IMG/VR virus record: IMGVR_UViG_3300001919_000084
DNA length: 32,067 bases
Source of the DNA: a virus
Taxonomy: Duplodnaviria > Heunggongvirae > Uroviricota > Caudoviricetes
Reading direction: 5' to 3' (one strand)
Shown here: piece by piece, positions 1 through 32,067 of the stretch
How the letters are laid out: every line of letters begins with the position of its first letter
Position numbering within the stretch: position 1 is the first letter of the stretch
Program-made: the position numbers and the translations under genes
Notes under the pieces: generated by a model
Databases searched by the model: none
What the model was told of the DNA's origin: nothing
The model's input: the letters and a program-made list of their open reading frames with translations, nothing else

Positions 1-1
1 C

Positions 2-220
2 CCAGGTGCTGCGGATGATTTCCTGTCGGTGATTAACCCGGAATCGCTGGTGATCAAACAAGGCTTTGCTGAACCGTCGCTGAAAGAAGCGGTAGCGGGT
101 AAAGCATTCCAGTTTGAGCGTGAAGGTTATTTCTGCCTCGACAGCCGCCATTCTACGGCGGAAAAACCGGTATTTAACCGCACCGTTGGGCTGCGTGATA
201 CCTGGGCGAAGTTAGGTTAA
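2..220 (+). CDS. glnS: glutaminyl-tRNA synthetase, C-terminal fragment (5' end outside window)
   Basis: Frame open from the window edge to TAA at 218-220; translation ...[72 protein letters not shown] matches the enterobacterial GlnS C-terminus as I recall it. Listed ORF 29-220 is only the part after an internal Met. Confidence 0.75.
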
Positions 221-246
221 TAGGTATTTCGCCACATGAAAAAGTA

Positions 247-270
247 AACGCCGCTACTGCGGCGTTTTTT
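247..270. terminator. rho-independent terminator shared by convergent glnS and methyltransferase gene
   Basis: Stem aacgccgc / gcggcgtt with loop tact, followed by a T6 run on the plus strand and an A/T run on the minus strand. Confidence 0.6.
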
Positions 271-1174
271 ACTTCATTATTGCAATTATATCGTTAGCAA
301 CTACACGTGTTGACGCCTTGCAGGAAACCGACCGTCTGGCTGCCATATGATGTACTTTAAACCCGTTTCCTTCATATAGTTCACGGATGTTTGGAGCACC
401 ACTATTTGTAATCACTACCTTAGCGCCGCGCTGGTGGGCTTCCACCAATAGAGATACCAGCCGTTTCTGTTCGTCGAAACGGAAGCTATTTCCTGAATAA
501 CTGGTAAACCCTTCTGTATCCGGCAGCGGTTCATACGGCGGATCGCAAAAAATCACATCGCCTTCACCAGCCGCCTCGATGACGCCAGCAAAGTCACCTG
601 ATACAAAGGAAGTGTTTTTGAGTACGTCATCAGCCAAAAATGCCTCCATCTCTGCATGTGGGAAGTAGGGCGCTTTGTATTTACCATACCCTACGTTGAA
701 CTCGCCATTTTGGTTGTACCGTGTTACGCCATTAAAACAGTGCCGATTAAGGTACAAAAAGGCAGCAGCATGATGTAGTTGGTCATACTTTCCTCTGTTA
801 AATGCCTCACGCACTTCGAGGTAAGCGTCAGCGTTGTTGTAATTTTGGAAAAAACTATATGACAGCGTGACTAGAGAATGTCTTTCTCGCTGCAATGTCT
901 GATAGAAGTTAATCAAGTCACCGTTAATATCATTAAGCAGGTTGTGGCGAAATCCTGCATTCGTAAATACGGAACCGCCACCAACGAATGGTTCTATTAA
1001 CCGCTTACCGTGTGGTAGATGCTCAAGCACTATAGGCAACTCTGAAAATTTACCGCCTACCCATTTGAAGATCGGACGCTCGTATTCATCCGGAGTCCGA
1101 ATGGTGCGCATATAGCTAATTTCCGCCATCGAATCATGTCTTTCTATGGCTGTGCTTACTAGAGATTTACTCAT
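269..1174 (-). CDS. Dam-like N6-adenine DNA methyltransferase
   Basis: ORF 269-1231 trimmed to ATG at 1174 (preceded by AAGGGGG). FKWVGGK near the N-terminus, DPPY motif and Dam-like length. ATG overlaps the stop of the upstream gene by 8 nt. Confidence 0.8.
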   Translation of the reverse strand: MSKSLVSTAIERHDSMAEISYMRTIRTPDEYERPIFKWVGGKFSELPIVLEHLPHGKRLIEPFVGGGSVFTNAGFRHNLLNDINGDLINFYQTLQRERHSLVTLSYSFFQNYNNADAYLEVREAFNRGKYDQLHHAAAFLYLNRHCFNGVTRYNQNGEFNVGYGKYKAPYFPHAEMEAFLADDVLKNTSFVSGDFAGVIEAAGEGDVIFCDPPYEPLPDTEGFTSYSGNSFRFDEQKRLVSLLVEAHQRGAKVVITNSGAPNIRELYEGNGFKVHHMAARRSVSCKASTRVVANDIIAIMK

Positions 1175-1817
1175 AGAGCACCCCCTTATTTGCTTCGAAA
1201 ACTGCTTTTGCGAATCCATTCGGAGTAGCACTTCGAAAATTAGCCCTTTCAGGCCCAGGTGGCGCGGTATGGATTCTGTTATCTGGCTTGCCTAATGATT
1301 CGTCCATTAGGGCATCAGGCATGACAAAGCCCTGCCCGCTCCAGAGGCATGTTTTTTTGGTGTAATTGTCTTCCTTGCAATATGCAGTGAAGTGGTAAGG
1401 ATGGAAGATGTGATCAGGTTTACGCCAGAATGTCGATATTTGGCTGACCGGGTTTTCAATCATGTACGGGCAACCAATCATCTTTGCAATGTCGTAACAC
1501 TGCCAGACGACTTGCATCGCTTTGAACTGGAAAACCGGATCTTTGTCAGCCTTATGTGCAAACCAGCGCGCACCGGAAACAGCAAGGTCCGTGCACGGCG
1601 GAAAACCAGCTAAAAACACAATACGTTGTAAATTATTTCGGAGAAAAGCATAAACTTCATCACTATCGATAATCGCACTGATACGTGTCAGAACTGCGCC
1701 TGATTGCATCAGCTCATCTGTGGTCTTTGCGTGTTGTGGATCGACGATAACAGCATCTATACCATGCTCCAGCCAGGGGGCGACCATTTTCCCCGTGAAA
1801 TCACAAAGACTCACCAT
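1167..1817 (-). CDS. DNA methyltransferase-like protein with cytosine-5 MTase-type motifs
   Basis: ORF 1167-1946; chosen start is ATG at 1817, 14 nt after the rdgC stop (alternative ATG at 1787). Motifs resemble C5-MTase motif I (LCDFTGKM), motif IV (GFPPC) and ENV-like (MIENPV), but the protein is short (216 aa) and lacks an obvious target-recognition domain. Confidence 0.4.
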   Translation of the reverse strand: MVSLCDFTGKMVAPWLEHGIDAVIVDPQHAKTTDELMQSGAVLTRISAIIDSDEVYAFLRNNLQRIVFLAGFPPCTDLAVSGARWFAHKADKDPVFQFKAMQVVWQCYDIAKMIGCPYMIENPVSQISTFWRKPDHIFHPYHFTAYCKEDNYTKKTCLWSGQGFVMPDALMDESLGKPDNRIHTAPPGPERANFRSATPNGFAKAVFEANKGVLYE

Positions 1818-1830
1818 AAGAGGTCTATTG

Positions 1831-2736
1831 TTAACGTTCTGCTTCACCACCAACGGCCTCCACCAGCGAAGTGAACATCGCTGATAATTCAGCAGTAAAC
1901 AGGATAAAGTCAGCGTCAAATCGTTGAGCAACATCCTCTCGATCAATATCGTCGTTCTGGTCGTACAATTCGTCGCTGAACGACAAAGCCTTGATACTCA
2001 TATCGTCATTCAGTCTGAAAAATGCACGGTCTTGCCAGTTAACCGCAACTGTGGTTGCAACCTTACCAGCTTCTATATGACTCATGATCTCGTCGGATAG
2101 CAGGTCCACTTTTTTGCAGCGGACCGCGCCGCCATCATCAAGCAATGCTTTTAAGGTCGCTTCCTCACCGGCACGGAAACCGTTCGGGAAGCCATTTTTA
2201 ATCCAGCCAGTGATGGTCAGTTCTAATGGGTCTTTCGGAGAGAAGGGGACAACGGGCAAGCTGCCAAGAGATTTCCGTAACAAAGCCAGCTGATCCTCTG
2301 CTTTTTTAGCACTGCTCGCCTCGACAAAAACCAGATGATTGCTTCGGTCTATCAGGATTTTAGCGACTGATTTTCTCGTGAAAGCACGAGGAAGAAGAGA
2401 GTGAAGCACTTCATCCTTCAGCGAATCTTTTTCGGTCTTCTTCAGCTTTCTGTCTTGTTCTTCTTCAAGTTTCAGGATTTTTTTCTGTAGCTCTTCTTTG
2501 AGCACTTGAGAAGGTAGGATTTTTTCCTCTCGTTTATGCTGTATCAGAAGAAAACCCTTGTATTCATGGGTGAGGTTGTCGCCAAGGACGGGGGTCCAAC
2601 CAGCTTTAGCAATATCCTGAGAACCGCATGGGGTAAACACAAACTTGTTAAGGGCAGCATTTACTTCTGCGGTATCCCAGTTAACTTCGCGTGAAAGACG
2701 ATAGATGAAGATATTTTTGAAAGCGACTGATCTCAT
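1831..2736 (-). CDS. rdgC: RdgC-like recombination-associated protein
   Basis: 301 aa; [12 protein letters not shown]...FTPCGSQD...EEKILPS...[24 protein letters not shown]...[23 protein letters not shown]...[15 protein letters not shown]...GGEA align along the full length with E. coli RdgC as I recall it. Confidence 0.85.
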
Positions 2737-2749
2737 GTCTCACCATTTA

Positions 2750-2779
2750 TGTTAGAAAATGCATGTTAATTATCTAACA
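2750..2779. promoter_or_regulatory. inverted repeat TGTTAGA-N16-TCTAACA (operator-like site 1)
   Basis: tgttagaaaatgcatgttaattatctaaca: 7-bp arms, 16-bp spacer, in the 57-bp gap between the spike-like gene and rdgC. Same architecture recurs at 15025-15054 and 20016-20045. Confidence 0.4.
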
Positions 2780-2795
2780 CAAATGGGTGCATTTT

Positions 2796-3449
2796 CTATC
2801 CTTTCTTGAAATCGAAGTTGCCAGCAGTGGCCTGAAAGGTTCCTCCTGCCTTGAAAGCTATGTCCCCGTTAGCGGTGACAGCTATATTTTCCCCATTAAC
2901 ATTGATGTTGTTGGCTGATTTGACGTTAACACTCCCTCCTGCATTCACGATTACATCAGCCGGACCAATGATATATATCTGCCCGGACTCATTCATGCCA
3001 ATCCTTGAGCCAGCTGCCGTATTGGCAATTTCATAGCCGCCACCAGCAGTTCGTACTTCAAGAATATTGTTGCGGTGAATAACGAAGTCTTTCGTTGCTG
3101 AGATTTGGGGGCGGGGAGGTGCTCCATCTACTTCCGGCGGCGTCCAGCCGTTGCCTTTGCCAGATGCTTCTGGTGCAACGTTTGGAATTCCTCCCGGTGC
3201 ATCCTGAGCGGCACCAACTATCATTGGGCGTCTGGTGTCTATTCGACCGTTAACATCTAAATAAGGAAACTCTACCCAGACCAGGTCACCTTTGACTGTA
3301 GGTACAAAAGCGTTCCCGATGGGTAACTGGTATTCCGCCCAGGGTAGATCGTCATCAGGAACGCCATTCCAGTCAGGTAAAACACGGACTTGAGCACGCA
3401 TAAGCCCTGCCGGGTGCACAGTTCCAACAATTTGCGCTCTACGCTTCAT
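2796..3449 (-). CDS. phage baseplate spike-like protein (gpV/gp5-type OB-fold plus beta-helix)
   Basis: N-terminus IVGTVHPAGLMRAQVRVLPDW...LPWAEYQLPIG...VKGDLVWVEFPY resembles the gp5/gpV/VgrG OB-fold signature. C-terminus carries short G/N/V beta-helix-type repeats (NAGGSVNVKSANNINVNGENIAVTANGDIAF). ATGA overlap with the upstream gene. Confidence 0.5.
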   Translation of the reverse strand: MKRRAQIVGTVHPAGLMRAQVRVLPDWNGVPDDDLPWAEYQLPIGNAFVPTVKGDLVWVEFPYLDVNGRIDTRRPMIVGAAQDAPGGIPNVAPEASGKGNGWTPPEVDGAPPRPQISATKDFVIHRNNILEVRTAGGGYEIANTAAGSRIGMNESGQIYIIGPADVIVNAGGSVNVKSANNINVNGENIAVTANGDIAFKAGGTFQATAGNFDFKKG

Positions 3450-4426
3450 TTGTTCGGCACTCCCAATATCATTCGTGTTGTGTAGCCTACGCGGTCCTCA
3501 AAGTGCGCAACATTTTTTACTATCAGCTTACGGGGCATTGATTCATCAATGCGGTTTTCCTGGTCATAGCGGTATACGATAATCTCTATTACCATCCCCG
3601 GTTTTATATCAGGATTGCCTGCGACTTCTATATCCATTTTGGGGACGAGAGACAGCTGCATATTGCGAAGAGTTTCCATATCAGAGTCGGATATATAACG
3701 CACTGGGAGTGAGCTATCGCCATATTCGACGTAGCCATCGGTCATGGAATACCCAACAAAACGATATTGATTCTTTGCTGTTGACGCATGTTCCTGTTGG
3801 AGTAGGCGCATTTTTGACAAAGTGTATTCTGCTTTAGGGTTATTCCCCTCGTAGGTAAATGATGGCGTTTGCTTCATCAGATCAGCCAGGGTGTAAAAGT
3901 TAAATTCCCCCCGACATACCCAACACAATGCACCTTTGTCTCGCGCTATCTCCGAAAGCATTTTTGACGGTTTGTCACCAGCATTCAGATGATATGTAAC
4001 TGCGCGTTTTAGCACGCTGCTGGTAATTTTAAGCTTGCCGGAATATGCCTTGAATATAGCGTCTGGTGTTTTGTTGGTATGTAAATTTGTGCGCGGGGAG
4101 GGGATCTTAAACCTGCGCACGTCTTCACTGACAGCAATAACGGTAACAACATCACCAGCCAGCATTGCAGACGTAACAAAGAAATCTGTTTTAAAAGTGC
4201 CTGCATTACCGTTTGGATCGCCCATTTCAGCCACCAGCGATGCACCGTATTTGGCTTTCCAGTCATCAATTACGGTGCCGGTAGCGTCATGAATTTCCAG
4301 TTTTAGCAAAGGGGCTTTGAGGCTGGTTTTTTCTACATATACTGCGGTAAAAATCCAGTCTCGTGGCACTTTGTTATCGTTAATGAGCACTGACTGTAGA
4401 AAATATTGTTGTAACTCCTGGGCCAC
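3446..4426 (-). CDS. hypothetical protein (326 aa), possible baseplate-hub partner of the spike-like protein
   Basis: Long ORF with GTG start preceded by GGGGTGA; tightly coupled to flanking genes. Hub assignment is inferred from gene order only. Confidence 0.5.
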   Translation of the reverse strand: MAQELQQYFLQSVLINDNKVPRDWIFTAVYVEKTSLKAPLLKLEIHDATGTVIDDWKAKYGASLVAEMGDPNGNAGTFKTDFFVTSAMLAGDVVTVIAVSEDVRRFKIPSPRTNLHTNKTPDAIFKAYSGKLKITSSVLKRAVTYHLNAGDKPSKMLSEIARDKGALCWVCRGEFNFYTLADLMKQTPSFTYEGNNPKAEYTLSKMRLLQQEHASTAKNQYRFVGYSMTDGYVEYGDSSLPVRYISDSDMETLRNMQLSLVPKMDIEVAGNPDIKPGMVIEIIVYRYDQENRIDESMPRKLIVKNVAHFEDRVGYTTRMILGVPNK

Positions 4427-4429
4427 TTA

Positions 4430-5197
4430 TCACCCCATAGATATCGAGGTTTCGGTAATAATACGTTTTGCGTCCAACTCCCATGCTGTGATCACGTCTG
4501 CAATCACACTTATCGGCGCTTGTGTGGCATAAATACGCTCTTCTCCAATTGGTGCTGAAACATCCGTAAAGCCGACTTCTTTGGCATCCTGTATCGAGCA
4601 AATCAGCGGGACCGGGACACGAACAAGGTGAGTGGTTGCTTCAAATTGTGTACCTGTCATCAGGCGAAGCCGTGCGCCCAGCGAATTACACATCAGACTC
4701 ATGGTCGCTTTATCAGTTGCCATTAACGTAACGTCATACGTCAGAATGGCCTGGGTGTATTCCAGTTCTGCTAAAGGCGTTCCGGTATCTGGTTCGCAAA
4801 AACTGGCTACTTTTTTGCGGTCAATCTGCTGATCATCGTTGATATAATTGATATCCATAGTGCGTGAGATATTGACCAGGGGGAGAGCATCCCGGTTAAT
4901 GTTCTGGTTTTCAGGTTTTCTCCCTTGCCCGGCATTTGCGCGACGAACTGCTTTAAGAAACTCGATCGCATTGTCGAAACGGGCCATATAGACACGCTCT
5001 GCTGGTGGACGATTCAGGAATGACGCAAAGCGTTTTTCTTCCGGCGCGGGGGCCACCAGTAAGATATCAGAAAAAATGTTGCTGATTAGCGTCGCAAACG
5101 CGTTATCCACGTTTTCAAAGCCCGTGGTCTGGAATTTTCCTGTGCGTAAGGTTTGCCATTCACCGGTTCGCGCCAGGAGGGTTTTATTTGAAGTCAT
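4430..5197 (-). CDS. hypothetical protein (255 aa)
   Basis: Long ORF whose ATG overlaps the upstream stop (ATGA); no motif recognised. Confidence 0.5.
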   Translation of the reverse strand: MTSNKTLLARTGEWQTLRTGKFQTTGFENVDNAFATLISNIFSDILLVAPAPEEKRFASFLNRPPAERVYMARFDNAIEFLKAVRRANAGQGRKPENQNINRDALPLVNISRTMDINYINDDQQIDRKKVASFCEPDTGTPLAELEYTQAILTYDVTLMATDKATMSLMCNSLGARLRLMTGTQFEATTHLVRVPVPLICSIQDAKEVGFTDVSAPIGEERIYATQAPISVIADVITAWELDAKRIITETSISMG

Positions 5198-5985
5198 TCG
5201 ATCACTCCGTTTTGAGTCGTATCAAAATTCCTGGCAGGTATGCAGTAGTAAAGCGAACCAACATGCTGTGTGCCGTAGCTAAAAATACGGTGCACGTACC
5301 ACCAGCGGCGGGCTACGCCGTTTACCATCTCTTCATTCCATTCAAGAATTGAGCCGACGGGGACGTTATTTGCTGCAATACGCAGAATCAGAACATCATC
5401 GGTTAAGCCATCCTGCTCACCGTCTGCGTCAATCGCATGGAAAGAGTCACGCCCGTCAGGGTTATCCAGCACATAAACGATTTCAGGTTCCTGGTAAGTC
5501 AGTTCGCGTTGGTTGTTATCCAGTTCAGTGAATGACTCTTCTCCTGTTTCGTCGCTGACTACCCCATATGTGCCAACATCTGGTCGATATAAGAGAGCCT
5601 GAAACGCGTCTGGGCTGGATTCAATAATCAGCATCCAGTCTGCGCGGATTTGGTCGTTAAAGGCTTTATGCCCGTTATAGCGTGCTTTTAGCTGTGGAGT
5701 TGGTTCTCTGCCAGCCAGGGAAGGAGGAAGTATGGCTATATCTGATTCGCCAGCATCCGGAGTAAGGCCACCGTTGCTATCAGCAAAATTATCATGGCTA
5801 TCAGCTTTGGCGGCGGGTTGCTCTTCCAGAATGCTGAATGAATCCGAACCGGTATTGCCATGTTCCGGCGCGCCTCCTGCATTCGCTTCAATCGGCGCTG
5901 GCGTTTCTCTCTGCGTGCTGTCATGTTCTGACTCCTTACTTGCCAGGTTTGCATCGTCAGCAAACCATTCGTCAAAACGGCCCAT
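5194..5985 (-). CDS. hypothetical protein with acidic low-complexity N-terminal half
   Basis: ORF 5194-5997 trimmed to ATG at 5985 (GAGG 6 nt upstream). N-terminal ~100 aa are D/E/S/G/P/A-rich; the C-terminal ~160 aa look globular. First gene of the leftward operon. Confidence 0.5.
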   Translation of the reverse strand: MGRFDEWFADDANLASKESEHDSTQRETPAPIEANAGGAPEHGNTGSDSFSILEEQPAAKADSHDNFADSNGGLTPDAGESDIAILPPSLAGREPTPQLKARYNGHKAFNDQIRADWMLIIESSPDAFQALLYRPDVGTYGVVSDETGEESFTELDNNQRELTYQEPEIVYVLDNPDGRDSFHAIDADGEQDGLTDDVLILRIAANNVPVGSILEWNEEMVNGVARRWWYVHRIFSYGTQHVGSLYYCIPARNFDTTQNGVIE

Positions 5986-6079
5986 AAGCATCCTCAAAGG
6001 TCGATCTGTCAGGTATCGAAAGGAAGATTTTCGGGAGATTGTGATTTTGGATGAAGGAGGGGGAATTCATAAAATGCAC

Positions 6080-6108
6080 TTGCGCACAGTGCAACAGTGC
6101 GCTATAGT
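6080..6108 (+). promoter_or_regulatory. higBA promoter/operator candidate
   Basis: TTGCGC (-35-like), 17 bp, TATAGT (-10-like), with inverted repeat GCGCAC-N9-GTGCGC (6082-6102) and direct repeat ACAGTGC x2 overlapping the spacer; about 40 bp upstream of higB. Confidence 0.4.
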
Positions 6109-6147
6109 TATGGCATTCGGTAATCATCACGGAGGATCAAATGACTA

Positions 6148-6450
6148 ATGACCAAAAAAATTAACATAAAGGATTTCAGGGATGCGTGGCTTGATGATTT
6201 TTTTGAATTTTCAACACCACATAGAAAGATACCTCCTGATATTCATATGACATTGTCACGGAAGTTGGACATTATCAATGCCGCAACTACCTGTAAGGAT
6301 TTAAGATCACCACCAGGTAATCGGTATGAGGAACTGTCAGGGAAGCTAAATGGCTATTCATCAGTAAGGGTGAATAAGCAATATAGGTTAATTTTTAAGT
6401 GGGTTAACGGAAAGGCCGAGGACTTGTATCTCGACCCTCACAAATACTAA
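6148..6450 (+). CDS. higB: HigB-family toxin (RelE/ParE superfamily)
   Basis: 100 aa; KDLRSPPGNRYEELSGKLNGYSSVRVNKQYRLIFKWVNGKAEDLYLDPHKY matches the HigB killer-protein signature; GGAGG upstream; followed by a HigA-like gene. Confidence 0.8.
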   Translation: MTKKINIKDFRDAWLDDFFEFSTPHRKIPPDIHMTLSRKLDIINAATTCKDLRSPPGNRYEELSGKLNGYSSVRVNKQYRLIFKWVNGKAEDLYLDPHKY

Positions 6451-6520
6451 AACAGATACCCGGTTACGGACCGGGTTCTGACCAGAGTCCACTTAATACG
6501 TACGCTAGTAAGGGCAAAAA

Positions 6521-6859
6521 ATGAAACAGGCAACCAGAAAACCGACGACCGTAGGTGATATCCTGCTGTACGAATACCTGGAGCCGTTAGAGCTGAAGAT
6601 CAACGAGTTAGCAGAAATACTTCATGTTCATCGTAACACCGTAAGTGCTCTTGTTAATAATAATCGTAAGCTAACGATGGATATGGCATATCGCCTGGCA
6701 AAAGCATTCGATACTTCTGTAGATTTTTGGATTAATCTTCAGACCGCAGTAGATCTGTGGGAAGTCGAAAATGATATGCGCGTTCAGGAAGAGTTAAGTC
6801 GTATCAATACTGCTGAAAAATTTATTTCTCAGCGGAACCTGAATAAAAAAGCAGCCTGA
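6521..6859 (+). CDS. higA: HigA-family antitoxin (XRE-type HTH)
   Basis: 112 aa; VGDILLYEYLEPLELKINELAEILHVHRNTVSALVNNNRKLTMDMAYRLAKAFDTSVDFWINLQ is a typical HigA HTH; AAGGG upstream. Confidence 0.8.
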   Translation: MKQATRKPTTVGDILLYEYLEPLELKINELAEILHVHRNTVSALVNNNRKLTMDMAYRLAKAFDTSVDFWINLQTAVDLWEVENDMRVQEELSRINTAEKFISQRNLNKKAA

Positions 6860-6880
6860 TATAGTAAAACACATACAAAA

Positions 6881-6908
6881 AGCCCACTTAGCAAGTGGGC
6901 TTTCCTTT
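6881..6908 (+). terminator. rho-independent terminator after higA
   Basis: Stem agcccactt / aagtgggct with loop agc, followed by tttcctttg. Confidence 0.55.
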
Positions 6909-6915
6909 GTAATTA

Positions 6916-7116
6916 ATGAACATTAAACCTATCCGTACAGAACAAGATTATGAGGCCGCACTGCGTGCGGTCAAACCGATGTTCGATAACGAACCGGAAA
7001 TGAATACTCCGGAAGGTGATTTCTTTGAGGTTATGAGTCTTCTCATTGAGGAGTACGAGAAGAAACATTACCCAATTCAGCCACCATCACCTGTTGAATC
7101 TTTTAACTATCCATAA
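6916..7116 (+). pseudogene. HigA/antitoxin-like N-terminal domain fragment lacking an HTH
   Basis: 66-aa ORF MNIKPIRTEQDYEAALRAVKPMFDNEPEMNTPEGDFFEVMSLLIEEYEKKHYPI resembles the N-terminal domain of K-12-type HigA/XRE antitoxins but stops before any HTH; no SD, starts just after a terminator. Confidence 0.35.
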
Positions 7117-7137
7117 TAAAAGTAATCAGGATAAGCT

Positions 7138-7866
7138 ATGATGTCAGAAAAAGTTAAAGATAATCCGTCTATAAATGAAACAGAACTAAAATCATTTTCT
7201 GAAATAATAAAAGATAAAATATTTAACAAGGTTTTTGCATATGTTGTCATTTCTTTTCTAATTTTTAACTGGAAGGATATTTTAATTATATTAAAGTCAA
7301 AGGACGACATCCTATATACATTATCTATTGTTTTTGTTGGTGGTAATGTCCCGTTCTTTGATAATTGGATTGTATCCCCGTGGGTTTATCACTTTGTAAT
7401 CCCATTTGGTTATGGGGTATTTGCATCTGTGTTAGCTCCTATTCTCACACTGAAGATATCTAAGCTAACAAGTAAATTATACACTGAAATAAGATATTTA
7501 GATGAAGATGCTGATTATGATAAAAGAATAGAATTGCAAAGAAAGAAAACAAAGTTAAATCAAGCAACCAATGACGCTAAATATTCAAAACAAATCTTAG
7601 ATGAAAATGAAAATAAACTTAATGACCTAGCTACGAAACAGCGAGAAATTTGTGGCGCGATAAAACTATTGCATTCTGATGTTGGCAGTATTATTGAACT
7701 ATATAAAAATAAGGGGGTTAGCATTGAATCTCCGCAAGATTTATGTGATTTTATAGTCGCTATAAAAAGCACATCATTCTATAATGATGACAAGCATTTT
7801 AATAAATTGGTGTCTGATATTTCCAGTTTGTTTGATAATACTGGAATTGATCTTTCAAAAAAATGA
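7138..7866 (+). CDS. AT-rich membrane protein with cytoplasmic coiled-coil domain (accessory gene)
   Basis: 242 aa; AGGA 7 nt upstream; visibly lower GC than neighbours; predicted hydrophobic helices (VFAYVVISFLIFNW, ILYTLSIVFVGG, VIPFGYGVFASVLAPILTL) followed by a K/E/N-rich helical region. Confidence 0.6.
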   Translation: MMSEKVKDNPSINETELKSFSEIIKDKIFNKVFAYVVISFLIFNWKDILIILKSKDDILYTLSIVFVGGNVPFFDNWIVSPWVYHFVIPFGYGVFASVLAPILTLKISKLTSKLYTEIRYLDEDADYDKRIELQRKKTKLNQATNDAKYSKQILDENENKLNDLATKQREICGAIKLLHSDVGSIIELYKNKGVSIESPQDLCDFIVAIKSTSFYNDDKHFNKLVSDISSLFDNTGIDLSKK

Positions 7867-7872
7867 AAGCCC

Positions 7873-7911
7873 AGCATAAACTACTAGGCTATGTGTGGTT
7901 TATGCTTTTTT
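7873..7911. terminator. bidirectional terminator between convergent genes
   Basis: Stem agcataaac / gtttatgct with a 16-nt loop and a T6 run; overlaps the 3' end of the minus-strand gene. Confidence 0.45.
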
Positions 7912-9093
7912 CACGTACTCTATAAACATCTTCTCAGCCTGTTCTTGTGGCGTTCCAGCCATGACAAGCGCATCAATGAACGCCTGCTTCTTCAGTGCGA
8001 ACTGATCGGCAAGGCGTTGCTGAAGTTCCTTATTTTTCTGTTTCTCACGTTGCAAGGCCGCTTCTTTTGCAGCCGCCCGTTTTTTCTGTGCGTCTGACAA
8101 CTTTCTGGCCCTGGTCAATTGGTCACGTAGCTTGTCGATCTTGCCGTTGTCCTTTGCCAGTTTTGTACTTAAAGCTGCCTGGCGCTTCTGATAGAGCCTC
8201 CATTCGCGTTTGGCGGCTTCAACGTTCGTTTTACTGCTACGATTGCGATTAAACTCCTTCTCGTCTTCTTTTGAGAAGTGTTTGGTTGTACGGCGGCGAT
8301 CGTCACCAAATGCAATTTGCGTTGCAGCCTTTTGTAGCGCACGAGCAATACTCATTTGCCAACTGGCGGACTGTAACCGCGTCATTGAGTGGATCACGTG
8401 TTTACAGGCGACGCCTTGCAGCTTCGGGTTGCGAACTTTTGGATAGGCGTATTCTTTTGGCGGTGCCAGGGCAAAGTTACCCGCAGTGGCGATGTAACGA
8501 TACCAGTATTGATGACGACCACAGTCACAATCGAAAGACACTCGCCCGGCGCACAGTGATTTAGTGATTTTGAGAGCTGATTTATCGTCTTCTGCGATGT
8601 CATCAACCATCTGATCCCATTCTTCAAAGCGTATCCGGACGATATGGTGCTGGTGGACGGATATATCCGATGCTTCTACGCGGATATTAATCACATTGTG
8701 GCGAAGAGATACGGGTGTAGCTCTTTTGATACCAGATCCGTCATCCACGGCGTTATTTGCACGCTTAATATCGATTGCCTGGCTGGATGCCACCAGCTGG
8801 GCGTATGTGATGCCAGCCGTCTTGCTGTCATATTTTTCGCGCGTTTTACTCCGTAGCTTTTCGAAACCTTTCAGGTCGTCTCGCGTGAAGAACGTGCCGC
8901 CTTTTTTCTTCCCTAACTTGAGAATATCTTCGGCGGATTTGTTCCTCAGTCTACCTGGCGTCAGCGTCCGGTGAGCTTGTCGGCGCTTACGGGTTTGTTC
9001 TTTCCTGATAAGCTCGAATAAACGCGTGAAGTCCTTAGAGGACAGGCCGTCAGTGATATAGCGCCCGTCCTGGTTTTTCAGGAAATCAGGCAT
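7900..9093 (-). CDS. hypothetical protein with SWIM-type CxC...CxH motif and K/R/E/Q-rich coiled-coil tail
   Basis: 397 aa; FDCDCGRHQYWYRYIATAGNF...ACKHV fits a SWIM zinc-finger pattern; C-terminal 120 aa are charged and helical. Confidence 0.55.
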   Translation of the reverse strand: MPDFLKNQDGRYITDGLSSKDFTRLFELIRKEQTRKRRQAHRTLTPGRLRNKSAEDILKLGKKKGGTFFTRDDLKGFEKLRSKTREKYDSKTAGITYAQLVASSQAIDIKRANNAVDDGSGIKRATPVSLRHNVINIRVEASDISVHQHHIVRIRFEEWDQMVDDIAEDDKSALKITKSLCAGRVSFDCDCGRHQYWYRYIATAGNFALAPPKEYAYPKVRNPKLQGVACKHVIHSMTRLQSASWQMSIARALQKAATQIAFGDDRRRTTKHFSKEDEKEFNRNRSSKTNVEAAKREWRLYQKRQAALSTKLAKDNGKIDKLRDQLTRARKLSDAQKKRAAAKEAALQREKQKNKELQQRLADQFALKKQAFIDALVMAGTPQEQAEKMFIEYVKKA

Positions 9094-9415
9094 TTTCTAT
9101 CTCCGGTTCCGCGCTCGCGTAATCACGGATCTTGTTCCTCAGCCATGCCACATCAGGAAGAGTTAACGTGGTCCCGGCGGGCATTTCTTCCATTTCTGAC
9201 TCATGGCCCACCAGCACCCGGAATACCCAGCGCAAATCTGCATTGCCATACGCCCGGTAGGCTGCAAGGTCTGAACGATATACTTCATCAATCTTTATCG
9301 TGTACTGGAAATTATCAGAGTGATACTCCGATACCCGCTTAATCATTTCCTGGTGAAACAGCGCACGAAAAATATCGTCTTCAATGTACCTATCGTCGAG
9401 TCTGCTATAGCCCAT
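9086..9415 (-). CDS. hypothetical protein (109 aa)
   Basis: ATG at 9415 with GAGAGG 7 nt upstream; 8-nt overlap with the downstream gene. Confidence 0.55.
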   Translation of the reverse strand: MGYSRLDDRYIEDDIFRALFHQEMIKRVSEYHSDNFQYTIKIDEVYRSDLAAYRAYGNADLRWVFRVLVGHESEMEEMPAGTTLTLPDVAWLRNKIRDYASAEPEIENA

Positions 9416-9608
9416 AACAAAGCCTCTCAGTCATAACCTGGGGGAAACTGTATGCAGGGTGTGAAATGCGAGAAACAGACAGGCCACCAGTTCAGGGGGA
9501 TGTGGCTCATAAATCCCCTCACTGGTGACAAGTGACTTTCATTAATCTTTATGCGGGGGCCAGCTTCATTTGCTGGCATTAGATTAAAAATTAAACGGAG
9601 TGAATGAC

Positions 9609-9743
9609 ATGGATGTTATCTTCGAATTATTAATTCTAATTGATCTGTTTATGAACGCTTCATTGACCACTCAAATACTCGCGTCAATATTTTTGTTACT
9701 CTTCTACCTGGTGTTGAGGGAGTTAACAAAGCTACTAATGTGA
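9609..9743 (+). CDS. small hydrophobic peptide (44 aa), candidate
   Basis: MDVIFELLILIDLFMNASLTTQILASIFLLLFYLVLRELTKLLM; GGAG 9 nt upstream; lies in a 328-bp gap between two minus-strand genes and ends next to the convergent stop codon. Too short for the ORF track. Confidence 0.25.
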   Translation: MDVIFELLILIDLFMNASLTTQILASIFLLLFYLVLRELTKLLM

Positions 9744-10397
9744 TCAAAGTATCACGGTATCTTCATCAACTTCTTTCCCAGCCAGTGACTTTGGCTGGGA
9801 GGTGCCTGCTTTAACTTTTTCATGCCCAATAATGGAAAGGAACGAAGCGAGTATGCCTGTTTTTTGCTCTTTCTCGACTGTACCGGTCATCTGCTCTACG
9901 TAATCCGCACTGGCAACGTTGTGGTATACGGTCGCGTAGCAACACAGGATCATCAGAATATGCTCCGGCCTGATATCCTGCCAGTTCACCCTGTAGACTT
10001 CTTCTCCGTTACCGTTGTATTCGGTATCAACGATAGAGTCGGGGATTTCGAAAGCACCTTTGTTATTTTGCGGCAGGGATAATAGTTTCTGGAGTTTTAA
10101 CTCTTTGTATCTTTCCATCCCGACGATGATTGCTGCTCTACCATCGGCATGACGGGTCTTGAGAGTCACCTGGCTTGCTCCGGTGCCAGCGGAGATCGTT
10201 GGCGTAATTTCGTCTACCAGTACCTTAAATTTGCTTTTCCGCAGGGCTGCTATAGCTGGAGGAATTTTTTGCTTTTGCTCCAATGCTGACGCGGGAAGGG
10301 GTTTTACTTCGTTAATAATGAGAGCACCGTCTTTCAGTATTGCAGTGAGCATTTGAGGCTTGCTGGTGGTCAGGCTGAATATTGCGATCTTTTCCAT
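9744..10397 (-). CDS. hypothetical protein (217 aa)
   Basis: ORF 9744-10439 trimmed to ATG at 10397 with strong SD GGAGGAAGGA 7 nt upstream; the listed first codon is GTG. Confidence 0.6.
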   Translation of the reverse strand: MEKIAIFSLTTSKPQMLTAILKDGALIINEVKPLPASALEQKQKIPPAIAALRKSKFKVLVDEITPTISAGTGASQVTLKTRHADGRAAIIVGMERYKELKLQKLLSLPQNNKGAFEIPDSIVDTEYNGNGEEVYRVNWQDIRPEHILMILCCYATVYHNVASADYVEQMTGTVEKEQKTGILASFLSIIGHEKVKAGTSQPKSLAGKEVDEDTVIL

Positions 10398-10424
10398 TGT
10401 CCTTCCTCCACGGATGACGGATAC

Positions 10425-10449
10425 AAAAAAAGGCCGCACATGGCGGCCT
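10425..10449 (-). terminator. leader terminator/attenuator candidate upstream of the 9744-10397 gene
   Basis: On the minus strand: aggccgc-catgt-gcggcct followed by T7, ending about 27 nt before the ATG at 10397. Confidence 0.45.
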
Positions 10450-10742
10450 GCTTTGGCGTTATGACTCCCTACCGCGCTTCGGCTGAAAGTTAATCGTCAA
10501 AAGAACCTTCAACGGGAGCCGTTAGCGCGATGGATTATGTGCAGTTTGTGATTTCCAAAATAGTGTCAACCACTTTTTGTGGATTTTATTTTTTGACAGA
10601 AATTTGGCCTAAATCATGTTGATTTGGCTGATTATTTTTATAACATAAAAGTCATTTTGATTGCATGAAGGACGGTGCAGTGAAGTTAAGGGTTTTAGGG
10701 ACCGCGCTCGCGGCTAAGATGGTAAGGTATGGAGTTAATGAA

Positions 10743-11564
10743 ATGTTTTTTATAAAAAATGGAAAAAGATTTTCCTCAACAATACTAGCTACTGTTGTTG
10801 CTCTTTTTGTCCCCACACTCACCTTTGCTTATGATTTTAGCAAAATTGACTGCAATTCCCCTAAAACTAGGCAGATGTTAATCGATGATTATAATGAACT
10901 GCTGAAGGACGATCAGGAAGCAATTTCTGTAATCGATGCTTATAATCAGATCAATGAGATAAGAGAAAAAAATAAGCTCCAATGCCTGGGAACGTATGAA
11001 TTCTCAGATGGAAGTGCGCTTAGGGTTAGATATAAGTTATATTTAAATAGCCTCGGCACCCCCATATATGAATTTGCTCCAGTTGAGGAGTTAACGCAAG
11101 ATGACGTAAGCGCATCTATCCAAAATATCCCTGCAACCACAGCGAGTAAGGCTGGAGGGAATGAAGAAACGTACTCCTGTAAAGTGGCTGTAACCTACAA
11201 TGGAAAGCGCTCTAACTATATGGGGGATACTGGAGTCTGGGATCGTGTGATTACTGACTATGGCACTTATTTCTCATGGGATTTGCCGCGCGGAAATCGA
11301 GGCAATAGTACAGGCCAGGATGCTTTTAGTGGCATGGACGAATCAAAGCCAGCATTAGAAAATAAGCTGGTGAGAAAGGAAGTCGAAAAAGATGGTAGCG
11401 TGGTTGATGAATTTAGGACTGATGTAAGTTATGGGGAAAAACAACCAGTTCATAAGTTTGTATATGCTCGTAGAATAAAACCTACAGGCATGAGAGAGTA
11501 TTATGTTACGGATTTAACAGACAAGCGGGCGTTTATGTTTCTGAATTGTCAGAGAGATTCGTGA
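10743..11564 (+). CDS. secreted protein of unknown function (signal peptide)
   Basis: ORF 10665-11564 trimmed to ATG at 10743 (GGAG 8 nt upstream); N-terminus MFFIKNGKRFSSTILATVVALFVPTLTFA is signal-peptide-like; AT-rich. Confidence 0.6.
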   Translation: MFFIKNGKRFSSTILATVVALFVPTLTFAYDFSKIDCNSPKTRQMLIDDYNELLKDDQEAISVIDAYNQINEIREKNKLQCLGTYEFSDGSALRVRYKLYLNSLGTPIYEFAPVEELTQDDVSASIQNIPATTASKAGGNEETYSCKVAVTYNGKRSNYMGDTGVWDRVITDYGTYFSWDLPRGNRGNSTGQDAFSGMDESKPALENKLVRKEVEKDGSVVDEFRTDVSYGEKQPVHKFVYARRIKPTGMREYYVTDLTDKRAFMFLNCQRDS

Positions 11565-11571
11565 TTGATAT

Positions 11572-11600
11572 AGCAGGCTTACTATTAAGCCTGCTTTTTG
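11572..11600. terminator. bidirectional rho-independent terminator
   Basis: Stem agcaggctt / aagcctgct with loop actatt, then T5; sits between convergent genes. Confidence 0.55.
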
Positions 11601-11603
11601 GCT

Positions 11604-11963
11604 TTACTCGGTAATAGTTTTGCAGTTGTTTTGATTTAATGACAATCCTAGCTTGCTAGCAGCCAACTCATTTTCTGTGTGAGAACCAGCAAAAATGAAG
11701 CCTTGTTTTATCTTATTTACGGTGAAATATTTATTATACATGAACGCCCAGATAAATGAGGCAATCCACGGGCCAATTCCGGCTGTGAGGAATGCCAGTA
11801 TCAGCATCACTACGAATACCCCAATAAAAGTTATAAAGTCTTTCCTGAACAAAGCTGGAAAAGCACCAAACAAGAATGTAGTCCAGGAAAAACCATAAAA
11901 ACCGGTGATTGATTCGCCAGTTTGAGGGTTTTCAAGTTTAATTTTAGTAGCCACGATTATCAT
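11604..11963 (-). CDS. small inner-membrane protein (DUF2628-like)
   Basis: 119 aa; GFYGFSWTTFLFGAFPALFRKDF and a second hydrophobic segment; AT-rich. Confidence 0.5.
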   Translation of the reverse strand: MIIVATKIKLENPQTGESITGFYGFSWTTFLFGAFPALFRKDFITFIGVFVVMLILAFLTAGIGPWIASFIWAFMYNKYFTVNKIKQGFIFAGSHTENELAASKLGLSLNQNNCKTITE

Positions 11964-12099
11964 CCTTTTACATAAAAAACATATAGTTATAGTGCTGTGT
12001 GAGATTCTAATGTTACTAATTTACACTTTGTAATGCAATTAAATAACTTTAGGCAGTGAAAGTAACTATTCGTGGCAGACTATCGTTAAGACCTTTCAA

Positions 12100-12384
12100 T
12101 TATGGTTGCTGTAAGTGGAGGGGAACAGCCTGTTCTATCATCTCGCGTATCAAGCCAACTTCAAGTAGTTCCTCGGATTCCCAGTATCTGTTTGTCACCA
12201 GATCCAGGCTGGCTATGACCTTGTGCCGGTCATTCGGCATAGCCAATTTTTCTGCTATAACCATCAGTGAAAACTCTTCATCCAGTAGAATTTGATACCA
12301 GTTTTTTGATAGTTCCACTTCCCTTATGAGACGGAAACGTCGCTGGATTGTGGCAGCAGAGTAAGTGAAATCTATTTTCTTCAT
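12100..12384 (-). CDS. hypothetical protein (94 aa)
   Basis: ORF downstream of the antirepressor-like gene, separated from it by a GC hairpin (gccccgg...ccggggc, about 12408-12428). Confidence 0.5.
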   Translation of the reverse strand: MKKIDFTYSAATIQRRFRLIREVELSKNWYQILLDEEFSLMVIAEKLAMPNDRHKVIASLDLVTNRYWESEELLEVGLIREMIEQAVPLHLQQP

Positions 12385-12443
12385 CGTGCGGAGAATCCGG
12401 TTATTTAGTAGTTAAAGCCCCGGACAGGCCGGGGCAACAGTAA

Positions 12444-13370
12444 TTAACTAACAATCCAGTCCGTAGCAACAACATCCTCTGGAGCTAAATCAATCGCATG
12501 GATTTTCCCATCCCGGATAGTGCGCCAGTGCTTTCGTGATCCACCTTCGGGCCATACCCATACACCTTCAGGCCAAGATGCTCGACGGCATACGATTGCA
12601 TACCCTGTTTTAATCCTCTCTCTGGCGGTATGCAACGACAGGTTTGCCTTTGGACTTTCAGGCACAGGATGGTGGATTGCCTGAAACATCCCCATCTTTG
12701 GATGATACCAGCGTTTATTGCGTGGTTCTGCCTCCGACATCACCTGCTTAAAGGCTTTCCGGAAGGGGGCCAGGGCCACAATGGAGCGTCTCGCAAGCAA
12801 ACCATCTGGAGTTAAAAACTCATGCGTATCGGTGGGAATCCGGTAAGCGTTGACAAGGTTGCGGCATTTGGCTTCAGTCAGGCCACATTTCGCCGCCAGC
12901 TGGCGGTAGCCAATGTAGCCTTCCGGCATATTGCCTTTCTTGATTTGCTCGACGGTTTCAGCGACTTTGGACACTTGTGCCGATACTTCGGCTACCTGGG
13001 CATTAACGGCGTTGATCCGGCGTTCATGCTCAAGATGCATTTGCGCCATTTCAGCCAGGATTTCGGCTTTTGATTTTAACTGTACCCGGGCATTCTCCAG
13101 TTCGCGCCAGCGGTCCACCAGCCGGGCGGTAAATTCGGGAGAGAGCTGTGCGACGACGACAATACTATCGCGCTTGCCTTGCTCGCCTTCGAAGACGTAA
13201 TAGCTCGCCGGGCGGCCTGCGGTGGGCTTTTCCTCAATTTGAGGAAAAGATATTACCCCCCGTTCCGCCAGGTGTTCAATGGTGCGTTTAACGTTATCAG
13301 GGCGCTTACCTACCAGTTCCGCGATCTCAATGCTGGTCATTGTCGCTTTTTGAGAGATGGACAGATTCAT
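12444..13370 (-). CDS. Rha/Ant-family phage antirepressor-like regulatory protein
   Basis: 308 aa; N-terminal MTSIEIAELVGKRPDNVKRTIEHLAERGVISFP resembles the Rha/Bro-N regulatory domain; ATG overlaps the stop of the upstream small gene (ATGA). Confidence 0.65.
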   Translation of the reverse strand: MNLSISQKATMTSIEIAELVGKRPDNVKRTIEHLAERGVISFPQIEEKPTAGRPASYYVFEGEQGKRDSIVVVAQLSPEFTARLVDRWRELENARVQLKSKAEILAEMAQMHLEHERRINAVNAQVAEVSAQVSKVAETVEQIKKGNMPEGYIGYRQLAAKCGLTEAKCRNLVNAYRIPTDTHEFLTPDGLLARRSIVALAPFRKAFKQVMSEAEPRNKRWYHPKMGMFQAIHHPVPESPKANLSLHTARERIKTGYAIVCRRASWPEGVWVWPEGGSRKHWRTIRDGKIHAIDLAPEDVVATDWIVS

Positions 13371-13585
13371 CAGTGCACCTCCACGCAGTTCATCGGCAGA
13401 TTCCAGTAATTGAGGATCTCCATCGCATCAAGAGTGAAGCGAGCAGCAAAAATGCAGGGTTCTTCGGGAAGGTATGAGCGCGCTTCTGCTTCGGTTGCAG
13501 CCATGACGCAGATATAGAGGTGTTTTTGGCAGGAATAGAAACGCCAGATAAATTCAGAATGAGTTGGGGTGGGGATAGTAGCCAT
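13370..13585 (-). CDS. small protein translationally coupled to the antirepressor gene (icd-like position)
   Basis: 71 aa; strong SD AAGGAGG 8 nt upstream of ATG at 13585; its stop overlaps the antirepressor ATG. Confidence 0.5.
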   Translation of the reverse strand: MATIPTPTHSEFIWRFYSCQKHLYICVMAATEAEARSYLPEEPCIFAARFTLDAMEILNYWNLPMNCVEVH

Positions 13586-13700
13586 ATTGGCAGCCTCCTT
13601 TGACTAAGTTAAGGAGCTACCGCGTGAGGTTCCAATCTCAATGGCGGTAGCACTGACTGGGTTGGAACTACCGGCGTCAAAGGGAACCGGCCTGCCTTTC
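13586..13700 (-). promoter_or_regulatory. structured 5' leader of the small-gene/antirepressor operon
   Basis: On the mRNA strand a CTCCTT segment lies 10 nt upstream of the AAGGAGG SD and can pair with it; further complementary pairs are gctaccgc/gcggtagc and ggttccaa/ttggaact. Confidence 0.3.
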
Positions 13701-13898
13701 GGCAGCCCAGCCAGCACTACCATTGATCTCTGAGCTAAACGCTACGTATGGCTGTGCGATGGCATGACACAAAAAAAGACGCTTTCGGCGTCTGTGTCGC
13801 CTTTGACATTATCCGGGGTTCCAATCCCGGCACCCGTTTTTCTAAGGTGCCGTAGAAATATACCCCACGATAATGCCAGGGCGCAACAGTCTGTATTT

Positions 13899-14066
13899 TT
13901 ATGCTTTGGTGGATTTCTTCCTGGCTTGCTTGCAGGCGTAGGCCATTGCTTTAGCCTTCACTTCATCCAGCTTCCCGGTGATCACTTCTTTTCCGAGAGT
14001 GACAAACCAGTCATAGCAACCGCCAGTGATGTTCTGGATTTGAAAGTTGAGGTAGCGAACGGTCAT
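13899..14066 (-). CDS. small protein (55 aa), candidate
   Basis: ATG at 14066 with GGGGGTG 5 nt upstream; MTVRYLNFQIQNITGGCYDWFVTLGKEVITGKLDEVKAKAMAYACKQARKKSTKA. Preferred over the overlapping plus-strand ORF 13764-14144. Confidence 0.3.
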   Translation of the reverse strand: MTVRYLNFQIQNITGGCYDWFVTLGKEVITGKLDEVKAKAMAYACKQARKKSTKA

Positions 14067-14397
14067 TTTGACACCCCCAGCGCGAGTAAAGAATGCAGAT
14101 TATCGCGTGAGTGGTGGACGACGAGTGATGGGGAAAGACTGTAGTTGTTCATAGTGTAGTGACTCCTTGCTTTCGGAGCCGCCATCGACTGTTCCACGGT
14201 CTGGTGGCGGCGCAATAAAGGCTGGAACACCGTGAGTCAACGGGGGCTTTTCAGCCACCTATATTGCACCGCCATAGGTATGGCGGCGGCAATAATACGA
14301 AAAACTAAATAGTTTGTCTCAAAAAGTTGACCGGTGTGCCAATCGGTAGTGAATGTACATCGGAGTGTTTTTCAATTCAACTTAAAATGTTAGAAAA

Positions 14398-14976
14398 CTA
14401 ATTTATCAATTCAATCGCCATCAGATACAACGTCATTTCATCGGCATTGTGCCGCATGAAATCTGCTTTTCCGCCTATTTTTCCATCAGCATGAACAGGG
14501 ACCAGCCAGGGATATTGGTCTCGGACCTCGGCTGGCGCTGCGTACTGGTGGTGCCATTTACACAAAGGGAGGACATATTTATGCGCGTTCTCTGCCGTTC
14601 TCCCGAAGATATGGTGCAGGGATACCACTGGGCTATGTTGCCCGTGAATATGGCAGGCAATGCAGGGGAGAGTACCGATAGCGGTCTGTATCCGGCGTTC
14701 ATCGGCTGTGAGTGATCTGCCCTTCAGGCCGCGTGACGTGCGTGTTTTTTTGGGCGGAGCGGATACAGATTTATCTTTTCTCCGCTGTTCATATTGTTTT
14801 GCTTTTTCAATTTTCTTTTGCCGATATTCAGGCGATGCGGCTTTTTCTCTCGCTCGCTGCTGCTGGCGTTGAGCTTGTTGAAGGCGCTTTGCCCTTTGTT
14901 CCTCTCGCCAGGCCGGGTCAGCCAATTTTTGCATGGCTTTTTGTCTCTGTTTCTCCCAATAACTCTGTTTCTGCAT
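14398..14976 (-). CDS. Ref-like HNH-type nuclease (recombination enhancement function-like)
   Basis: 192 aa; N-terminal ~85 aa K/R/Q/E-rich, C-terminal LPCIACHIHG...SLHHIFGR...LPLCKWHH Cys/His motif. Architecture and size fit P1 Ref as I recall it. Confidence 0.5.
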   Translation of the reverse strand: MQKQSYWEKQRQKAMQKLADPAWREEQRAKRLQQAQRQQQRAREKAASPEYRQKKIEKAKQYEQRRKDKSVSAPPKKTRTSRGLKGRSLTADERRIQTAIGTLPCIACHIHGQHSPVVSLHHIFGRTAENAHKYVLPLCKWHHQYAAPAEVRDQYPWLVPVHADGKIGGKADFMRHNADEMTLYLMAIELIN

Positions 14977-15024
14977 GATGGCAGTCTCTTACTTTTCAAC
15001 GATTTTTCTATGATTGATTAAAAT

Positions 15025-15054
15025 GGTTAGATATTCAAAATTGATTTTCTAACA
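15025..15054. promoter_or_regulatory. inverted repeat GTTAGA-N16-TCTAACA (operator-like site 2) with embedded promoter-like hexamers
   Basis: ggttagatattcaaaattgattttctaaca in the divergent region between the Ref-like gene and the rightward operon. TTGATT (15041-15046) and TAATAT (15063-15068) are spaced 16 bp. Confidence 0.4.
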
Positions 15055-15096
15055 CAAAACATTAATATCATCACTGATAAATGTTTGGAGGACATG

Positions 15097-15249
15097 ATGC
15101 TTATAGCTTTAAGTGCGATCCACCAGCCATCTGTGAATGAGATTGGCCTGTTCTATGTGTTTTTTTTCGGGGCGTTGGCGCTACTTGAATTAGGTATTGA
15201 GCTTTTTGCCGTGCTGATGTTTTTCGTCACGATGCTGGGGAAATTTTGA
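15097..15249 (+). CDS. small hydrophobic membrane peptide (50 aa)
   Basis: GGAGG at 15087-15091, ATG at 15097; MLIALSAIHQPSVNEIGLFYVFFFGALALLELGIELFAVLMFFVTMLGKF; its TGA overlaps the next ATG. Confidence 0.4.
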   Translation: MLIALSAIHQPSVNEIGLFYVFFFGALALLELGIELFAVLMFFVTMLGKF

Positions 15250-15872
15250 TGGTGAGATGTGTTTTGAAAATTTACATCGCGGGGCCGATGACTGGTTATC
15301 CCGACTACAACCGCACAGCGTTTTTTTCGAAAGCAAAAGAGCTGATGGAGGAAGGGCATATTGTTCTGAATCCGGCGCTGTTACCTGCTGGCCTCTGCCA
15401 GAGCGAATACATGGATATTTGTCTGGCAATGGTGCGTTCTGCTGATGCGATCTATCTGCTTAAGGGATGGGATGTGTCCGCAGGAGCACGTGCAGAACAC
15501 GCTCTGGCTGAAAAACTGGGGTTGACGGTAATTTATGAAGCACCATCTGACACAGATTGCAGAATGGCAGCGCATCTTTACCGTGAACTGGTCGATGCAT
15601 TACGTGATGTTGCTATTGAATGTCACGGCACGGATCAGCTTCGCGCCCGCTTAAGCAATACCCTTTCCAGTTACCTGTCTTTAGCTGAAGGATACAACCT
15701 CCGGCAGCGGAGAATGGTCAAATTAATCACGCGTTTATCTCAATCCCTGGCAAATGCCGAACCAACTAATCCGCTACCTAATGACGCAATGAATTATCTG
15801 AAGTCATGCGGCGTTGTTTCTGAAGATGCAGTTCGTTTTGTGGAGTTTATGTCTCAGAGGATGTCGGCGTGA
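15249..15872 (+). CDS. DUF4406 (nucleoside 2-deoxyribosyltransferase-like) protein with C-terminal extension
   Basis: KIYIAGPMTGYPDYNRTAFF...HIVLNPALLP...ADAIYLLKGWDVSAGARAEHALAEKLGLTV fits the DUF4406 pattern; C-terminal segment LYRELVDALRDVAIECHGTDQLRARL is shared with the 23425-24627 protein. Confidence 0.6.
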   Translation: MVRCVLKIYIAGPMTGYPDYNRTAFFSKAKELMEEGHIVLNPALLPAGLCQSEYMDICLAMVRSADAIYLLKGWDVSAGARAEHALAEKLGLTVIYEAPSDTDCRMAAHLYRELVDALRDVAIECHGTDQLRARLSNTLSSYLSLAEGYNLRQRRMVKLITRLSQSLANAEPTNPLPNDAMNYLKSCGVVSEDAVRFVEFMSQRMSA

Positions 15873-16186
15873 GCTGGCGGGGATGGGGAAGGGCAGAAAT
15901 CATGATACTCCGCCAGTGCGCCGGAACTATGACGGTCGAGAGTATTGGGAAGCTGATCGGTCGTACCGGTGATGCCGTCAGGACTAAAGCGCGGGAGTTG
16001 GGGATCAGCATGATTCTGAAAGGAGACTTTCATCCGTCAGCCAAATACCGGCAGAGCGATATAGAACTGGCACGGCAGCTTCATCAGTGTGGTGTTCCCC
16101 GCCGTGAGATCGCGGAAAAACTCGAAATGCCCCTGGGCATGATTAATCAGTACGTTTATTTCGAAAGGAGAGTGTATGAAGTCTGA
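15869..16186 (+). CDS. putative HTH DNA-binding protein
   Basis: 105 aa, GTG start overlapping the upstream stop (alternative ATG at 15902); TVESIGKLIGRTGDAVRTKARELGI and VPRREIAEKLEMPLG look like HTH segments. Confidence 0.45.
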   Translation: MSWRGWGRAEIMILRQCAGTMTVESIGKLIGRTGDAVRTKARELGISMILKGDFHPSAKYRQSDIELARQLHQCGVPRREIAEKLEMPLGMINQYVYFERRVYEV

Positions 16187-16685
16187 AGGTTTAACGCCCG
16201 CACAACTGGCAGAGCGTAACGCTGAGTATGTAACGGAAATTTCCCGACTTGAGAAAGAGCGCGCGGCGCTGGCTGCGGAGAATGCGAGACTGAAGGCGAT
16301 ATGTGAGGATCGCCGCACGTTCATTATGAATGGCGTGCAGCTTGGTTTTATCAAGGTGCCAACAGTGGAAATAGATCCAGCTCTTGAAACAATTCGTATC
16401 GCCCTATCACCACAAAAAACTACTCCTGCGACCGACACTTTCCTGGATGAAGTGAAGACTGAAGCACGCAAGGAGGGCGCTTACTTTGTGGCGAACAGAA
16501 TGCTGGCTGCCTGGGTAGCTGGTTTTATTGATGATACTGCGAAGAACGCCGCGGATATTGCCCGGATGATTCTTACCTCTACTGAGTTTATGGCTAATGC
16601 GCCGGAAGGCGATTTTGACCGCTCATTCTCTGATGGCGTTCTCGAAGATATCGCCGAACAGCTTCGTAAAGGAGTCATCCAGTGA
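16176..16685 (+). CDS. Ea22-like coiled-coil protein (paralog 1)
   Basis: AAAGGAG 5 nt upstream; [17 protein letters not shown] coiled coil; C-terminal domain TPATDTFLDEVKTEARKEG...EQLRKGVIQ is paralogous to 17670-18455. Confidence 0.55.
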   Translation: MKSEGLTPAQLAERNAEYVTEISRLEKERAALAAENARLKAICEDRRTFIMNGVQLGFIKVPTVEIDPALETIRIALSPQKTTPATDTFLDEVKTEARKEGAYFVANRMLAAWVAGFIDDTAKNAADIARMILTSTEFMANAPEGDFDRSFSDGVLEDIAEQLRKGVIQ

Positions 16686-17350
16686 GCGAGCTTTATTATC
16701 AGACGTTACGTGAACGTTTTTCACCGAAACCAGCGCCTAAATGCTCTGTTTGTGGCGAGGAAATGTCAATGCAGCGCATATCTGGATCACATGTTGTTTA
16801 TGCCTGTTCTGGCATGGAGGAAGACGGATGCTTCAAAACTGGACGAACTTATGCTGACGAGCATTACAAAAAATCGCGCATAACAGTAGTTGATGATAGC
16901 GATCCTGATGTGATTGAACTGCTGGACGAGAACGTGGAGATGGCTCTAACGCTTGAGAATCTGCGTGTTGAGCTGGAAGCCGCTAAAAAGTGTATTGCAG
17001 AGCTGGAAAGCAATTGCGGGGCGCTGGTGGCGGAATGCCAAAACAAAAAAGCAGCACTTGAGGAAATTCTTAGCCATCTCCCAATTAATCATCCAGATAT
17101 AGACATCGCATGTGTAGCGAACATAGCTCATAACAAATTAGGCGAGGTGAAAAGCACTACATCTGAAGCTTACCTTGTTGAAATACAGGCTCAGGGATTG
17201 GAGGCATTCGCTTTGACGATGCGCGATACCGGAGATGATCCATTTTTTGATTCCGTTGCTTCTGCTTGCGCGGATGCGGCTGACAGGTTCGCAGCCCTGC
17301 TTCGTAAAGGACAATCCTGCCTGCGCCCGAACTTTGAAGGGAAAAGATGA
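16682..17350 (+). CDS. coiled-coil protein with N-terminal CxxC zinc-ribbon-like motif
   Basis: GTG start overlapping the upstream stop (caGTGAgc); [24 protein letters not shown]; [30 protein letters not shown] coiled coil. Confidence 0.5.
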
Positions 17351-17673
17351 TGACCACATCGCATTCTGCAATTACCCAGGAAAAAGCCTTCCACATACTC
17401 GAACGATTAGAAACGCTCGCTACGGAGGAGAAGATATCCCCGGAGATGCTGGTCGAGTGCAGCCGTGTGATATTGCGTCGCAAGAACGACATCGCGCGGC
17501 TGACATCTGGCGCACCATCCGTATCAGCCAGTCCAACGCTTTATTGCAGCTTCTGTAACAAATCCCAGCACACCGTTAAAAAGTTAATTGCCGGGGACAA
17601 CGTTTTCATCTGCAACGAGTGCGTGAAAGATTGCAACAACATTATCCAGGAAGAGCAAAGGGAATCAGCATGA
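17347..17673 (+). CDS. small protein with ClpX-type zinc-binding domain
   Basis: 108 aa; C-terminal [36 protein letters not shown] matches the ClpX N-terminal C4 zinc-finger signature; ATGA overlap with the upstream stop. Confidence 0.65.
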
Positions 17674-18455
17674 AATTTTCCAAATTTTCTGAGTTGGTGA
17701 ATCGTATTTTGTCCAACAACCACAGCCATCGTCGCGATATGGATGTAACGATCGTTGTTCATTCGCCTGGTCGCATCGGTTCAACACCATCAGTTGAGGT
17801 TCAGTCAATTCAGGTGGGTTTTGATTGGGATGCCGGGCAAGTGATGATTTTTCCAGCACAGCCACTGACCACGCTAACACCAGAACAGATTACTGATATT
17901 ACTGATAGTGTGCGCAAAGGTCAGTCCTGGCACGCATATCAGGAATACAAGAAGCATAAAGAGCAGTTGGAAAAATTATCGATTGAACTTGATGCCGCAA
18001 AACAGCGCATTGCAGAGCTGGAGGGTAATTGCGCGGCGCTGGCGGCGGAGAATGCGGGAATAAAGTCTGCAATTCCAGAATCACGGGATATTGAGGATGA
18101 CAATGACAATATGGATGACGTATCTCTCGCGGAAGATTTCGGGTTCAATCATGCAATAGAACTGATGAGGAGACGGATTCCTGAAACTCCGGCCACCGAC
18201 GCTTTCCTGGCTGAAGTACGTGCGGAGGCACGCAACGAGGGGATTAACTACACCGCAAGCCGTCTTGCTGCTGCGTTCAATCACGGATTTATCAATAAGT
18301 CTTTGCGTGAAGTTTTCGACGTTACACGCATGATTTTGTCAGCGAAAGAAGAGTTGGCTAATGAACCGCATCCGCTTGATGGCCTGTCCGGTGAATATGC
18401 GGAGAAATCCCTTGAAGAATGGGCGGAACAGATTCGCAAAGGAAGCAGCCAGTGA
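17670..18455 (+). CDS. Ea22-like coiled-coil protein (paralog 2)
   Basis: ORF 17619-18455 trimmed to ATG at 17670 overlapping the upstream TGA; [23 protein letters not shown] coiled coil; C-terminal [19 protein letters not shown]...EQIRKGSSQ. Confidence 0.55.
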
Positions 18456-18772
18456 ATATCGACACCACGATAACGCTCGATACGGCCCTAAATACCGGTC
18501 TGGCACTTCTCGGTTGGCTTTACATCATGTCCCGTACATGGCGATGGCTGGGTTCCATTTTCCTGAAACAGTGGAAAAAACGGCGCAAACAGGAACTACG
18601 CCAGAAGGCATTAGAAGCGTTCNNNNNNNNNNNNNNNGAACTACGCCAGAAGGCATTAGAAGCGTTCTATGACGCATTTGAACTTGGCAGCATTGAACCA
18701 GGCACAACAGCGAGGATAGCGACAAAAGGCGACCTGATGATAGTGATGTTCAGACAGGAGAAAACAAAATGA
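18452..18772 (+). CDS. small membrane protein, reading frame interrupted by an assembly gap
   Basis: GTG start overlapping the upstream stop; hydrophobic LNTGLALLGWLYIM; contains N-run 18623-18637 flanked by an exact 30-bp duplication, so length and frame are unreliable. Confidence 0.35.
   Translation: MNIDTTITLDTALNTGLALLGWLYIMSRTWRWLGSIFLKQWKKRRKQELRQKALEAFXXXXXELRQKALEAFYDAFELGSIEPGTTARIATKGDLMIVMFRQEKTK
18623..18637. other. assembly gap (15 N)
   Basis: Run of n; the 30 bp before and after (gaactacgccagaaggcattagaagcgttc) are identical, suggesting an unresolved overlap join. Confidence 0.95.
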
Positions 18773-18993
18773 CAGAACAGACGATGACAAATCGCGAACT
18801 TGTTGATGCCGCGATTGAACTTGCTGGCGATTTTTATTCCATGATGGGTTACGAGCATCGACCTGGTTTTAAGTATTGGGAGTCACCGCATCCGCAAGAA
18901 CAACAGGTGTTTGAAATGGCTTGCCGTGCTTTTGAGTTTATTCGCGGTTCTGATGTGATGGATGCCGTTGCCGACTTGGAGGATGAAGAGTGA
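18769..18993 (+). CDS. hypothetical protein (74 aa)
   Basis: AGGAG 8 nt upstream of ATG at 18769; ATGA overlap with the upstream stop. Confidence 0.5.
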   Translation: MTEQTMTNRELVDAAIELAGDFYSMMGYEHRPGFKYWESPHPQEQQVFEMACRAFEFIRGSDVMDAVADLEDEE

Positions 18994-19301
18994 GCACAAT
19001 TAAAGAAATGCCGGTAGAACGTGATGAATATGGCTGCTGGACACATCCGGAGTATGAAAAGTTTTGCGCAGGCCGTGAATATATTTCCACTGAGGAATTT
19101 GACGCCTGGATGAAGGAAAATAATCTTCAGTGGACTATTCGCAGTATGGATGAAGATGATTTTGATCTGGACGCAGCTGGTCCCGATATTGCCGCCTGGG
19201 AACCGGAGCGACCAGAGGGTGAAGGCTGGTTTGTTGGCTCTATTCATGACACTGAAGATGGTCCAGTTTGTATCTGGCTGCGGGAGAAGGTTGCCGCATG
19301 A
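18990..19301 (+). CDS. hypothetical protein (103 aa)
   Basis: GTG start with GGAGG 7 nt upstream, overlapping the upstream stop; acidic protein. Confidence 0.45.
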
Positions 19302-19990
19302 TCCAGGCTATGCATGAAGTGAATTTATATAGCCGTATTGATGGTTCTGGCTACAGAAACATATGGGTTGTTGGTGATCTGCATGGTTGCTACACCAGAC
19401 TGATGTCCGAACTCCATCGTGTGGATTTTGACCCGGCGCAGGATTTACTGATATCGGTTGGCGACCTTATCGATCGCGGTACTGAAAATGTCGAATGTCT
19501 GGAACTATTGCAGATGCCCTGGTTCAGGGCAGTAATGGGGAACCATGAGCGGTTGATGCTTGATGCGTTAAGTCCTGATGGCAACGTGAATAACTGGCTA
19601 ATGAATGGCGGACAATGGTTCTTCATGCTGGACACTGATCAGGAAATATTAGCCAAGGCGCTGGTGGAGCTGGTAAAGCGTCTGCCATATATCATTGAGT
19701 TGAACACCGGGCATGAAACTATCGTTATAGCCCATGCCGACTATCCAGGTGGAGAGTACCAGTTCGGTAAGGATGTGTCGCTTTTTGATGTTGTCTGGTC
19801 GCGCAGTCGCGTCGGTGATTCGATAGATGGCATTGGTGGAGAAATCACAGGCGCAGATCGCTTTATCTTTGGGCACACACCGGTACGAAGACCAAAAGCA
19901 TACTGGAATCAGCACTACATAGACACGGGCGCGGTTTTTTGCGGAAATCTGACGCTAATGCAGGTGAAGGGAGGGCAGCTTAAAGTCTGA
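19298..19990 (+). CDS. serine/threonine protein phosphatase (PPP family)
   Basis: ORF 19268-19990 trimmed to ATG at 19298 (ATGA overlap); metallophosphatase motifs GDLHG, GDLIDRG, GNHE. Confidence 0.8.
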
Positions 19991-20015
19991 TCAAATCATT
20001 TACGCACTCATAATT

Positions 20016-20045
20016 TGTTAGAACATTGATTTTAGTTTTCTAACA
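20016..20045. promoter_or_regulatory. inverted repeat TGTTAGA-N16-TCTAACA (operator-like site 3)
   Basis: tgttagaacattgattttagttttctaaca; ends 43 bp before the ATG at 20088, the same offset as site 2 from the ATG at 15097. Confidence 0.4.
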
Positions 20046-20087
20046 TATTATTTTACCGCTCGGAACAAAACAGAGTCGGTATACATT

Positions 20088-21083
20088 ATGAGTGCAATAA
20101 TCACACCTCATTTCGTAAACGGAGCTGGTGTGGCTGTCTTTCCGGTAGACAAGCCCACCAGTAACTACATTGGCGCAGGTCGCCGTTTCATTATCTCCCC
20201 ACTTCCGCGTGAACAGGCTGAAAACACGCCAGATGGCGTAGTGGATCTGAATTATTCGCTGGTTGCCAACCAGTCTCTGAAACCGTTTTTTCAAAGCGAG
20301 CGCGTATTTAACGCGTTGGGCGGTGAAGATTCGCTTGTTCATTGGGTAAGTTCCAATATCCACGATTGCCAGGCGCACGATAAGCGCGATTGCAGCCACC
20401 AGCTAACCACTCATTTCTATAACGGCTCTGCCGTTCGCCTGTGCTGGAAGCATGATGCGGAATACATGATGAAGGGGTACAGCAAGTTGGACGACCAGTT
20501 ATCCCTGAATCGTGCCAACTGGGTTATGAACTGGGCTGCGAGCGAGTTAAAACTACCGCCAGAACGCGATCTGAGCATGGTTGAACTCACTTTTTGGGCC
20601 ATTCGCCGGAATCTGAAAGATGAGCTACCAGATGAAGCCGGTCGCATTGCATTTTGTCAGCCAAAAACTGAAATCCCTACCGGTACGCTGAAAGAATCAG
20701 ATATCACCTGGGAGCACAGTACCCGCGAGCTGGTGGACATAACCGCAGAGCAGATCGTCAACCTGTCTGTAGATGAGGATTCCGGCCTGCTTTATATGCG
20801 CCGACCAAAAGCGGTCCTCGGTAAAAGCCCGGCTTATCTCCGGTTTGTGGTTTCTCGTCCGTGCATCGGATGCGGTGGCAAAGTTAACCACCCGTTCATG
20901 TACCGCGCCCGCTCGTTAAACGAACACGACCGCTGGGCTGTTCCTCTTTGCGATGACTGCGCCAGAAGCGCAGAAAACGATGTCCGGGCATGGGAAAAAG
21001 CACATGGCATACGCCTTTACGTAGCCGCTAACCAGCTTTTTGACTTCGCCATCGAGCGCGGAGTGATCACTTTCAATAACTGA
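20088..21083 (+). CDS. hypothetical protein with C-terminal Cys-rich zinc-ribbon-like motif
   Basis: 331 aa; RPCIGCGGKVNHPFMYRARSLNEHDRWAVPLCDDCARS near the C-terminus. Confidence 0.55.
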   Translation: MSAIITPHFVNGAGVAVFPVDKPTSNYIGAGRRFIISPLPREQAENTPDGVVDLNYSLVANQSLKPFFQSERVFNALGGEDSLVHWVSSNIHDCQAHDKRDCSHQLTTHFYNGSAVRLCWKHDAEYMMKGYSKLDDQLSLNRANWVMNWAASELKLPPERDLSMVELTFWAIRRNLKDELPDEAGRIAFCQPKTEIPTGTLKESDITWEHSTRELVDITAEQIVNLSVDEDSGLLYMRRPKAVLGKSPAYLRFVVSRPCIGCGGKVNHPFMYRARSLNEHDRWAVPLCDDCARSAENDVRAWEKAHGIRLYVAANQLFDFAIERGVITFNN

Positions 21084-21099
21084 TGAGGTGGATCAAAAA

Positions 21100-21780
21100 A
21101 TGAAAGAACGCGGGATGATTTTTAACGATGAGATGGTCAGGGCCATCCTCGAAGGAAGGAAGACGCAGACTCGCCGACCTGTAAAAAATGTCAGGGCCGA
21201 TAACTGCCTGGTTATCCGTAAACCGACAAAGAAACGCAATGGTGTCTATACCCACGTTATGGATGCACCTGAACATGGTTTATGCCCGTTCGGTAACGTT
21301 GGTGATCGCATATGGGTCCGTGAGGCGTGGGCGATATTAGGCAATGAGGATGGTTGCAGTGTGGACTGGAACGACAACCTTTGTCGTGGCGATGAGAAGA
21401 ACGCAGCAAGGATTTATCGGGCCAGTTGTGAGCAAAAGCCGGGTGATTACGGCTTGTGGTCGATACCCGATGATGCCGACTGGAAACCTCACACTGTGAA
21501 TGAAAAATTTGATGGCGGGTGGCGTCCATCAATTCACATGCCGCGCTGGGCATCGCGCATTTTGCTGGAAATTACCGACGTGCGTGTGGAACGGCTGCGT
21601 GATATGAGCGAGGCAGATGCTAAAGCAGAAGGCGCATCTCCGGCGATGTACAAAATTACGCCGCCGGAAGCTGTTTATCGCGTTGGTTTTGGTGATATCT
21701 GGCGCAGTATTTACGGGCAGGATAACTGGCTATCTAACCCGTGGGTATGGGTAATCGAGTTTAAGCGCATTCAGGAATAA
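21100..21780 (+). CDS. ASCH-domain protein
   Basis: ORF 21088-21780 (GTG) trimmed to ATG at 21100; MIFNDEMVRAILEGRKTQTRRP matches the ASCH GxKxxxxR signature. Confidence 0.55.
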   Translation: MKERGMIFNDEMVRAILEGRKTQTRRPVKNVRADNCLVIRKPTKKRNGVYTHVMDAPEHGLCPFGNVGDRIWVREAWAILGNEDGCSVDWNDNLCRGDEKNAARIYRASCEQKPGDYGLWSIPDDADWKPHTVNEKFDGGWRPSIHMPRWASRILLEITDVRVERLRDMSEADAKAEGASPAMYKITPPEAVYRVGFGDIWRSIYGQDNWLSNPWVWVIEFKRIQE

Positions 21781-21863
21781 ACCGTGAGTATGCATCAAAT
21801 CGTCAGTTTTTCAGGTGGACGAGCATCGGCCTGTCTCGTTCATCTGTTCGAAGAGGTAGTGGC

Positions 21864-22067
21864 ATGACAATCGTAAAAACCCATACCGGCACCGTGATCA
21901 CCAAAGACGGTCCGCAGGTAAAAAAACTGCACCAAACAGAGCGGATGTGGGTCGTCGGCAAAAATGAGTTTTACCACAAAGATACCGGACGCCGCCACTT
22001 TGCAGAAAATACGCGCCGTCGACTGCTGTTAGACACCATCAAGCCTATCGAGGTGAAGCATGTTTAA
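21864..22067 (+). CDS. hypothetical protein (67 aa)
   Basis: GAGG 8 nt upstream of ATG at 21864; overlaps the next gene by 8 nt. Confidence 0.45.
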   Translation: MTIVKTHTGTVITKDGPQVKKLHQTERMWVVGKNEFYHKDTGRRHFAENTRRRLLLDTIKPIEVKHV

Positions 22068-22299
22068 ACAGAACGAAAAAGCTATCGCTCAAATTGCTGA
22101 TTATATCCCGCGTGCGTGCCGGGGTATGCAGTTGCAGGAAGCCAAAGCGCGCCTGGAGAAAAAAATTGCGCTCTATATTGATGACGGCTGTGATGCTGCC
22201 GTTCTTAACGCGGCGTTCGCACCAGCTCTTAACAGTCATACTCGGGAGTCTTTTTTTTCGTGCATCGAAGCGCAACTCCGCAAAGGAGGCAACCAGTGA
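22060..22299 (+). CDS. small protein sharing the QLRKGxxQ C-terminal end of the Ea22-like paralogs
   Basis: 79 aa ending ...AQLRKGGNQ, followed by the same GTGA overlap junction as at 16682 and 18452. Confidence 0.45.
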   Translation: MFKQNEKAIAQIADYIPRACRGMQLQEAKARLEKKIALYIDDGCDAAVLNAAFAPALNSHTRESFFSCIEAQLRKGGNQ

Positions 22300-23021
22300 G
22301 CCAGATTGATTATCAAAAGCTTCGTGAAATCGCTGAAAAAACAAAAATTGCCGGTGAAGCACCTGTAATGCCTTTCGATCAGCGAATTAATGCGCTTAAC
22401 GATTTTATGAAGCACTTTTCGCCAGATATCGCGCTGGCATTGTTGGATGAACGGGAAAGAAACCAGCAATACATCAAACGCCGCGACCAGGAGAACGAGG
22501 ATATTGCGCTTACGGTTGGGAGGCTGCGCGTTGAGCTGGAAGGCAAAGACAGCAAAATAGCCAATCTTACCGCCGAACGCGATGCTCTTCGTGAAGGTGA
22601 GATGGGCGACGCTAGGCATAGCAACACACGGGCCGCAGCTGATATCTACTTCCAACTGGTCGAGGAATGCGAAATTCCTGCTGGCGGATCTCTGGTCGAG
22701 TACGTTGACGATATGCGCGAGAAGCTGGAAGCCGCAGAGAAGCGCATTGCAGAACTGGAAGCACGGGAAATAAAACCAGCCAAAGGCGAAGTTCTTGTCG
22801 TTGTCTCTGGTTTTACTGGTTGCGGGAAAAGCGCCATTGCCGGGGAAATAGAAATTGCGATGAAAGCTATTGGTGTGCCGGTTCAATGGACTAATGGCGA
22901 TGCAGAAAAGCATATGACCGGCGCTGACTGGCTGACAGCGATTGAGATGTACAAACCAACTGTGCGCATCGTGGAAGTTAATGTGCCACGCGCCGCTGGC
23001 ATTCGCATCAAAGGAGAGTGA
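22296..23021 (+). CDS. Ea22-like coiled-coil protein (paralog 3)
   Basis: GTG start overlapping the upstream stop; LRVELEGKDSKIANLTAERDAL and REKLEAAEKRIAELEA coiled-coil segments. Confidence 0.5.
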   Translation: MSQIDYQKLREIAEKTKIAGEAPVMPFDQRINALNDFMKHFSPDIALALLDERERNQQYIKRRDQENEDIALTVGRLRVELEGKDSKIANLTAERDALREGEMGDARHSNTRAAADIYFQLVEECEIPAGGSLVEYVDDMREKLEAAEKRIAELEAREIKPAKGEVLVVVSGFTGCGKSAIAGEIEIAMKAIGVPVQWTNGDAEKHMTGADWLTAIEMYKPTVRIVEVNVPRAAGIRIKGE

Positions 23022-23022
23022 T

Positions 23023-23217
23023 ATGGCAACCAACAACCGTAAAGCAAAGATTCTGTTAGTTCGTAGAAACGCTCCTGGCGTCTGGCAGTGGGTGAGACTC
23101 AGCAACCGACGGATGGGGTTGATGAAATATTACGGGATGATGGATTGTGGTTTTTGCAAAAAGCCCAGCGCGGCGCAAAACCGCTGGAAAAACCATTTGC
23201 GCACTAAAGGAGAGTGA
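23023..23217 (+). CDS. small Cys-containing protein (64 aa)
   Basis: AAGGAG 6 nt upstream of the ATG; the 18-nt junction aaaggagagtgatatggc is repeated exactly at the next gene start; protein ends ...RTKGE. Confidence 0.45.
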   Translation: MATNNRKAKILLVRRNAPGVWQWVRLSNRRMGLMKYYGMMDCGFCKKPSAAQNRWKNHLRTKGE

Positions 23218-23218
23218 T

Positions 23219-23428
23219 ATGGCTATTGCCGCAAGTTACACCATGCATCTCTATTGTGACTGCCGCCAGTGTACGGAAGGTGTATATCCAGTGCCAGACT
23301 TCGGTGAGTATATCGGTACGTCATGGTCTGGTTGTGCAAAAGAGGCGCGCAAGGATGGCTGGCGCATAAGCAAAGACAAAACGCGTGCTTTTGCGCCCGG
23401 GCATAAAGTTTTGAGGATTAACAAATGA
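23219..23428 (+). CDS. small Cys-rich protein (69 aa)
   Basis: Same 18-nt junction and SD; MAIAASYTMHLYCDCRQCTEG... Confidence 0.45.
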   Translation: MAIAASYTMHLYCDCRQCTEGVYPVPDFGEYIGTSWSGCAKEARKDGWRISKDKTRAFAPGHKVLRINK

Positions 23429-24627
23429 CCACTATTACCAAAGAGCGACTGCTGGCAATCAAGCAGTGGCGCGAAACATACGGACCTGGTAGCAACGTTG
23501 TACTGCCAGCAGAAGAAGCGGAAGAACTGGCACGGATTGCTCTGGCAGCGCTGGAAGCTGAACCTGTTCTGTATCAGTCCTGCACTCGCCCCACTTGGAA
23601 TAGCGGTGTTCCGTGGACGGAATGGAAAGAACGTAGTCGTGAGGGCTACGAAAACGATTTGCGCTTTACAGACACGCCTGACCATGCCGGTTGGATAAAC
23701 AAATGCCGAAAACTATATACCACTCCGCCAGTTCCGGTAATGCAGGCTGATGTCGCGCAAGCAATTGAAAACCTCAAGCAGAAGTTAGTGGAATGCAATC
23801 GCTATAACTACTGCGCAGATGCCGTTAAAGGTGTTGAGGATGCCAGCCGCGTCTTGGCACTCCAAAATCAAAATATGTCAGCGCCGATAACGCCGGAGGC
23901 TATTGAAAACGCAATTGAATACATCCGCAGTATCGCTTTTCACATCAATGAAGACGATTACCACGGCAAACATATTGCGTATTTCATGCGACAAGCATTG
24001 GCCTGGCTGGAAGGGCATTCATGCAGCAACGATAGACTGGGTAAAGCCGATAATCAACCAGTACGCGGCAACCAGGCTGCCGAATCCAATCGCGGTAATG
24101 AGTGGACCGGCAATCCTGATATTGATAACGCCATCATCATGCTCGATCGCATAGATACTCTGGAAAATTGCGATGATGACCGTATTGAGGCTGTTAAGGC
24201 CGTTTTGCGTAGACTGGCTGGCAACTATCCGGATATTCCGGATAGTTCGGTGCCAGCGCCAGGAAAGGGCGTCACCGGTGAACNNNNNNNNNNNNNNNNN
24301 NNNNNNNNNNNNNNNNNNNNNNTCCGAATTAAGCCGCATGTTTATCGCGAACTGGTTAACCGTCTCCACGATACAGCGATCAAGTGTGCTGGCACCCAGC
24401 AATTACGAGAAAGAATTAGCCGTGTTTTAGGCGACGTTATTACGCCAGATCATCATAAACAAGCCGAGAAAAGTGGCTTGGAAAGGTGTCACCTTGAGGC
24501 GGCATTAAACATTAAGCCGGGGCATACACTTGGCATTATTGATGCACTATTGGTTCATAAGATGGCCAGGGCTTTATTGCCGCTGGTGGCTGAAAAGCAT
24601 GAGGTGGACCATGCCAACGAAAGCTGA
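23425..24627 (+). CDS. hypothetical protein (about 400 aa), interrupted by an assembly gap
   Basis: ATGA overlap with the upstream stop; contains N-run 24284-24322; C-terminal segment VYRELVNRLHDTAIKCAGTQQLRERI resembles the C-terminus of the DUF4406 protein. Confidence 0.5.
   Translation: MTTITKERLLAIKQWRETYGPGSNVVLPAEEAEELARIALAALEAEPVLYQSCTRPTWNSGVPWTEWKERSREGYENDLRFTDTPDHAGWINKCRKLYTTPPVPVMQADVAQAIENLKQKLVECNRYNYCADAVKGVEDASRVLALQNQNMSAPITPEAIENAIEYIRSIAFHINEDDYHGKHIAYFMRQALAWLEGHSCSNDRLGKADNQPVRGNQAAESNRGNEWTGNPDIDNAIIMLDRIDTLENCDDDRIEAVKAVLRRLAGNYPDIPDSSVPAPGKGVTGEXXXXXXXXXXXXXXRIKPHVYRELVNRLHDTAIKCAGTQQLRERISRVLGDVITPDHHKQAEKSGLERCHLEAALNIKPGHTLGIIDALLVHKMARALLPLVAEKHEVDHANES
24284..24322. 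other. assembly gap (39 N)
   Basis: Run of n inside the reading frame of 23425-24627. Confidence 0.95.
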
Positions 24628-24895
24628 ATTACAGGTGCGCGTAGATGAGCTTGAAAAAGAGAACGCGAGCCTCAAAAAAATGCTGTCGCGGGCGGAAAGG
24701 GAATTATCAGGCAAATTATTGCCAGAAGAACTGCCACCAGCAGATATACCTGATCGAGTGTCCTGGTGGATGAAGTATTTCCGTGCACCGTGGGAGGCGT
24801 TTTGGTGCTACCACCATCGCAGATGGTGTGATGAACTTGATAGCAGTTTTCCCTACTTTGCGGAAGGGAACACCTGCCCTCAATGCAGGGGATAG
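24611..24895 (+). CDS. hypothetical protein with coiled coil and C-terminal Cys/His motif
   Basis: ORF 24530-24895 trimmed to ATG at 24611 (GAGG 6 nt upstream); ...FWCYHHRRWCDE...CPQCRG. Confidence 0.45.
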   Translation: MPTKAELQVRVDELEKENASLKKMLSRAERELSGKLLPEELPPADIPDRVSWWMKYFRAPWEAFWCYHHRRWCDELDSSFPYFAEGNTCPQCRG

Positions 24896-25230
24896 CATTT
24901 GACGAAATCGATCACCCTATCCTGAACTTCAGAAAGAAGGTCTTTTTCACGCGCCAGGACGTCAGGATATTGACGTTCTGGCCTTACCAGATGCCGGAGC
25001 TTCCCATTAAGCAGAATGGCCTCAGAAAACACTTTTACGCTGTGCTTTATCCCCTCTGTTTCACTTTTCAGCGTCAAAATAAAGCGCAATTGCTTATTAG
25101 CCTGATTCAGATTCAATACACGAATTTGCAGTTCGTCTATGCTGTTTCGCAATGGGATTGATGCCACCACACTGGTGCAGTCTCTGATTGTCTGAATTGA
25201 ACGGCTAACATTGAGAACGTTGTTGTGCAT
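24880..25230 (-). CDS. hypothetical protein (116 aa), weakly supported
   Basis: Minus-strand ORF convergent with 24611-24895; balanced composition but no convincing SD before the ATG at 25230. Confidence 0.3.
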   Translation of the reverse strand: MHNNVLNVSRSIQTIRDCTSVVASIPLRNSIDELQIRVLNLNQANKQLRFILTLKSETEGIKHSVKVFSEAILLNGKLRHLVRPERQYPDVLAREKDLLSEVQDRVIDFVKCYPLH

Positions 25231-25262
25231 GTGCCCGATCCACTAACTCCTGGAGGTTTCTT

Positions 25263-25409
25263 GTGTCAGATCGAAATATAGCAGCTAAAAGCCAGGAAGA
25301 GCGAGACAAGGTGAACGTAGACCTTGCCGCCAGCGGTGTTGCTTACAAACCCCGCTTTCACAAACTATGCCTTTTCAATGTATACTGTATGAATAAACAG
25401 TATCATTGA
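25263..25409 (+). pseudogene. hot/holE-like (DNA polymerase III theta homolog) truncated remnant
   Basis: GGAGG 6 nt upstream of GTG; [32 protein letters not shown] matches the HolE N-terminal region ([20 protein letters not shown] as I recall it), then diverges and stops after 48 codons; the 3' end overlaps the LexA box. Confidence 0.4.
25383..25402. promoter_or_regulatory. LexA box (SOS operator) upstream of humD
   Basis: tactgtatgaataaacagta fits CTGT-N8-ACAG with AT-rich centre; 19 bp upstream of the humD ATG; TATACT -10-like hexamer at 25381-25386 overlaps it. Confidence 0.65.
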
Positions 25410-25420
25410 GGTAAAACGCT

Positions 25421-25810
25421 ATGGGCTTCCCTTCTCCTGCGGCGGATTATGTTGAAAGCCGAATTTCTCTTGATCAACAACTAATCAGGCATCCATCAGC
25501 AACCTACTTCATGCGGGCAGCTGATAGCCATCACCGTGAGGGAATATTGCAGGGTGCTTTGCTGGTGGTTGATTCTTCGCTTACTCCAGTTGATGGTTCG
25601 CTGCTTGTGTGCGCTATGGAGGGTGAATATCGCATAAAGAGATACAGGAAGTATCCGCGCCAGCACCTGGAGGATTTAAGCACCGGGAAGAAAGAGGCGT
25701 TACCAGTAGATGACGATGGATACACGGGCAGTAATGCTGTTTTTGGTGTGATCACCCACATTATCAATGACGCCAGGGGCGGTGAATTTGATGATAGTCC
25801 TGCTATATGA
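25421..25810 (+). CDS. humD: HumD (UmuD'-like SOS mutagenesis protein homolog)
   Basis: 129 aa beginning MGFPSPAADYVESRISLDQQLIRHPSATYF, which matches the UmuD GFPSPAADYVE region; begins at the position equivalent to processed UmuD'. Confidence 0.8.
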   Translation: MGFPSPAADYVESRISLDQQLIRHPSATYFMRAADSHHREGILQGALLVVDSSLTPVDGSLLVCAMEGEYRIKRYRKYPRQHLEDLSTGKKEALPVDDDGYTGSNAVFGVITHIINDARGGEFDDSPAI

Positions 25811-25944
25811 TTTGTTTTCAGAGAAACCATAGAGAGGCATGACTGGATCTATATCGCCCTGGCCATTTAAATGATTCCTCCCATTAGACGCGGTTACTCA
25901 CTTGAAGATAAGATGAGGTTATAATTCTCTTTTTAGGTACGCGA

Positions 25945-26367
25945 ATGAGTTCGTCTGCTTTTGTCACTGTTGTCACTGGAGTAAGCGTTTTTGTCCTAGG
26001 TCGACTCATCATCAAGGGGGTTGAGTCTTACATTTCATTCAAGGAACAGTTGGGGGAAATATCGCATCTGTTATTGTCTAACCAAGCAAAGCTATCGAAT
26101 CCCCGCTCTGACTTAAAACAAGAAATCATCCATGATTTGAAAGATGCGGCAGCACAGTTACGGGTGAAGTACGAACTATTACCTTTCTATATCAAAATGT
26201 TACACATCGGTTTTCGCCTTGTTCCATCAGAAACTGAAATTCGTAAAGCGGCGCAAGAATTGAATCTGATAGCCTCGATACATGACGGTAAAACCGGAGA
26301 GCTGCCATATGAGCACATAGCCAAGATTGGATTACTGCTCAGAATTCCAACCACTTATTCTGCTTAA
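25945..26367 (+). CDS. membrane-anchored protein of unknown function (accessory gene between humD and phd)
   Basis: 140 aa; N-terminal hydrophobic helix FVTVVTGVSVFVLGRLII; GC visibly lower than flanks; TATAAT at 25920-25925 upstream. Confidence 0.5.
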   Translation: MSSSAFVTVVTGVSVFVLGRLIIKGVESYISFKEQLGEISHLLLSNQAKLSNPRSDLKQEIIHDLKDAAAQLRVKYELLPFYIKMLHIGFRLVPSETEIRKAAQELNLIASIHDGKTGELPYEHIAKIGLLLRIPTTYSA

Positions 26368-26475
26368 TCCCAGCAATTGCAAGACTGCATCTCGAGGATT
26401 TAAGGCACCAAGAAGTGGTATTCAGCATCATTAAAACCTATAATTGCGTACACATAACGAGCACACGAGGTGTTT

Positions 26476-26697
26476 ATGCAATCCATTAACTTCCGTACCG
26501 CGCGCGGCAACCTTTCTGAAGTGCTCAACAATGTTGAAGCCGGGGAAGAGGTTGAAATCACCCGCAGAGGCCGTGAGCCAGCAGTAATTGTTAGCAAGGC
26601 TACTTTTGAAGCCTACAAAAAAGCGGCGCTGGATGCCGAATTTGCATCCCTGTTTGACACCCTGGACTCCACCAACAAGGAACTGGTTAACCGATAA
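26476..26697 (+). CDS. phd: Phd antitoxin (prevents host death)
   Basis: [73 protein letters not shown] matches P1 Phd as I recall it; GAGG upstream; the tool ORF starts at an upstream GTG; stop overlaps the doc ATG (TAATG). Confidence 0.9.
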
Positions 26698-27077
26698 TGA
26701 GGCATATATCACCGGAAGAACTTATTGCGCTTCATGATGCGAATATAAGCCGCTACGGTGGCCTGCCGGGAATGTCAGATCCGGGTAGGGCAGAGGCCAT
26801 TATCGGGAGAGTTCAGGCCAGAGTTGCCTACGAAGAGATCAGCGACCTTTTCGAAGTCTCCGCCACCTACCTGGTGGCTACAGCGAGAGGGCATATATTC
26901 AATGATGCCAATAAGCGTACCGCGCTAAACAGTGCGCTGCTATTTCTACGCCGTAACGGGGTGCAGGTATTTGATTCACCTGAACTGGCAGACCTTACTG
27001 TAGGCGCTGCGACTGGCGAGATATCTGTATCTTCTGTCGCCGACACGTTACGTAGATTGTATGGTTCTGCGGAGTAG
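26697..27077 (+). CDS. doc: Doc toxin (death on curing; Fic-fold kinase)
   Basis: 126 aa; [39 protein letters not shown]...[23 protein letters not shown] matches P1 Doc as I recall it. Confidence 0.9.
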
Positions 27078-27081
27078 ATTA

Positions 27082-27279
27082 ATGGCACGTAAATACAACA
27101 AGTTGTCCCGTGAAGCGTTAAAGATGCTTCTTGATGGCGTGAGTCGCCGCGAGGTAAAGCAATACCTGGTTGGTAAGCAAATTGGTGCCAGGACCGCTAT
27201 TGCTGTGTTATGCCGTCAGGAAATGGTTGTGCTTAAACAGAGAATGCTTGGTAGCAGACAAAGTGCTTCCAGTATTTGA
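27082..27279 (+). CDS. small basic protein (65 aa)
   Basis: ORF 27061-27279 trimmed to ATG at 27082 with GGAG 7 nt upstream; immediately follows doc and precedes a terminator. Confidence 0.45.
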   Translation: MARKYNKLSREALKMLLDGVSRREVKQYLVGKQIGARTAIAVLCRQEMVVLKQRMLGSRQSASSI

Positions 27280-27284
27280 AAAGA

Positions 27285-27310
27285 AGCCCGCCATACCAAG
27301 CGGGCTTTTT
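27285..27310. terminator. bidirectional rho-independent terminator
   Basis: Stem agcccgc / gcgggct with loop cataccaa, then T5; between convergent genes. Confidence 0.6.
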
Positions 27311-27311
27311 G

Positions 27312-28088
27312 TTATTTCACCTCTTCTGCCGCTGTATCATTGGACTGTTCTTCTTTGGCCCGTTCTGCAATCGCAGCACGGCATTTCGCCCTGGCTGTAG
27401 CGATTGCTTCTGCTCGCACATCGTCTGGAATCGTTGACGTGATATACATATCCAGTTCTTCGGCACGGAATACTGTTTGGTCCAGATATTCGCGTAGCAT
27501 CCAAGTAAATTCGAAATCACACGCGATAATCTCTGCGCTACCTTCTGCACCATTTGGGAAATGAATAAATGCCTGTTTAGCCAAACCGATAACACGACAT
27601 GCGGTTGCCAAAACAGCGACAACCAGGTTTACATTTTCACACGCTACGGGCTGATTAACGCCGGAGATTACTCCATTTAACTGTCGGTTATATGGAAGGT
27701 AGTTTGAGATGCGTTCTACGCGCCATGTGCCAGTCAGGCTGCCATTCTTAAAGATAATTGGTGTAACGGATAGCCCAAGCTCGCGTATAAGTCGTTGCGC
27801 TATAGCAGGATCATTAAACATGTCTAATGCTACACATTCGAAAGACTGTGCAAGGGTAAACAGTTCTTCCAGAGAGTAGTCTTTGCCCCTGGCGGTGATG
27901 TAACGATGAACGCCGCTTTCTGCATCGCTCCATATAGCTACGCCATGCTCTTCATTCAGCTCTTCATTAAAGCCGAGATACGTCATGATAGTACGTTCAA
28001 TCGTGTCAAACGGCAGTGACATGTCGGCGTTAACAGCCACCAGCAGGCCATTACGCAAGCGGTATTGAATTGCTTTAGTATTTTCCAC
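27312..28088 (-). CDS. hypothetical protein (258 aa)
   Basis: GTG start 6 nt after the upstream stop; last gene of the leftward operon. Confidence 0.5.
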   Translation of the reverse strand: MENTKAIQYRLRNGLLVAVNADMSLPFDTIERTIMTYLGFNEELNEEHGVAIWSDAESGVHRYITARGKDYSLEELFTLAQSFECVALDMFNDPAIAQRLIRELGLSVTPIIFKNGSLTGTWRVERISNYLPYNRQLNGVISGVNQPVACENVNLVVAVLATACRVIGLAKQAFIHFPNGAEGSAEIIACDFEFTWMLREYLDQTVFRAEELDMYITSTIPDDVRAEAIATARAKCRAAIAERAKEEQSNDTAAEEVK

Positions 28089-28094
28089 GTTAAA

Positions 28095-28772
28095 TCACTC
28101 CACTACAAACCAGTCACATGCCAGTAAGTCGCCTACAGAAGGAACCCACGGAACAACTACACCTTGTGCATTTTTTAAGGCGAAATAAGCACCATACGGA
28201 ACGAGGTCGCCGGGGAAATATCCCTTAATGGCTTCCATTCGTGCCGGGTACTGTCCTTCAGGAACCAGCCAGCAGAATTGGTTTTCGCCGTTCCACCCGC
28301 GTCGAGCAACTTTCTTGCCATCCTTCAGCCACATCAGCGCGTCAGAAAAGTCGGCTGCTTCAAGGTCGATTTCTTCTTGCTGGGTGGTGATGCCACCAGC
28401 AGAAATAGTTACGCTCCCGGTAAGATTAATCATCACGCCGTTGTCATCCGTAATGATGACCGTGGTTCCATTTTTGGAGGCGTCGTTAACCAGGCCATAG
28501 CGTTCCTCAAATGGTTTCTCCGGGGCATAGAACAGATAACCGTTTTCATAAACGATCAGATACCCGCCAGTTTTTGGTCGGTGTTTTTGTAAAAACATTG
28601 CGTCAACACAAACTGTTGCCCCTTTTGGTTCAACGAGTTCGATGCAGCCCCAAAGTGGGGCATCAGTTACTCCGAAAATAACAACATTTTTGATTTTCGA
28701 TGCACTAACGTTTTTGTGAGCTTTGTATTTGGGAAGGAACTTAAAAAGCTCTTTCGTTGCCATGTTATTCAT
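28095..28772 (-). CDS. hypothetical protein with C-terminal DUF2829-like domain
   Basis: 225 aa; C-terminal FSDALMWLKDGKKVARRGWNGENQFCWLV resembles the DUF2829 motif (W..G..V.R.GW). Confidence 0.5.
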   Translation of the reverse strand: MNNMATKELFKFLPKYKAHKNVSASKIKNVVIFGVTDAPLWGCIELVEPKGATVCVDAMFLQKHRPKTGGYLIVYENGYLFYAPEKPFEERYGLVNDASKNGTTVIITDDNGVMINLTGSVTISAGGITTQQEEIDLEAADFSDALMWLKDGKKVARRGWNGENQFCWLVPEGQYPARMEAIKGYFPGDLVPYGAYFALKNAQGVVVPWVPSVGDLLACDWFVVE

Positions 28773-28786
28773 AGTCTTTTCTCTGC

Positions 28787-29281
28787 TTATAACTTTTCGT
28801 ACTGAAGCGGTGAACGCTTAATTTCAAAGTGGCCTTCCGATGTGCTACCAAAGCCACCAGCACCACGTTCCGTTTCGTTGAGTTCCTCAACCTCGACTAG
28901 TGAGACTTGTTCAACTCGTTCAAAAATTCCTTGCATGACAGCCATTCCAGGCTTGAGACAAACGCCTTCCCCGCCGGGATCAGTAATCAGTTTTGCCATG
29001 ATTTCGCCGCGATAATCGGAGTCGATAATTCCTACGCAGTTAGCCAGGCGAGTATGTTTTTTGCAGCCCAATCCGGATCGCGGATAGAGTTTCAGACACC
29101 AGCCGGGCGGGATCTCCATAGCCAGTCCGGTATACACCCACCAGCTTGAGGAAATTGCACCATTGCTATCGACGCATGGTTTTATTTCAACAGCCTCAAA
29201 ATCCATCGCCGCCGATCCGGAGGTGGCATAAGCTGGAAGTTTTGCTGCCGGATGTAGGCGTTTCACTTTTACGTAAATCAT
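28787..29281 (-). CDS. dut: dUTP diphosphatase (dUTPase)-like
   Basis: 164 aa; LPAYATSGSAAMD, PRSGLG, IDSDYRGEI and RGAGGFGST match dUTPase motifs; ATGA overlap with the upstream gene. Confidence 0.75.
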   Translation of the reverse strand: MIYVKVKRLHPAAKLPAYATSGSAAMDFEAVEIKPCVDSNGAISSSWWVYTGLAMEIPPGWCLKLYPRSGLGCKKHTRLANCVGIIDSDYRGEIMAKLITDPGGEGVCLKPGMAVMQGIFERVEQVSLVEVEELNETERGAGGFGSTSEGHFEIKRSPLQYEKL

Positions 29282-29754
29282 TGTTTTTTAGCTCTCTGCG
29301 TGAAGGTGTAAACCCGACGTTTGATATGTGGAACGGTAGGAACAGGAAGACAGGAACTTTCAATAACTCCTTGCTCCTCCAGCGATCGCACCGCCCGCAA
29401 GAACTGCGACGTGTCGCCGCCAAACTGGCGGGCATAGGTGCTGCCGTTATGAAGTATTTGAGCTATTACCCGAGCTTTTGTCTGGCTGTCACGATATGCG
29501 AATAGCCGCACGGCCTCTTCTGGCGCAATCGCTAACTGATAGCCTTTCCCGGCACGGTGTCGAATGAATCCATGCGCCAGTAGGTTTTTGAGTTCGTTAC
29601 GAGTGCGAACAGATCCGTAATCCAGGAAGTGTGGATTGATAACGACTGGCTTAAACCATTCCGTAGGTGCTTTAGCTAATAGAGCTAACAGCTTCCCGGA
29701 TAATTCTGGATAGGAAGACGGGTAACAATTCAGAGATGTGTAATAAGTTTTCAC
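29278..29754 (-). CDS. hypothetical protein, possible winged-helix DNA-binding
   Basis: 158 aa, GTG start overlapping the upstream stop; central segment RVIAQILHNGSTYARQFGGDTSQFLRAVRSLEEQGVIES. Confidence 0.45.
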   Translation of the reverse strand: MKTYYTSLNCYPSSYPELSGKLLALLAKAPTEWFKPVVINPHFLDYGSVRTRNELKNLLAHGFIRHRAGKGYQLAIAPEEAVRLFAYRDSQTKARVIAQILHNGSTYARQFGGDTSQFLRAVRSLEEQGVIESSCLPVPTVPHIKRRVYTFTQRAKKQ

Positions 29755-30095
29755 CGACGCCCCCTTGCAGGATAGCGACCTGCATTAGTATCCGGTGCAA
29801 TAAAGCCGGTAGTGGGGCGAGTGAAAGCGAGATTAATCTTCTCGACCATAGTGCGATAATTTTCCTGATAGTGGGCCAGGAGTTTTTCGGCGGCAATGAT
29901 GGTTACTTTCCGGACGTAGCTTTCTGCTTCCTCCAGATTTCGCCAGTTTTTTTCGAGGGTAAACACAGGGACGGCCTCAAGCCCGGTCATGATGCCGAAC
30001 ACAACGACAGCATGACTGTTCTTAACACCAGCGGCGAAGGTTACGGTGTAACCATCCACCTTAAAGCGTCTTGATTCCGTGATTTGACTCTGCAA
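29751..30095 (-). CDS. hypothetical protein (114 aa)
   Basis: TTG start per the ORF track; first gene after the intergenic region that carries a TGTTAGA half-site. Confidence 0.4.
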   Translation of the reverse strand: MQSQITESRRFKVDGYTVTFAAGVKNSHAVVVFGIMTGLEAVPVFTLEKNWRNLEEAESYVRKVTIIAAEKLLAHYQENYRTMVEKINLAFTRPTTGFIAPDTNAGRYPARGRR

Positions 30096-30168
30096 AGCAC
30101 CCTCCGAAATAGGCGAGGGTACTTTACAGCAAAGATAACAATCTAAAAAGATGTGTTAGAAATTTAAT

Positions 30169-31197
30169 TTATGAATCCATCAGGCGGCTATTAGCCCCCA
30201 CAGACACGCCGCCACGGCGCAGATACCGCATAAGTGTTTCCGGTTTCTTCCAGGTTCCTTCCTGCATGATCTCCACCATAGACACCTGCTTTTCTGCCAT
30301 ATCGATAGCAGCCCCGACACGAGCACTATGCCCGGTCCACGTCCGGTATCTCCCCTTGTTTGGAGTGGCATCTCTTTTATTCAGCAACACCCAGGCGTCA
30401 CTAAATATTTTCTCCATTGCAGGTGCAGTAAGGGGCGTTGTCGTAATCCTGGCCTTATTGCTACGGTGTATCGGCGGGAACAGCACCGCGTCAGGATGTT
30501 CACGAAGCCCGGAAACATCCAGCCAGTCATTCAGCACAGCAGTAGTGCGACGGGAAAGCACCTTATCAAGCCCGGCGGCGGTCGTTATTGTCTTCGTGTG
30601 TGAAATATGTAGCGTGACAGTGTCACCTGTTTGGTCCAGATCTCCTACACGAATACGCGAGATTTCAGACATGCGCATCAGCGTATTGTATGCAACAAAG
30701 AGAAAAGCCCGGTTGCGCAGGTCCACCAGCCGTTCTGACCTGGACAACAGGACGTCGAGCAGTTTCAGATCGTCCCACCGCAGCGGTATAGCCTGGCCTG
30801 TTCGTTCGCCTTTTTCCGTTGCCGCTTCACGCCGGATGCGCCGCATAGCCAGAGAAACACTTTTATCATCCGAAAGTGGCGGAAGGCCACAATGCGAAAG
30901 CAGCATGTTCAGCATGGCGTAGTGCTTATCAATGGTGGTCGAAGCCAGATCAGCATCATGCAGCTGAAGAAAATACTCGCGGGCCATCTCTGGAGAGATC
31001 GGGAACCAGGCGAGCTGGCGAGCGTGACACCATCTCGCCCAGGAGTGAAACACTAACCGGAGATCGCGCAAAGTATTAGGCGCGTAAGCCCCCTGGTCAT
31101 TCATGAACCGCATAAAGTTTTCTGCGGCCTCCTGGTACTCTTTGCCAATGTTGCGCAGAAAACCACTGGAGCTGCCAGAGATAATTAATTCACTCAT
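30169..31197 (-). CDS. Cre-family tyrosine site-specific recombinase
   Basis: 342 aa; aligns over the full length with P1 Cre as I recall it: WFPISPEMAREYFLQL / WFPAEPEDVRDYLLYL, LNML, GLPPLSDDKSVSLAMRRIRRE / GLPRPSDSNAVSLVMRRIRKE, LRNRAFLFVAYNTLMRMSEISRIRV / IRNLAFLGIAYNTLLRIAEIARIRV, HSARVGAAIDMA / HSARVGAARDMA, and a C-terminal RYLR tyrosine. Confidence 0.85.
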   Translation of the reverse strand: MSELIISGSSSGFLRNIGKEYQEAAENFMRFMNDQGAYAPNTLRDLRLVFHSWARWCHARQLAWFPISPEMAREYFLQLHDADLASTTIDKHYAMLNMLLSHCGLPPLSDDKSVSLAMRRIRREAATEKGERTGQAIPLRWDDLKLLDVLLSRSERLVDLRNRAFLFVAYNTLMRMSEISRIRVGDLDQTGDTVTLHISHTKTITTAAGLDKVLSRRTTAVLNDWLDVSGLREHPDAVLFPPIHRSNKARITTTPLTAPAMEKIFSDAWVLLNKRDATPNKGRYRTWTGHSARVGAAIDMAEKQVSMVEIMQEGTWKKPETLMRYLRRGGVSVGANSRLMDS

Positions 31198-31348
31198 GAA
31201 ACTATTTAACCTCTATATACAGATGACGCTACGCGAAAAATATAAAAATGACAGGGTAGCTATAAGTTAATTTTCAAGATTCAAACCTTTGATTCGAGGC
31301 ACGTATTTTCAGTGATGTCAACACTGATCATCCACCCATGATTATAGC

Positions 31349-31382
31349 TTAACTTTAAATAATGCCAATTATTTAAAGTTAT
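31349..31382. other. lox-like 34-bp recombination site candidate
   Basis: TTAACTTTAAATA-ATGCCAAT-TATTTAAAGTTAT: 13-bp inverted arms with an 8-bp asymmetric spacer (also readable as 14-bp arms plus a 4-bp core), about 150 bp upstream of the recombinase gene. Arms share ATAACTT...A/GTTAT with loxP. Confidence 0.55.
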
Positions 31383-31591
31383 AAAATGCCGATTTTTTTA
31401 AATCCATCATAGATTGATGATGACCAGTAACACGTTGCCTTCATGGTCTTTAATTTGCGAAGTGTGGTTTCTACGGTTGGTTTTCTAAAATTGATGACAA
31501 AAAATCACAGTTCGATCCTTTACTCACTCTGTTATTCGACATAAATTTGTCATAGTAATTTTATGTTAGAAAACTAAATCGAGTAGGAATA

Positions 31592-32067
31592 ATGAGTAAG
31601 AAGTCGATCGAGAAAGAGTACAAACGGTTCCTGCAAACCGCTGAACGGTGGAAAGAGCTGGTGGTCGCAAACTCTGTTTTCCATGATACCAGTTATGCTG
31701 GCGAGGAATTCCGCCATGTTGCATTAACGCATGACCAAAACATATTAGAAGAAGCTGAAAAATGTCTTGCTGAATGGAAAGCCTTCGTTGACATGTGCCG
31801 CGATGCCGACGGCAAAGCGTCGAACATTGTTGAGTCTGTATATTCTCCGATCCCATTCATCATTGAGGACACCAATCAAAGCACGCATGTCGTTGTGCAA
31901 AGCGCTACAACAACACGTACATTTACACGTGAACAATTGCTAAAAAAATACGACAAAATCATAAAGAAAAGCCTGAAAAATAGGGTTTTTTCTCAAATCG
32001 TAGGTGCTCTTGAAGAAGAACAGCGCTTCTTTGAAGCTGAGCCTGAAGGCGAGATCTACCGGGCGCG
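31592..32067 (+). CDS. hypothetical protein, 3' end outside window
   Basis: ATG at 31592 with AGGA upstream; open frame to the window edge (MSKKSIEKEYKRFLQTAERWKELVVANSVFHDTSYAGEEF...); preceded by the TGTTAGAAAACTAA motif at 31564-31577. Confidence 0.5.
   Translation, partial: MSKKSIEKEYKRFLQTAERWKELVVANSVFHDTSYAGEEFRHVALTHDQNILEEAEKCLAEWKAFVDMCRDADGKASNIVESVYSPIPFIIEDTNQSTHVVVQSATTTRTFTREQLLKKYDKIIKKSLKNRVFSQIVGALEEEQRFFEAEPEGEIYRA

Follow-up and report, generated by a model that had tools for sequence, protein, structure and literature searches.

The C1 repressor of phage P1 has 22 dispersed operators, each an asymmetric 17-bp sequence (PMC8546580), and among the genes under its control are ref, dmt, kilA, ssb and ban (PMC4713147). 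The P1 record annotates both monovalent and bivalent operators; in the bivalent operator Oc1ab, two inverted 17-mers overlap by 6 bp. P1 operators precede dmt, ref, mat (where the operator lies on the ref stop codon), c4, kilA-repL, lpa and c1.

The DNA analysed here, which we call the window, is a stretch of 32,067 nucleotides of viral origin. A preliminary description noted three copies of an inverted repeat, TGTTAGA-N16-TCTAACA, and proposed that they form a dispersed operator set for one regulator, perhaps a C1-like regulon. Here we describe the underlying motif, its distribution and conservation, the homology of the c1 gene, and a position-by-position parallel with the annotated operators of P1. 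The idea of a dispersed operator set is borne out, and a C1-like regulon is its best explanation: the sites are very probably the operators of the C1 repressor of a D6-like prophage.

Results

The window and its repressor gene

The window belongs to a plasmid prophage of the D6 type, distantly related to P1. Its sequence identity is ~100% with 92-kb plasmids and 95% with phage D6, and 43 plasmid records cover at least 80% of the window. The preliminary description identified no regulator in the window. In fact c1, the gene for the prophage repressor, begins there: its first 476 nt lie at 31592-32067 on the plus strand, directly downstream of one of the sites, a 5' part of 158 out of 345 codons that is cut off by the end of the window. 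The protein it encodes is 100% identical to the D6 'c1 prophage repressor' and shows 21% identity to P1 C1 over 240 collinear residues (E 2e-8); the C1 proteins of relatives belong to the precomputed Pfam family PF27008 (Phage_P7_repressor_C1). The protein is a 345-aa distant homologue of the P1 and P7 repressors. The antirepressor arm is present as well. A C4 antisense RNA (immI module; Rfam C4, 77 bits) lies at 13640-13727 on the minus strand, upstream of icd (13370-13585) and ant (12444-13370), both placed by annotation.

The inverted repeats consist of an asymmetric 17-bp motif

The repeat occurs exactly three times in the window, at 2750-2779 (site 1), 15025-15054 (site 2) and 20016-20045 (site 3), always with a 16-bp spacer. 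Shuffled windows contain a mean of 0.11 matches, and none of 100 shuffles reaches three. The three sites were said to have the same 7-bp arms, which holds for sites 1 and 3; at site 2 the left arm is GGTTAGA, with one mismatch. The hexamer TTGATT does occur in the spacers of sites 2 and 3. The reported distance of 43 bp to the next ATG is right for site 3 (ATG at 20088). At site 2 there are two tandem ATGs, at 15094 (used by PGAP) and at 15097 (the start in the D6 record), and the distance is right for the second only. Site 1 ends a mere 13 nt from the rdgC/hrdC ATG at 2736.

What is the repeated unit? Each 7-bp arm is one end of a longer motif, 17 bp in length and asymmetric, with the consensus 5'-AAATTAGTTTTCTAACA-3'. 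Its length and asymmetry follow from the information profile and from single copies; the motif is found both alone and paired. The 30-bp 'palindromes' are two inverted 17-mers with a 4-bp overlap, the layout of bivalent C1 operators in P1, and the repeats first reported represent the three best bivalent loci, seen by their outer 7 bp. Further single copies, absent from the preliminary description, lie at 14388-14404, 30154-30170 and 31564-31580, with a weak one at 31474-31490.

Enrichment of the bare 7-mer is modest (9 copies in the window versus 3.4 in shuffles, where the maximum is 11), whereas the extended core TTTTCTAACA is strongly enriched, both in the window (5 versus 0.11) and in the whole plasmid (10 versus 0.20). 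Of the 7-mer copies, two lie within genes (window 22027; plasmid 57583); the extended motif is missing from both, and they appear to be chance occurrences. A preference for intergenic over coding DNA, suggested earlier as a check, is clear in D6: all 16 of its sites fall within the 10.2% of the genome that carries no annotation, and TGTTAGAAAA is the most over-represented 10-mer of its intergenic DNA. Over the roughly 92-kb element there are at least 12 candidate operator loci, some monovalent (one copy) and others bivalent (two inverted copies). Each occupies a short intergenic gap heading an early-lytic or immunity operon; the operons so headed are hrdC-dmt, ref, orf88-ppp, pdcB, orf117-dut, lpa-pacAB, repL, the two C4-icd-ant modules and c1.

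Candidate operators in the window and their positions

Site 1 is a bivalent candidate operator upstream of hrdC/rdgC (1831-2736, minus strand), the first gene of an operon that continues with two DNA methyltransferase genes (1167-1946 and 269-1231). Its gene-proximal half, ACATGCATTTTCTAACA (2750-2766, minus strand), matches the consensus at 13 of 17 positions, is conserved in relatives and is the positional analogue of P1 Odmt. The distal half, ATGTTAATTATCTAACA (2763-2779, plus strand), overlaps its partner by 4 bp. It also overlaps the -10 element GATAAT (2774-2769, minus strand) of the only promoter-like site that the promoter scanner reports there; site 1 is the only one of the three sites with a qualifying sigma-70 site, the hexamers at sites 2 and 3 matching at 8 of 12 positions by eye. 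Around site 1 an extended palindrome spans 2737-2792 (minus strand), its arms running 7 bp further on each side (CCATTTG...yAAATGG) and co-varying between lineages. Read as RNA from the gene-sense strand, it folds into a hairpin of -18.8 kcal/mol that reaches the Shine-Dalgarno sequence of hrdC. A palindrome that reaches 7 bp past the operator core and co-varies is not predicted by a pure protein-site model.

The ref-like gene, for a RecA-dependent nuclease (14398-14976, minus strand), has candidate operators on both flanks. Overlapping its stop codon is a monovalent, perfect copy of the consensus (14388-14404, minus strand), upstream of orf86/85, an isrK-like element, C4 RNA, icd and ant; it has the position of P1 Omat and would be the functional analogue of Oc4. 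On the other flank, between the divergent ref gene and orf88 operon, stands bivalent site 2. Its weak ref-facing half (15025-15041, minus strand) matches at 10 of 17 positions and keeps the TTAGA core, with outer bases that vary in relatives. The strong half (15038-15054, plus strand; 15/17) faces the rightward orf88...ppp operon, is the analogue of P1 Oref, and lies between a -35-like TTGATT (15040-15045) and a -10-like TAATAT. The statement that P1 places ref and dmt under C1 operators (Oref and Odmt) is correct for P1, and the window sites are in the same positions.

Site 3, also bivalent, is upstream of a pdcB-like DUF968/HNH gene (20088-21083, plus strand), the first gene downstream of it. 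Its distal half (20016-20032, minus strand) matches at 14 of 17 positions, the first two bases being variable in relatives; its strong proximal half (20029-20045, plus strand; 15/17) is invariant in 35 related contigs. Two further monovalent candidates, each matching at 15 of 17 positions, lie on the minus strand. One, on the dre stop codon (30154-30170), is 59 nt upstream of the leftward orf117-dut operon. The other (31564-31580), a putative autoregulation site, is 12 nt upstream of the c1 start codon and invariant at -33 in all c1 loci. The weak operator-like site (31474-31490, plus strand; 12/17) is 100 bp upstream of c1.

Conservation in relatives and other readings of the repeats

In relatives the sites persist where their surroundings do not. 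A diverged lineage keeps the 30 bp of site 2 between unrelated flanks, and the site positions at c1, orf117 and lpa are kept for C1 variants of 79-100% identity. The core TTTTCTAACA is still present where C1 is only 51% and 44% identical. At a P1-type ref locus, a P1-type operator is found instead.

The preliminary description envisaged a dimeric regulator on a symmetric site. Could the 30-bp repeats be symmetric operators bound by a dimeric repressor of the conventional sort, whether C1 itself as a dimer or another protein, with single copies as minor half-sites? Three loci have partner arms matching at 6-7 of 7 positions at the exact 16-bp spacing, and two more match at 5 of 7 (background probability ~1%). 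At site 1 neither arm varies between lineages, in one lineage site 2 forms a 14+2+14 palindrome, and the extra C-terminal helical hairpin of D6-type C1 could mediate self-association. We nevertheless consider this improbable, because the repeated unit is an asymmetric 17-mer that often stands alone. Seven strong sites have no partner arm (at most 2 of 7 positions matching, or 4 of 7), so that two-fold symmetry is not a feature of every copy; about half of the candidate operator loci lack a partner, and the unpaired sites at c1, repL and orf117 keep their position down to 44% C1 identity. The promoter-distal arms of sites 2 and 3 drift freely between relatives without compensating changes, and one lineage (L098) has the left arm of site 1 destroyed and the right arm kept. 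P1 has the same mixture of monovalent and bivalent sites built from asymmetric operators (PMC8546580), and the predicted C1 fold may resemble that of monomeric Tus.

The repeats might also act as nucleic acid hairpins, either as DNA cruciforms or as RNA stem-loops with a part in termination, translational control or mRNA stability. Each of the three has a more stable fold than shuffled sequences (-7.6 to -10.9 kcal/mol; z -2.9 to -4.2), site 1 extends to a 14-bp stem, and in at least three lineages the two sides of its flanks have changed in a compensatory way. Quasi-palindrome template-switch correction could, however, produce such covariation. The stems are weak and AU-rich, they enclose 16-nt loops and no U-tract follows, a terminator scan found nothing at the three sites, and compensation is absent from sites 2 and 3. 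Hairpin formation is impossible for single-copy sites, which nevertheless have the 17-bp motif and the same degree of conservation. This makes hairpins a very unlikely explanation of the motif; they are at most a second layer, at site 1 alone. That the motif instead marks Lpa-dependent late promoters, or binds a host factor, is highly improbable. The element does encode an Lpa homologue, and there are sites flanking pmgS as well as one between the capsid gene and orf52. But a late promoter of this type has a box ~22 bp upstream together with a -10 element, before morphogenesis or lysis operons, and a different conserved motif, AAATCACA-N7-TAnnnT, fills that role: it stands upstream of the morphogenesis operons and, in reverse complement, is similar to tGTGACtt, the -22 late box of P1. 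The TCTAACA sites stand before immunity and early genes, c1 and lpa itself among them.

Discussion

Our preferred reading is thus that the 17-bp sites are C1 operators. We infer both the role of C1 as the binding protein and the promoter geometry, the former from analogy and co-occurrence. C1 would bind the asymmetric operator and occlude or roadblock sigma-70 promoters, keeping the prophage silent; the Ant antirepressor, restrained by C4 RNA, would relieve this repression.

How might a repressor read an asymmetric site? Structural modelling raises the prospect, which we rate as evenly balanced, that the C1 repressors of P1, P7 and D6 have the Tus fold and share ancestry with Tus, the enterobacterial replication terminator. 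C1 would then be a monomeric clamp that reads its site through inter-domain beta strands. Comparison of the C1 and Tus structures gives TM-scores of only 0.31-0.44. Alignment of C1 with Tus by hhalign returns a probability of 8%, with no significant sequence similarity; the Pfam Ter model (PF05472) matches one of 45 C1 family members, at 14.8 bits against a cutoff of 22; and a PDB profile search with C1 found no Tus. The literature searched contained no paper linking the two proteins. If the predicted fold is confirmed, it would show how, structurally, asymmetric operators are recognised in the P1 family, explaining a long-standing oddity of the P1 operators, and hint at the origin of Tus. C1-operator complexes could then also block transcription or replication along the plasmid prophage in an orientation-dependent way. 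We think it unlikely that they form a polar barrier, and operator orientation around the plasmid shows no fork-trap pattern. E. coli Tus-Ter differs in its outcome, which is fork arrest there and, putatively, transcriptional repression here.

D6-like phage-plasmids are common in E. coli and Salmonella. Knowledge of their operator sequence and full regulon would provide a map of the cargo and lytic genes that are silent in lysogens, a basis for predicting phage-plasmid immunity groups, and orthogonal repressor/operator parts to set beside the Dre/rox system already in use.

One of the closest known systems is that of Escherichia phage D6 (NC_050154/MF356679; immC region AY753669), which has an identical c1 product and every window site in the corresponding place, with greater degeneracy in the distal arms of sites 2 and 3 (GATTAGA and CGTTAGA). 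The D6 records annotate no operators, but the D6 sites stand where P1 has Odmt, Oref, Omat, Oc4, OrepL, Olpa and Oc1. With P1 and P7 (Oref, Omat, Odmt, Oc4, OrepL, Olpa, Oc1a-e) the element shares homologous repressors (PF27008), an asymmetric 17-bp operator, and many monovalent and bivalent copies (the latter inverted, overlapping 17-mers) dispersed over the promoters of early and immunity genes. Target genes are orthologues of each other and operator positions match, as with the one on the ref stop codon; antirepressor modules of the C4 RNA-icd-ant type occur in both, as does an operator preceding c1. The operator sequence itself differs, ATTGCTCTAATAAATTT in P1 versus AAATTAGTTTTCTAACA here: the P1 consensus has no matches within three mismatches, matrix similarity is within the null, and the only shared element, a TCTAA pentamer, is not statistically significant. 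We take this to be the same kind of system with a different specificity. Bivalent copies overlap by 4 bp (30 bp in all) here, compared with 6 bp (28 bp) in P1 Oc1ab; C1 has 345 aa, with an extra C-terminal helical region, compared with 283 aa in P1. Unlike P1, the element has two C4-icd-ant modules and, upstream of c1, rox/dre instead of an annotated coi. Lambda-type CI/Cro systems have repressor-bound sites overlapping promoters, and autoregulation, as is proposed here; their sites, however, are symmetric, dimer-bound and clustered at one or two loci, whereas those described here are asymmetric and dispersed. The proposed control system is of an expected kind, with a predicted repressor/operator specificity distinct from that of P1.

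Results

The inverted repeats are pairs of an asymmetric 17-bp motif

A pattern search of the window allowing up to two mismatches returned exactly three matches to TGTTAGA-N16-TCTAACA, at 2750-2779 (site 1), 15025-15054 (site 2) and 20016-20045 (site 3); shuffled sequences gave a mean of 0.11 matches, and three were reached in 0 of 100 shuffles. According to the annotation, site 1 has a baseplate gene on one side and the hrdC(rdgC)-methyltransferase genes on the other, site 2 lies between the divergent ref gene and a rightward operon that ends with ppp, and site 3 separates ppp from a pdcB-like DUF968 gene. A preliminary description had credited all three with identical 7-bp arms at 16-bp spacing. 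The three sites and the spacing stand; the left arm of site 2 reads GGTTAGA, with one mismatch. TTGATT does occur in the spacers of both sites 2 and 3, as had been claimed. A distance of 43 nt to the next ATG, put forward for these same two sites, holds at site 3 (ATG 20088) and at site 2 only when counted to the later ATG (15097) of a tandem pair, the earlier lying at 15094. At site 1 just 13 nt separate the end of the repeat from the hrdC/rdgC ATG (2736). The preliminary description was thus essentially right, yet incomplete.

What the repeats belong to emerges from their context. When every TCTAACA in the whole plasmid was listed with its surroundings, the repeat arms proved to be part of an asymmetric 17-bp motif, AAATTAGTTTTCTAACA, with which a matrix scan was then made. 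Each 30-bp 'palindrome' consists of two inverted 17-mers overlapping by 4 bp: 2750-2766(-) and 2763-2779(+) at site 1, 15025-15041(-) and 15038-15054(+) at site 2, and 20016-20032(-) and 20029-20045(+) at site 3. The motif also occurs singly in the window. One copy with the perfect consensus sits on the ref stop codon (14388-14404, -), another on the dre stop codon, 59 nt before orf117 (30154-30170, -), and a third 12 nt before the ATG of c1 at 31592 (31564-31580, -); a weak copy is found at 31474-31490. Elsewhere on the plasmid, sites are found around pmgS and before orf52, lpa, repL and a second icd-ant module.

The extended core TTTTCTAACA is found five times in the window (0.11 in shuffles) and ten times in the plasmid (0.20 in shuffles). 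The bare 7-mer TCTAACA is weakly enriched and has two intragenic copies that lack the extended motif. In the related phage D6, annotation covers 89.8% of the genome, and all 16 of 16 sites fall within the remaining 10.2%, so that the motif is not similarly frequent in coding DNA. A count made without prior assumption returned TGTTAGAAAA as the commonest 10-mer in D6 intergenic DNA. Full-text literature searches with motif strings, D6-like operators and the phage D6 C1 repressor yielded nothing relevant to a D6-type operator; an earlier publication may exist.

A C1 repressor gene accompanies the sites

The window is ~100% identical to 92-kb Salmonella and E. coli plasmids (for example, NZ_CP092628) and ~95% identical to Escherichia phage D6, a P1-related plasmid prophage. 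The ATG at 31592 starts c1, which continues past the end of the window. Its full product of 345 aa matches the D6-record protein 'c1, prophage repressor' at 100% identity and P1 C1 at 21% over 240 collinear residues (E 2e-8). Precomputed assignments place relatives in Pfam PF27008, Phage_P7_repressor_C1; sequence searches with C1 did not reveal a function (nothing in the Pfam copy searched, PHROG 1678 'unknown', no PDB match). The family is small: 1.84 billion proteins yielded 59 cluster representatives at E<=1e-3. The earlier suggestion of a C1-like regulon was correct in kind, and the window holds in addition the start of c1 and three monovalent operators, each a single 17-mer. We infer binding by C1, with the inverted repeats as the bivalent operators among those that C1 uses in this D6-like phage-plasmid.

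Does the regulator need two inverted units? Each strong site was checked for a partner arm at 16-bp spacing. The partner matches at 7/7 positions at hrdC and at pdcB, at 6/7 at ref/orf88, and at 5/7 at both lpa and the second ant module, where the background probability is ~1%. At the ref-stop site and at pmgS-dn1, the third of the pmgS sites, 4/7 positions match, within chance (~7%), and the c1, repL, orf117, orf52, pmgS-up and pmgS-dn2 sites have no partner at this spacing (<=2/7). This mix of partnered and partnerless sites, together with the asymmetric consensus, speaks against a symmetric dimer site being obligatory.

Conservation among relatives

In 29 IMG/VR contigs carrying ref, hardly any change is seen in the single site at the ref stop codon, and none in the strong arm of site 2. 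The weak arm retains TTAGA; variation is free at the outer positions of the arm and over the adjoining 4 nt. One lineage has unrelated flanks around site 2 and keeps the 30 bp, as a 14+2+14 palindrome. At a P1-type ref locus (49% identity), ATTGCTCTAATAGTTAT stands in place of the D6-type site. In the 35 contigs compared upstream of pdcB, the proximal arm never changes, and bases 1 and 2 of the distal arm vary with no compensating change. In near-identical relatives, 4-6 nt at and just outside the promoter-distal arms of sites 2 and 3 (15019-15026 and 20010-20017) are hypervariable, the bases before TTAGA being, for example, TG, CA, CC, TA, CT or GA, with both sides conserved.

Across 31 c1 loci with C1 identities of 79-100%, sites are retained at -33 (c1), ~-1430 (orf117) and ~+4400 (lpa). 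Contigs with C1 51% or 44% identical carry TTTTCTAACA at equivalent places. Where C1 is 36% identical (contig L073, 7100-7172), there are ATCTAA-type repeats, including ATTTAGA-N14-TCTAAAT, and the more distant hrdC loci of contigs L100 and L101 have TGTTAGA-N14-TCTAAAC upstream of hrdC. The core and the spacing therefore seem to shift with the repressor.

Hairpins and the flanks of site 1

Inverted repeats could instead act as hairpins in the transcript, and the three do fold, at -7.6 to -10.9 kcal/mol. Their stems, however, are AU-rich, lack U-tracts and were not called as terminators, and the single-copy sites are unable to form hairpins at all. Site 1 alone goes further: its symmetry extends another 7 bp per side to give 14-bp arms (2737-2792, minus strand), and the flanks change on both sides in compensation between lineages (CCATTTG/CAAATGG, CCAATTG/CAATTGG, CCAATTA/TAATTGG and GCAAAACTG/CAGTTTTGC). 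The extended stem folds at -18.8 kcal/mol and reaches the hrdC Shine-Dalgarno sequence. Extended, co-varying flanks of this kind are absent from sites 2 and 3. Because other operators of the same lineages lack these changes, the covariation does not reflect a shift in C1 specificity. The flanks may form a second regulatory layer on read-through late transcripts; neutral correction of a quasi-palindrome may equally account for them.

Promoters and other features

A promoter scanner called a sigma-70 promoter-like site at site 1 (TAGAAA-18-GATAAT, minus strand) whose -10 element overlaps the distal operator, and no qualifying sigma-70 promoter at sites 2 and 3. By eye, 8/12 matches are visible at site 2 (TTGATT-N16-TAATAT) and at site 3 (TTGATT-N17-TATTTT), which would place the strong operator within the spacer of promoter-like hexamers.

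Ahead of the morphogenesis operons (tail, head, mat), D6 and the window carry a different motif, AAATCACA-N7-TAnnnT. It lies at 6040-6047(-) and 10547-10554(-) in the window and at 25234, 27740, 38128, 45504, 54137, 67406 and 72113 in D6. The AAATCACA box looks like the P1 -22 box tGTGACtt in reverse complement; the P1 late-box pattern WGTGACTT itself is not enriched in the window. This motif probably corresponds in D6 to the Lpa-dependent late promoters of P1. Since it is this motif that precedes the morphogenesis operons, we rejected Lpa as the reader of TCTAACA.

Upstream of icd-ant lie a C4 antisense RNA (13640-13727, -; 77 bits) and an isrK-like RNA (13772-13850, -; 63 bits). PGAP annotates an 'ash family protein' at 13604-13723; this CDS overlaps the C4 RNA and was probably called in error. 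The second icd-ant module of the plasmid is outside the window. An exact rox site, TAACTTTAAATAATGCCAATTATTTAAAGTTA, lies at 31350-31381 between dre (30169-31197, minus strand) and c1; an 11/12 sigma-70 match directed toward dre (TTGGCA-16-TATAAT, 31368-31341, minus strand) overlaps it. Chi sites (GCTGGTGG) number 25 in 32 kb on both strands, against ~1 expected, with the same excess in related contigs. Copies of the iteron-like repeat TTGAGGGCA are concentrated around the D6 repA-like gene (D6 45710-46880, outside the window), with one isolated copy in the window, at 24875.

Discussion

How might a repressor recognize an asymmetric site? An AlphaFold2 model of D6-type C1, built from a 45-sequence alignment (mean pLDDT 93, pTM 0.73), was searched against the PDB with Foldseek. 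The only significant matches were four complexes of E. coli Tus, the replication-terminator protein, with its Ter site (E 1e-7 to 2e-6, probability 1.00, ~310 columns, TM 0.31-0.44); the next match had an E of 0.2, and a BFVD fold search with the model found nothing. Tus is a monomer that clamps the asymmetric Ter site via inter-domain beta strands (PMC2811178). A Tus-like fold, as predicted, would fit monovalent asymmetric operators, and does not by itself prove homology. Support from sequence is weak, though its register is consistent. With hhalign, C1 family residues 85-188 align with residues 145-257 of a single Tus sequence (E 0.004, probability only 8%); the Tus homologues found, none below 81% identity, were too similar for a useful profile. 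One C1 family member, P0056, matches Pfam Ter below the cutoff (E 0.015; residues 105-172 to profile 170-239). Our literature search found no paper connecting C1 and Tus, and around the plasmid the operators are not oriented as in a fork trap. TerB AAGTATGTTGTAACTAAAGT (PMC4499146) and the operator AAAATGTTAGAAAACTAATTT have ATGTT...AACTAA in common with a 2-nt gap, a curiosity rather than evidence.

The closest known system is that of P1, whose C1 binds 22 scattered operators that have an asymmetric 17-bp consensus, ATTGCTCTAATAAATTT (PMC8546580), and controls ref, dmt, kilA, ssb and ban (PMC4713147). The P1 consensus has no match in the window within three mismatches, and a matrix-matrix comparison of P1 and D6 operators was not significant; we therefore claim only a common TCTAA, not relatedness of the operator sequences. 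The architecture is another matter. The P1 record annotates both 'monovalent' and 'bivalent' C1-controlled operators: Oref before ref, Omat on the ref stop codon, Odmt before uhr-hrdC-dmt, Oc4 before c4-icd-ant, OrepL before kilA-repL, Olpa before lpa and several before c1. D6-type sites stand at the same positions, the ref stop codon included. P1 Oc1ab is likewise two inverted 17-mers, with a 6-bp overlap and 28 bp in total, whereas D6-type pairs overlap by 4 bp. The D6-type system is of the same kind as the P1 C1 regulon, with a different (heteroimmune) specificity.

Follow-up and report, generated by a model that had tools for sequence, protein, structure and literature searches.

The late operon 26-25-7-24-6-5 of phage P1 holds six genes that lie contiguously behind LP26 and are flanked by non-tail genes. 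Structures of the P1 stopper, terminator, hub, spike and plug have been solved (PMC12810830, PMC10304247): gp7 is a hexameric stopper, gp5 is a spike without a lysozyme domain and gp26 is the plug in the baseplate (PMC12810830), and gp24 is the tail terminator (PMC10304247). The hub role of gp6 was described from the structure (PMC12810830) and from proteomics with HHpred (PMC9024508). P1 genes 5, 6, 24 and 7 were all scored as essential by CRISPRi (PMC10695390). In phage D6 and its relatives the unit contains these six genes with order and strand unchanged, at protein identities of 22 to 56% to P1, and in both lineages the sheath, tube and tape-measure genes are clustered elsewhere. Further afield, the hub-spike pairs T4 gp5-gp27, P2 gpV-gpD and Mu gp45-gp44 and the VgrG protein of the T6SS combine an OB-fold with a β-helix.

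The window analysed here (the whole stretch of DNA, 32,067 nucleotides) is part of a P1-related phage-plasmid of the D6 type, which is intact and widespread. Its nucleotide identity to phage D6 is approximately 99% (99.2% across 2700-6100), and 100% identical matches were found in D6-like plasmids of E. coli. The block of interest corresponds to D6 orf66-orf69 (NC_050154 / MF356679; Gilcrease & Casjens 2018) in genes, order and flanks, with higBA upstream and rdgC/hrdC downstream, and the D6 annotation labels the six tail genes as "similar to P1 gene 5/6/24/7/25/26". The features of the region are as follows.

1831..2736, minus strand: rdgC, the P1 hrdC homologue (Pfam RdgC, E 1e-101), 59 nt downstream of gene 5
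2796-3449, minus strand: ORF, gene 5 homologue, 217 aa
3446-4426, minus strand: ORF, gene 6 homologue, 326 aa, GTG start
4430-5197, minus strand: ORF, gene 24 homologue, 255 aa
5194-5985, minus strand: ORF, gene 7 homologue, 263 aa counted from the ATG, or 267 aa with an upstream TTG as start
6027..6047, minus strand: candidate late promoter of gene 7, AAATCACAA-TCTCCC-GAAAAT, 41 nt upstream of the ATG
6148..7866, plus strand: accessory-gene insert (moron) splitting the tail unit, variable in content
6148-6450, plus strand: higB (Pfam HigB-like_toxin, E 4e-35)
6521-6859, plus strand: higA (Pfam HTH_3)
6916-7116, plus strand: truncated HTH ORF
7138-7866, plus strand: ORF of 242 aa, approximately 32% GC
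7868..7890, minus strand: hairpin and T-run resembling a terminator, immediately past the stop codon of gene 25 (-13 kcal/mol, z -2.9)
7900-9093, minus strand: P1 gene 25 homologue, virion-associated "tail stability" protein (phrog_1722, E 3e-196; 55.7% identity to P1 gp25; D6 orf74)
9086-9415, minus strand: P1 gene 26 homologue, baseplate plug (phrog_1269, E 2e-36; 40.6% identity to P1 gp26)

The four leftward genes described in an earlier note on this DNA (263, 255, 326 and 217 aa) are all real minus-strand ORFs, and their position between higBA and the rdgC/methyltransferase genes agrees with the flanks observed here. The note had them joined throughout by ATGA/GTGA overlaps; a 4-nt ATGA overlap is present at both the 7/24 and the 6/5 junction, but the 24/6 junction reads TGA-TAA-GTG, with a 3-nt spacer and no overlap. 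The ATG of the gene 7 homologue at 5985 is preceded, at a distance of 6 nt, by an SD-like GAGG. Downstream of gene 5, the window carries rdgC where P1 has dbn/ban, and the gene 5-rdgC adjacency recurs in two D6-like plasmids (L004 and L005). Since no terminator-like site was seen between 2736 and 2796, i.e., after gene 5, it is plausible from the sequence that the block is co-transcribed with rdgC and the methyltransferase genes. The products would be essential virion proteins, probably made from one late transcription unit.

The 217-aa product was examined in the most detail. It matches P1 Gp5 (PDB 9vzk_q) with an E-value of 1e-54, aligned to Gp5 residues 7-203 without an insertion, and belongs to phrog_430 (E 2e-45). 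Profile searches also retrieved All3320, Afp8, VgrG and the β-helix of T4 gp5, whereas sequence similarity to the T4, P2, Mu and VgrG families is marginal (profile E 7e-5 to 0.03). The AlphaFold2 model, built on a 38-sequence alignment, has a pLDDT of 94.3 (a single-sequence run gave 37), and its best Foldseek match is again P1 gp5 (9vzk_q; E 2.5e-21, TM 0.74/0.78, full length), followed by the spikes of eCIS, VgrG, R2 pyocin, P2 gpV (3qr8) and Mu (9ki1_V). The spike-like architecture proposed earlier, an OB-fold followed by a β-helix, is thus the one recovered, and the spike call is correct. The N-terminal OB-fold is present in both the model and the Foldseek results, where IF1-type OB folds match residues ~1-80. 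At the C-terminus, β-helix repeats are present that are predicted to be triple-stranded; profile positions 152-209 match the β-helix of the T4 gp5 and phiKZ gp164 constructs and the C-termini of VgrG proteins. Seven relatives of the protein carry PF04717, which the protein itself did not reach in Pfam at E <= 0.01, and DUF2345 gave a weak, sub-threshold match to residues 115-216. Pfam detected no lysozyme family, and the 217-aa chain has no insertion relative to P1 Gp5; in this it differs from T4 gp5, which contains a lysozyme domain. Taken together, the 2796..3449 product is predicted to be a trimeric central spike of the P1 gp5 subfamily of the gp5/gpV/VgrG type, lacking lysozyme. Many of the proteins found in the spike-homologue search lie on contigs of ~80-92 kb, the size of these phage-plasmids, and those with a source name are called baseplate proteins.

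As in other hub-spike systems, the spike gene immediately follows the hub gene; VgrG, on the other hand, combines hub and spike in one gene, whereas the D6-type genes are separate. The 326-aa product matches P1 Gp6 over nearly its whole length (PDB 9vzk_1; E 7.8e-72, residues 6-325 against chain residues 16-337; 37.7% identity) and belongs to phrog_1390 (E 6e-144), which bears out the earlier suggestion that it is the hub partner of the spike. The 3446..4426 product is therewith assigned by homology as a putative trimeric baseplate hub of the T4 gp27 / Mu gp44 type. Such a trimer would form the hub above the spike, and by analogy with the P1 cryo-EM structure we infer that the spike trimer would sit beneath this gp27-like hub and carry at its tip a PAAR protein (UpfC), whose gene lies in another part of the plasmid; a PAAR/UpfC gene is found on the carrier plasmid and in D6.

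The remaining two products place the block beyond the baseplate, contrary to its reading as baseplate genes only: their P1 counterparts, the stopper and the tail terminator, lie at the end of the tail nearest the head (PMC12810830, PMC10304247). The gp7 homologue, which corresponds to D6 orf69 (annotated "similar to P1 gene 7"), matches P1 Gp7 (PDB 9ums_B) with an E-value of 7.5e-43 (residues 103-260 against chain residues 81-235), is 46% identical over the C-terminal 158 aa and belongs to phrog_1906 (E 2e-116). The homology covers the helix, β-sandwich and loop region of P1 gp7. The ~100-aa acidic N-terminus that the note had pointed out was confirmed by composition: it is of low complexity, with 20 D/E vs 6 K/R and 41% P/G/S/T/N/Q. 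This segment cannot be aligned with P1 gp7, yet it resembles in composition the first 80 residues of that protein (25 D/E, 0 K/R); the acidic N-terminus is a trait common to the gp7 family. The 5194..5985 product is predicted to be the stopper (head-completion) protein of the head-tail connector, P1 gp7 type, and as a hexamer it would close the portal-adaptor connector and dock onto the tail.

The gp24 homologue is a more distant match to its P1 counterpart, with 22% identity over 227 aa (E 4e-18) and an E-value of 1.4e-14 to Gp24 (PDB 8jan_y) over residues 16-235. It belongs to phrog_1767 (E 2e-112), and its gene occupies the same place as in P1, flanked by the homologues of genes 7 and 6. 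The 4430..5197 product is accordingly annotated as a probable tail terminator of the P1 gp24 / T4 gp15 type, a hexamer of which would cap the tube and sheath. A Pfam search gave no match for three of the four block proteins.

The block thus consists of stopper, tail terminator, hub and spike genes, which are ordinary, previously described structural genes, and it is already known rather than a new system. We are highly confident that the four products are virion proteins of the D6 type from a P1-type late unit, with roles assigned from their homologues in the solved P1 virion. The block had been taken to lie outside any tail module; however, the homologues of P1 genes 25 and 26 are only 1.9 kb upstream on the same strand, and it looks isolated because the P1-like phage family scatters its tail genes over the genome. 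The reported lack of sheath, tube, tape-measure and capsid genes nearby is likewise an effect of where the window was cut, together with this scattered layout: a full-length plasmid of 95.8 kb matches the window at 100% identity and has the rest of the morphogenetic genes, including those for sheath, capsid, transglycosylase/tape-measure and PAAR proteins close by on the left of the window, and on it the missing sheath, tube, capsid and tape-measure genes are located 7-25 kb left of where the window begins. The orphan-looking spike operon was therefore a false lead explained by the layout of P1-family phage-plasmids, and its significance is small, every protein of the block having a solved P1 counterpart.

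Two other origins were considered for the block. It could be a deletion remnant, i.e., a decayed Mu/P2-like baseplate fragment stranded in a defective element, as a 32-kb window devoid of sheath, tube, tape-measure and capsid genes might suggest, and some D6-like plasmids are indeed truncated (a 74.5-kb record; the p75 variant, PMC6799933). Nevertheless, none of the four ORFs is broken, all are 98-100% identical to their counterparts in plaque-forming D6, the arrangement is kept in ~89 plasmids and in P1, and the 95.8 kb carrier plasmid is complete. These observations contradict a remnant, which we regard as very improbable and reject; what had been read as a relic of a Mu/P2-like hub-spike region is instead the distal four genes of the P1-family 26-25-7-24-6-5 late unit. 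Even less credible is a domesticated module, a stand-alone injected, virion-associated or anti-defence complex made of something other than tail parts. The neighbouring toxin-antitoxin, rdgC and methyltransferase genes would suit such a complex, and the acidic disordered N-terminus of the first protein recalls DNA-mimic proteins, but the N-terminus of P1 gp7 is equally acidic, each of the four proteins has a one-to-one P1 virion homologue at a defined structural position, and the named spike homologues are called baseplate proteins, many on contigs of phage-plasmid size. Domestication was rejected on these grounds, and no support was found for a domesticated, injected or anti-defence complex.

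The D6-type tail unit differs from that of P1 in how it may be transcribed. In P1, 3 nt separate genes 25 and 7, whereas in the window a 1.9-kb opposite-strand cassette lies between them. The P1 operon promoter is AAATGACTA-N4-TAGAAT, whereas gene 7 of the window is preceded by AAATCACAA-N6-GAAAAT. A single contiguous unit, read from an Lpa promoter of the P1 type (AAGTNACTT-N4-TANNNT) in front of gene 26, is not present in the window. The P1-type pattern was built from LPpro, LPlyz, LPdar and LP26; neither the window nor D6 shows an excess of it (8 vs 8.2 expected; 1 vs 0.9 expected), it does not occur upstream of gene 7, and the sole good match in the window (9530-9548) is directed away from gene 26. 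In a generic sigma-70 scan, the number of matches did not rise above background (16 vs 18.4 expected). On the other hand, a motif with the consensus AAATCACAA-N6-NANNNT, derived in the present analysis, precedes ten D6 late genes or operons, including gene 7, on the correct strand. At the nine others, the distance from motif to start codon is 24-49 nt (136 nt for mat). When the other half of D6 served as an independent test set, 7 motif matches were found vs 1.6 expected, and none of 100 shuffles reached 7. Gene 7 therefore appears, from the sequence, to have its own late promoter, and the late promoters of D6 would use the AAATCACAA box, 6 nt from the -10 element, instead of the AAGTNACTT box of P1.

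Alternatively, genes 7-24-6-5 may have no promoter of their own and depend only on read-through from mat-26-25, antisense over the higBA insert. The single six-gene operon of P1, with its 3-nt gap between 25 and 7, is consistent with this arrangement, and the GAAAAT element of the candidate promoter is a weak -10. It is nevertheless unlikely, given the terminator-like hairpin with a T-run after gene 25 and the motif that gene 7 shares with the upstream regions of nine other late genes or operons. Furthermore, in three D6-like plasmids with different upstream inserts, conservation restarts exactly at the motif, at the edge of the variable insert. We tentatively propose that late transcription in D6 has been re-wired relative to P1 and that an internal gene 7 promoter uncouples 7-24-6-5 from 26-25, but that this is both real and not already described is doubtful; the D6 genome paper may report it. 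Uncoupling would make the 25/7 junction a permissive slot for toxin-antitoxin and candidate defence cassettes, so that, if the proposal is true, such cassettes would be swapped within a structural unit that is itself essential. As a by-product, phage-plasmid annotators would gain a consensus for D6-type late promoters that can be put to the test.

In the D6 lineage, a variable opposite-strand cassette of toxin-antitoxin or accessory genes parts genes 25 and 7. The content of the slot varies between D6-like plasmids, and the junction may be of use to annotators as a variable cargo slot for toxin-antitoxin and possibly defence genes; PADLOC gave no match for the 242-aa ORF, rdgC or the methyltransferase. 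The GC content falls to 0.325 in 7001-8000. Within the slot, the 242-aa ORF shares no more than 61% identity with its D6 allele, and the second HTH gene is a truncated form of 66 aa, compared with 119 aa in D6.

In the window, the four leftward genes of the earlier note are present at the positions given, and each encodes a protein that matches one chain of the solved P1 virion.

5194-5985, minus strand: homologue of P1 gene 7, 263 aa from an ATG with GAGG ahead of it
4430-5197, minus strand: homologue of P1 gene 24, 255 aa
3446-4426, minus strand: homologue of P1 gene 6, 326 aa, GTG start
2796-3449, minus strand: homologue of P1 gene 5, 217 aa

The 217-aa protein matches P1 Gp5 (chain 9vzk_q, E = 1e-54), the 326-aa protein Gp6 (9vzk_1, E = 8e-72), the 255-aa protein Gp24 (8jan_y, E = 1e-14), and residues 103 to 260 of the first protein, taken as the 267-aa ORF that begins at an alternative TTG start at 5997, match Gp7 (9ums_B, E = 7.5e-43). 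The PHROG families of the four proteins are concordant with these matches (E = 2e-45 to 6e-144), and the pairwise identities to P1 are 46% for gp5, 38% for gp6, 22% for gp24 and 46% for the C-terminal part of gp7. The coupling by ATGA/GTGA overlaps that had been proposed holds at the 7/24 and 6/5 junctions, which are ATGA overlaps, but not at the 24/6 junction, which reads TGA-TAA-GTG with a 3-nt spacer.

All four are structural genes that are already known, and so is the type of phage. Escherichia phage D6, a plasmid prophage related to P1, is 99.2% identical to window 2700-6100, and in its record the block appears as orf69-orf66, "similar to P1 gene 7, 24, 6, 5". Over window 2700-9500 and 1-25000, identity is 100% to E. 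coli plasmids that include NZ_CP050999 and NZ_CP122593. Approximately 89 PLSDB plasmids carry at least 80% of a 6.8-kb query, with E. coli, Salmonella and Shigella among the records listed, and 25 of 5,426 complete E. coli genomes carry at least 80% of a 25-kb query.

In the cryo-EM structures of P1, gp7 forms a hexameric stopper, the tail terminator is a hexamer of gp24 and the hub a trimer of gp6; the trimeric spike gp5 lacks lysozyme and bears the PAAR-like UpfC at its tip, and the baseplate plug is gp26 (PMC12810830, PMC10304247). The same hub, terminator and spike assignments were made in an earlier HHpred and proteomics study (PMC9024508), and genes 5, 6, 24 and 7 were all essential in a CRISPRi screen of P1 (PMC10695390). 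By analogy with P1, the block is predicted to encode two head-proximal parts (stopper and terminator) as well as two baseplate-centre parts (hub and spike), and hence more than a hub-spike module.

The reading of the 217-aa protein as an OB-fold and beta-helix spike is borne out by structure prediction. AlphaFold gave a pLDDT of 37 from the single sequence and of 94.3 with 38 homologues, and the best Foldseek match of the model in the PDB is P1 gp5 (E = 2.5e-21, TM = 0.74/0.78), followed by the injection-system spikes of Algoriphagus, Anabaena, AFP and PVC and by T6SS VgrG; the R2 pyocin spike, phi92 gp138, P2 gpV and the Mu spike are further matches. The sequence profile also matches All3320, Afp8, VgrG and the T4 gp5 beta-helix (E = 7e-5 to 0.03), and PF04717 is present in seven relatives.

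The acidic N-terminus noted in the first protein is likewise confirmed by composition: the N-terminal 100 residues of the gp7 homologue are of low complexity and contain 20 D/E, 6 K/R and 41 P/G/S/T/N/Q, and the first 80 residues of P1 gp7 contain 25 D/E and no K/R. The openings of P1 gp7 and the homologue are similar (MAGFFDDMFED against MGRFDEWFADD); the rest of the N-terminus is not alignable. The acidity is a trait conserved in the stopper family and does not point to a new function.

The operon had been called isolated and outside any tail module, which does not hold, as two further tail gene homologues lie upstream on the same strand.

7900-9093, minus strand: homologue of P1 gene 25, 56% identity
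9086-9415, minus strand: homologue of P1 gene 26, 41% identity
6148-7866, plus strand: slot with higB, higA, a truncated HTH ORF and a 242-aa ORF

In P1, genes 26-25-7-24-6-5 are contiguous behind the late promoter LP26, whereas 1.9 kb of plus-strand genes interrupt the unit in the window. The P1 unit is bordered by pmgL at one end and dbn/ban at the other, and lies far from the sheath and tube genes; thus, separation from other tail clusters is a family trait, and the scattering of P1 tail genes was stressed previously (PMC9024508). On NZ_CP122593, genes for sheath, capsid and PAAR proteins and for a transglycosylase, which in D6 is the Sit/tape-measure homologue, lie 7 to 25 kb left of the window start, and the D6 layout is the same. 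A distant metagenomic relative possibly has a comparable cluster, judged by gene sizes only, with regulator and toxin-antitoxin-like genes after the spike gene and then large unannotated genes. Although the earlier observation was largely correct, its interpretation as an isolated block, a remnant or a domesticated module is unsupported.

Variable cargo occupies the slot between genes 25 and 7, a feature that is possibly new. The 242-aa ORF of the slot (approximately 32% GC) has no family match and shares just 61% identity with the D6 allele, yet the flanking tail genes are approximately 99% identical. The HTH ORF, 66 aa long where D6 has 119 aa, covers just positions 1 to 65 of the PADLOC PD-Lambda-2_B profile. 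The slot of E. coli pEHP91H1-2 holds a different HigB-family toxin and an HTH gene, and in a Shigella dysenteriae plasmid its place is taken by a gap of just 270 nt in which no gene is listed. The slot may be a defence or abortive-infection cassette.

The P1 late-promoter pattern derived from four annotated P1 promoters (AAGTNACTT-N4-TANNNT) is absent upstream of gene 7 and shows no enrichment. Comparison of the regions upstream of D6 late operons gave a different motif, AAATCACAA-N6-NANNNT, of which two copies are as follows.

6027-6047, minus strand: candidate promoter of gene 7
10534-10554, minus strand: candidate late promoter of mat

With one mismatch allowed at most, five matches occur in the D6 half with this locus, where 1.4 are expected; each lies on the coding strand, and they precede pmgB-sit, gene 23, upfC, gene 7 and mat. 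The other half, which was not part of the derivation, has seven (1.6 expected; 0 of 100 shuffles reach 7), five of them preceding the lysozyme-like orf16, the portal gene (prt), ddrB, the holin gene lydA and the tail-fibre gene R by 29 to 38 nt. Over both halves, 9 of 12 matches precede a start codon on the same strand by 24 to 49 nt, and another (mat) does so by 136 nt. Among three D6-like plasmids whose upstream inserts are unrelated, conservation restarts exactly at the gene 7 motif. The gene 7 copy is a candidate late promoter for transcription of the block, and the motif is probably the binding box of the D6 Lpa-like activator; the D6-type consensus is possibly new. Between gene 26 and mat, a perfect P1-type pattern (AAGTGACTT-TCAT-TAATCT; 9530-9548, plus strand) is directed away from gene 26; no other perfect copy occurs in the window or in the 43-kb D6 stretch covering the locus (L001).

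A hairpin with a T-run directly follows gene 25.

7868-7890, minus strand: hairpin and T-run

From gene 5 to rdgC, no terminator-like site was found on this strand, and the next one (267-246) follows the dam-like gene; this makes read-through from the block into rdgC and the methyltransferase genes plausible. The 59-nt gene 5/rdgC spacer contains an AU-rich hairpin (2742-2787, minus strand; -18.8 kcal/mol, z = -3.1) that overlaps the rdgC ribosome-binding region; because no T-run follows, it is not an intrinsic terminator, but might serve as an operator or in translational control. Between the candidate mat promoter (10554-10534) and the D6-annotated mat start (approximately 10397) is a GC-rich hairpin with a T-run (10431-10449, minus strand); its position inside the mat leader hints at antitermination control.

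Elsewhere in the window, a phage-borne gene for glutaminyl-tRNA synthetase (glnS; 3' end at 29-220, plus strand) is followed by a bidirectional terminator (246-267) common to the convergent dam-like methyltransferase gene, which the RefSeq record of plasmid NZ_CP122593 gives as a pseudogene with an incomplete N-terminus. A 225-aa ORF (28095-28772, minus strand) with a C-terminal Tad2-like (Thoeris anti-defence 2) domain (E = 1.8e-22) adjoins a dUTPase-family ORF (28787-29281). A tyrosine recombinase ORF with a Phage_integrase domain is located at 30169-31197 on the minus strand, and from its position near the D6 rox site we take it to be the putative Cre counterpart.

Follow-up and report, generated by a model that had tools for sequence, protein, structure and literature searches.

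A hypervariable membrane protein gene in the tail operon of a D6-like phage-plasmid, a candidate single-gene exclusion or abortive-infection factor

Organization of the locus

In the window, by which we mean the whole 32,067 bp stretch analyzed here (IMG/VR record IMGVR_UViG_3300001919_000084), four plus-strand ORFs lie between two minus-strand tail genes. They are, in order, higB, higA, a truncated second higA-like gene (higA2) and a membrane protein gene, and together they interrupt the late tail operon at the junction of its P1 gene 7 and gene 25 homologs. The features of this cassette and its flanks are as follows.

5194-5997, minus strand: homolog of P1 tail gene 7, the left conserved flank (D6 annotation, locus comparison)
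6075-6093: palindrome TGCACTTGCGCACAGTGCA upstream of higB, scored as a hairpin and followed on the plus strand by TATAGT
6148-6450, plus strand: higB, encoding a 100 aa RelE-fold toxin (PF05015 HigB-like_toxin, E=4.4e-35; phrog_3066)
6521-6859, plus strand: higA, encoding a 112 aa HTH antitoxin, the cognate of this higB (TIGR02607 antidote_HigA, E=7.9e-30, above the family cutoff; HTH_3)
6877-6905: two-way hairpin between higA and the truncated higA2, scoring better as a minus-strand terminator
6916-7116, plus strand: truncated higA2, 66 aa, the N-terminal domain of a K12-type HigA-like protein (D6 orf72 alignment, PADLOC, PHROGs, RefSeq)
7097/7098: left recombination breakpoint of the variable cassette, where identity to D6 ends and matches to other alleles stop
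7128-7131, plus strand: Shine-Dalgarno sequence AGGA, 6 nt ahead of the ATG at 7138
7138-7866, plus strand: hypervariable membrane protein gene, 242 aa (ORF list, alleles, hydropathy, structure model)
7868-7890: hairpin common to the convergent membrane gene and tail gene 25 (hairpin scan), approximately the right edge of the variable cassette
7900-9093, minus strand: homolog of P1 tail gene 25, the right conserved flank (D6 annotation; 56.7% identity to P1 gp25)

The palindrome ahead of higB is likely the operator/promoter region of the higBA pair. Both ORFs singled out in the initial annotation, of 66 and 242 aa, are present as it described them, and the longer one is indeed markedly AT-rich (GC 0.29-0.31 over 7000-7800 against 0.44-0.52 on either side, or about 0.30 versus about 0.48) and has its own Shine-Dalgarno sequence. 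The downstream terminator that had also been proposed stands in part: the hairpin at 7868-7890 exists, but in our scan it scores as a minus-strand terminator, serving the convergent tail gene, and a plus-strand alternative can be read as GCATAAAC...GTTTATGC followed by TTTTTT. A consensus scan of the interval between the higA hairpin and the membrane gene (6905-7137) returned no convincing promoter, the number of sites equaling that expected from shuffled sequence. Since the membrane gene is oriented against the late tail operon in which it lies, expression from the plasmid prophage is probable.

The 2.1 kb cassette is 89.5% identical overall to phage D6 (MF356679) and is matched in 102 of 5426 complete E. 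coli genomes, in every instance on a plasmid and never on a chromosome, indicating that the window belongs to a D6-like, P1-related phage-plasmid. Such elements are found, on plasmids, in 95-102 of the 5426 genomes, or about 2%. In P1 itself, genes 25 and 7 belong to a late operon (26-25-7-24-6-5, transcribed from LP26) and are separated by 3 nt with nothing between them, which argues that the D6-lineage cassette is an insertion that splits this operon and runs against it. A study of D6-like plasmids names higA-higB only as a post-segregational killing system (PMC6799933), and a DefenseFinder survey found a complete known defense system in only one D6-like element, together with abundant anti-defense genes (10.1101/2025.09.12.675607), so current models do not cover the membrane-gene locus; neither of these two population studies mentions the membrane gene.

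A relic of a second antitoxin gene

The 66 aa ORF had been noted as resembling only the N-terminal domain of HigA-type antitoxins, a description that holds against D6. The D6 counterpart at the same position is orf72, a 119 aa protein with N-terminal domain and HTH that is annotated as a HigA family antitoxin. The two are 99.5% identical in DNA up to 7097, where similarity breaks off; the last 6 codons of the window ORF are new sequence, and the HTH half is gone. What is retained is about 90% identical in protein sequence to orf72 residues 1-65, matches positions 1-65 of the PADLOC profile PD-Lambda-2_B (E=3.3e-16) as well as phrog_1373 (E=2e-18) and phrog_10398, and is annotated in RefSeq as a pseudogene without C-terminus. 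The ORF contains no C-terminal Xre-type HTH, and no Pfam or NCBIfam family matches it at E<=0.1.

In HigBA of the E. coli K-12 type, a PF09907 HigB is paired with a HigA built from an N-terminal domain and a C-terminal HTH. The 66 aa ORF derives from such a HigA, and at related loci (L023, L025, L026, L029, L030) a PF09907 HigB abuts the intact 119 aa gene. The cognate PF09907 HigB is seen only at related loci of this kind, for example L025; in the window, unlike in the K-12-type module, it has gone and a PF05015/TIGR02607 higBA pair has taken its place, so that the immediate upstream neighbor is another higA with its hairpin, and the HTH is deleted. The ORF thus keeps the N-terminal domain of the HigA type and lacks both the HTH and an adjacent cognate HigB. 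By these comparisons it is the relic of a second HigA-type gene and no working antitoxin gene.

Hypervariable alleles at a fixed site

Thirty loci were compared, and nucleotide identity was binned along the region. Between elements the flanks match at 98-100%, higB, higA and the 5' portion of higA2 counting among them; the interval of about 7094-7893 is the only one with lower values, 44-80%. Window-type alleles share 96-100% protein identity among themselves; relative to the window allele, that of phage D6 is 61% identical, other E. coli and Salmonella alleles fall at 44-48%, 42% and 37-38%, and the Enterobacter allele at 33%. The alleles at 61, 44-48, 42 and 37-38% occur in near-identical backbones. 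Between alleles dS is saturated, at 1.26-1.79 versus 0.01-0.05 for flanking genes in the D6 and L003 comparisons, and dN/dS is 0.24-0.35, reflecting purifying selection. The contrast with near-identical flanks, together with this dN/dS, indicates that the alleles are old lineages that were brought in by recombination and kept functional. The same ratios at saturated dS, and the presence of homologs in many elements, show that the membrane gene is not a chance ORF. Within the window type we count 8-10 non-synonymous and 3 synonymous changes, too few sites for a claim of positive selection.

At the left edge of the variable segment, matches from E. coli genomes with other alleles stop at query position 218-219, equivalent to window 7097-7098. 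The 5' region of higA2 is present in 95 complete E. coli genomes; the window-type junction is contiguous in 50 of these 95 carriers, and in none of them is the window allele joined to an intact higA2. We read this as a single replacement of the allele, with 7097/7098 as its left breakpoint, by which the window higA2 lost its HTH half. The resulting combination of truncated higA2 and intact membrane gene is the commonest E. coli variant (50 of 95 carriers), so the membrane gene is independent of HigA2. Some copies of the membrane gene are themselves disrupted (L024 and L029 are split, and Klebsiella copies are cut by IS903B), so the gene is dispensable.

Four architectures occupy this site. In type a (D6 and others), HigB (PF05015), HigA (TIGR02607) and a 119 aa HigA2 precede the membrane gene; in type b (the loci listed above with an abutting PF09907 HigB), that toxin is followed by HigA2 and the membrane gene; in type c, a K12-type HigB (103 aa) and HigA (139 aa) lie ahead of the membrane gene, both in Enterobacter (L005, L028) and on Klebsiella IncF plasmids, the latter being the copies cut by IS903B and having no adjacent tail genes; and in type d, that of the window, HigB and HigA are followed by the truncated HigA2 and the membrane gene. 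In distant P1-like elements (L035, L036, L044, L045) a family member stands alone at the same gene 7/gene 25 junction. The lone copies make the membrane gene the older resident of the site, with HigBA modules added and replaced upstream of it. The initial annotation had suggested the reverse, that the gene was inserted into a former toxin-antitoxin locus, and this history is contradicted by the comparison. As had also been suggested, presence and absence were compared across related elements: P1 lacks the membrane gene, as do 20 other sequenced phages matched through gp25 and Cronobacter phage JK004, and the D6 lineage carries divergent alleles at the fixed site. JK004 was considered as a HigB-HigA-membrane gene trio, but its third gene proved to be a mat homolog, leaving a K12-type HigBA without the membrane gene.

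These distributions bear directly on one alternative, that HigA controls a module in which the membrane protein serves as effector, either the toxin or a third component, and that a K12-type HigA-like protein represses or neutralizes it, as in three-part systems built around HigBA, PD-lambda-2 for one. That system consists of a HigB-like protein, a HigA-peptidase fusion and a P4-antitoxin-like protein (Vassallo et al. 2022, PMC9519451), and its defense requires the third gene (PMC9519451). A HigA-type gene does lie directly upstream of the membrane gene in D6-like (119 aa), Enterobacter/Klebsiella (139 aa) and Citrobacter-type (138 aa, L039) elements; HigB, a HigA-like gene and a third gene stand in a row in some relatives, the trio recurring on the Klebsiella IncF plasmids away from tail genes; and D6 orf72 matches the HigA-like N-terminal positions 1-119 of PD-Lambda-2_B with E=4e-43. 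However, orf72 covers only this HigA-like part (119 of the profile's 402 positions; the window ORF covers 1-65), so the peptidase part is not common to both; the downstream gene, unlike the P4-antitoxin-related PD-lambda-2 C, encodes a membrane protein with no PADLOC profile match; and the window copy of higA2 lacks even the HTH. Membership in PD-lambda-2 was rejected on both the B (peptidase fusion) and C components.

Looser control by HigA also sits poorly with the distribution of the genes. The membrane gene is intact in the commonest E. coli variant, from which the HTH half of higA2 is missing, and in L022 and L027, where higA2 is frameshifted; many family members have neither HigA nor HigB as neighbor; JK004 carries the K12-type HigBA alone; a TacA/GNAT pair takes the upstream position in L038 and L050; and the HigA2 of type b already has its own cognate toxin in the abutting PF09907 HigB. 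The co-occurrence expected of an obligate HigA2-controlled toxin fails in 50 of 95 E. coli carriers and among the standalone homologs, and we rejected that form of the idea; the HigA-controlled module in general we consider very improbable. An obligate HigA-membrane gene partnership is likewise unlikely, because of the truncations, the standalone homologs and the JK004 arrangement. The recurring HigA-type neighbor is nonetheless a real pattern; the site just upstream of the membrane gene may simply be a landing and replacement spot for addiction modules.

A conserved membrane core with a variable stalk and head

About three membrane helices had been predicted for the 242 aa protein. Hydropathy and the structure model agree that it is a membrane protein but place in it two strong membrane segments (about residues 32-54 and 82-108 by hydropathy; TM1 is assigned to 31-53 and TM2 to 82-105) and one further short hydrophobic helix (58-65), not three transmembrane helices. 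The charged cytoplasmic helical domain that was expected to follow is there, as a charged helix after the membrane segments with a hydrophobic periodicity of 3.5-3.6 residues, a value reached by 37 of 2000 shuffles. An AlphaFold (AF2) model from a 29-sequence alignment (pLDDT 81.7; a model from only 3 sequences was unusable at 44.6) predicts helices at residues 13-28, 31-43, 45-53 and 58-65, a single helix from 81 to 191, and two shorter ones at 199-209 and 219-234.

In the alignment, the conserved core begins with an amphipathic helix (13-28) containing KDK-FNK; TM1 has an invariant N44 followed by a conserved W45 and an ILIL-KSK-DI motif; and TM2, which has conserved prolines, continues as a single helix to residue 191, ahead of a small helical head at 199-234. 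Pairwise identity among close alleles is 0.53-0.62 in the membrane core and 0.20-0.27 in the stalk and head. As modeled, the architecture is a conserved two-pass membrane core carrying a variable helical stalk and head. Both termini would be cytoplasmic, a topology that fits the density of K/R residues (0.18 before TM1, 0.08 in the loop and 0.12 after TM2), and the stalk probably oligomerizes.

Family searches and the neighborhoods of distant relatives

Scans of the 242 aa protein against PADLOC-DB v2, Pfam (including SieB- and holin-type models) and NCBIfam gave nothing at E<=0.01. The best sub-threshold matches were Pfam eIF3_N (E=0.027), an NCBIfam model (E=0.029) and PADLOC LeoC (E=0.032), the last with no matched stretch above threshold. 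The only PHROGs that match are of unknown function, phrog_8191 strongly and phrog_13369 and phrog_22645 weakly. Foldseek returned nothing below E=1 (best E=1.5 against PDB and E=1.7 against BFVD). K+ channel/iGluR pore domains headed the PDB matches but were rejected at E>=1.5 and TM-scores of about 0.15, and the idea of a pore-loop channel was dropped, the putative filter segment VFVGGNVP after helix 58-65 not being conserved in the family alignment. Across Pfam, NCBIfam, PADLOC and Foldseek, then, the protein has no profile or fold similarity to a known defense, exclusion or abortive-infection protein. An exhaustive HMMER search found 41 family relatives among 1.84 billion cluster representatives, and word-indexed searches, with a single sequence or the 29-sequence profile, recovered only the E. 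coli alleles and one distant group. Of 50,697 phage records, D6 alone has a homolog, and a literature search on four accessions of the family found no paper. By these searches the family is rare and carries no functional assignment.

Its distant members are solitary occupants of accessory slots, in prophages of the P1-like, P2-like and lambdoid kinds and in integrase islands. In a lambdoid prophage, one lies between spanin and HNH/terminase genes, immediately behind the holin, endolysin and spanin genes; a P2-like prophage has another between gpS and gpV, beside a weakly HNH-like gene; and in another P2-like element the family member adjoins gpD. Elsewhere the neighbors are a P4-type integrase with a Ser/Thr kinase, an AbiEii-type AAA ATPase with a C5 methylase, or a UmuC-like gene, and one member is alone in an Enterobacter chromosome. 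In Citrobacter-type phage-plasmids of ~97 kb the family member lies among tail genes, directly after a TacA/GNAT pair in L038 and L050 (L038 also has a HigA fragment) and directly after the 138 aa HigA-type gene in L039, whose membrane protein is about 18% identical to that of the window. These neighborhoods are of the accessory or defense type. Together with the hypervariability and antisense placement in the late operon, prophage slots near toxin-antitoxin pairs, the AbiEii-type ATPase, the methylase and the kinase amount to an accessory context of the lysogenic-conversion or defense type, which bears out this part of the earlier reading.

The lambdoid relative, directly behind lysis genes, gives some substance to a role in the element's own life cycle, such as lysis timing (holin/antiholin-like), membrane anchoring of replication or assembly, or plasmid maintenance. 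Two transmembrane helices with a charged cytoplasmic tail would suit such a role, and a family member occupies the same site throughout a clade of P1-like elements. Against it, the membrane gene is oriented against the late operon and is missing from P1, JK004 and the 20 other phages matched via gp25; the stalk and head, at 135 residues, do not resemble holins, and Pfam yields no holin, spanin or partition match to the protein at E<=0.1; and the gene diverges far more than the structural genes do, has disrupted copies, and also occurs outside phages, on chromosomes or islands, all of which is at odds with a life-cycle function. We regard such a function as quite unlikely.

Another reading of the accessory context is a lysogenic-conversion or anti-defense factor that does not target phages, altering the host envelope or colonization, or inhibiting a membrane-bound host defense. 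Moron-type position, AT-richness and hypervariability are equally typical of such genes, and D6-like elements are rich in anti-defense genes. The relatives, however, adjoin defense-type genes and toxin-antitoxin pairs and no virulence genes, and an anti-defense gene would be expected early and not antisense in a late operon, although this last point is weak evidence either way. We judge a factor of this kind distinctly improbable.

Proposed function

The gene looks like moron or hotspot cargo: it is present or absent at a fixed site, has a GC content of about 0.30, has its own Shine-Dalgarno sequence and hairpins, and lies antisense to the tail operon. Our leading reading, held tentatively and at a little below even confidence, is that it is a candidate accessory (moron-type) gene acting alone, whose product, expressed in the lysogen, would act at the membrane in exclusion or abortive infection. 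An inner-membrane protein that crosses the membrane twice and keeps both ends in the cytoplasm, its conserved core joined to a long, putatively oligomeric helical stalk and a small variable head, would be made from the plasmid prophage, against the late tail operon, and would most likely protect the lysogen and the element against other phages. The mechanism we prefer is abortive infection, in which the variable cytoplasmic stalk and head would recognize a phage product and the conserved membrane core would then disturb the membrane; a close alternative is a block of genome entry at the inner membrane, as in classical superinfection exclusion. The upstream higBA pair would be a separate addiction module, and the 66 aa ORF would have been cut by the same recombination that brought the window allele.

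Hypervariable accessory genes also include anti-defense, colonization and lysis-control genes, an observation that counts against the exclusion reading, as do the dispensability seen in disrupted copies, the empty promoter scan and the lack of a profile or fold match in the searches above.

A more specific version, unlikely in our estimation, would make the gene a polymorphic, allele-specific immunity gene of the single-protein type, in which a pore-forming or membrane-disrupting core is held in check by the oligomeric stalk while head and stalk sense incoming phages. The phages recognized might then be rival D6/P1-type phage-plasmids, and allele swaps would retarget exclusion and so mediate competition between otherwise identical elements.

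Inner-membrane proteins that act in exclusion or abortive infection are familiar from prophages, among them P22 SieA/SieB, HK97 gp15, T4 Imm, lambda RexB and lactococcal proteins of the AbiZ type. The window protein resembles them as a small membrane protein of a temperate element with its own translation signals, encoded in an accessory slot and varying between related phages. It differs in that no sequence, profile or fold similarity to any of them was detected, and its architecture, in which a two-pass NW-motif core is followed by some 85 cytoplasmic residues of helix and then a head, is not known from any of them.

A further parallel is offered by the antiviral hotspots of P2-like phages and P4-like satellites, described, as cited in PMC10879196, as fixed sites with interchangeable, diverse cargo (Rousset et al. 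2022). Here too the site is fixed between conserved genes, and distant family members lie between P2-like gpS and gpV and beside a P4-type integrase. What differs is the cargo, divergent alleles of one gene family where those hotspots hold unrelated systems, and the location, within the tail operon of a P1/D6-type phage-plasmid.

On the strength of these comparisons the membrane gene is a sensible candidate for a new exclusion or abortive-infection protein that works as a single gene, and one that lends itself easily to testing. Many candidates of this kind exist. In the D6-like group one gene with the behavior of an arms-race locus is maintained despite the near-absence of recognized complete defense systems. 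Should it exclude phages, the catalogue of defenses would gain a new single-gene membrane family, the tolerance of the late tail operon for an antisense insertion would be explained, and a natural series of alleles (37-100% identity in isogenic backbones) would be at hand to map specificity. Should it not, the locus is still a clean case of cassette-type allelic replacement and stepwise toxin-antitoxin decay in a phage-plasmid.

Interruption of the late tail operon

In P1 the late tail operon 26-25-7-24-6-5 is contiguous, with only 3 nt separating gene 25 from gene 7; in the window the homologous operon is interrupted by the plus-strand cassette encoding higB, higA, a truncated higA2 and the membrane protein (window 5998-7899 compared with P1 76119-78068). 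Late transcription also has to pass two terminator-like hairpins:

7890-7868, minus strand, terminator-like hairpin
6905-6877, minus strand, terminator-like hairpin

Because the cassette and these minus-strand hairpins stand in its way, genes 7, 24, 6 and 5 need either their own promoter or transcriptional read-through; no promoter of their own was identified for these four genes in the window. A further feature lies just upstream of higB:

6075-6093, palindrome TGCACTTGCGCACAGTGCA, followed by TATAGT

This palindrome is probably the HigA operator overlapping the higBA promoter, and the terminator scan lists the same site as terminator-like on the minus strand.

Recombination and insertion at the cassette

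Past the membrane gene, identity between elements remains somewhat lowered, at 77-96%, over roughly 200 nt (7894-8094), where the 3' part of the gene 25 homolog encodes the C-terminal portion of the tail protein. Recombination tracts seem to have variable end points within this stretch. In the E. coli plasmid NZ_CP134379.1, which is otherwise 100% identical to the query, the cassette matches in two pieces spanning 3437 bp (34201-37637), where the query measures 2101 bp. The annotation places an IS3-family transposase beneath this match; the two-piece match, its excess length and this annotation together suggest an insertion inside the plasmid's cassette.

Disrupted copies of higA2 and the membrane gene

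Among the related loci compared (each in its own coordinates), higA2 is found as two ORFs with an apparent frameshift in L022 (3491-3871) and L027 (3537-3918), while the membrane gene is shortened in L024 (3811-4440) and occupies two ORFs in L029 (3977-4707). Because of these split or shortened copies, higA2 and the membrane gene are each individually dispensable. The trio of K12-type HigB, HigA and membrane gene also occurs, with no tail genes adjacent, on the Klebsiella pneumoniae IncFIB plasmid NZ_CP089990.1 (L006 3153-5746) and on about 50 similar large Klebsiella IncF plasmids; there the membrane gene is truncated and the higBA pair intact, and IS903B is annotated at the site in most of the records.

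A Citrobacter-type phage-plasmid (L038) carries an independently truncated HigA-type gene (3684-3890; its 68-aa product matches no HTH family in Pfam) that parallels the truncated higA2 of the window, directly upstream of a distant homolog of the membrane protein gene and preceded by a TacA/GNAT toxin-antitoxin pair.

Other positions

Some D6-like elements carry an extra RelE/ParE-HigA pair, unrelated to the first, between mat and the gene 26 homolog (L003 5394-5965, L018 6394-6687, L027 7136-7417); this slot in the window apparently holds short ORFs only (about 9416-9743). Downstream of the mat homolog (9744-10439) is another GC dip (10600-11000, 0.36), near the position of a simB-like gene in D6.

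Follow-up and report, generated by a model that had tools for sequence, protein, structure and literature searches.

In the 32,067-nt stretch of Caudoviricetes DNA analysed here (IMG/VR record IMGVR_UViG_3300001919_000084; hereafter the window), a small open reading frame with a strong Shine-Dalgarno (SD) sequence precedes an antirepressor-like gene. The question that this locus raises is whether translation of the pair is held back by a leader that folds over its own SD or by an antisense RNA of the kind known from the immI region of phage P1, both of which had been suggested in the original prediction. Our analysis favours the second answer, in that the region 12444..13886 (-) is very probably a D6-like phage-plasmid's secondary immunity operon of the immI type, whose likeness to P1 immI goes beyond analogy and is one of true homology.

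The operon and its two genes

The window is 100% identical to D6-like E. coli plasmids of ~92 kb and shares 96% DNA identity over 1.8 kb with phage D6 (NC_050154). The C4-type cassette described below is a known kind of system with a precedent in the D6-like phage group, as a c4-icd-antirepressor ImmI-like region in D6-like plasmids has been published already, including c4, icd and antirepressor homologues as well as a second c4-icd region in pYU39_89 (PMC6799933). The protein-coding part of the operon consists of the following features.

13585..13370, minus strand: icd-like gene, 71 aa, with homology to Icd; SD AAGGAGG at 13600..13594, 8 nt before the ATG
13370..12444, minus strand: gene of a Rha-type putative antirepressor (ant), 308 aa; Pfam Phage_pRha, PHROG 63
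12435..12417, minus strand: GC-rich hairpin GCCCCGG-CCUGU-CCGGGGC right after the ant stop, followed by UUU only; read from the sequence

The 71-aa frame and its SD were found where they had been predicted, and by its sequence the encoded protein is an Icd homologue, with 56% identity to P1 Icd and 54% to P7 Icd (38 invariant columns), matches to NCBIfam phage_ICD_like (49.4 bits, cutoff 25) and PHROG 1426 (3.7e-41), and an Icd-like annotation in D6 and the identical plasmids. A second icd copy was not detected within the window by tblastn. The two genes had been described as overlapping by ATGA, which does not hold: the junction reads cacTGATGaat, with the stop TGA at 13372..13370 and the start ATG at 13370..13368 having one base in common (UGAUG), unlike the AUGA of P1. 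Given that ant carries a good SD of its own (GGAGG, 13382..13378, 7 nt before the ATG), it need not depend on icd being translated.

The Rha/Ant-like character of the downstream gene was borne out, although its family membership appears borderline in Pfam (PF09669 Phage_pRha, 29.9 bits at a cutoff of 29.9, residues 11-93, the N-terminal winged helix) and strong in PHROGs (PHROG 63 'anti-repressor Ant', 2.9e-65, residues 2-308). The protein is 88% identical over its full length to the D6 'anti-repressor Ant', with a divergent N-terminal wHTH segment. It is not homologous to P1 Ant1 (BLASTP E 0.28), which matches Pfam ANT/KilAC with 106.5 bits whereas the 308-aa protein matches Phage_pRha only, and it has no homology to AnrP of Gifsy-1; a PDB sequence search returned nothing significant (best E 0.2) and NCBIfam holds no family matching it. 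Since the effector lacks the identity of a P1-type KilAC Ant, it is its name and position that suggest an antirepressor role and a D6-type C1 as target. The hairpin at 12435..12417 is a possible operon terminator, which the terminator scan did not call because its U-run is too short.

An isrK-type RNA and a C4 RNA precede icd

The region in front of icd is unusually rich in complementary segments, with 10 inverted exact 7-mers in 13586..13870 compared to 2.4 +/- 1.9 in 500 dinucleotide shuffles, 0.4% of which reach 10. A tRNA or tmRNA origin of the structured region was rejected, as ARAGORN found none. The elements are listed here in the order of transcription.

13886..13857, minus strand: promoter-like site, -35 TTGCGC (13886..13881), 18-nt spacer, -10 TATATT (13862..13857); read from the sequence
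13850..13772, minus strand: isrK-type RNA (the C4 system's a1/b1 element), made up of two hairpins and an intrinsic terminator; Rfam RF01394
13824..13818, minus strand: a1 UUGGAAC, isrK hairpin 2 loop; complement of C4 a'
13807..13800, minus strand: b1 GUCAAAGG, in a single-stranded stretch of isrK; complement of C4 b'
13793..13770, minus strand: isrK intrinsic terminator/attenuator, stem AGACGC-CGAAA-GCGUCU (13793..13777) then U7; from the terminator scan
13727..13640, minus strand: C4 antisense RNA gene; Rfam RF01695
13683..13676, minus strand: b' CCUUUGAC, C4 hairpin 2 loop
13668..13662, minus strand: a' GUUCCAA, in the single-stranded C4 junction
13651..13644, minus strand: GCUACCGC (DNA GCTACCGC), C4 3' stem strand, partner of 13623..13616
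13635..13629, minus strand: a2 target UUGGAAC, exact complement of a', 8 nt past the predicted C4 3' end and positioned as the annotated P1 a2
13623..13616, minus strand: GCGGUAGC (DNA GCGGTAGC), pairs as 3' arm with the C4 3' stem strand in an alternative helix
13616..13611, minus strand: CUCCUU anti-SD segment, 10 nt upstream of AAGGAG; hairpin predicted
13604..13597, minus strand: b2 target GUCAAAGG, exact complement of b'; overlaps the icd SD AAGGAGG (13600..13594)

The order a1, b1, c4, a2, b2, icd, ant is that of the annotated P1 locus, element by element. With this layout, an Icd homologue and both C4 and isrK above the Rfam gathering scores, the suggested resemblance to P1 immI and its antisense RNA is upheld, and the span first proposed (12444-13700) proves too short, as it cuts through the C4 gene and omits the isrK element and the promoter-like site.

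The promoter-like site aligns with the annotated P1 promoter P1c4/P51b in our MAFFT alignment (A3), RCS47-like loci share its -35 TTGCGC, and transcription would start at ~13850. Because the consensus promoter scan did not list 13886..13857, we only infer a promoter there. The isrK element matches RF01394 with 62.7 bits (gathering 50, E 2.4e-11) and is overlapped by a weak match to RF03163 c4-a1b1 (22.4 bits); in 21 aligned leaders, 89% of the cells of its helices are paired, compared to 36-48% when slid. Its terminator, which has a hairpin and U-run equivalent in P1 and Gifsy-1, must be read through for transcription into C4-icd-ant, and such read-through has been shown by experiment in Gifsy-1 (PMC4825925).

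A covariance-model search for C4-like RNAs, proposed earlier as a check, gave a full-length match to RF01695 (model positions 1-87 of 87; 77.1 bits, gathering 45, E 1.2e-13). The mature RNA is predicted at ~13721..13643 (79 nt), its ends being transferred by homology from the 77-nt P1 C4 (annotated c4 1353..1429 vs Rfam match 1347..1432). Two hairpins lie inside a long basal stem, of which 99.4% of the cells are paired and 8 of the 17 pairs are changed on both sides, as are four of the five pairs of hairpin 1. The b' : b2 duplex of 8 bp spans the first 4 nt of the SD and the a' : a2 duplex has 7 bp, lengths equal to those in P1, where the counterpart of b2 is annotated with 'repression of icd ant translation'. 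When the targets are included, 93.1% of the cells of the structure are paired, compared to 30-49% when slid, and none of 500 shuffles reaches the observed score; for the pairing of a1 and b1 with C4, the figure in alignment A3 is 85.7%.

In addition, the C4 3' stem strand can form an alternative helix (13651..13644/13623..13616) that puts a2 in a 20-nt loop. This helix is paired in 94.6% of cells (35-57% when slid), has four of eight pairs changed on both sides, and was also found in the Gifsy-1, 2H10, Stx1 and phiP27 loci. The complementary pairs that had been read as one extended leader structure do exist, at 13651..13644/13623..13616 and 13668..13662/13635..13629, but not as one extended fold: GTTCCAA/TTGGAAC is the a' : a2 contact of C4, and the other pair is the alternative helix. 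The pair b' : b2 over the icd SD had gone unnoticed.

Thermodynamic modelling was less informative. In RNAcofold, mature C4 yielded -0.5 kcal/mol with the leader and -1.4 kcal/mol with isrK, compared to -1.2 +/- 1.0 for shuffles, i.e. no net binding, because loop-loop contacts within folded RNAs cannot be modelled by this program. A duplexfold matrix of cognate and non-cognate combinations, in which the diagonal was lowest or tied lowest in most rows but not all, suffers from noise, since every loop is free to bind at any position, and may be taken as supportive only for C4 specificity.

Covariation of the pairing sites

Among 89 related loci we found six a-alleles and six b-alleles in 11 combinations, and the complementarity of a1/a'/a2 and b1/b'/b2 is kept in 88 of them. 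Fully Watson-Crick pairing at all these sites was seen in 62/89 loci, while a further 26 have an exact a1 and single G.U wobbles at a2, b1 and b2; the one remaining locus has a discordant a1, so that 88/89 loci, across six alleles, have an a1 exactly complementary to a'. The targets a2 and b2 covary across alleles with a' and b', respectively, and b1 and b' change jointly, to GCAAAAGG/CCUUUUGC in D6 and to GUCUAAGG/CCUUGGAC in RCS47-like loci; a' of D6 reads GUCUCAA. An indel in alignment A3 shifts five P1-type rows in a', b1 and the terminator, and all unpaired or gapped cells of helices a' : a2 and b' : b2 trace to these rows, which are fully complementary by direct complement search. A search of genome contigs with the single Icd protein found no match, and an alignment query retrieved only six loci. 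The RNA genes, their structures, their complementarities and a covariation running through three sites are what we observe at this locus; matched pairing sites and co-varying alleles across the population imply ongoing selection.

All four combinations of two a-alleles with two b-alleles occur in D6-like phage-plasmids, and one replicon carries three C4 copies, namely the present cassette, a P1-identical copy outside the window and a degenerate C4-like copy at 14279..14200, which has two coupled small ORFs. Here we speculate, tentatively and with rather less than even confidence, that P1 c4 and Gifsy-1 IsrK are one three-site circuit in which the isrK decoy titrates C4 allele-specifically off a2/b2, that the helix of the C4 3' strand is a switch between maturation and target presentation, and that freely reassorting a and b sites, with three orthogonal C4 channels per replicon, make up a combinatorial antisense immunity code. 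We found no paper making these links in the searchable literature, which excluded the original Schuster-lab papers. The underlying biology is that of textbook P1; where the Gifsy-1 mutations map, and which specificities occur in the 6 x 6 allele table with its reassortment, are details for phage-RNA specialists that leave this view unaltered.

Alternative explanations

The leader could also act in cis, with CUCCUU folding onto the SD and keeping icd-ant off without any RNA in trans until a signal melts the fold. The CUCCUU segment is located 10 nt upstream of the SD as claimed and is predicted to form a hairpin with AAGGAG (-6.2 kcal/mol), the SD core AAGGA of the processed leader has an unpaired probability of 0.00-0.12, and the SDs of RCS47-like and L013-like leaders are occluded too, via a different upstream segment (P unpaired 0.01-0.05). 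However, this occlusion is no better than in shuffled leaders: GAGG has P(unpaired) 0.25 compared to 0.19 +/- 0.11 after shuffling of the upstream leader, and 84% of shuffles occlude the SD of the window equally or more (in the other leaders, a fraction of 0.04-0.37 of the shuffles lies at or under what was observed). Moreover, CUCCUU occurs only in D6-like leaders, is absent from RCS47-like, L013-like and P1-like ones and is without informative covariation, and changes in leader sequence follow the C4 loops instead. We thus consider an SD-sequestering leader improbable and regard the CUCCUU hairpin as at most an accessory whose loop displays GUCA, the 5' half of b2. About equally improbable, or slightly more so, is an activation through the leader ORF as in Gifsy-1, by which isrK in trans would promote translation of a 39-codon ORF (13723..13604, from the AUG at the C4 5' end), with ribosomes passing through the anti-SD and thereby opening the icd SD, the RNA being mainly an mRNA switch and not a processed repressor. 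In Gifsy-1, orf45 translation is required for anrP and IsrK in trans activates >100-fold (PMC4825925); the ORF is open in D6-like loci (39 aa), runs in frame into icd in RCS47-like loci and overlaps the anrP start in Gifsy-1, and its translation matches Pfam Phage_ASH (32.2 bits, cutoff 26). Yet it has just 14 codons in P1 and 31 in P7, a convincing SD before its AUG is absent, and the AUG is within the 17-bp basal stem of C4. Its substitutions (D/C, S/L, G/E) track the RNA specificity alleles, a pattern expected of selection on the RNA, and the Gifsy-1 authors saw conserved nucleotides with a variable protein, as reported in PMC12197685. Such activation would fit alongside C4 as an extra layer, not as a replacement. 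Reading the 39-aa ORF primarily as a genuine Ash protein was rejected, since the ORF is broken in P1/P7 and its substitutions follow the RNA alleles.

An operon that is effectively constitutive or dead, with the RNA cassette left as a remnant, is the least credible alternative, and we give it hardly any weight. It draws on PGAP, which flags the Rha-family CDS of identical plasmids as 'incomplete; missing C-terminus' (pseudogene), but the 308-codon frame is intact and matches D6 Ant from end to end. Its extra C-terminal 65 aa have 40% identity (E 9e-19) to a small protein after the Rha gene of the second module, so that the gene represents a fusion and not a truncation. The three sets of pairing sites are, in addition, perfectly matched, and their alleles co-vary in the population.

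Model and implications

Repression by C4 is hence the reading we retain, and by analogy with work on P1 and Gifsy-1, processing, translational block, coupling, decoy action and the antirepressor target might be envisaged as follows. Transcription from ~13886..13857 would start at ~13850, and most transcripts would end at the isrK terminator (13793..13770), yielding a short isrK RNA with a1 and b1. Read-through transcripts would carry C4, from which, by homology to P1, an RNA of ~79 nt might be excised, with RNase P acting at its 5' end. C4 would expose b' CCUUUGAC in a hairpin loop and a' GUUCCAA in the junction, both of which could pair with a2/b2 on the same or sister transcripts. As b2 overlaps the icd SD, ribosomes would then be unable to load, and as the Rha-type gene starts on the icd stop (UGAUG), it would be silenced together with icd. 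In P1, icd-ant silencing is strengthened by Rho-dependent polarity. The prophage would remain repressed as a result of icd-ant silencing, and the isrK copies of a1 and b1 would compete for the C4 loops, most likely acting as decoys through which repression is tuned or relieved. P1 C4 is a repressor of ant and a substrate of RNase P (PMC8198154; PMC8546580; PMC2190699), and in Gifsy-1 lysogens transcription of IsrK and STnc1160 is high (10.1101/787010).

The cassette would control the production of a secondary antirepressor and a cell-division inhibitor, and thereby help to set the dormancy of a widespread E. coli/Salmonella phage-plasmid and its immunity to related phages. D6-like plasmids are frequent in clinical and livestock isolates. 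The results also bear on annotation, as the RNA genes are absent from most records, a 39-aa 'ash family protein' CDS overlies the C4 RNA, and the Rha-type gene is not a pseudogene.

Comparison with known systems

The immI region of P1/P7 (Citron & Schuster 1990, cited in PMC8198154) likewise comprises a promoter, a1, b1, a terminator-like hairpin, C4, a2, b2 over the icd SD, icd and an overlapping ant. C4 scores 77 bits here compared to 69-70 bits in P1/P7. Specificity alleles vary among relatives here as they do between P1 and P7, and the a/b specificities differ from both; they also differ at both sites from those of phage D6 (a GAGAC in D6 vs GGAAC in the window, b GCAAAAGG vs GUCAAAGG). 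The effector is of Rha type, without similarity to the KilAC-domain Ant1/Ant2 of P1/P7, and the 5' element scores as isrK (62.7 bits) and not as c4-a1b1 (22.4 bits), unlike in P1. A P1-type C1 operator and second promoter (P51a) are not detectable here; the search of the whole window with the operator consensus, at up to three mismatches, gave no match, and this consensus is that of P1 and may not be that of a D6-type C1.

The isrK-orf45(STnc1160)-anrP region of Gifsy-1 resembles the present locus in having isrK with a leaky terminator, a C4-family RNA and an antirepressor-type gene (PMC4825925), and we found its 'orf45/STnc1160' region to be a C4 RNA (69 bits). The compensatory mutations G28A/C162U and G31A/C159U and the activation by isrK in trans were reported for Gifsy-1 (PMC4825925). 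In our mapping, both mutation pairs fall exactly onto a1 : a' pairs, which makes them experimental proof of the Gifsy-1 a1 : a' contact and of isrK trans activation; this pairing has an exact counterpart in the window. Gifsy-1 lacks icd; its b2 immediately precedes anrP, the start of which is overlapped by the ORF spanning C4. Here, by contrast, that ORF stops at 13604, leaving 18 nt to the icd ATG, and icd stands between it and ant. AnrP is unrelated to the 308-aa protein, and in place of an antQ-type gene, as in Gifsy-1, small ORFs and ref are located upstream.

The CI RNA of phage P4 (seqA/seqB/seqC), named as a structural relative of IsrK (PMC4825925), is alike by description in being an immunity RNA processed from its own leader, with complementary copies upstream and downstream. 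P4 CI acts via premature transcription termination (PMC4825925), whereas the overlap of b2 with the SD at the present locus points to a translational block.

RNA elements upstream of icd and ant

The minus-strand cassette is a well-supported regulatory RNA system, and it is of a known kind, described before in the D6-like phage group (PMC6799933); the analogy with P1 immI drawn in the original prediction is right, while the cis mechanism proposed with it is not. When the whole window was scanned against Rfam, only two hits exceeded their gathering scores; both are minus-strand hits directly 5' of the icd-like ORF, and one of them is the C4 antisense RNA for which a covariance-model search had been suggested.

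Features of the cassette
13886..13857, minus: promoter-like site TTGCGC-18-TATATT, 5' of isrK
13850..13772, minus: isrK, RF01394 (62.7 bits, gathering 50)
13824..13818, minus: a1, UUGGAAC
13807..13800, minus: b1, GUCAAAGG
13793..13777, minus: stem of the isrK intrinsic terminator, then U7 (terminator scan)
13727..13640, minus: C4 antisense RNA, RF01695 (77.1 bits, gathering 45)
13683..13676, minus: b', CCUUUGAC, loop of C4 hairpin 2
13668..13662, minus: a', GUUCCAA, C4 junction
13635..13629, minus: a2, UUGGAAC
13604..13597, minus: b2, GUCAAAGG, covering the first four SD bases
13585..13370, minus: icd-like ORF, 71 codons, SD AAGGAGG at 13600..13594, 8 nt 5' of ATG
13370..12444, minus: ant, Rha-type ORF, 308 codons, start sharing one base with the icd stop

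As in P1, the a duplex is 7 bp long and the b duplex 8 bp, and the promoter-like site aligns with the annotated P1 promoter P1c4/P51b in A3, our MAFFT alignment of 21 distinct leaders. Across the 285 nt of the leader (13586..13870) we counted 10 exact inverted 7-mers, compared with 2.4 ± 1.9 in dinucleotide shuffles, only 0.4% of which reached 10. Among the complementary pairs listed originally, GTTCCAA (13668..13662) with TTGGAAC (13635..13629) is indeed in the sequence, yet what was taken as leader structure (ggttccaa/ttggaact) is actually the a':a2 contact of C4, and the list as a whole missed the functionally central b':b2 pair.

The icd-like protein is 56% identical to P1 Icd and 54% to P7 Icd and passes the NCBIfam phage_ICD_like cutoff (49.4 bits, cutoff 25), and the ant product matches Pfam Phage_pRha at threshold and PHROG 63 at 2.9e-65, in agreement with a Rha-type, putative antirepressor gene downstream. 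In records of ~92-kb plasmids and D6, the two are named 'host cell division inhibitor Icd-like protein' and 'anti-repressor Ant' or 'Rha family transcriptional regulator', respectively. The small ORF, its SD and the overlap with ant are as predicted, but the junction is cacTGATGaat, i.e. UGAUG and not ATGA. The last 65 residues of the ant product (12444..12680, minus) are homologous (40% identity, E 9e-19) to a small protein that a second module of the same plasmid encodes separately, 3' of its own Rha gene. The window's gene is a fusion, unless the second module's has been split; this homology probably accounts for the PGAP 'incomplete' flag on the gene. The protein is 88% identical overall to D6 Ant, and the differences cluster in residues 12-60: the N-terminal winged-helix segment (residues 12-57, window ~13335..13200, minus) is strongly divergent and the rest near-identical, and this mosaic replacement coincides with the changed C4 specificity relative to D6.

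A 39-codon ORF (13723..13604, minus) coincides with the C4 RNA, its start codon being the 5' AUG of C4. PGAP calls it 'ash family protein' in the identical plasmids, and it scores 32.2 bits against Pfam Phage_ASH (cutoff 26). The C4-spanning ORF of P1 has only 14 codons, and the substitutions in the 39-codon ORF track the RNA specificity alleles, so that at least this block of the Ash family looks like a translated conserved RNA gene. Its positional equivalent in the Salmonella prophage Gifsy-1 is orf45.

Covariation of the pairing sites

We located the a and b sites relative to structural anchors in 89 loci encoding an Icd relative, counting the window and adding D6, P1 and P7 to the search-derived loci. 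Six a-alleles (UUGGAAC, UUGAGAC, UUGGUCU, UUGGCCU, UUGACAG, UUAGCAG) and six b-alleles (GUCAAAGG, GCAAAAGG, GUCUAAGG, GUUAGUG, GAUUGUG, ACUUACG) occur in 11 combinations. All three a sites and all three b sites are perfectly Watson-Crick complementary in 62 of the 89 loci; in 26 RCS47-like loci a1:a' is exact, a':a2 has a single G.U wobble and the b duplexes one each. The only locus with a discordant a1 is L043 (IMG/VR UViG_2778261639_000014), where UUGAGAC is mismatched to a' GUUCCAA and a2 matches a'. L043 appears to have acquired a non-cognate isrK by recombination, which would make it a natural test of the role of a1.

On A3, the C4 fold together with a':a2 and b':b2 leaves 93.1% of cells paired (30-49% in slid controls), and none of 500 column shuffles reaches the observed covariation, although related sequences may beat such shuffles without any structure; the joint change of three separate sites over reassorted alleles is more telling. 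The a1:a' plus b1:b' set is paired in 85.7% of cells. In both sets, the unpaired cells are all traceable to five P1-type rows shifted by an indel in MAFFT. The window differs from D6 at both sites (a GGAAC vs GAGAC, b GUCAAAGG vs GCAAAAGG), both recombinant combinations of window and D6 alleles were found, and so were P1 x P7 combinations (L008, L010). If the parallel with the heteroimmune pair P1 and P7 holds, the window's element would be expected to show heteroimmunity to D6 at immI.

Structures around the Shine-Dalgarno sequence

The original prediction had the SD sequestered in cis by CTCCTT (13616..13611), and the pairing with AAGGAG is present in the sequence: the CUCCUU/AAGGAG hairpin is predicted at -6.2 kcal/mol, with the SD mostly paired in the ensemble. 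However, the unpaired probability of the SD is 0.25 against 0.19 ± 0.11 with the upstream leader shuffled, 84% of these shuffles occluding it at least as much, the CUCCUU segment was not found in RCS47-like, L013-like and P1-like leaders, and the hairpin has no informative covariation. Since occlusion is no greater than in shuffles, the segment is not conserved outside D6-like leaders and covariation gives no support, cis sequestration is not accepted as the mechanism; at most, the hairpin may present the GUCA half of b2 in its loop.

The other listed complementarity, GCTACCGC (13651..13644) with GCGGTAGC (13623..13616), is likewise found. As RNA, GCUACCGC (13651..13644, minus) forms the 3' side of the basal stem of C4, and its pairing with GCGGUAGC would exclude that stem and leave a2 within a loop of 20 nt. 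The alternative helix so formed is conserved and covaries: it is 94.6% paired across D6-like, RCS47-like, L013-like and P1-like leaders (35-57% when slid), with four of eight pairs changed on both sides among the four types. Lambdoid phages and Gifsy-1 have it too. It is found in phage 2H10, with G.U pairs in Stx1 and phiP27 phages, and as UCACCACC/GGUGGUGA in Gifsy-1.

Further C4 modules of the plasmid

Over 1.8 kb, the region matches several ~92-kb E. coli plasmids at 100% identity and phage D6 at 96%. Outside the window, beside the lytic replication gene of the same replicon, lies a second immI-type cassette (L091, NZ_AP022217.1, 12185..11001; c4-a1b1 54.4 bits). Within the 86 nt matched by Rfam, its C4 equals that of P1 (a' CUGUCAA, b' UCACUAAC). 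The cassette also has an Icd-like ORF, a Rha gene of 235 aa that shares 67% identity with the one in the window, and, as a separate ORF, a protein of 65 aa. Two complete C4 channels, unrelated in specificity, thus share one plasmid. The window itself holds a further, degenerate module.

Features of the degenerate C4 module
14320..14292, minus: promoter-like site GAGACA-17-TATTAT, 5' of the RNA
14279..14200, minus: degenerate C4-like RNA (RF01695 40.2 bits, below gathering 45)
about 14194..14188 and 14163..14158, minus: its targets
14152..14063, minus: 29-codon ORF, stop overlapping the next start (ATGA)
14066..13899, minus: 55-aa ORF, PHROG 7786, coupled to the 29-codon ORF

This RNA (E 6e-6 in a 1.2-kb search) has an a'-like UGUUCCA complementing downstream UGGAACA and a short loop UGACUC complementing GAGUCA, the latter target overlapping the SD of the 29-codon ORF. 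D6-like loci share this module, even two with only 79% identity, in which one stem mismatch is repaired; its loops are invariant across these loci, so that no covariation signal is possible. Earlier work on D6-like plasmids had described an ImmI-like region with c4, icd and an antirepressor gene, as well as another region with c4 and icd (PMC6799933).

Comparison with P1 and Gifsy-1

The P1 record annotates promoters, a1, b1, c4 (77 nt), a2, b2 ('repression of icd ant translation'), icd and overlapping ant1, an order identical to the window's, which together with the C4 match and the Icd homologue upholds the resemblance to immI. P1 differs in its effector, Ant1 carrying a KilAC domain and being unrelated to the window's Rha-type protein. 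A search of the window for the P1 C1 operator consensus, allowing up to 3 mismatches, gave no match. P1 C4 is matured by RNase P (PMC2190699).

With the RNAs, their sites and the covariation of the sites observed directly here, the transcription steps, the release of C4 and the consequences of pairing may be read from P1 (PMC8198154, PMC8546580) and Gifsy-1 (PMC4825925). In the likeliest mechanism, transcription would start at ~13850 and mostly terminate after isrK, and C4 would be released from read-through RNA. Its a' and b' would then bind a2 and b2 and keep 30S subunits off the icd SD. With its start on the stop codon of icd, ant would be silenced together with icd, and a1 and b1 of isrK would compete for C4.

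Conservation of the RNA cassette extends through the SD and the first ~8 codons (GGAGGCUGCCAnnAUGGCUACnnUCCC; MATIPT/MATVPT; window 13600..13560, minus), a stretch common to D6-like icd and to the antirepressor genes of the Stx1, phiP27 and 2H10 phages (L095-L097), whose loci are without icd. This suggests a portable cassette with its junction inside the first ORF. phiP27 has the window's a-allele UUGGAAC and a different b-allele.

In Gifsy-1, whose AnrP is unrelated to the window's effector, Rfam places isrK, then a C4 RNA (69 bits), then anrP, the C4 RNA lying exactly at 'orf45/STnc1160' of Hershko-Shalev et al. (PMC4825925). Lysogens of Gifsy-1 transcribe both IsrK and STnc1160 at high levels (10.1101/787010). 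An APSE phage study recorded IsrK and c4 RNAs side by side, a 2025 review still has them as separate, unrelated entries (PMC12197685), and our literature search, with the early P1 papers beyond its reach, found no paper stating their equivalence. With the first nucleotide of IsrK as position 1, a1 spans U26-U32 and a' spans A158-A164, and by our mapping the compensatory mutant pairs G28A/C162U and G31A/C159U (PMC4825925) correspond to a1:a' base pairs. Given that broken pairing or IsrK in trans activates anrP translation (PMC4825925), isrK would behave, in P1 terms, as a competitor for the C4 loops.

Follow-up and report, generated by a model that had tools for sequence, protein, structure and literature searches.

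ClpXP controls sigma-S, SOS mutagenesis and cell-division proteins, several antitoxins, among them P1 Phd, and the replication or transposition proteins of lambda and Mu. Two other host proteases, Lon (T4 PinA and T7 Gp4.5) and FtsH (lambda CIII), have known phage inhibitors, and the anti-adaptors IraD, IraM and IraP bind RssB. A literature search found no paper on a natural phage inhibitor of ClpX-dependent recognition. The N-domain of ClpX is required for SspB, RssB, MuA and FtsZ and is dispensable for the ssrA tag (PMC5415555). Degradation of lambda-O requires this zinc-binding domain (ZBD), a hydrophobic patch around F16/I46 is common to lambda-O, SspB, RssB and trigger factor, and in the course of the ClpX cycle ZBD dimers relocate to the AAA+ ring (PMC7804408). 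The ZBD dimerises by itself (PMC7226468; PMC5415555) and, when the purified E. coli domain was supplied in trans at 5-20 µM, it inhibited RssB-mediated sigma-S degradation by 0.6 µM ClpXP (PMC7226468).

The window analysed in this study is the full 32,067-nt stretch of the virus IMGVR_UViG_3300001919_000084, with coordinates counted from its first letter. It carries a small gene whose product joins an N-terminal helical hairpin to a ClpX-type ZBD. The features of the gene and its immediate neighbours are as follows.

17347..17673, + strand: gene for the hairpin and ClpX-type ZBD protein, 108 aa (107 aa from the second ATG at 17350)
17377..17505, + strand: N-terminal helical hairpin, residues 11-53 (AF2 model, family alignment, phmmer and dN/dS)
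17506..17541, + strand: Ser/Ala/Pro-rich linker, residues 54-65, modelled with low confidence (pLDDT dip, no secondary structure, variable in the family)
17542..17667, + strand: ClpX-type C4 ZBD (Pfam match at residues 66-102; C-terminal helix to residue 107)
17545-47, 17554-56, 17611-13 and 17620-22, + strand: codons of the ZBD cysteines C67, C70, C89 and C92
16682..17350, + strand: upstream Ead/Ea22-like gene, 222 aa, whose stop codon runs into the start of the ZBD gene (context only)
17670..18455, + strand: downstream Ead/Ea22-like gene, 261 aa, opening with an ATG that overlaps the stop of the ZBD gene (context only)

With the ClpX ZBD the phage domain shares its predicted fold, the cysteine pattern CxxC-x18-CxxC, 72% of a 39-residue core and the F16/I46 pocket. 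It differs in having no AAA+ ring, in lying at the C-terminus rather than at the N-terminus, behind a hairpin that is specific to the family, and in evolving faster than cellular ClpX ZBDs. Like the isolated recombinant ZBD (PMC7226468), which is the direct functional precedent for a decoy, it is a free ZBD without an ATPase; however, the recombinant domain was a laboratory construct of host sequence used at large molar excess, whereas the phage protein is the product of a natural gene and has an extra domain and a diverged surface. The likeness to the anti-adaptors and to PinA, Gp4.5 and CIII, all of them small and able to alter which substrates a host AAA+ protease selects, lies in the proposed outcome, the stabilisation of selected substrates. 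Those proteins have unrelated folds and act on the adaptor or the protease, whereas the phage protein would copy the docking domain of the protease. No homology to IraD, IraM, IraP, PinA, Gp4.5 or CIII was detected, the Pfam scan at E<=0.1 returning only zf-C4_ClpX, so that any tie to the protease inhibitors would be one of functional analogy.

The gene, its array and the two domains of its product

The window protein is an ordinary member of an annotated family. It is identical to WP_000213525.1, 'ClpX C4-type zinc finger protein', which is also the name given to the family by PGAP, and the second ATG (17350, 107 aa) is the start used by PGAP and in most homologs. The protein matches PHROG 6797 (E=1.2e-56, residues 2-107 on profile positions 1-106 of 107), for which the annotation is function unknown. 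The domain content is thus already recorded (RefSeq, PHROGs), and the sequence fact is not new; the function would be. In GenBank/RefSeq phage records the family is often mislabelled 'carboxylate--amine ligase', a name backed by no domain search; mislabelled members include the following.

6351-6671 of the examined D6 locus: D6 orf93
4992-5324 of the examined P88 locus: P88 gp19

The sequence-only reading had described the gene as coupled within an Ea22-like array, and this description held. Both flanking genes match PF13935 in Pfam (E=5.6e-12 and 2.4e-8), and stop and start codons overlap on both sides of the ZBD gene (ATGATGA at 17347-17353 on the upstream side and ATGA at 17670-17673 on the downstream side). 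The Ead_Ea22 model (PF13935) gave no match to the ZBD protein itself. A Shine-Dalgarno-like GAAGGGA stands 5-8 nt 5' of the start. In a promoter scan, a single sigma-70-like site was found in the interval from 14.3 to 20.2 kb, against 7.2 +/- 2.7 expected, and this depletion over 14300-20200 agrees with one long transcription unit for the accessory array. Taken together, the overlapping starts and stops, the Shine-Dalgarno-like site and the single promoter match indicate that the ZBD gene is a cistron of a long, translationally coupled array, which lies at about 15.2-25.2 kb. The consensus of the P1 C1 operator had zero matches when the whole window was scanned.

Many genes of such arrays end in ...RKG..Q or ...IKGE (in the window at 16660-16685, 17330-17350 and 18430-18455, and in neighbours at loci L003, L004 and L011). 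The codons of these tails form the Shine-Dalgarno sequence (AAAGGAG or AAAGGAA) of the next overlapping gene, so that the constraints of the ribosome-binding site dictate the C-terminal peptides, and the idea that the neighbours carry XB-like docking tails was rejected on these grounds. Two runs of N interrupt the window, at 18623-18637 (15 nt) and 24284-24322 (39 nt). A copy of one 30-nt sequence, GAACTACGCCAGAAGGCATTAGAAGCGTTC, stands at either edge of the former, which for this reason resembles a scaffold join left unmerged and gives rise to artificial ORFs in which peptides are duplicated.

The assignment of the ZBD is solid. The C-terminal 40 residues had been likened to the C4 zinc finger of ClpX, with an HMM search for the zinc-finger family as the suggested check, and that search confirmed the likeness. 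Pfam PF06689 (zf-C4_ClpX) was matched by residues 66-102 over model positions 2-39 of 39 with E=1e-17 and 64.2 bits, the gathering score being 27 bits. The ZBD of E. coli ClpX (1OVX, 2DS5-2DS8) provided the top matches of a phmmer search against the PDB (E=1e-15 to 4e-15), followed by ClpX from other species. The alignment of the core to E. coli ClpX is ungapped, with 28 of the 39 positions identical (72%), and places C67, C70, C89 and C92 at the ClpX spacing of x2/x18/x2; the four zinc-ligand cysteines are invariant in 20 family members. In an AF2 model built from 20 family sequences (mean pLDDT 78.5; 81-90 in the ZBD), the predicted ZBD superposes at 0.6 Å on 2DS5, 2DS6 and 2DS8, the last being a ZBD-XB complex, and at 1.6 Å on 1OVX. 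The pocket residues F16 and I46 (literature numbering) correspond to F69, which is invariant across the family, and to I99, which is I, V or L. The 11 core positions (of 39) that differ from ClpX are mostly polar surface positions, and several lie along one face of the C-terminal helix (D42, L43, D46 and R49 in Met1 numbering).

The same reading had taken the protein to be free-standing, which is borne out by its length of 108 aa and the lack of an AAA+ module. The ClpX equivalog models TIGR00382 and NF003745, which have cut-offs of 359 and 370.75 bits, gave 47.5 and 43.6 bits, and the match was confined to model positions 5-50. For the same reasons (108 aa, scores far below the equivalog cut-offs, no AAA+ module), the possibility that the window protein is a ClpX unfoldase was ruled out.

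The AF2 model places the two helices of the hairpin at residues 11-27 and 32-53. Beyond them, pLDDT falls to 61 in the block of residues 51-60, where the model has no secondary structure, and the linker is variable in the family alignment. In the same alignment the hairpin is strongly conserved, with many near-invariant positions, charged ones included. When residues 1-63 were used as the phmmer query in an exhaustive search of 1.84 billion representative proteins, nine hits were returned, all of them members of the hairpin and ZBD family or fragments of these, except for one repetitive, probably spurious sequence of 190 aa. The hairpin is accordingly a domain proper to this family, found among the 1.84 billion representatives only in fusion with the ZBD. 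Foldseek searches of the PDB and BFVD gave matches to the ZBD part and none to the hairpin. The conservation, the predicted hairpin and the exclusive fusion to the ZBD rule out that the N-terminal 55 residues are a mere leader. The sequence-only reading had passed over this domain, for which every proposed mechanism has to account. The motif LRRK in the second helix of the hairpin was considered as an SspB-like XB motif and set aside as unsupported, because it sits in a confidently predicted helix whereas XB peptides bind in an extended conformation.

Host elements, distribution and selection

The region around the ZBD gene is about 95% identical to phage D6, which makes the window part of a D6-like (P1-like) phage-plasmid. 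The window is collinear with the 92-kb E. coli plasmid pWP8-S17-ESBL-05_2 and identical to it at every sampled 30-mer up to 18 kb; beyond 20 kb the matches of the sampled points have shifted offsets, which indicates indels between the two. The plasmid carries genes for terminase, pacase, baseplate, Ref, Icd/Ant, Phd/Doc and a Cre-like recombinase. The assignment of the window to a lambdoid phage was rejected on the strength of the matches to D6 and to pWP8-S17-ESBL-05_2. Rfam identified a C4 antisense RNA of P1 type at 13640-13727 (- strand, 77 bits) and isrK at 13772-13850 (- strand, 63 bits); both stand upstream of icd/ant-like genes, as an immunity region of the P1 immI type. The window opens, at positions 1-220, within the 3' part of a gene for glutamine--tRNA ligase (glnS) that belongs to the phage-plasmid and is 100% identical to pWP8-S17-ESBL-05_2 (plasmid locus 1-874); an aminoacyl-tRNA synthetase is unusual for a P1-like element.

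At megablast sensitivity the ZBD gene was found in 111 of 5426 complete E. coli genomes, on plasmids in 104 of them. At blastn sensitivity it was found in about 195 of the 5426, and roughly half of the copies were chromosomal. The D6-type ref marker is present in 110 E. coli genomes and is plasmid-borne in all of them; judged from these two separate counts, the ZBD gene looks near-universal in the D6-like lineage. Three temperate-element backbones carry the family: D6-like phage-plasmids, phage-plasmids of about 107 kb (PhiR41_1 and CMS-2020a) and P88-like prophages of the P2 family. The chromosomal copies in the P88-like prophages lie directly 3' of gpA-parM-stbB and 5' of the portal gene, in a variable region of P2 type. 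Ea22-like genes adjoin the ZBD gene in most contexts, namely in D6-like, PhiR41_1-like and many P88-like elements, and are missing in two of those examined, P88 (locus L003) and locus L011. An all-against-all BLASTP comparison of the flanking genes from six contexts revealed no universally conserved neighbour and no pointer to a target.

Three family members of 119-120 aa (P0002, P0008 and P0015) have an N-terminal extension starting MKSEGLTPAQLAERNAEL. Over the first 17 or so residues it nearly coincides with the beginning of the 169-aa Ea22-related ORF at 16176..16685 of the window (compared over 16176-16230). Recombination has evidently joined the head of an array gene to the ZBD gene, an instance of mosaic shuffling within the arrays.

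No DNA-level match between the ZBD gene and host clpX was found in any E. coli genome (blastn, word size 11). Comparison of the phage ZBD cores with E. coli clpX by the Nei-Gojobori method gave a pS of 0.84-1.0, that is, saturation, and amino-acid identity to ClpX stands at 59-79% in spite of this saturation. A recent capture from host clpX was rejected on both counts. Among phage copies, dN/dS was about 0.2-0.5 for the ZBD, except that the closest pairs approach 1. For the hairpin, with the closest pair set aside, it was 0.11-0.48. Both domains are under purifying selection. Saturated synonymous sites together with dN/dS below 1 point to an old, maintained gene and not to a recent fragment of clpX. 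The D6-type and P88-type branches share only 41% identity in the hairpin and about two-thirds in the ZBD core (counted from the aligned cores), and the ZBD cores of these two branches are 72-79% identical to ClpX. Cellular proteobacterial ZBDs match the E. coli ClpX ZBD at 35-38 of 39 positions and stand-alone phage ZBDs at 20-31 of 39. The free ZBDs have thus lost part of the constraint acting on the N-domain of ClpX itself; given this greater divergence, their partner specificity may have shifted relative to ClpX.

A possible decoy for ClpX ligands and its alternatives

The reading best supported by these data, plausible and to our minds evenly poised between right and wrong, is that the window protein competes with ClpX for adaptors and substrates. 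The protein consists of a hairpin, a flexible linker and a ZBD that mirrors the docking domain at the N-terminus of host ClpX. The free ZBD would be dimeric, as is that of ClpX, with the hairpin possibly building higher oligomers. It would bind the short hydrophobic or basic docking peptides of adaptors (SspB, RssB, UmuD) and also those of N-domain-dependent substrates (lambda-O-like, MuA-like, FtsZ). The expected outcome would be a selective lowering of N-domain-dependent degradation and remodelling by ClpXP, with recognition at the pore, for example of ssrA tags, unaffected. The inhibition obtained with a free ZBD and the conserved F16/I46 pocket make such a decoy plausible, and it is in line with the domain identity, the zinc ligands, the pocket, the predicted fold, the selection, the presence in three temperate lineages, the polycistronic coupling and the recurrence of ZBD-only proteins in Pseudomonas, Caulobacter and metagenomic phages.

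Several points tell against a simple decoy. Inhibition by the bare ZBD takes roughly a 10-30-fold excess (PMC7226468), and a simple decoy would thus be weak unless its avidity or expression were high. The divergence of the stand-alone ZBDs, which extends to the face of the C-terminal helix, means that ligand specificity may differ; a plain decoy has no role for a strongly conserved hairpin; and no conserved neighbour gene in the six contexts points to a target. Since a bare ZBD is a weak competitor, we infer that the hairpin could raise avidity by oligomerisation, in imitation of the trimer-of-dimers platform of ClpX, or could add target specificity. The sole hint at such a role comes by analogy, from the helical or coiled-coil segments that recur before ZBDs in unrelated phages.

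In a second reading, the protein would target ClpX itself, its ZBD forming heterodimers with the ClpX N-domain or docking on the AAA+ ring. This reading draws on the close resemblance between its ZBD and that of the host, where nearly every hydrophobic position is retained, and it would give an obvious task to the hairpin. The result would be a poisoned trimer-of-dimers or, if the hairpin tethered cargo to ClpXP, an adaptor made by the phage. ZBDs dimerise by themselves (PMC7226468; PMC5415555), their dimers shift onto the AAA+ ring in the ClpX cycle (PMC7804408), and a second domain with many invariant charged residues, fused to nothing other than the ZBD, would fit a cargo-binding or ring-binding module. 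No cargo candidate was found, however, and the position of ClpX L43 (Met1 numbering) is occupied by Asp in the window protein and by D, A, V or L in the family, which would speak against an interface strictly conserved to match ClpX, provided that the residue is interfacial. We regard action on ClpX itself as unlikely. The partial divergence of the ZBD surface from ClpX, together with the place of the gene in a mosaic accessory array beside Ea22-like coiled-coil genes, would suit a role outside proteolysis, in which the ZBD is a zinc-stabilised module for dimerisation or peptide binding that joins the hairpin in binding a protein of the phage or the host. The protein might, for example, tune lysis-lysogeny or plasmid maintenance, which has been proposed for other array genes of the exo-xis/Ea22 type.

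The domain is also reported in other architectures, such as cyanobacterial sigma factors (PMC11119718). The 59-79% identity to ClpX and the retained F16/I46 pocket nevertheless exceed what maintenance of the fold would need, the Ea22-like neighbour is not obligatory (P88 locus L003 and locus L011), and the RKG tails shared by the neighbours are imposed by Shine-Dalgarno sequences and are not a docking motif. A ClpXP-independent role is in our estimation improbable, though the diverged surface leaves it some weight. That the ORF spans only the first domain of ClpX could suggest a decaying, functionless fragment of a captured clpX 5' end. This explanation has a very small probability and is effectively refuted: the ORF is intact in about 195 E. 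coli genomes, its zinc ligands are invariant across the family, dN/dS is below 1 in both domains (closest pairs excepted), there is no nucleotide similarity to host clpX, and the ZBD is fused to a conserved extra domain in a gene translationally coupled to both neighbours.

Competition for ClpX ligands, the preferred reading, would have candidate beneficiaries on the same replicon, listed below.

26476-27077: Phd/Doc module (Phd at 26476-26697, 73 aa)
25421-25810: UmuD'-like S24 peptidase

The 73-aa Phd of the window is presumably the same as P1 Phd. Phd is a ClpXP substrate (Lehnherr & Yarmolinsky 1995, as cited in PMC4963847). Neither the link to Phd nor that to the peptidase is specific. 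A specific coupling to Phd/Doc was rejected: 1233 E. coli genomes contain phd-doc and about 195 the ZBD gene, so that the former is about six times more widespread; the setting in P88-like elements is different; and the phage records with a tblastn match, out of 50,697 searched, did not include P1. A RelE/ParE-HigA pair is located at 6148-6859 of the same replicon.

Mu-like phages require ClpX, and the position of the gene in the P2-type variable region could speak for a role in exclusion, for example of such phages, although this is suggestive only. PADLOC gave no support, since neither the ZBD protein nor any of five proteins encoded near it matched a defence family of PADLOC-DB v2 at E<=0.01.

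Were these proteins decoys, they would be the first natural case of a protease countered by a copy of its own docking domain, would provide selective tools to block adaptor-dependent but not tag-dependent ClpXP degradation, and would account for a class of small proteins found repeatedly among phages of several bacterial groups. If ClpXP were untouched, the gene would be one more annotated accessory gene without an assigned function.

Stand-alone zinc-binding domains in other phages

Stand-alone ZBDs were surveyed by tblastn against the 50,697 phage records and by a scan of IMG/VR. Small proteins with the ZBD as their only recognised domain were found in Pseudomonas Detrevirus, in Caulobacter phage Cr30 and in about 24 further short ORFs on IMG/VR contigs, with lengths of about 60-220 aa by naive ORF calls. 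The survey also returned 11 full-length ClpX genes. PHROG 5259 is another family of stand-alone phage ZBDs, and two further examples are located as follows.

2504-2701 of the examined locus: PHROG 12435 protein of Pseudomonas Detrevirus, 65 aa, annotated 'protease'
about 1507-1725 of the examined locus: ZBD ORF of Caulobacter phage Cr30

A literature search found no paper that characterises the hairpin and ZBD family or any stand-alone phage ZBD protein.

Like the window protein, these proteins are small, have the ZBD as their only known domain and, where annotated, lie in early or accessory regions. They differ in their hosts and phage types and, with the exception of IMG/VR ORF L084, in having extensions that are unrelated to that of the window protein. 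In several of them the ZBD follows an N-terminal segment that is helical or coiled-coil, again unrelated to the window hairpin.

A wider proposition, which we hold to be somewhat less probable than not, is that temperate phages and phage-plasmids of many hosts have repeatedly made the ClpX docking domain into a free, oligomerised 'universal anti-adaptor'. The ZBD with its hairpin or coiled coil would form a multivalent mimic of the N-domain that soaks up adaptors and N-domain-dependent substrates. It would thereby stabilise proteins encoded by the element, such as replication initiators, antitoxins of the Phd type and UmuD'-like HumD. The copies in the P2 hotspot could instead exclude rivals that need the ClpX N-domain, such as Mu-like phages. 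If true, this would define a new general class of phage ClpXP modulators acting by domain mimicry.

Two details of the survey concern individual records. The annotated 41-aa CDS of Cr30 probably starts too late, and L084 is a distant member of the window's own family, with 28% identity.

Follow-up and report, generated by a model that had tools for sequence, protein, structure and literature searches.

The DNA analysed here is a 32,067-nucleotide stretch from a virus of the class Caudoviricetes (IMG/VR record IMGVR_UViG_3300001919_000084; the whole stretch is referred to as the window), near the end of which a gene for a Cre-like recombinase lies beside a lox-like inverted repeat. The question raised by this locus is whether enzyme and site constitute a new orthogonal recombination system or one that is already known. 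Our analysis identifies the pair as Dre/rox itself, which is already known and is not a new orthogonal system; that the locus represents a natural dre-rox module of a D6-like, P1-family phage-plasmid is, in our judgement, virtually certain. Dre/rox is widely used in genome engineering and, in mouse genetics, is a standard choice of orthogonal system to combine with Cre/loxP; it was reportedly described in 2004 by Sauer and McDermott. The pair itself thus holds no discovery value, Dre/rox having long been described, and the more informative aspects of the locus concern its natural setting, the sequence overlapping the site, and the variants found among its relatives. The positions of the principal features are given in Table 1.

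Table 1. Features of the dre-rox-c1 region, numbered from the first letter of the window.
Feature	Position	Strand	Description and basis
dre gene (Dre tyrosine recombinase)	30169..31197	minus	ORF listing; 342 aa and a stop codon; differs from phage D6 Dre by G11S
Predicted sigma-70 promoter directed toward dre	31341..31368	minus	-35 TTGGCA at 31368..31363; 16-nt spacer; -10 TATAAT at 31346..31341
rox	31350..31381	none	32-bp perfect inverted repeat, 14-4-14; repeat finder; identical to AY753669 misc_recomb 'rox'
c1 repressor gene, D6-type, 5′ part	31593..32067	plus	First 158 aa 100% identical to D6 C1; synteny with D6

The assignment of the protein to the Cre clade, made in the initial annotation from the letters alone, is upheld by comparison with solved structures. 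A phmmer search matched residues 22–341 at E = 5e-69, and each of the 17 PDB matches (17/17) is Cre or Cre-derived; this full-length homology takes in the helical N-terminal domain as well as the catalytic C-terminal one, and identity to the Cre of the P1 record is 41% in local and 39.9% in global alignment. Pfam recognises a Phage_integrase domain together with a SAM-like N-terminal domain. The HSARVGAA segment and the C-terminal catalytic tyrosine, both of which had been picked out beforehand, are located at residues 290–297 and at Tyr325, respectively. On alignment to Cre, the full catalytic R-K-H-R-W-Y hexad is intact, with Dre R175, K202, H290, R293, W316 and Y325 aligning to Cre R173, K201, H289, R292, W315 and Y324; this numbering agrees with that given for Dre in PMC4777119. 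Compared with AAV84949.1, the phage D6 protein annotated as 'dre', the window protein is identical at 341 of 342 residues, without gaps, the sole change being G11S.

The 34-bp site that had been proposed about 150 bp upstream of the recombinase start is present as the 34-mer TTAACTTTAAATAATGCCAATTATTTAAAGTTAT at 31349..31382, 151 nt from the dre ATG; it occurs as a single copy in the window and gave no matches in 100 shuffles. The accompanying 13-8-13 parse stands only in part, since arms of 13 nt pair at 12 of 13 positions (the outermost pair, T at both 31349 and 31382, is mismatched), whereas the perfect repeat is 32 bp long with a 14-4-14 organisation. Its arms occupy 31350–31363 and 31368–31381, flanking an asymmetric GCCA core (31364–31367), and it lies 152 nt from the ATG. 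Because the two outer bases vary among relatives, most of which have C at the position of 31349 and some of which have G at that of 31382, we regard the 32-mer as the conserved unit. This 32-mer, TAACTTTAAATAATGCCAATTATTTAAAGTTA, matches the D6-annotated and published site exactly (32/32): the wild-type roxP printed by Chuang et al. 2016 (PMC4777119), 5′-TAACTTTAAATAATGCCAATTATTTAAAGTTA-3′, is identical to 31350..31381, and Suzuki & Nakayama 2011 (PMC3082901) print the reverse complement of rox with D6 boundary bases, which matches the same positions. Dre/rox of phage D6 is attributed to Sauer & McDermott 2004 in the citation given in PMC3082901. In likening the locus to orthogonal pairs including Dre/rox, the initial annotation was thus correct as to kind, but missed that the pair is Dre/rox itself (protein 341/342; site 32/32).

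No other perfect inverted repeat with a short loop is as long as rox anywhere in the 32 kb. In 60 Markov-1 simulations of the window the arms reached at most 13 nt (once) and never 14 nt, and the inverted repeat is beyond chance. It is unique both in the window and in the whole of the sibling replicon CP057521.1, in which the next-best 14-N4-14 candidate carries mismatches at 9 of 28 arm positions and merely overlaps rox, and in which the scan revealed no isolated rox half-site with fewer than three mismatches. The replicon-wide search for further sites therefore gives one rox per replicon, as is the case for loxP in P1.

The resemblance to loxP is real but partial. The P1 loxP and rox sites share the outer arm bases TAACTT...AAGTTA; the right arm of the 34-mer, reversed, reads ATAACTT, as had been stated for the outer arm of loxP, but its left arm begins with TTAACTT. 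Differences lie in the spacer and at the inner positions of the arms, again as anticipated, with the 34-mer identical to the loxP of the P1 record at 21–22 of 34 positions, and the organisation of loxP is 13-8-13 rather than 14-4-14. The two systems also have in common a two-domain fold family, the catalytic residues, about 40% full-length identity of the recombinases, and the location of the site, which in either P1-type plasmid prophage is flanked by the recombinase gene on one side and the c1 immunity region on the other. Their local gene arrangements are different: in P1, cra and 418 nt lie between lox and cre, and coi/imcAB lie between lox and c1, whereas in the window rox is separated from dre by 151 nt and from c1 by approximately 210 nt, without such genes in either interval. 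Published tests found no cross-recombination between Cre/loxP and Dre/rox (PMC3082901).

Acting on a site identical to that of the window, the Dre of D6 (G11 form) efficiently excises DNA between two rox sites in both E. coli and mammalian cells and does not cross-react with loxP, VloxP or SloxM1 (PMC4777119, PMC4957104, PMC3082901); its only cross-reaction is with the near-identical arms of pox (PMC4957104). The distinct specificity suspected in the initial annotation is therefore genuine, and had been demonstrated experimentally at an earlier date for the D6 pair. The Dre of the window (S11 form), which differs from that of D6 at residue 11 only, would be expected to act in the same manner. 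An alternative is that the window enzyme is a Dre-like recombinase with a target specificity shifted relative to laboratory Dre, and hence forms a new orthogonal pair. The divergence of the gene (about 96% identity to D6 at the DNA level) and the G11S change could be taken in its favour; however, the cognate site is identical to rox at 32 of 32 positions, 36 of the 37 nucleotide differences between the dre genes are synonymous, and residue 11, which precedes residue 22 and belongs to an N-terminal tail outside the region aligned to crystallised Cre chains, is far from R44, P259 and K263. These last, which by alignment to Cre occupy positions reported to govern specificity for rox versus loxP, are unchanged; replacement of the corresponding Cre residues by those of Dre/Panto (K43R, R259P, G263K) gave Cre activity on rox (Karimova et al. 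2016, PMC4957104). We thus consider a shifted specificity very unlikely. The same nucleotide comparison (36 synonymous differences and 1 non-synonymous) gives a dS of approximately 0.16 and a dN/dS of approximately 0.008 and, as judged from these two sequences, the whole Dre protein is under very strong purifying selection.

The Panto/pox system of Pantoea sp. aB (PMC4957104) is also a Cre-type pair, with pox arms differing from those of rox by 1 nucleotide, and Dre and Panto each recombine both rox and pox (PMC4957104). Panto shares only 52% identity with Dre, however, and the spacers of pox and rox are not compatible (PMC4957104); the window protein is Dre.

A predicted sigma-70 promoter directed toward dre overlaps the site (Table 1). 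It agrees with the consensus at 11 of 12 positions; its -35 element overlaps the rox spacer and the dre-proximal arm, whilst its -10 element lies 3 nt outside rox. TTGGCA-16-TATAAT is the sole promoter-like call between 31100 and 31700, and is the only match to at least 11 of 12 positions on either strand of the whole window. Related loci were collected by a protein-based scan, which gave 36 loci, 35 of them usable for site comparison. In 33 of these 35, namely all 33 Dre-clade loci, including a lineage with a recombinase of 70% identity, TATAAT lies exactly 3 nt from rox, and this offset is kept in loci that have diverged both in the three bases between the two elements and in the sequence further downstream; TATAAT is absent from two relatives at about 55% identity. 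The position and conservation of TTGGCA-16-TATAAT suggest that it is the dre promoter, and that occupancy of rox by Dre would repress it. Dre bound to rox would occlude its own promoter, resulting in an autoregulated level of the enzyme.

The overlap of rox with a near-consensus promoter might also be read to mean that the palindrome is mainly regulatory, either as an operator/promoter between the divergent dre and c1 genes or as a hairpin, and is not a recombination site. The scan of genome contigs for rox arms could be cited to the same end, as its sole match, in an unrelated Clostridia MAG (OZ007016.1; L007:6381-6412), comprises exact rox arms around a TAAT core in AT-rich sequence; since a T-run follows this match and no Dre homologue lies near it, we reject it as a rox site and regard it as a chance terminator-like hairpin. 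No T-run follows rox in the window. Moreover, the identical 32-mer is an experimentally validated substrate of Dre (PMC4777119, PMC4957104, PMC3082901), and a regulatory role would add to recombination rather than replace it; a purely regulatory palindrome is accordingly even less plausible than an enzyme of shifted specificity. The recombination site rox, with a putative promoter overlapping it, is the reading that we retain.

The surroundings of the module are those of a P1-family phage-plasmid. Megablast of 30100..31600 against GenBank phages matched only Escherichia phage D6 (96–96.5% identity), the annotation of which reads, under the match, 'dre: tyrosine recombinase', 'region of crossover (rox) site for Dre recombinase' and 'c1'. 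The gene order dut-orf3-orf2-dre-rox-c1 is common to the window and D6, with c1 divergent from dre and its ORF running past the window end. Relative to D6 Dre/rox (AY753669, MF356679), the 32-bp rox, its distance from the dre start codon and the genes on either side (c1; orf2, orf3, dut) are the same; the differences, apart from G11S, comprise approximately 3.6% synonymous divergence within dre, approximately 8% divergence of the dre-rox spacer, and the base abutting rox, which is T in the window and C in D6. The replicon as a whole represents a sibling lineage of D6, which covers 87% of positions 1–25000 at about 95% identity. Positions 26000–32067 are 100% identical to several E. coli and Salmonella plasmids of approximately 92 kb, which are D6-like elements within the P1 family of phage-plasmids. 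On one sibling plasmid, CP057521.1, the gene set is of P1 type (head, tail, pacA/pacB, lpa, c1, phd/doc, lytic replication and RepB), and this plasmid is therefore a phage-plasmid. Synteny with D6 and with the 92-kb plasmids places the dre-rox locus in the immC region of such an element.

The module is common in nature. The dre/rox segment is present in 143 PLSDB plasmids, with identity of at least 95% in 97 of these, and in 117 of 5426 complete E. coli genomes, in which 117 of 120 occurrences are on plasmids; the presence of Dre/rox in two E. coli strains had been pointed out before by Karimova et al. 2016 (PMC4957104). Among close relatives rox is almost invariant and the gene is under strong purifying selection. 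The proposition that the protein is an XerC/D-type or lambda-type integrase inserting the element into the chromosome, for which a generic Pfam Phage_integrase match and weak NCBIfam matches to XerC and XerD might be adduced, is the most improbable of those weighed and is refuted by this plasmid location, by the best structural relatives being exclusively Cre over the full length, and by the scores themselves, as NCBIfam, which has no Cre- or Dre-specific model, returned only XerC/XerD matches, all sub-threshold at 21–28 bits against cut-offs of 330–335 (more than 10-fold below).

Several other features of the window and its sibling plasmid were apparent. A phd/doc-type addiction module lies at approximately 26476..27077 (plus strand), a few kb from dre, with a Doc-like ORF at 26697..27077 and the position of phd inferred from the annotation of D6 and the plasmids; a HigA/RelE pair is also present on the sibling plasmid. 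An ORF with a DUF2829 domain (28095..28772, minus strand) is full length in the window (225 aa), its D6 counterpart being annotated at only 146 aa and as resembling the C-terminal half of a protein from phage SJ46. Mapping onto CP057521.1 shows that positions 1 to approximately 220 (plus strand) belong to the 3′ end of a plasmid-borne gene annotated glnS (glutamine--tRNA ligase), an unusual cargo for a P1-type phage-plasmid. Runs of N at 18623..18637 (15) and 24284..24322 (39) mark masked or unresolved stretches.

Dre is a Cre-type tyrosine recombinase, and its D6 form recombines two rox sites without accessory factors (PMC4777119, PMC4957104, PMC3082901). By analogy with Cre, each rox would be bound by two Dre monomers, one per 14-bp arm, two such sites would synapse in a tetramer, and Tyr325 would cleave and exchange strands in the central region via a Holliday-junction intermediate, with the direction of the site presumably set by the asymmetric GCCA core. 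The functional crossover region has been argued to be about 8 bp, as in loxP, despite the 4-bp asymmetric core, and the published positions at which Dre cleaves rox are inferred ones (PMC4777119). With a single rox per replicon, Dre would be expected, as is Cre at loxP in P1, to circularise terminally redundant linear phage DNA after infection and to resolve plasmid-prophage dimers to monomers, and so to promote faithful segregation; both the cyclisation and the dimer-resolution roles are carried over from established P1 biology to D6-like elements, and are to be read as probable by that analogy.

Comparison of flanking sequences suggests a further role for the site. In three lineages (L030, L017 and L025) homology to the window ends at 31382, the base directly adjoining rox toward c1, and resumes approximately 130–150 bp further on; in these lineages C1 is 80–90% identical and Dre 94–99.7% identical. 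Since homology stops at the c1-side edge of rox, and C1 is more diverged than Dre, rox sits at a mosaic junction, and may act as one for the exchange of immunity regions between phage-plasmids. Breaks beside rox in four other loci (L015, L018, L020 and L029), seen on ungapped comparison of the flanks, proved to be small indels on gapped alignment, by which only L030, L017, L025 and the 70%-identity lineage (L013) diverge beside rox. Recombination at rox would never part dre from its -10 element, but could swap the DNA upstream of the crossover, with which the breaking of lineage homology at the c1-side edge is consistent. That a dre promoter is built into rox and that Dre thereby autoregulates, with rox possibly serving also as a junction for immunity-region exchange, is a composite proposal that we put forward tentatively, as possible rather than probable. 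The literature searched, to which the primary D6 papers did not belong, contained no relevant mention of promoter activity of rox or of Dre autoregulation, and a rox-embedded promoter toward dre may be new; it could matter both for the biology of the element and for the placing of rox upstream of bacterial genes.

Natural variants of rox were evident among the relatives. A pattern scan for rox arms with a free core matched 23 IMG/VR contigs, and among the 35 loci compared for their sites canonical rox is present in 21. A single A-to-G change in the c1-proximal arm (TAACTTTAGATAAT) is found in 9 of the 35, including L034, L038, L040, L042, L047 and L048, and a CCCC core in one (L020/L050). In L060, the recombinase of which is 89% identical, the A-to-G arm change is accompanied by changes in the core and in the adjoining base. 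The lineage at 70% recombinase identity to Dre (L013/L063, on an 89-kb contig) retains both rox arms around a GCTA core, its C1 being 43% identical. Such natural variants of the site, and a recombinase that has retained the rox arms at 70% identity to Dre, may be of interest to recombinase engineers.

The most divergent recombinases, on two viral contigs (L065:1300-2514 and L066:1300-2514), are 55–56% identical to Dre and 40% identical to Cre, and each is accompanied, 150 nt upstream, by a distinct perfect 13-8-13 site, ATAACTTTATATA ATGTCAGT TATATAAAGTTAT. We considered whether these represent Panto/pox; the arm change is a different one, and 6 of 8 spacer positions are shared with rox as against the 4 of 8 described for pox, so that, with pox compared by its description (PMC4957104), they are probably not that system. 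A literature search for the site sequence returned no match, and the recombinase and site of L065/L066 may, as far as their sequences indicate, constitute an undescribed Cre-type pair.
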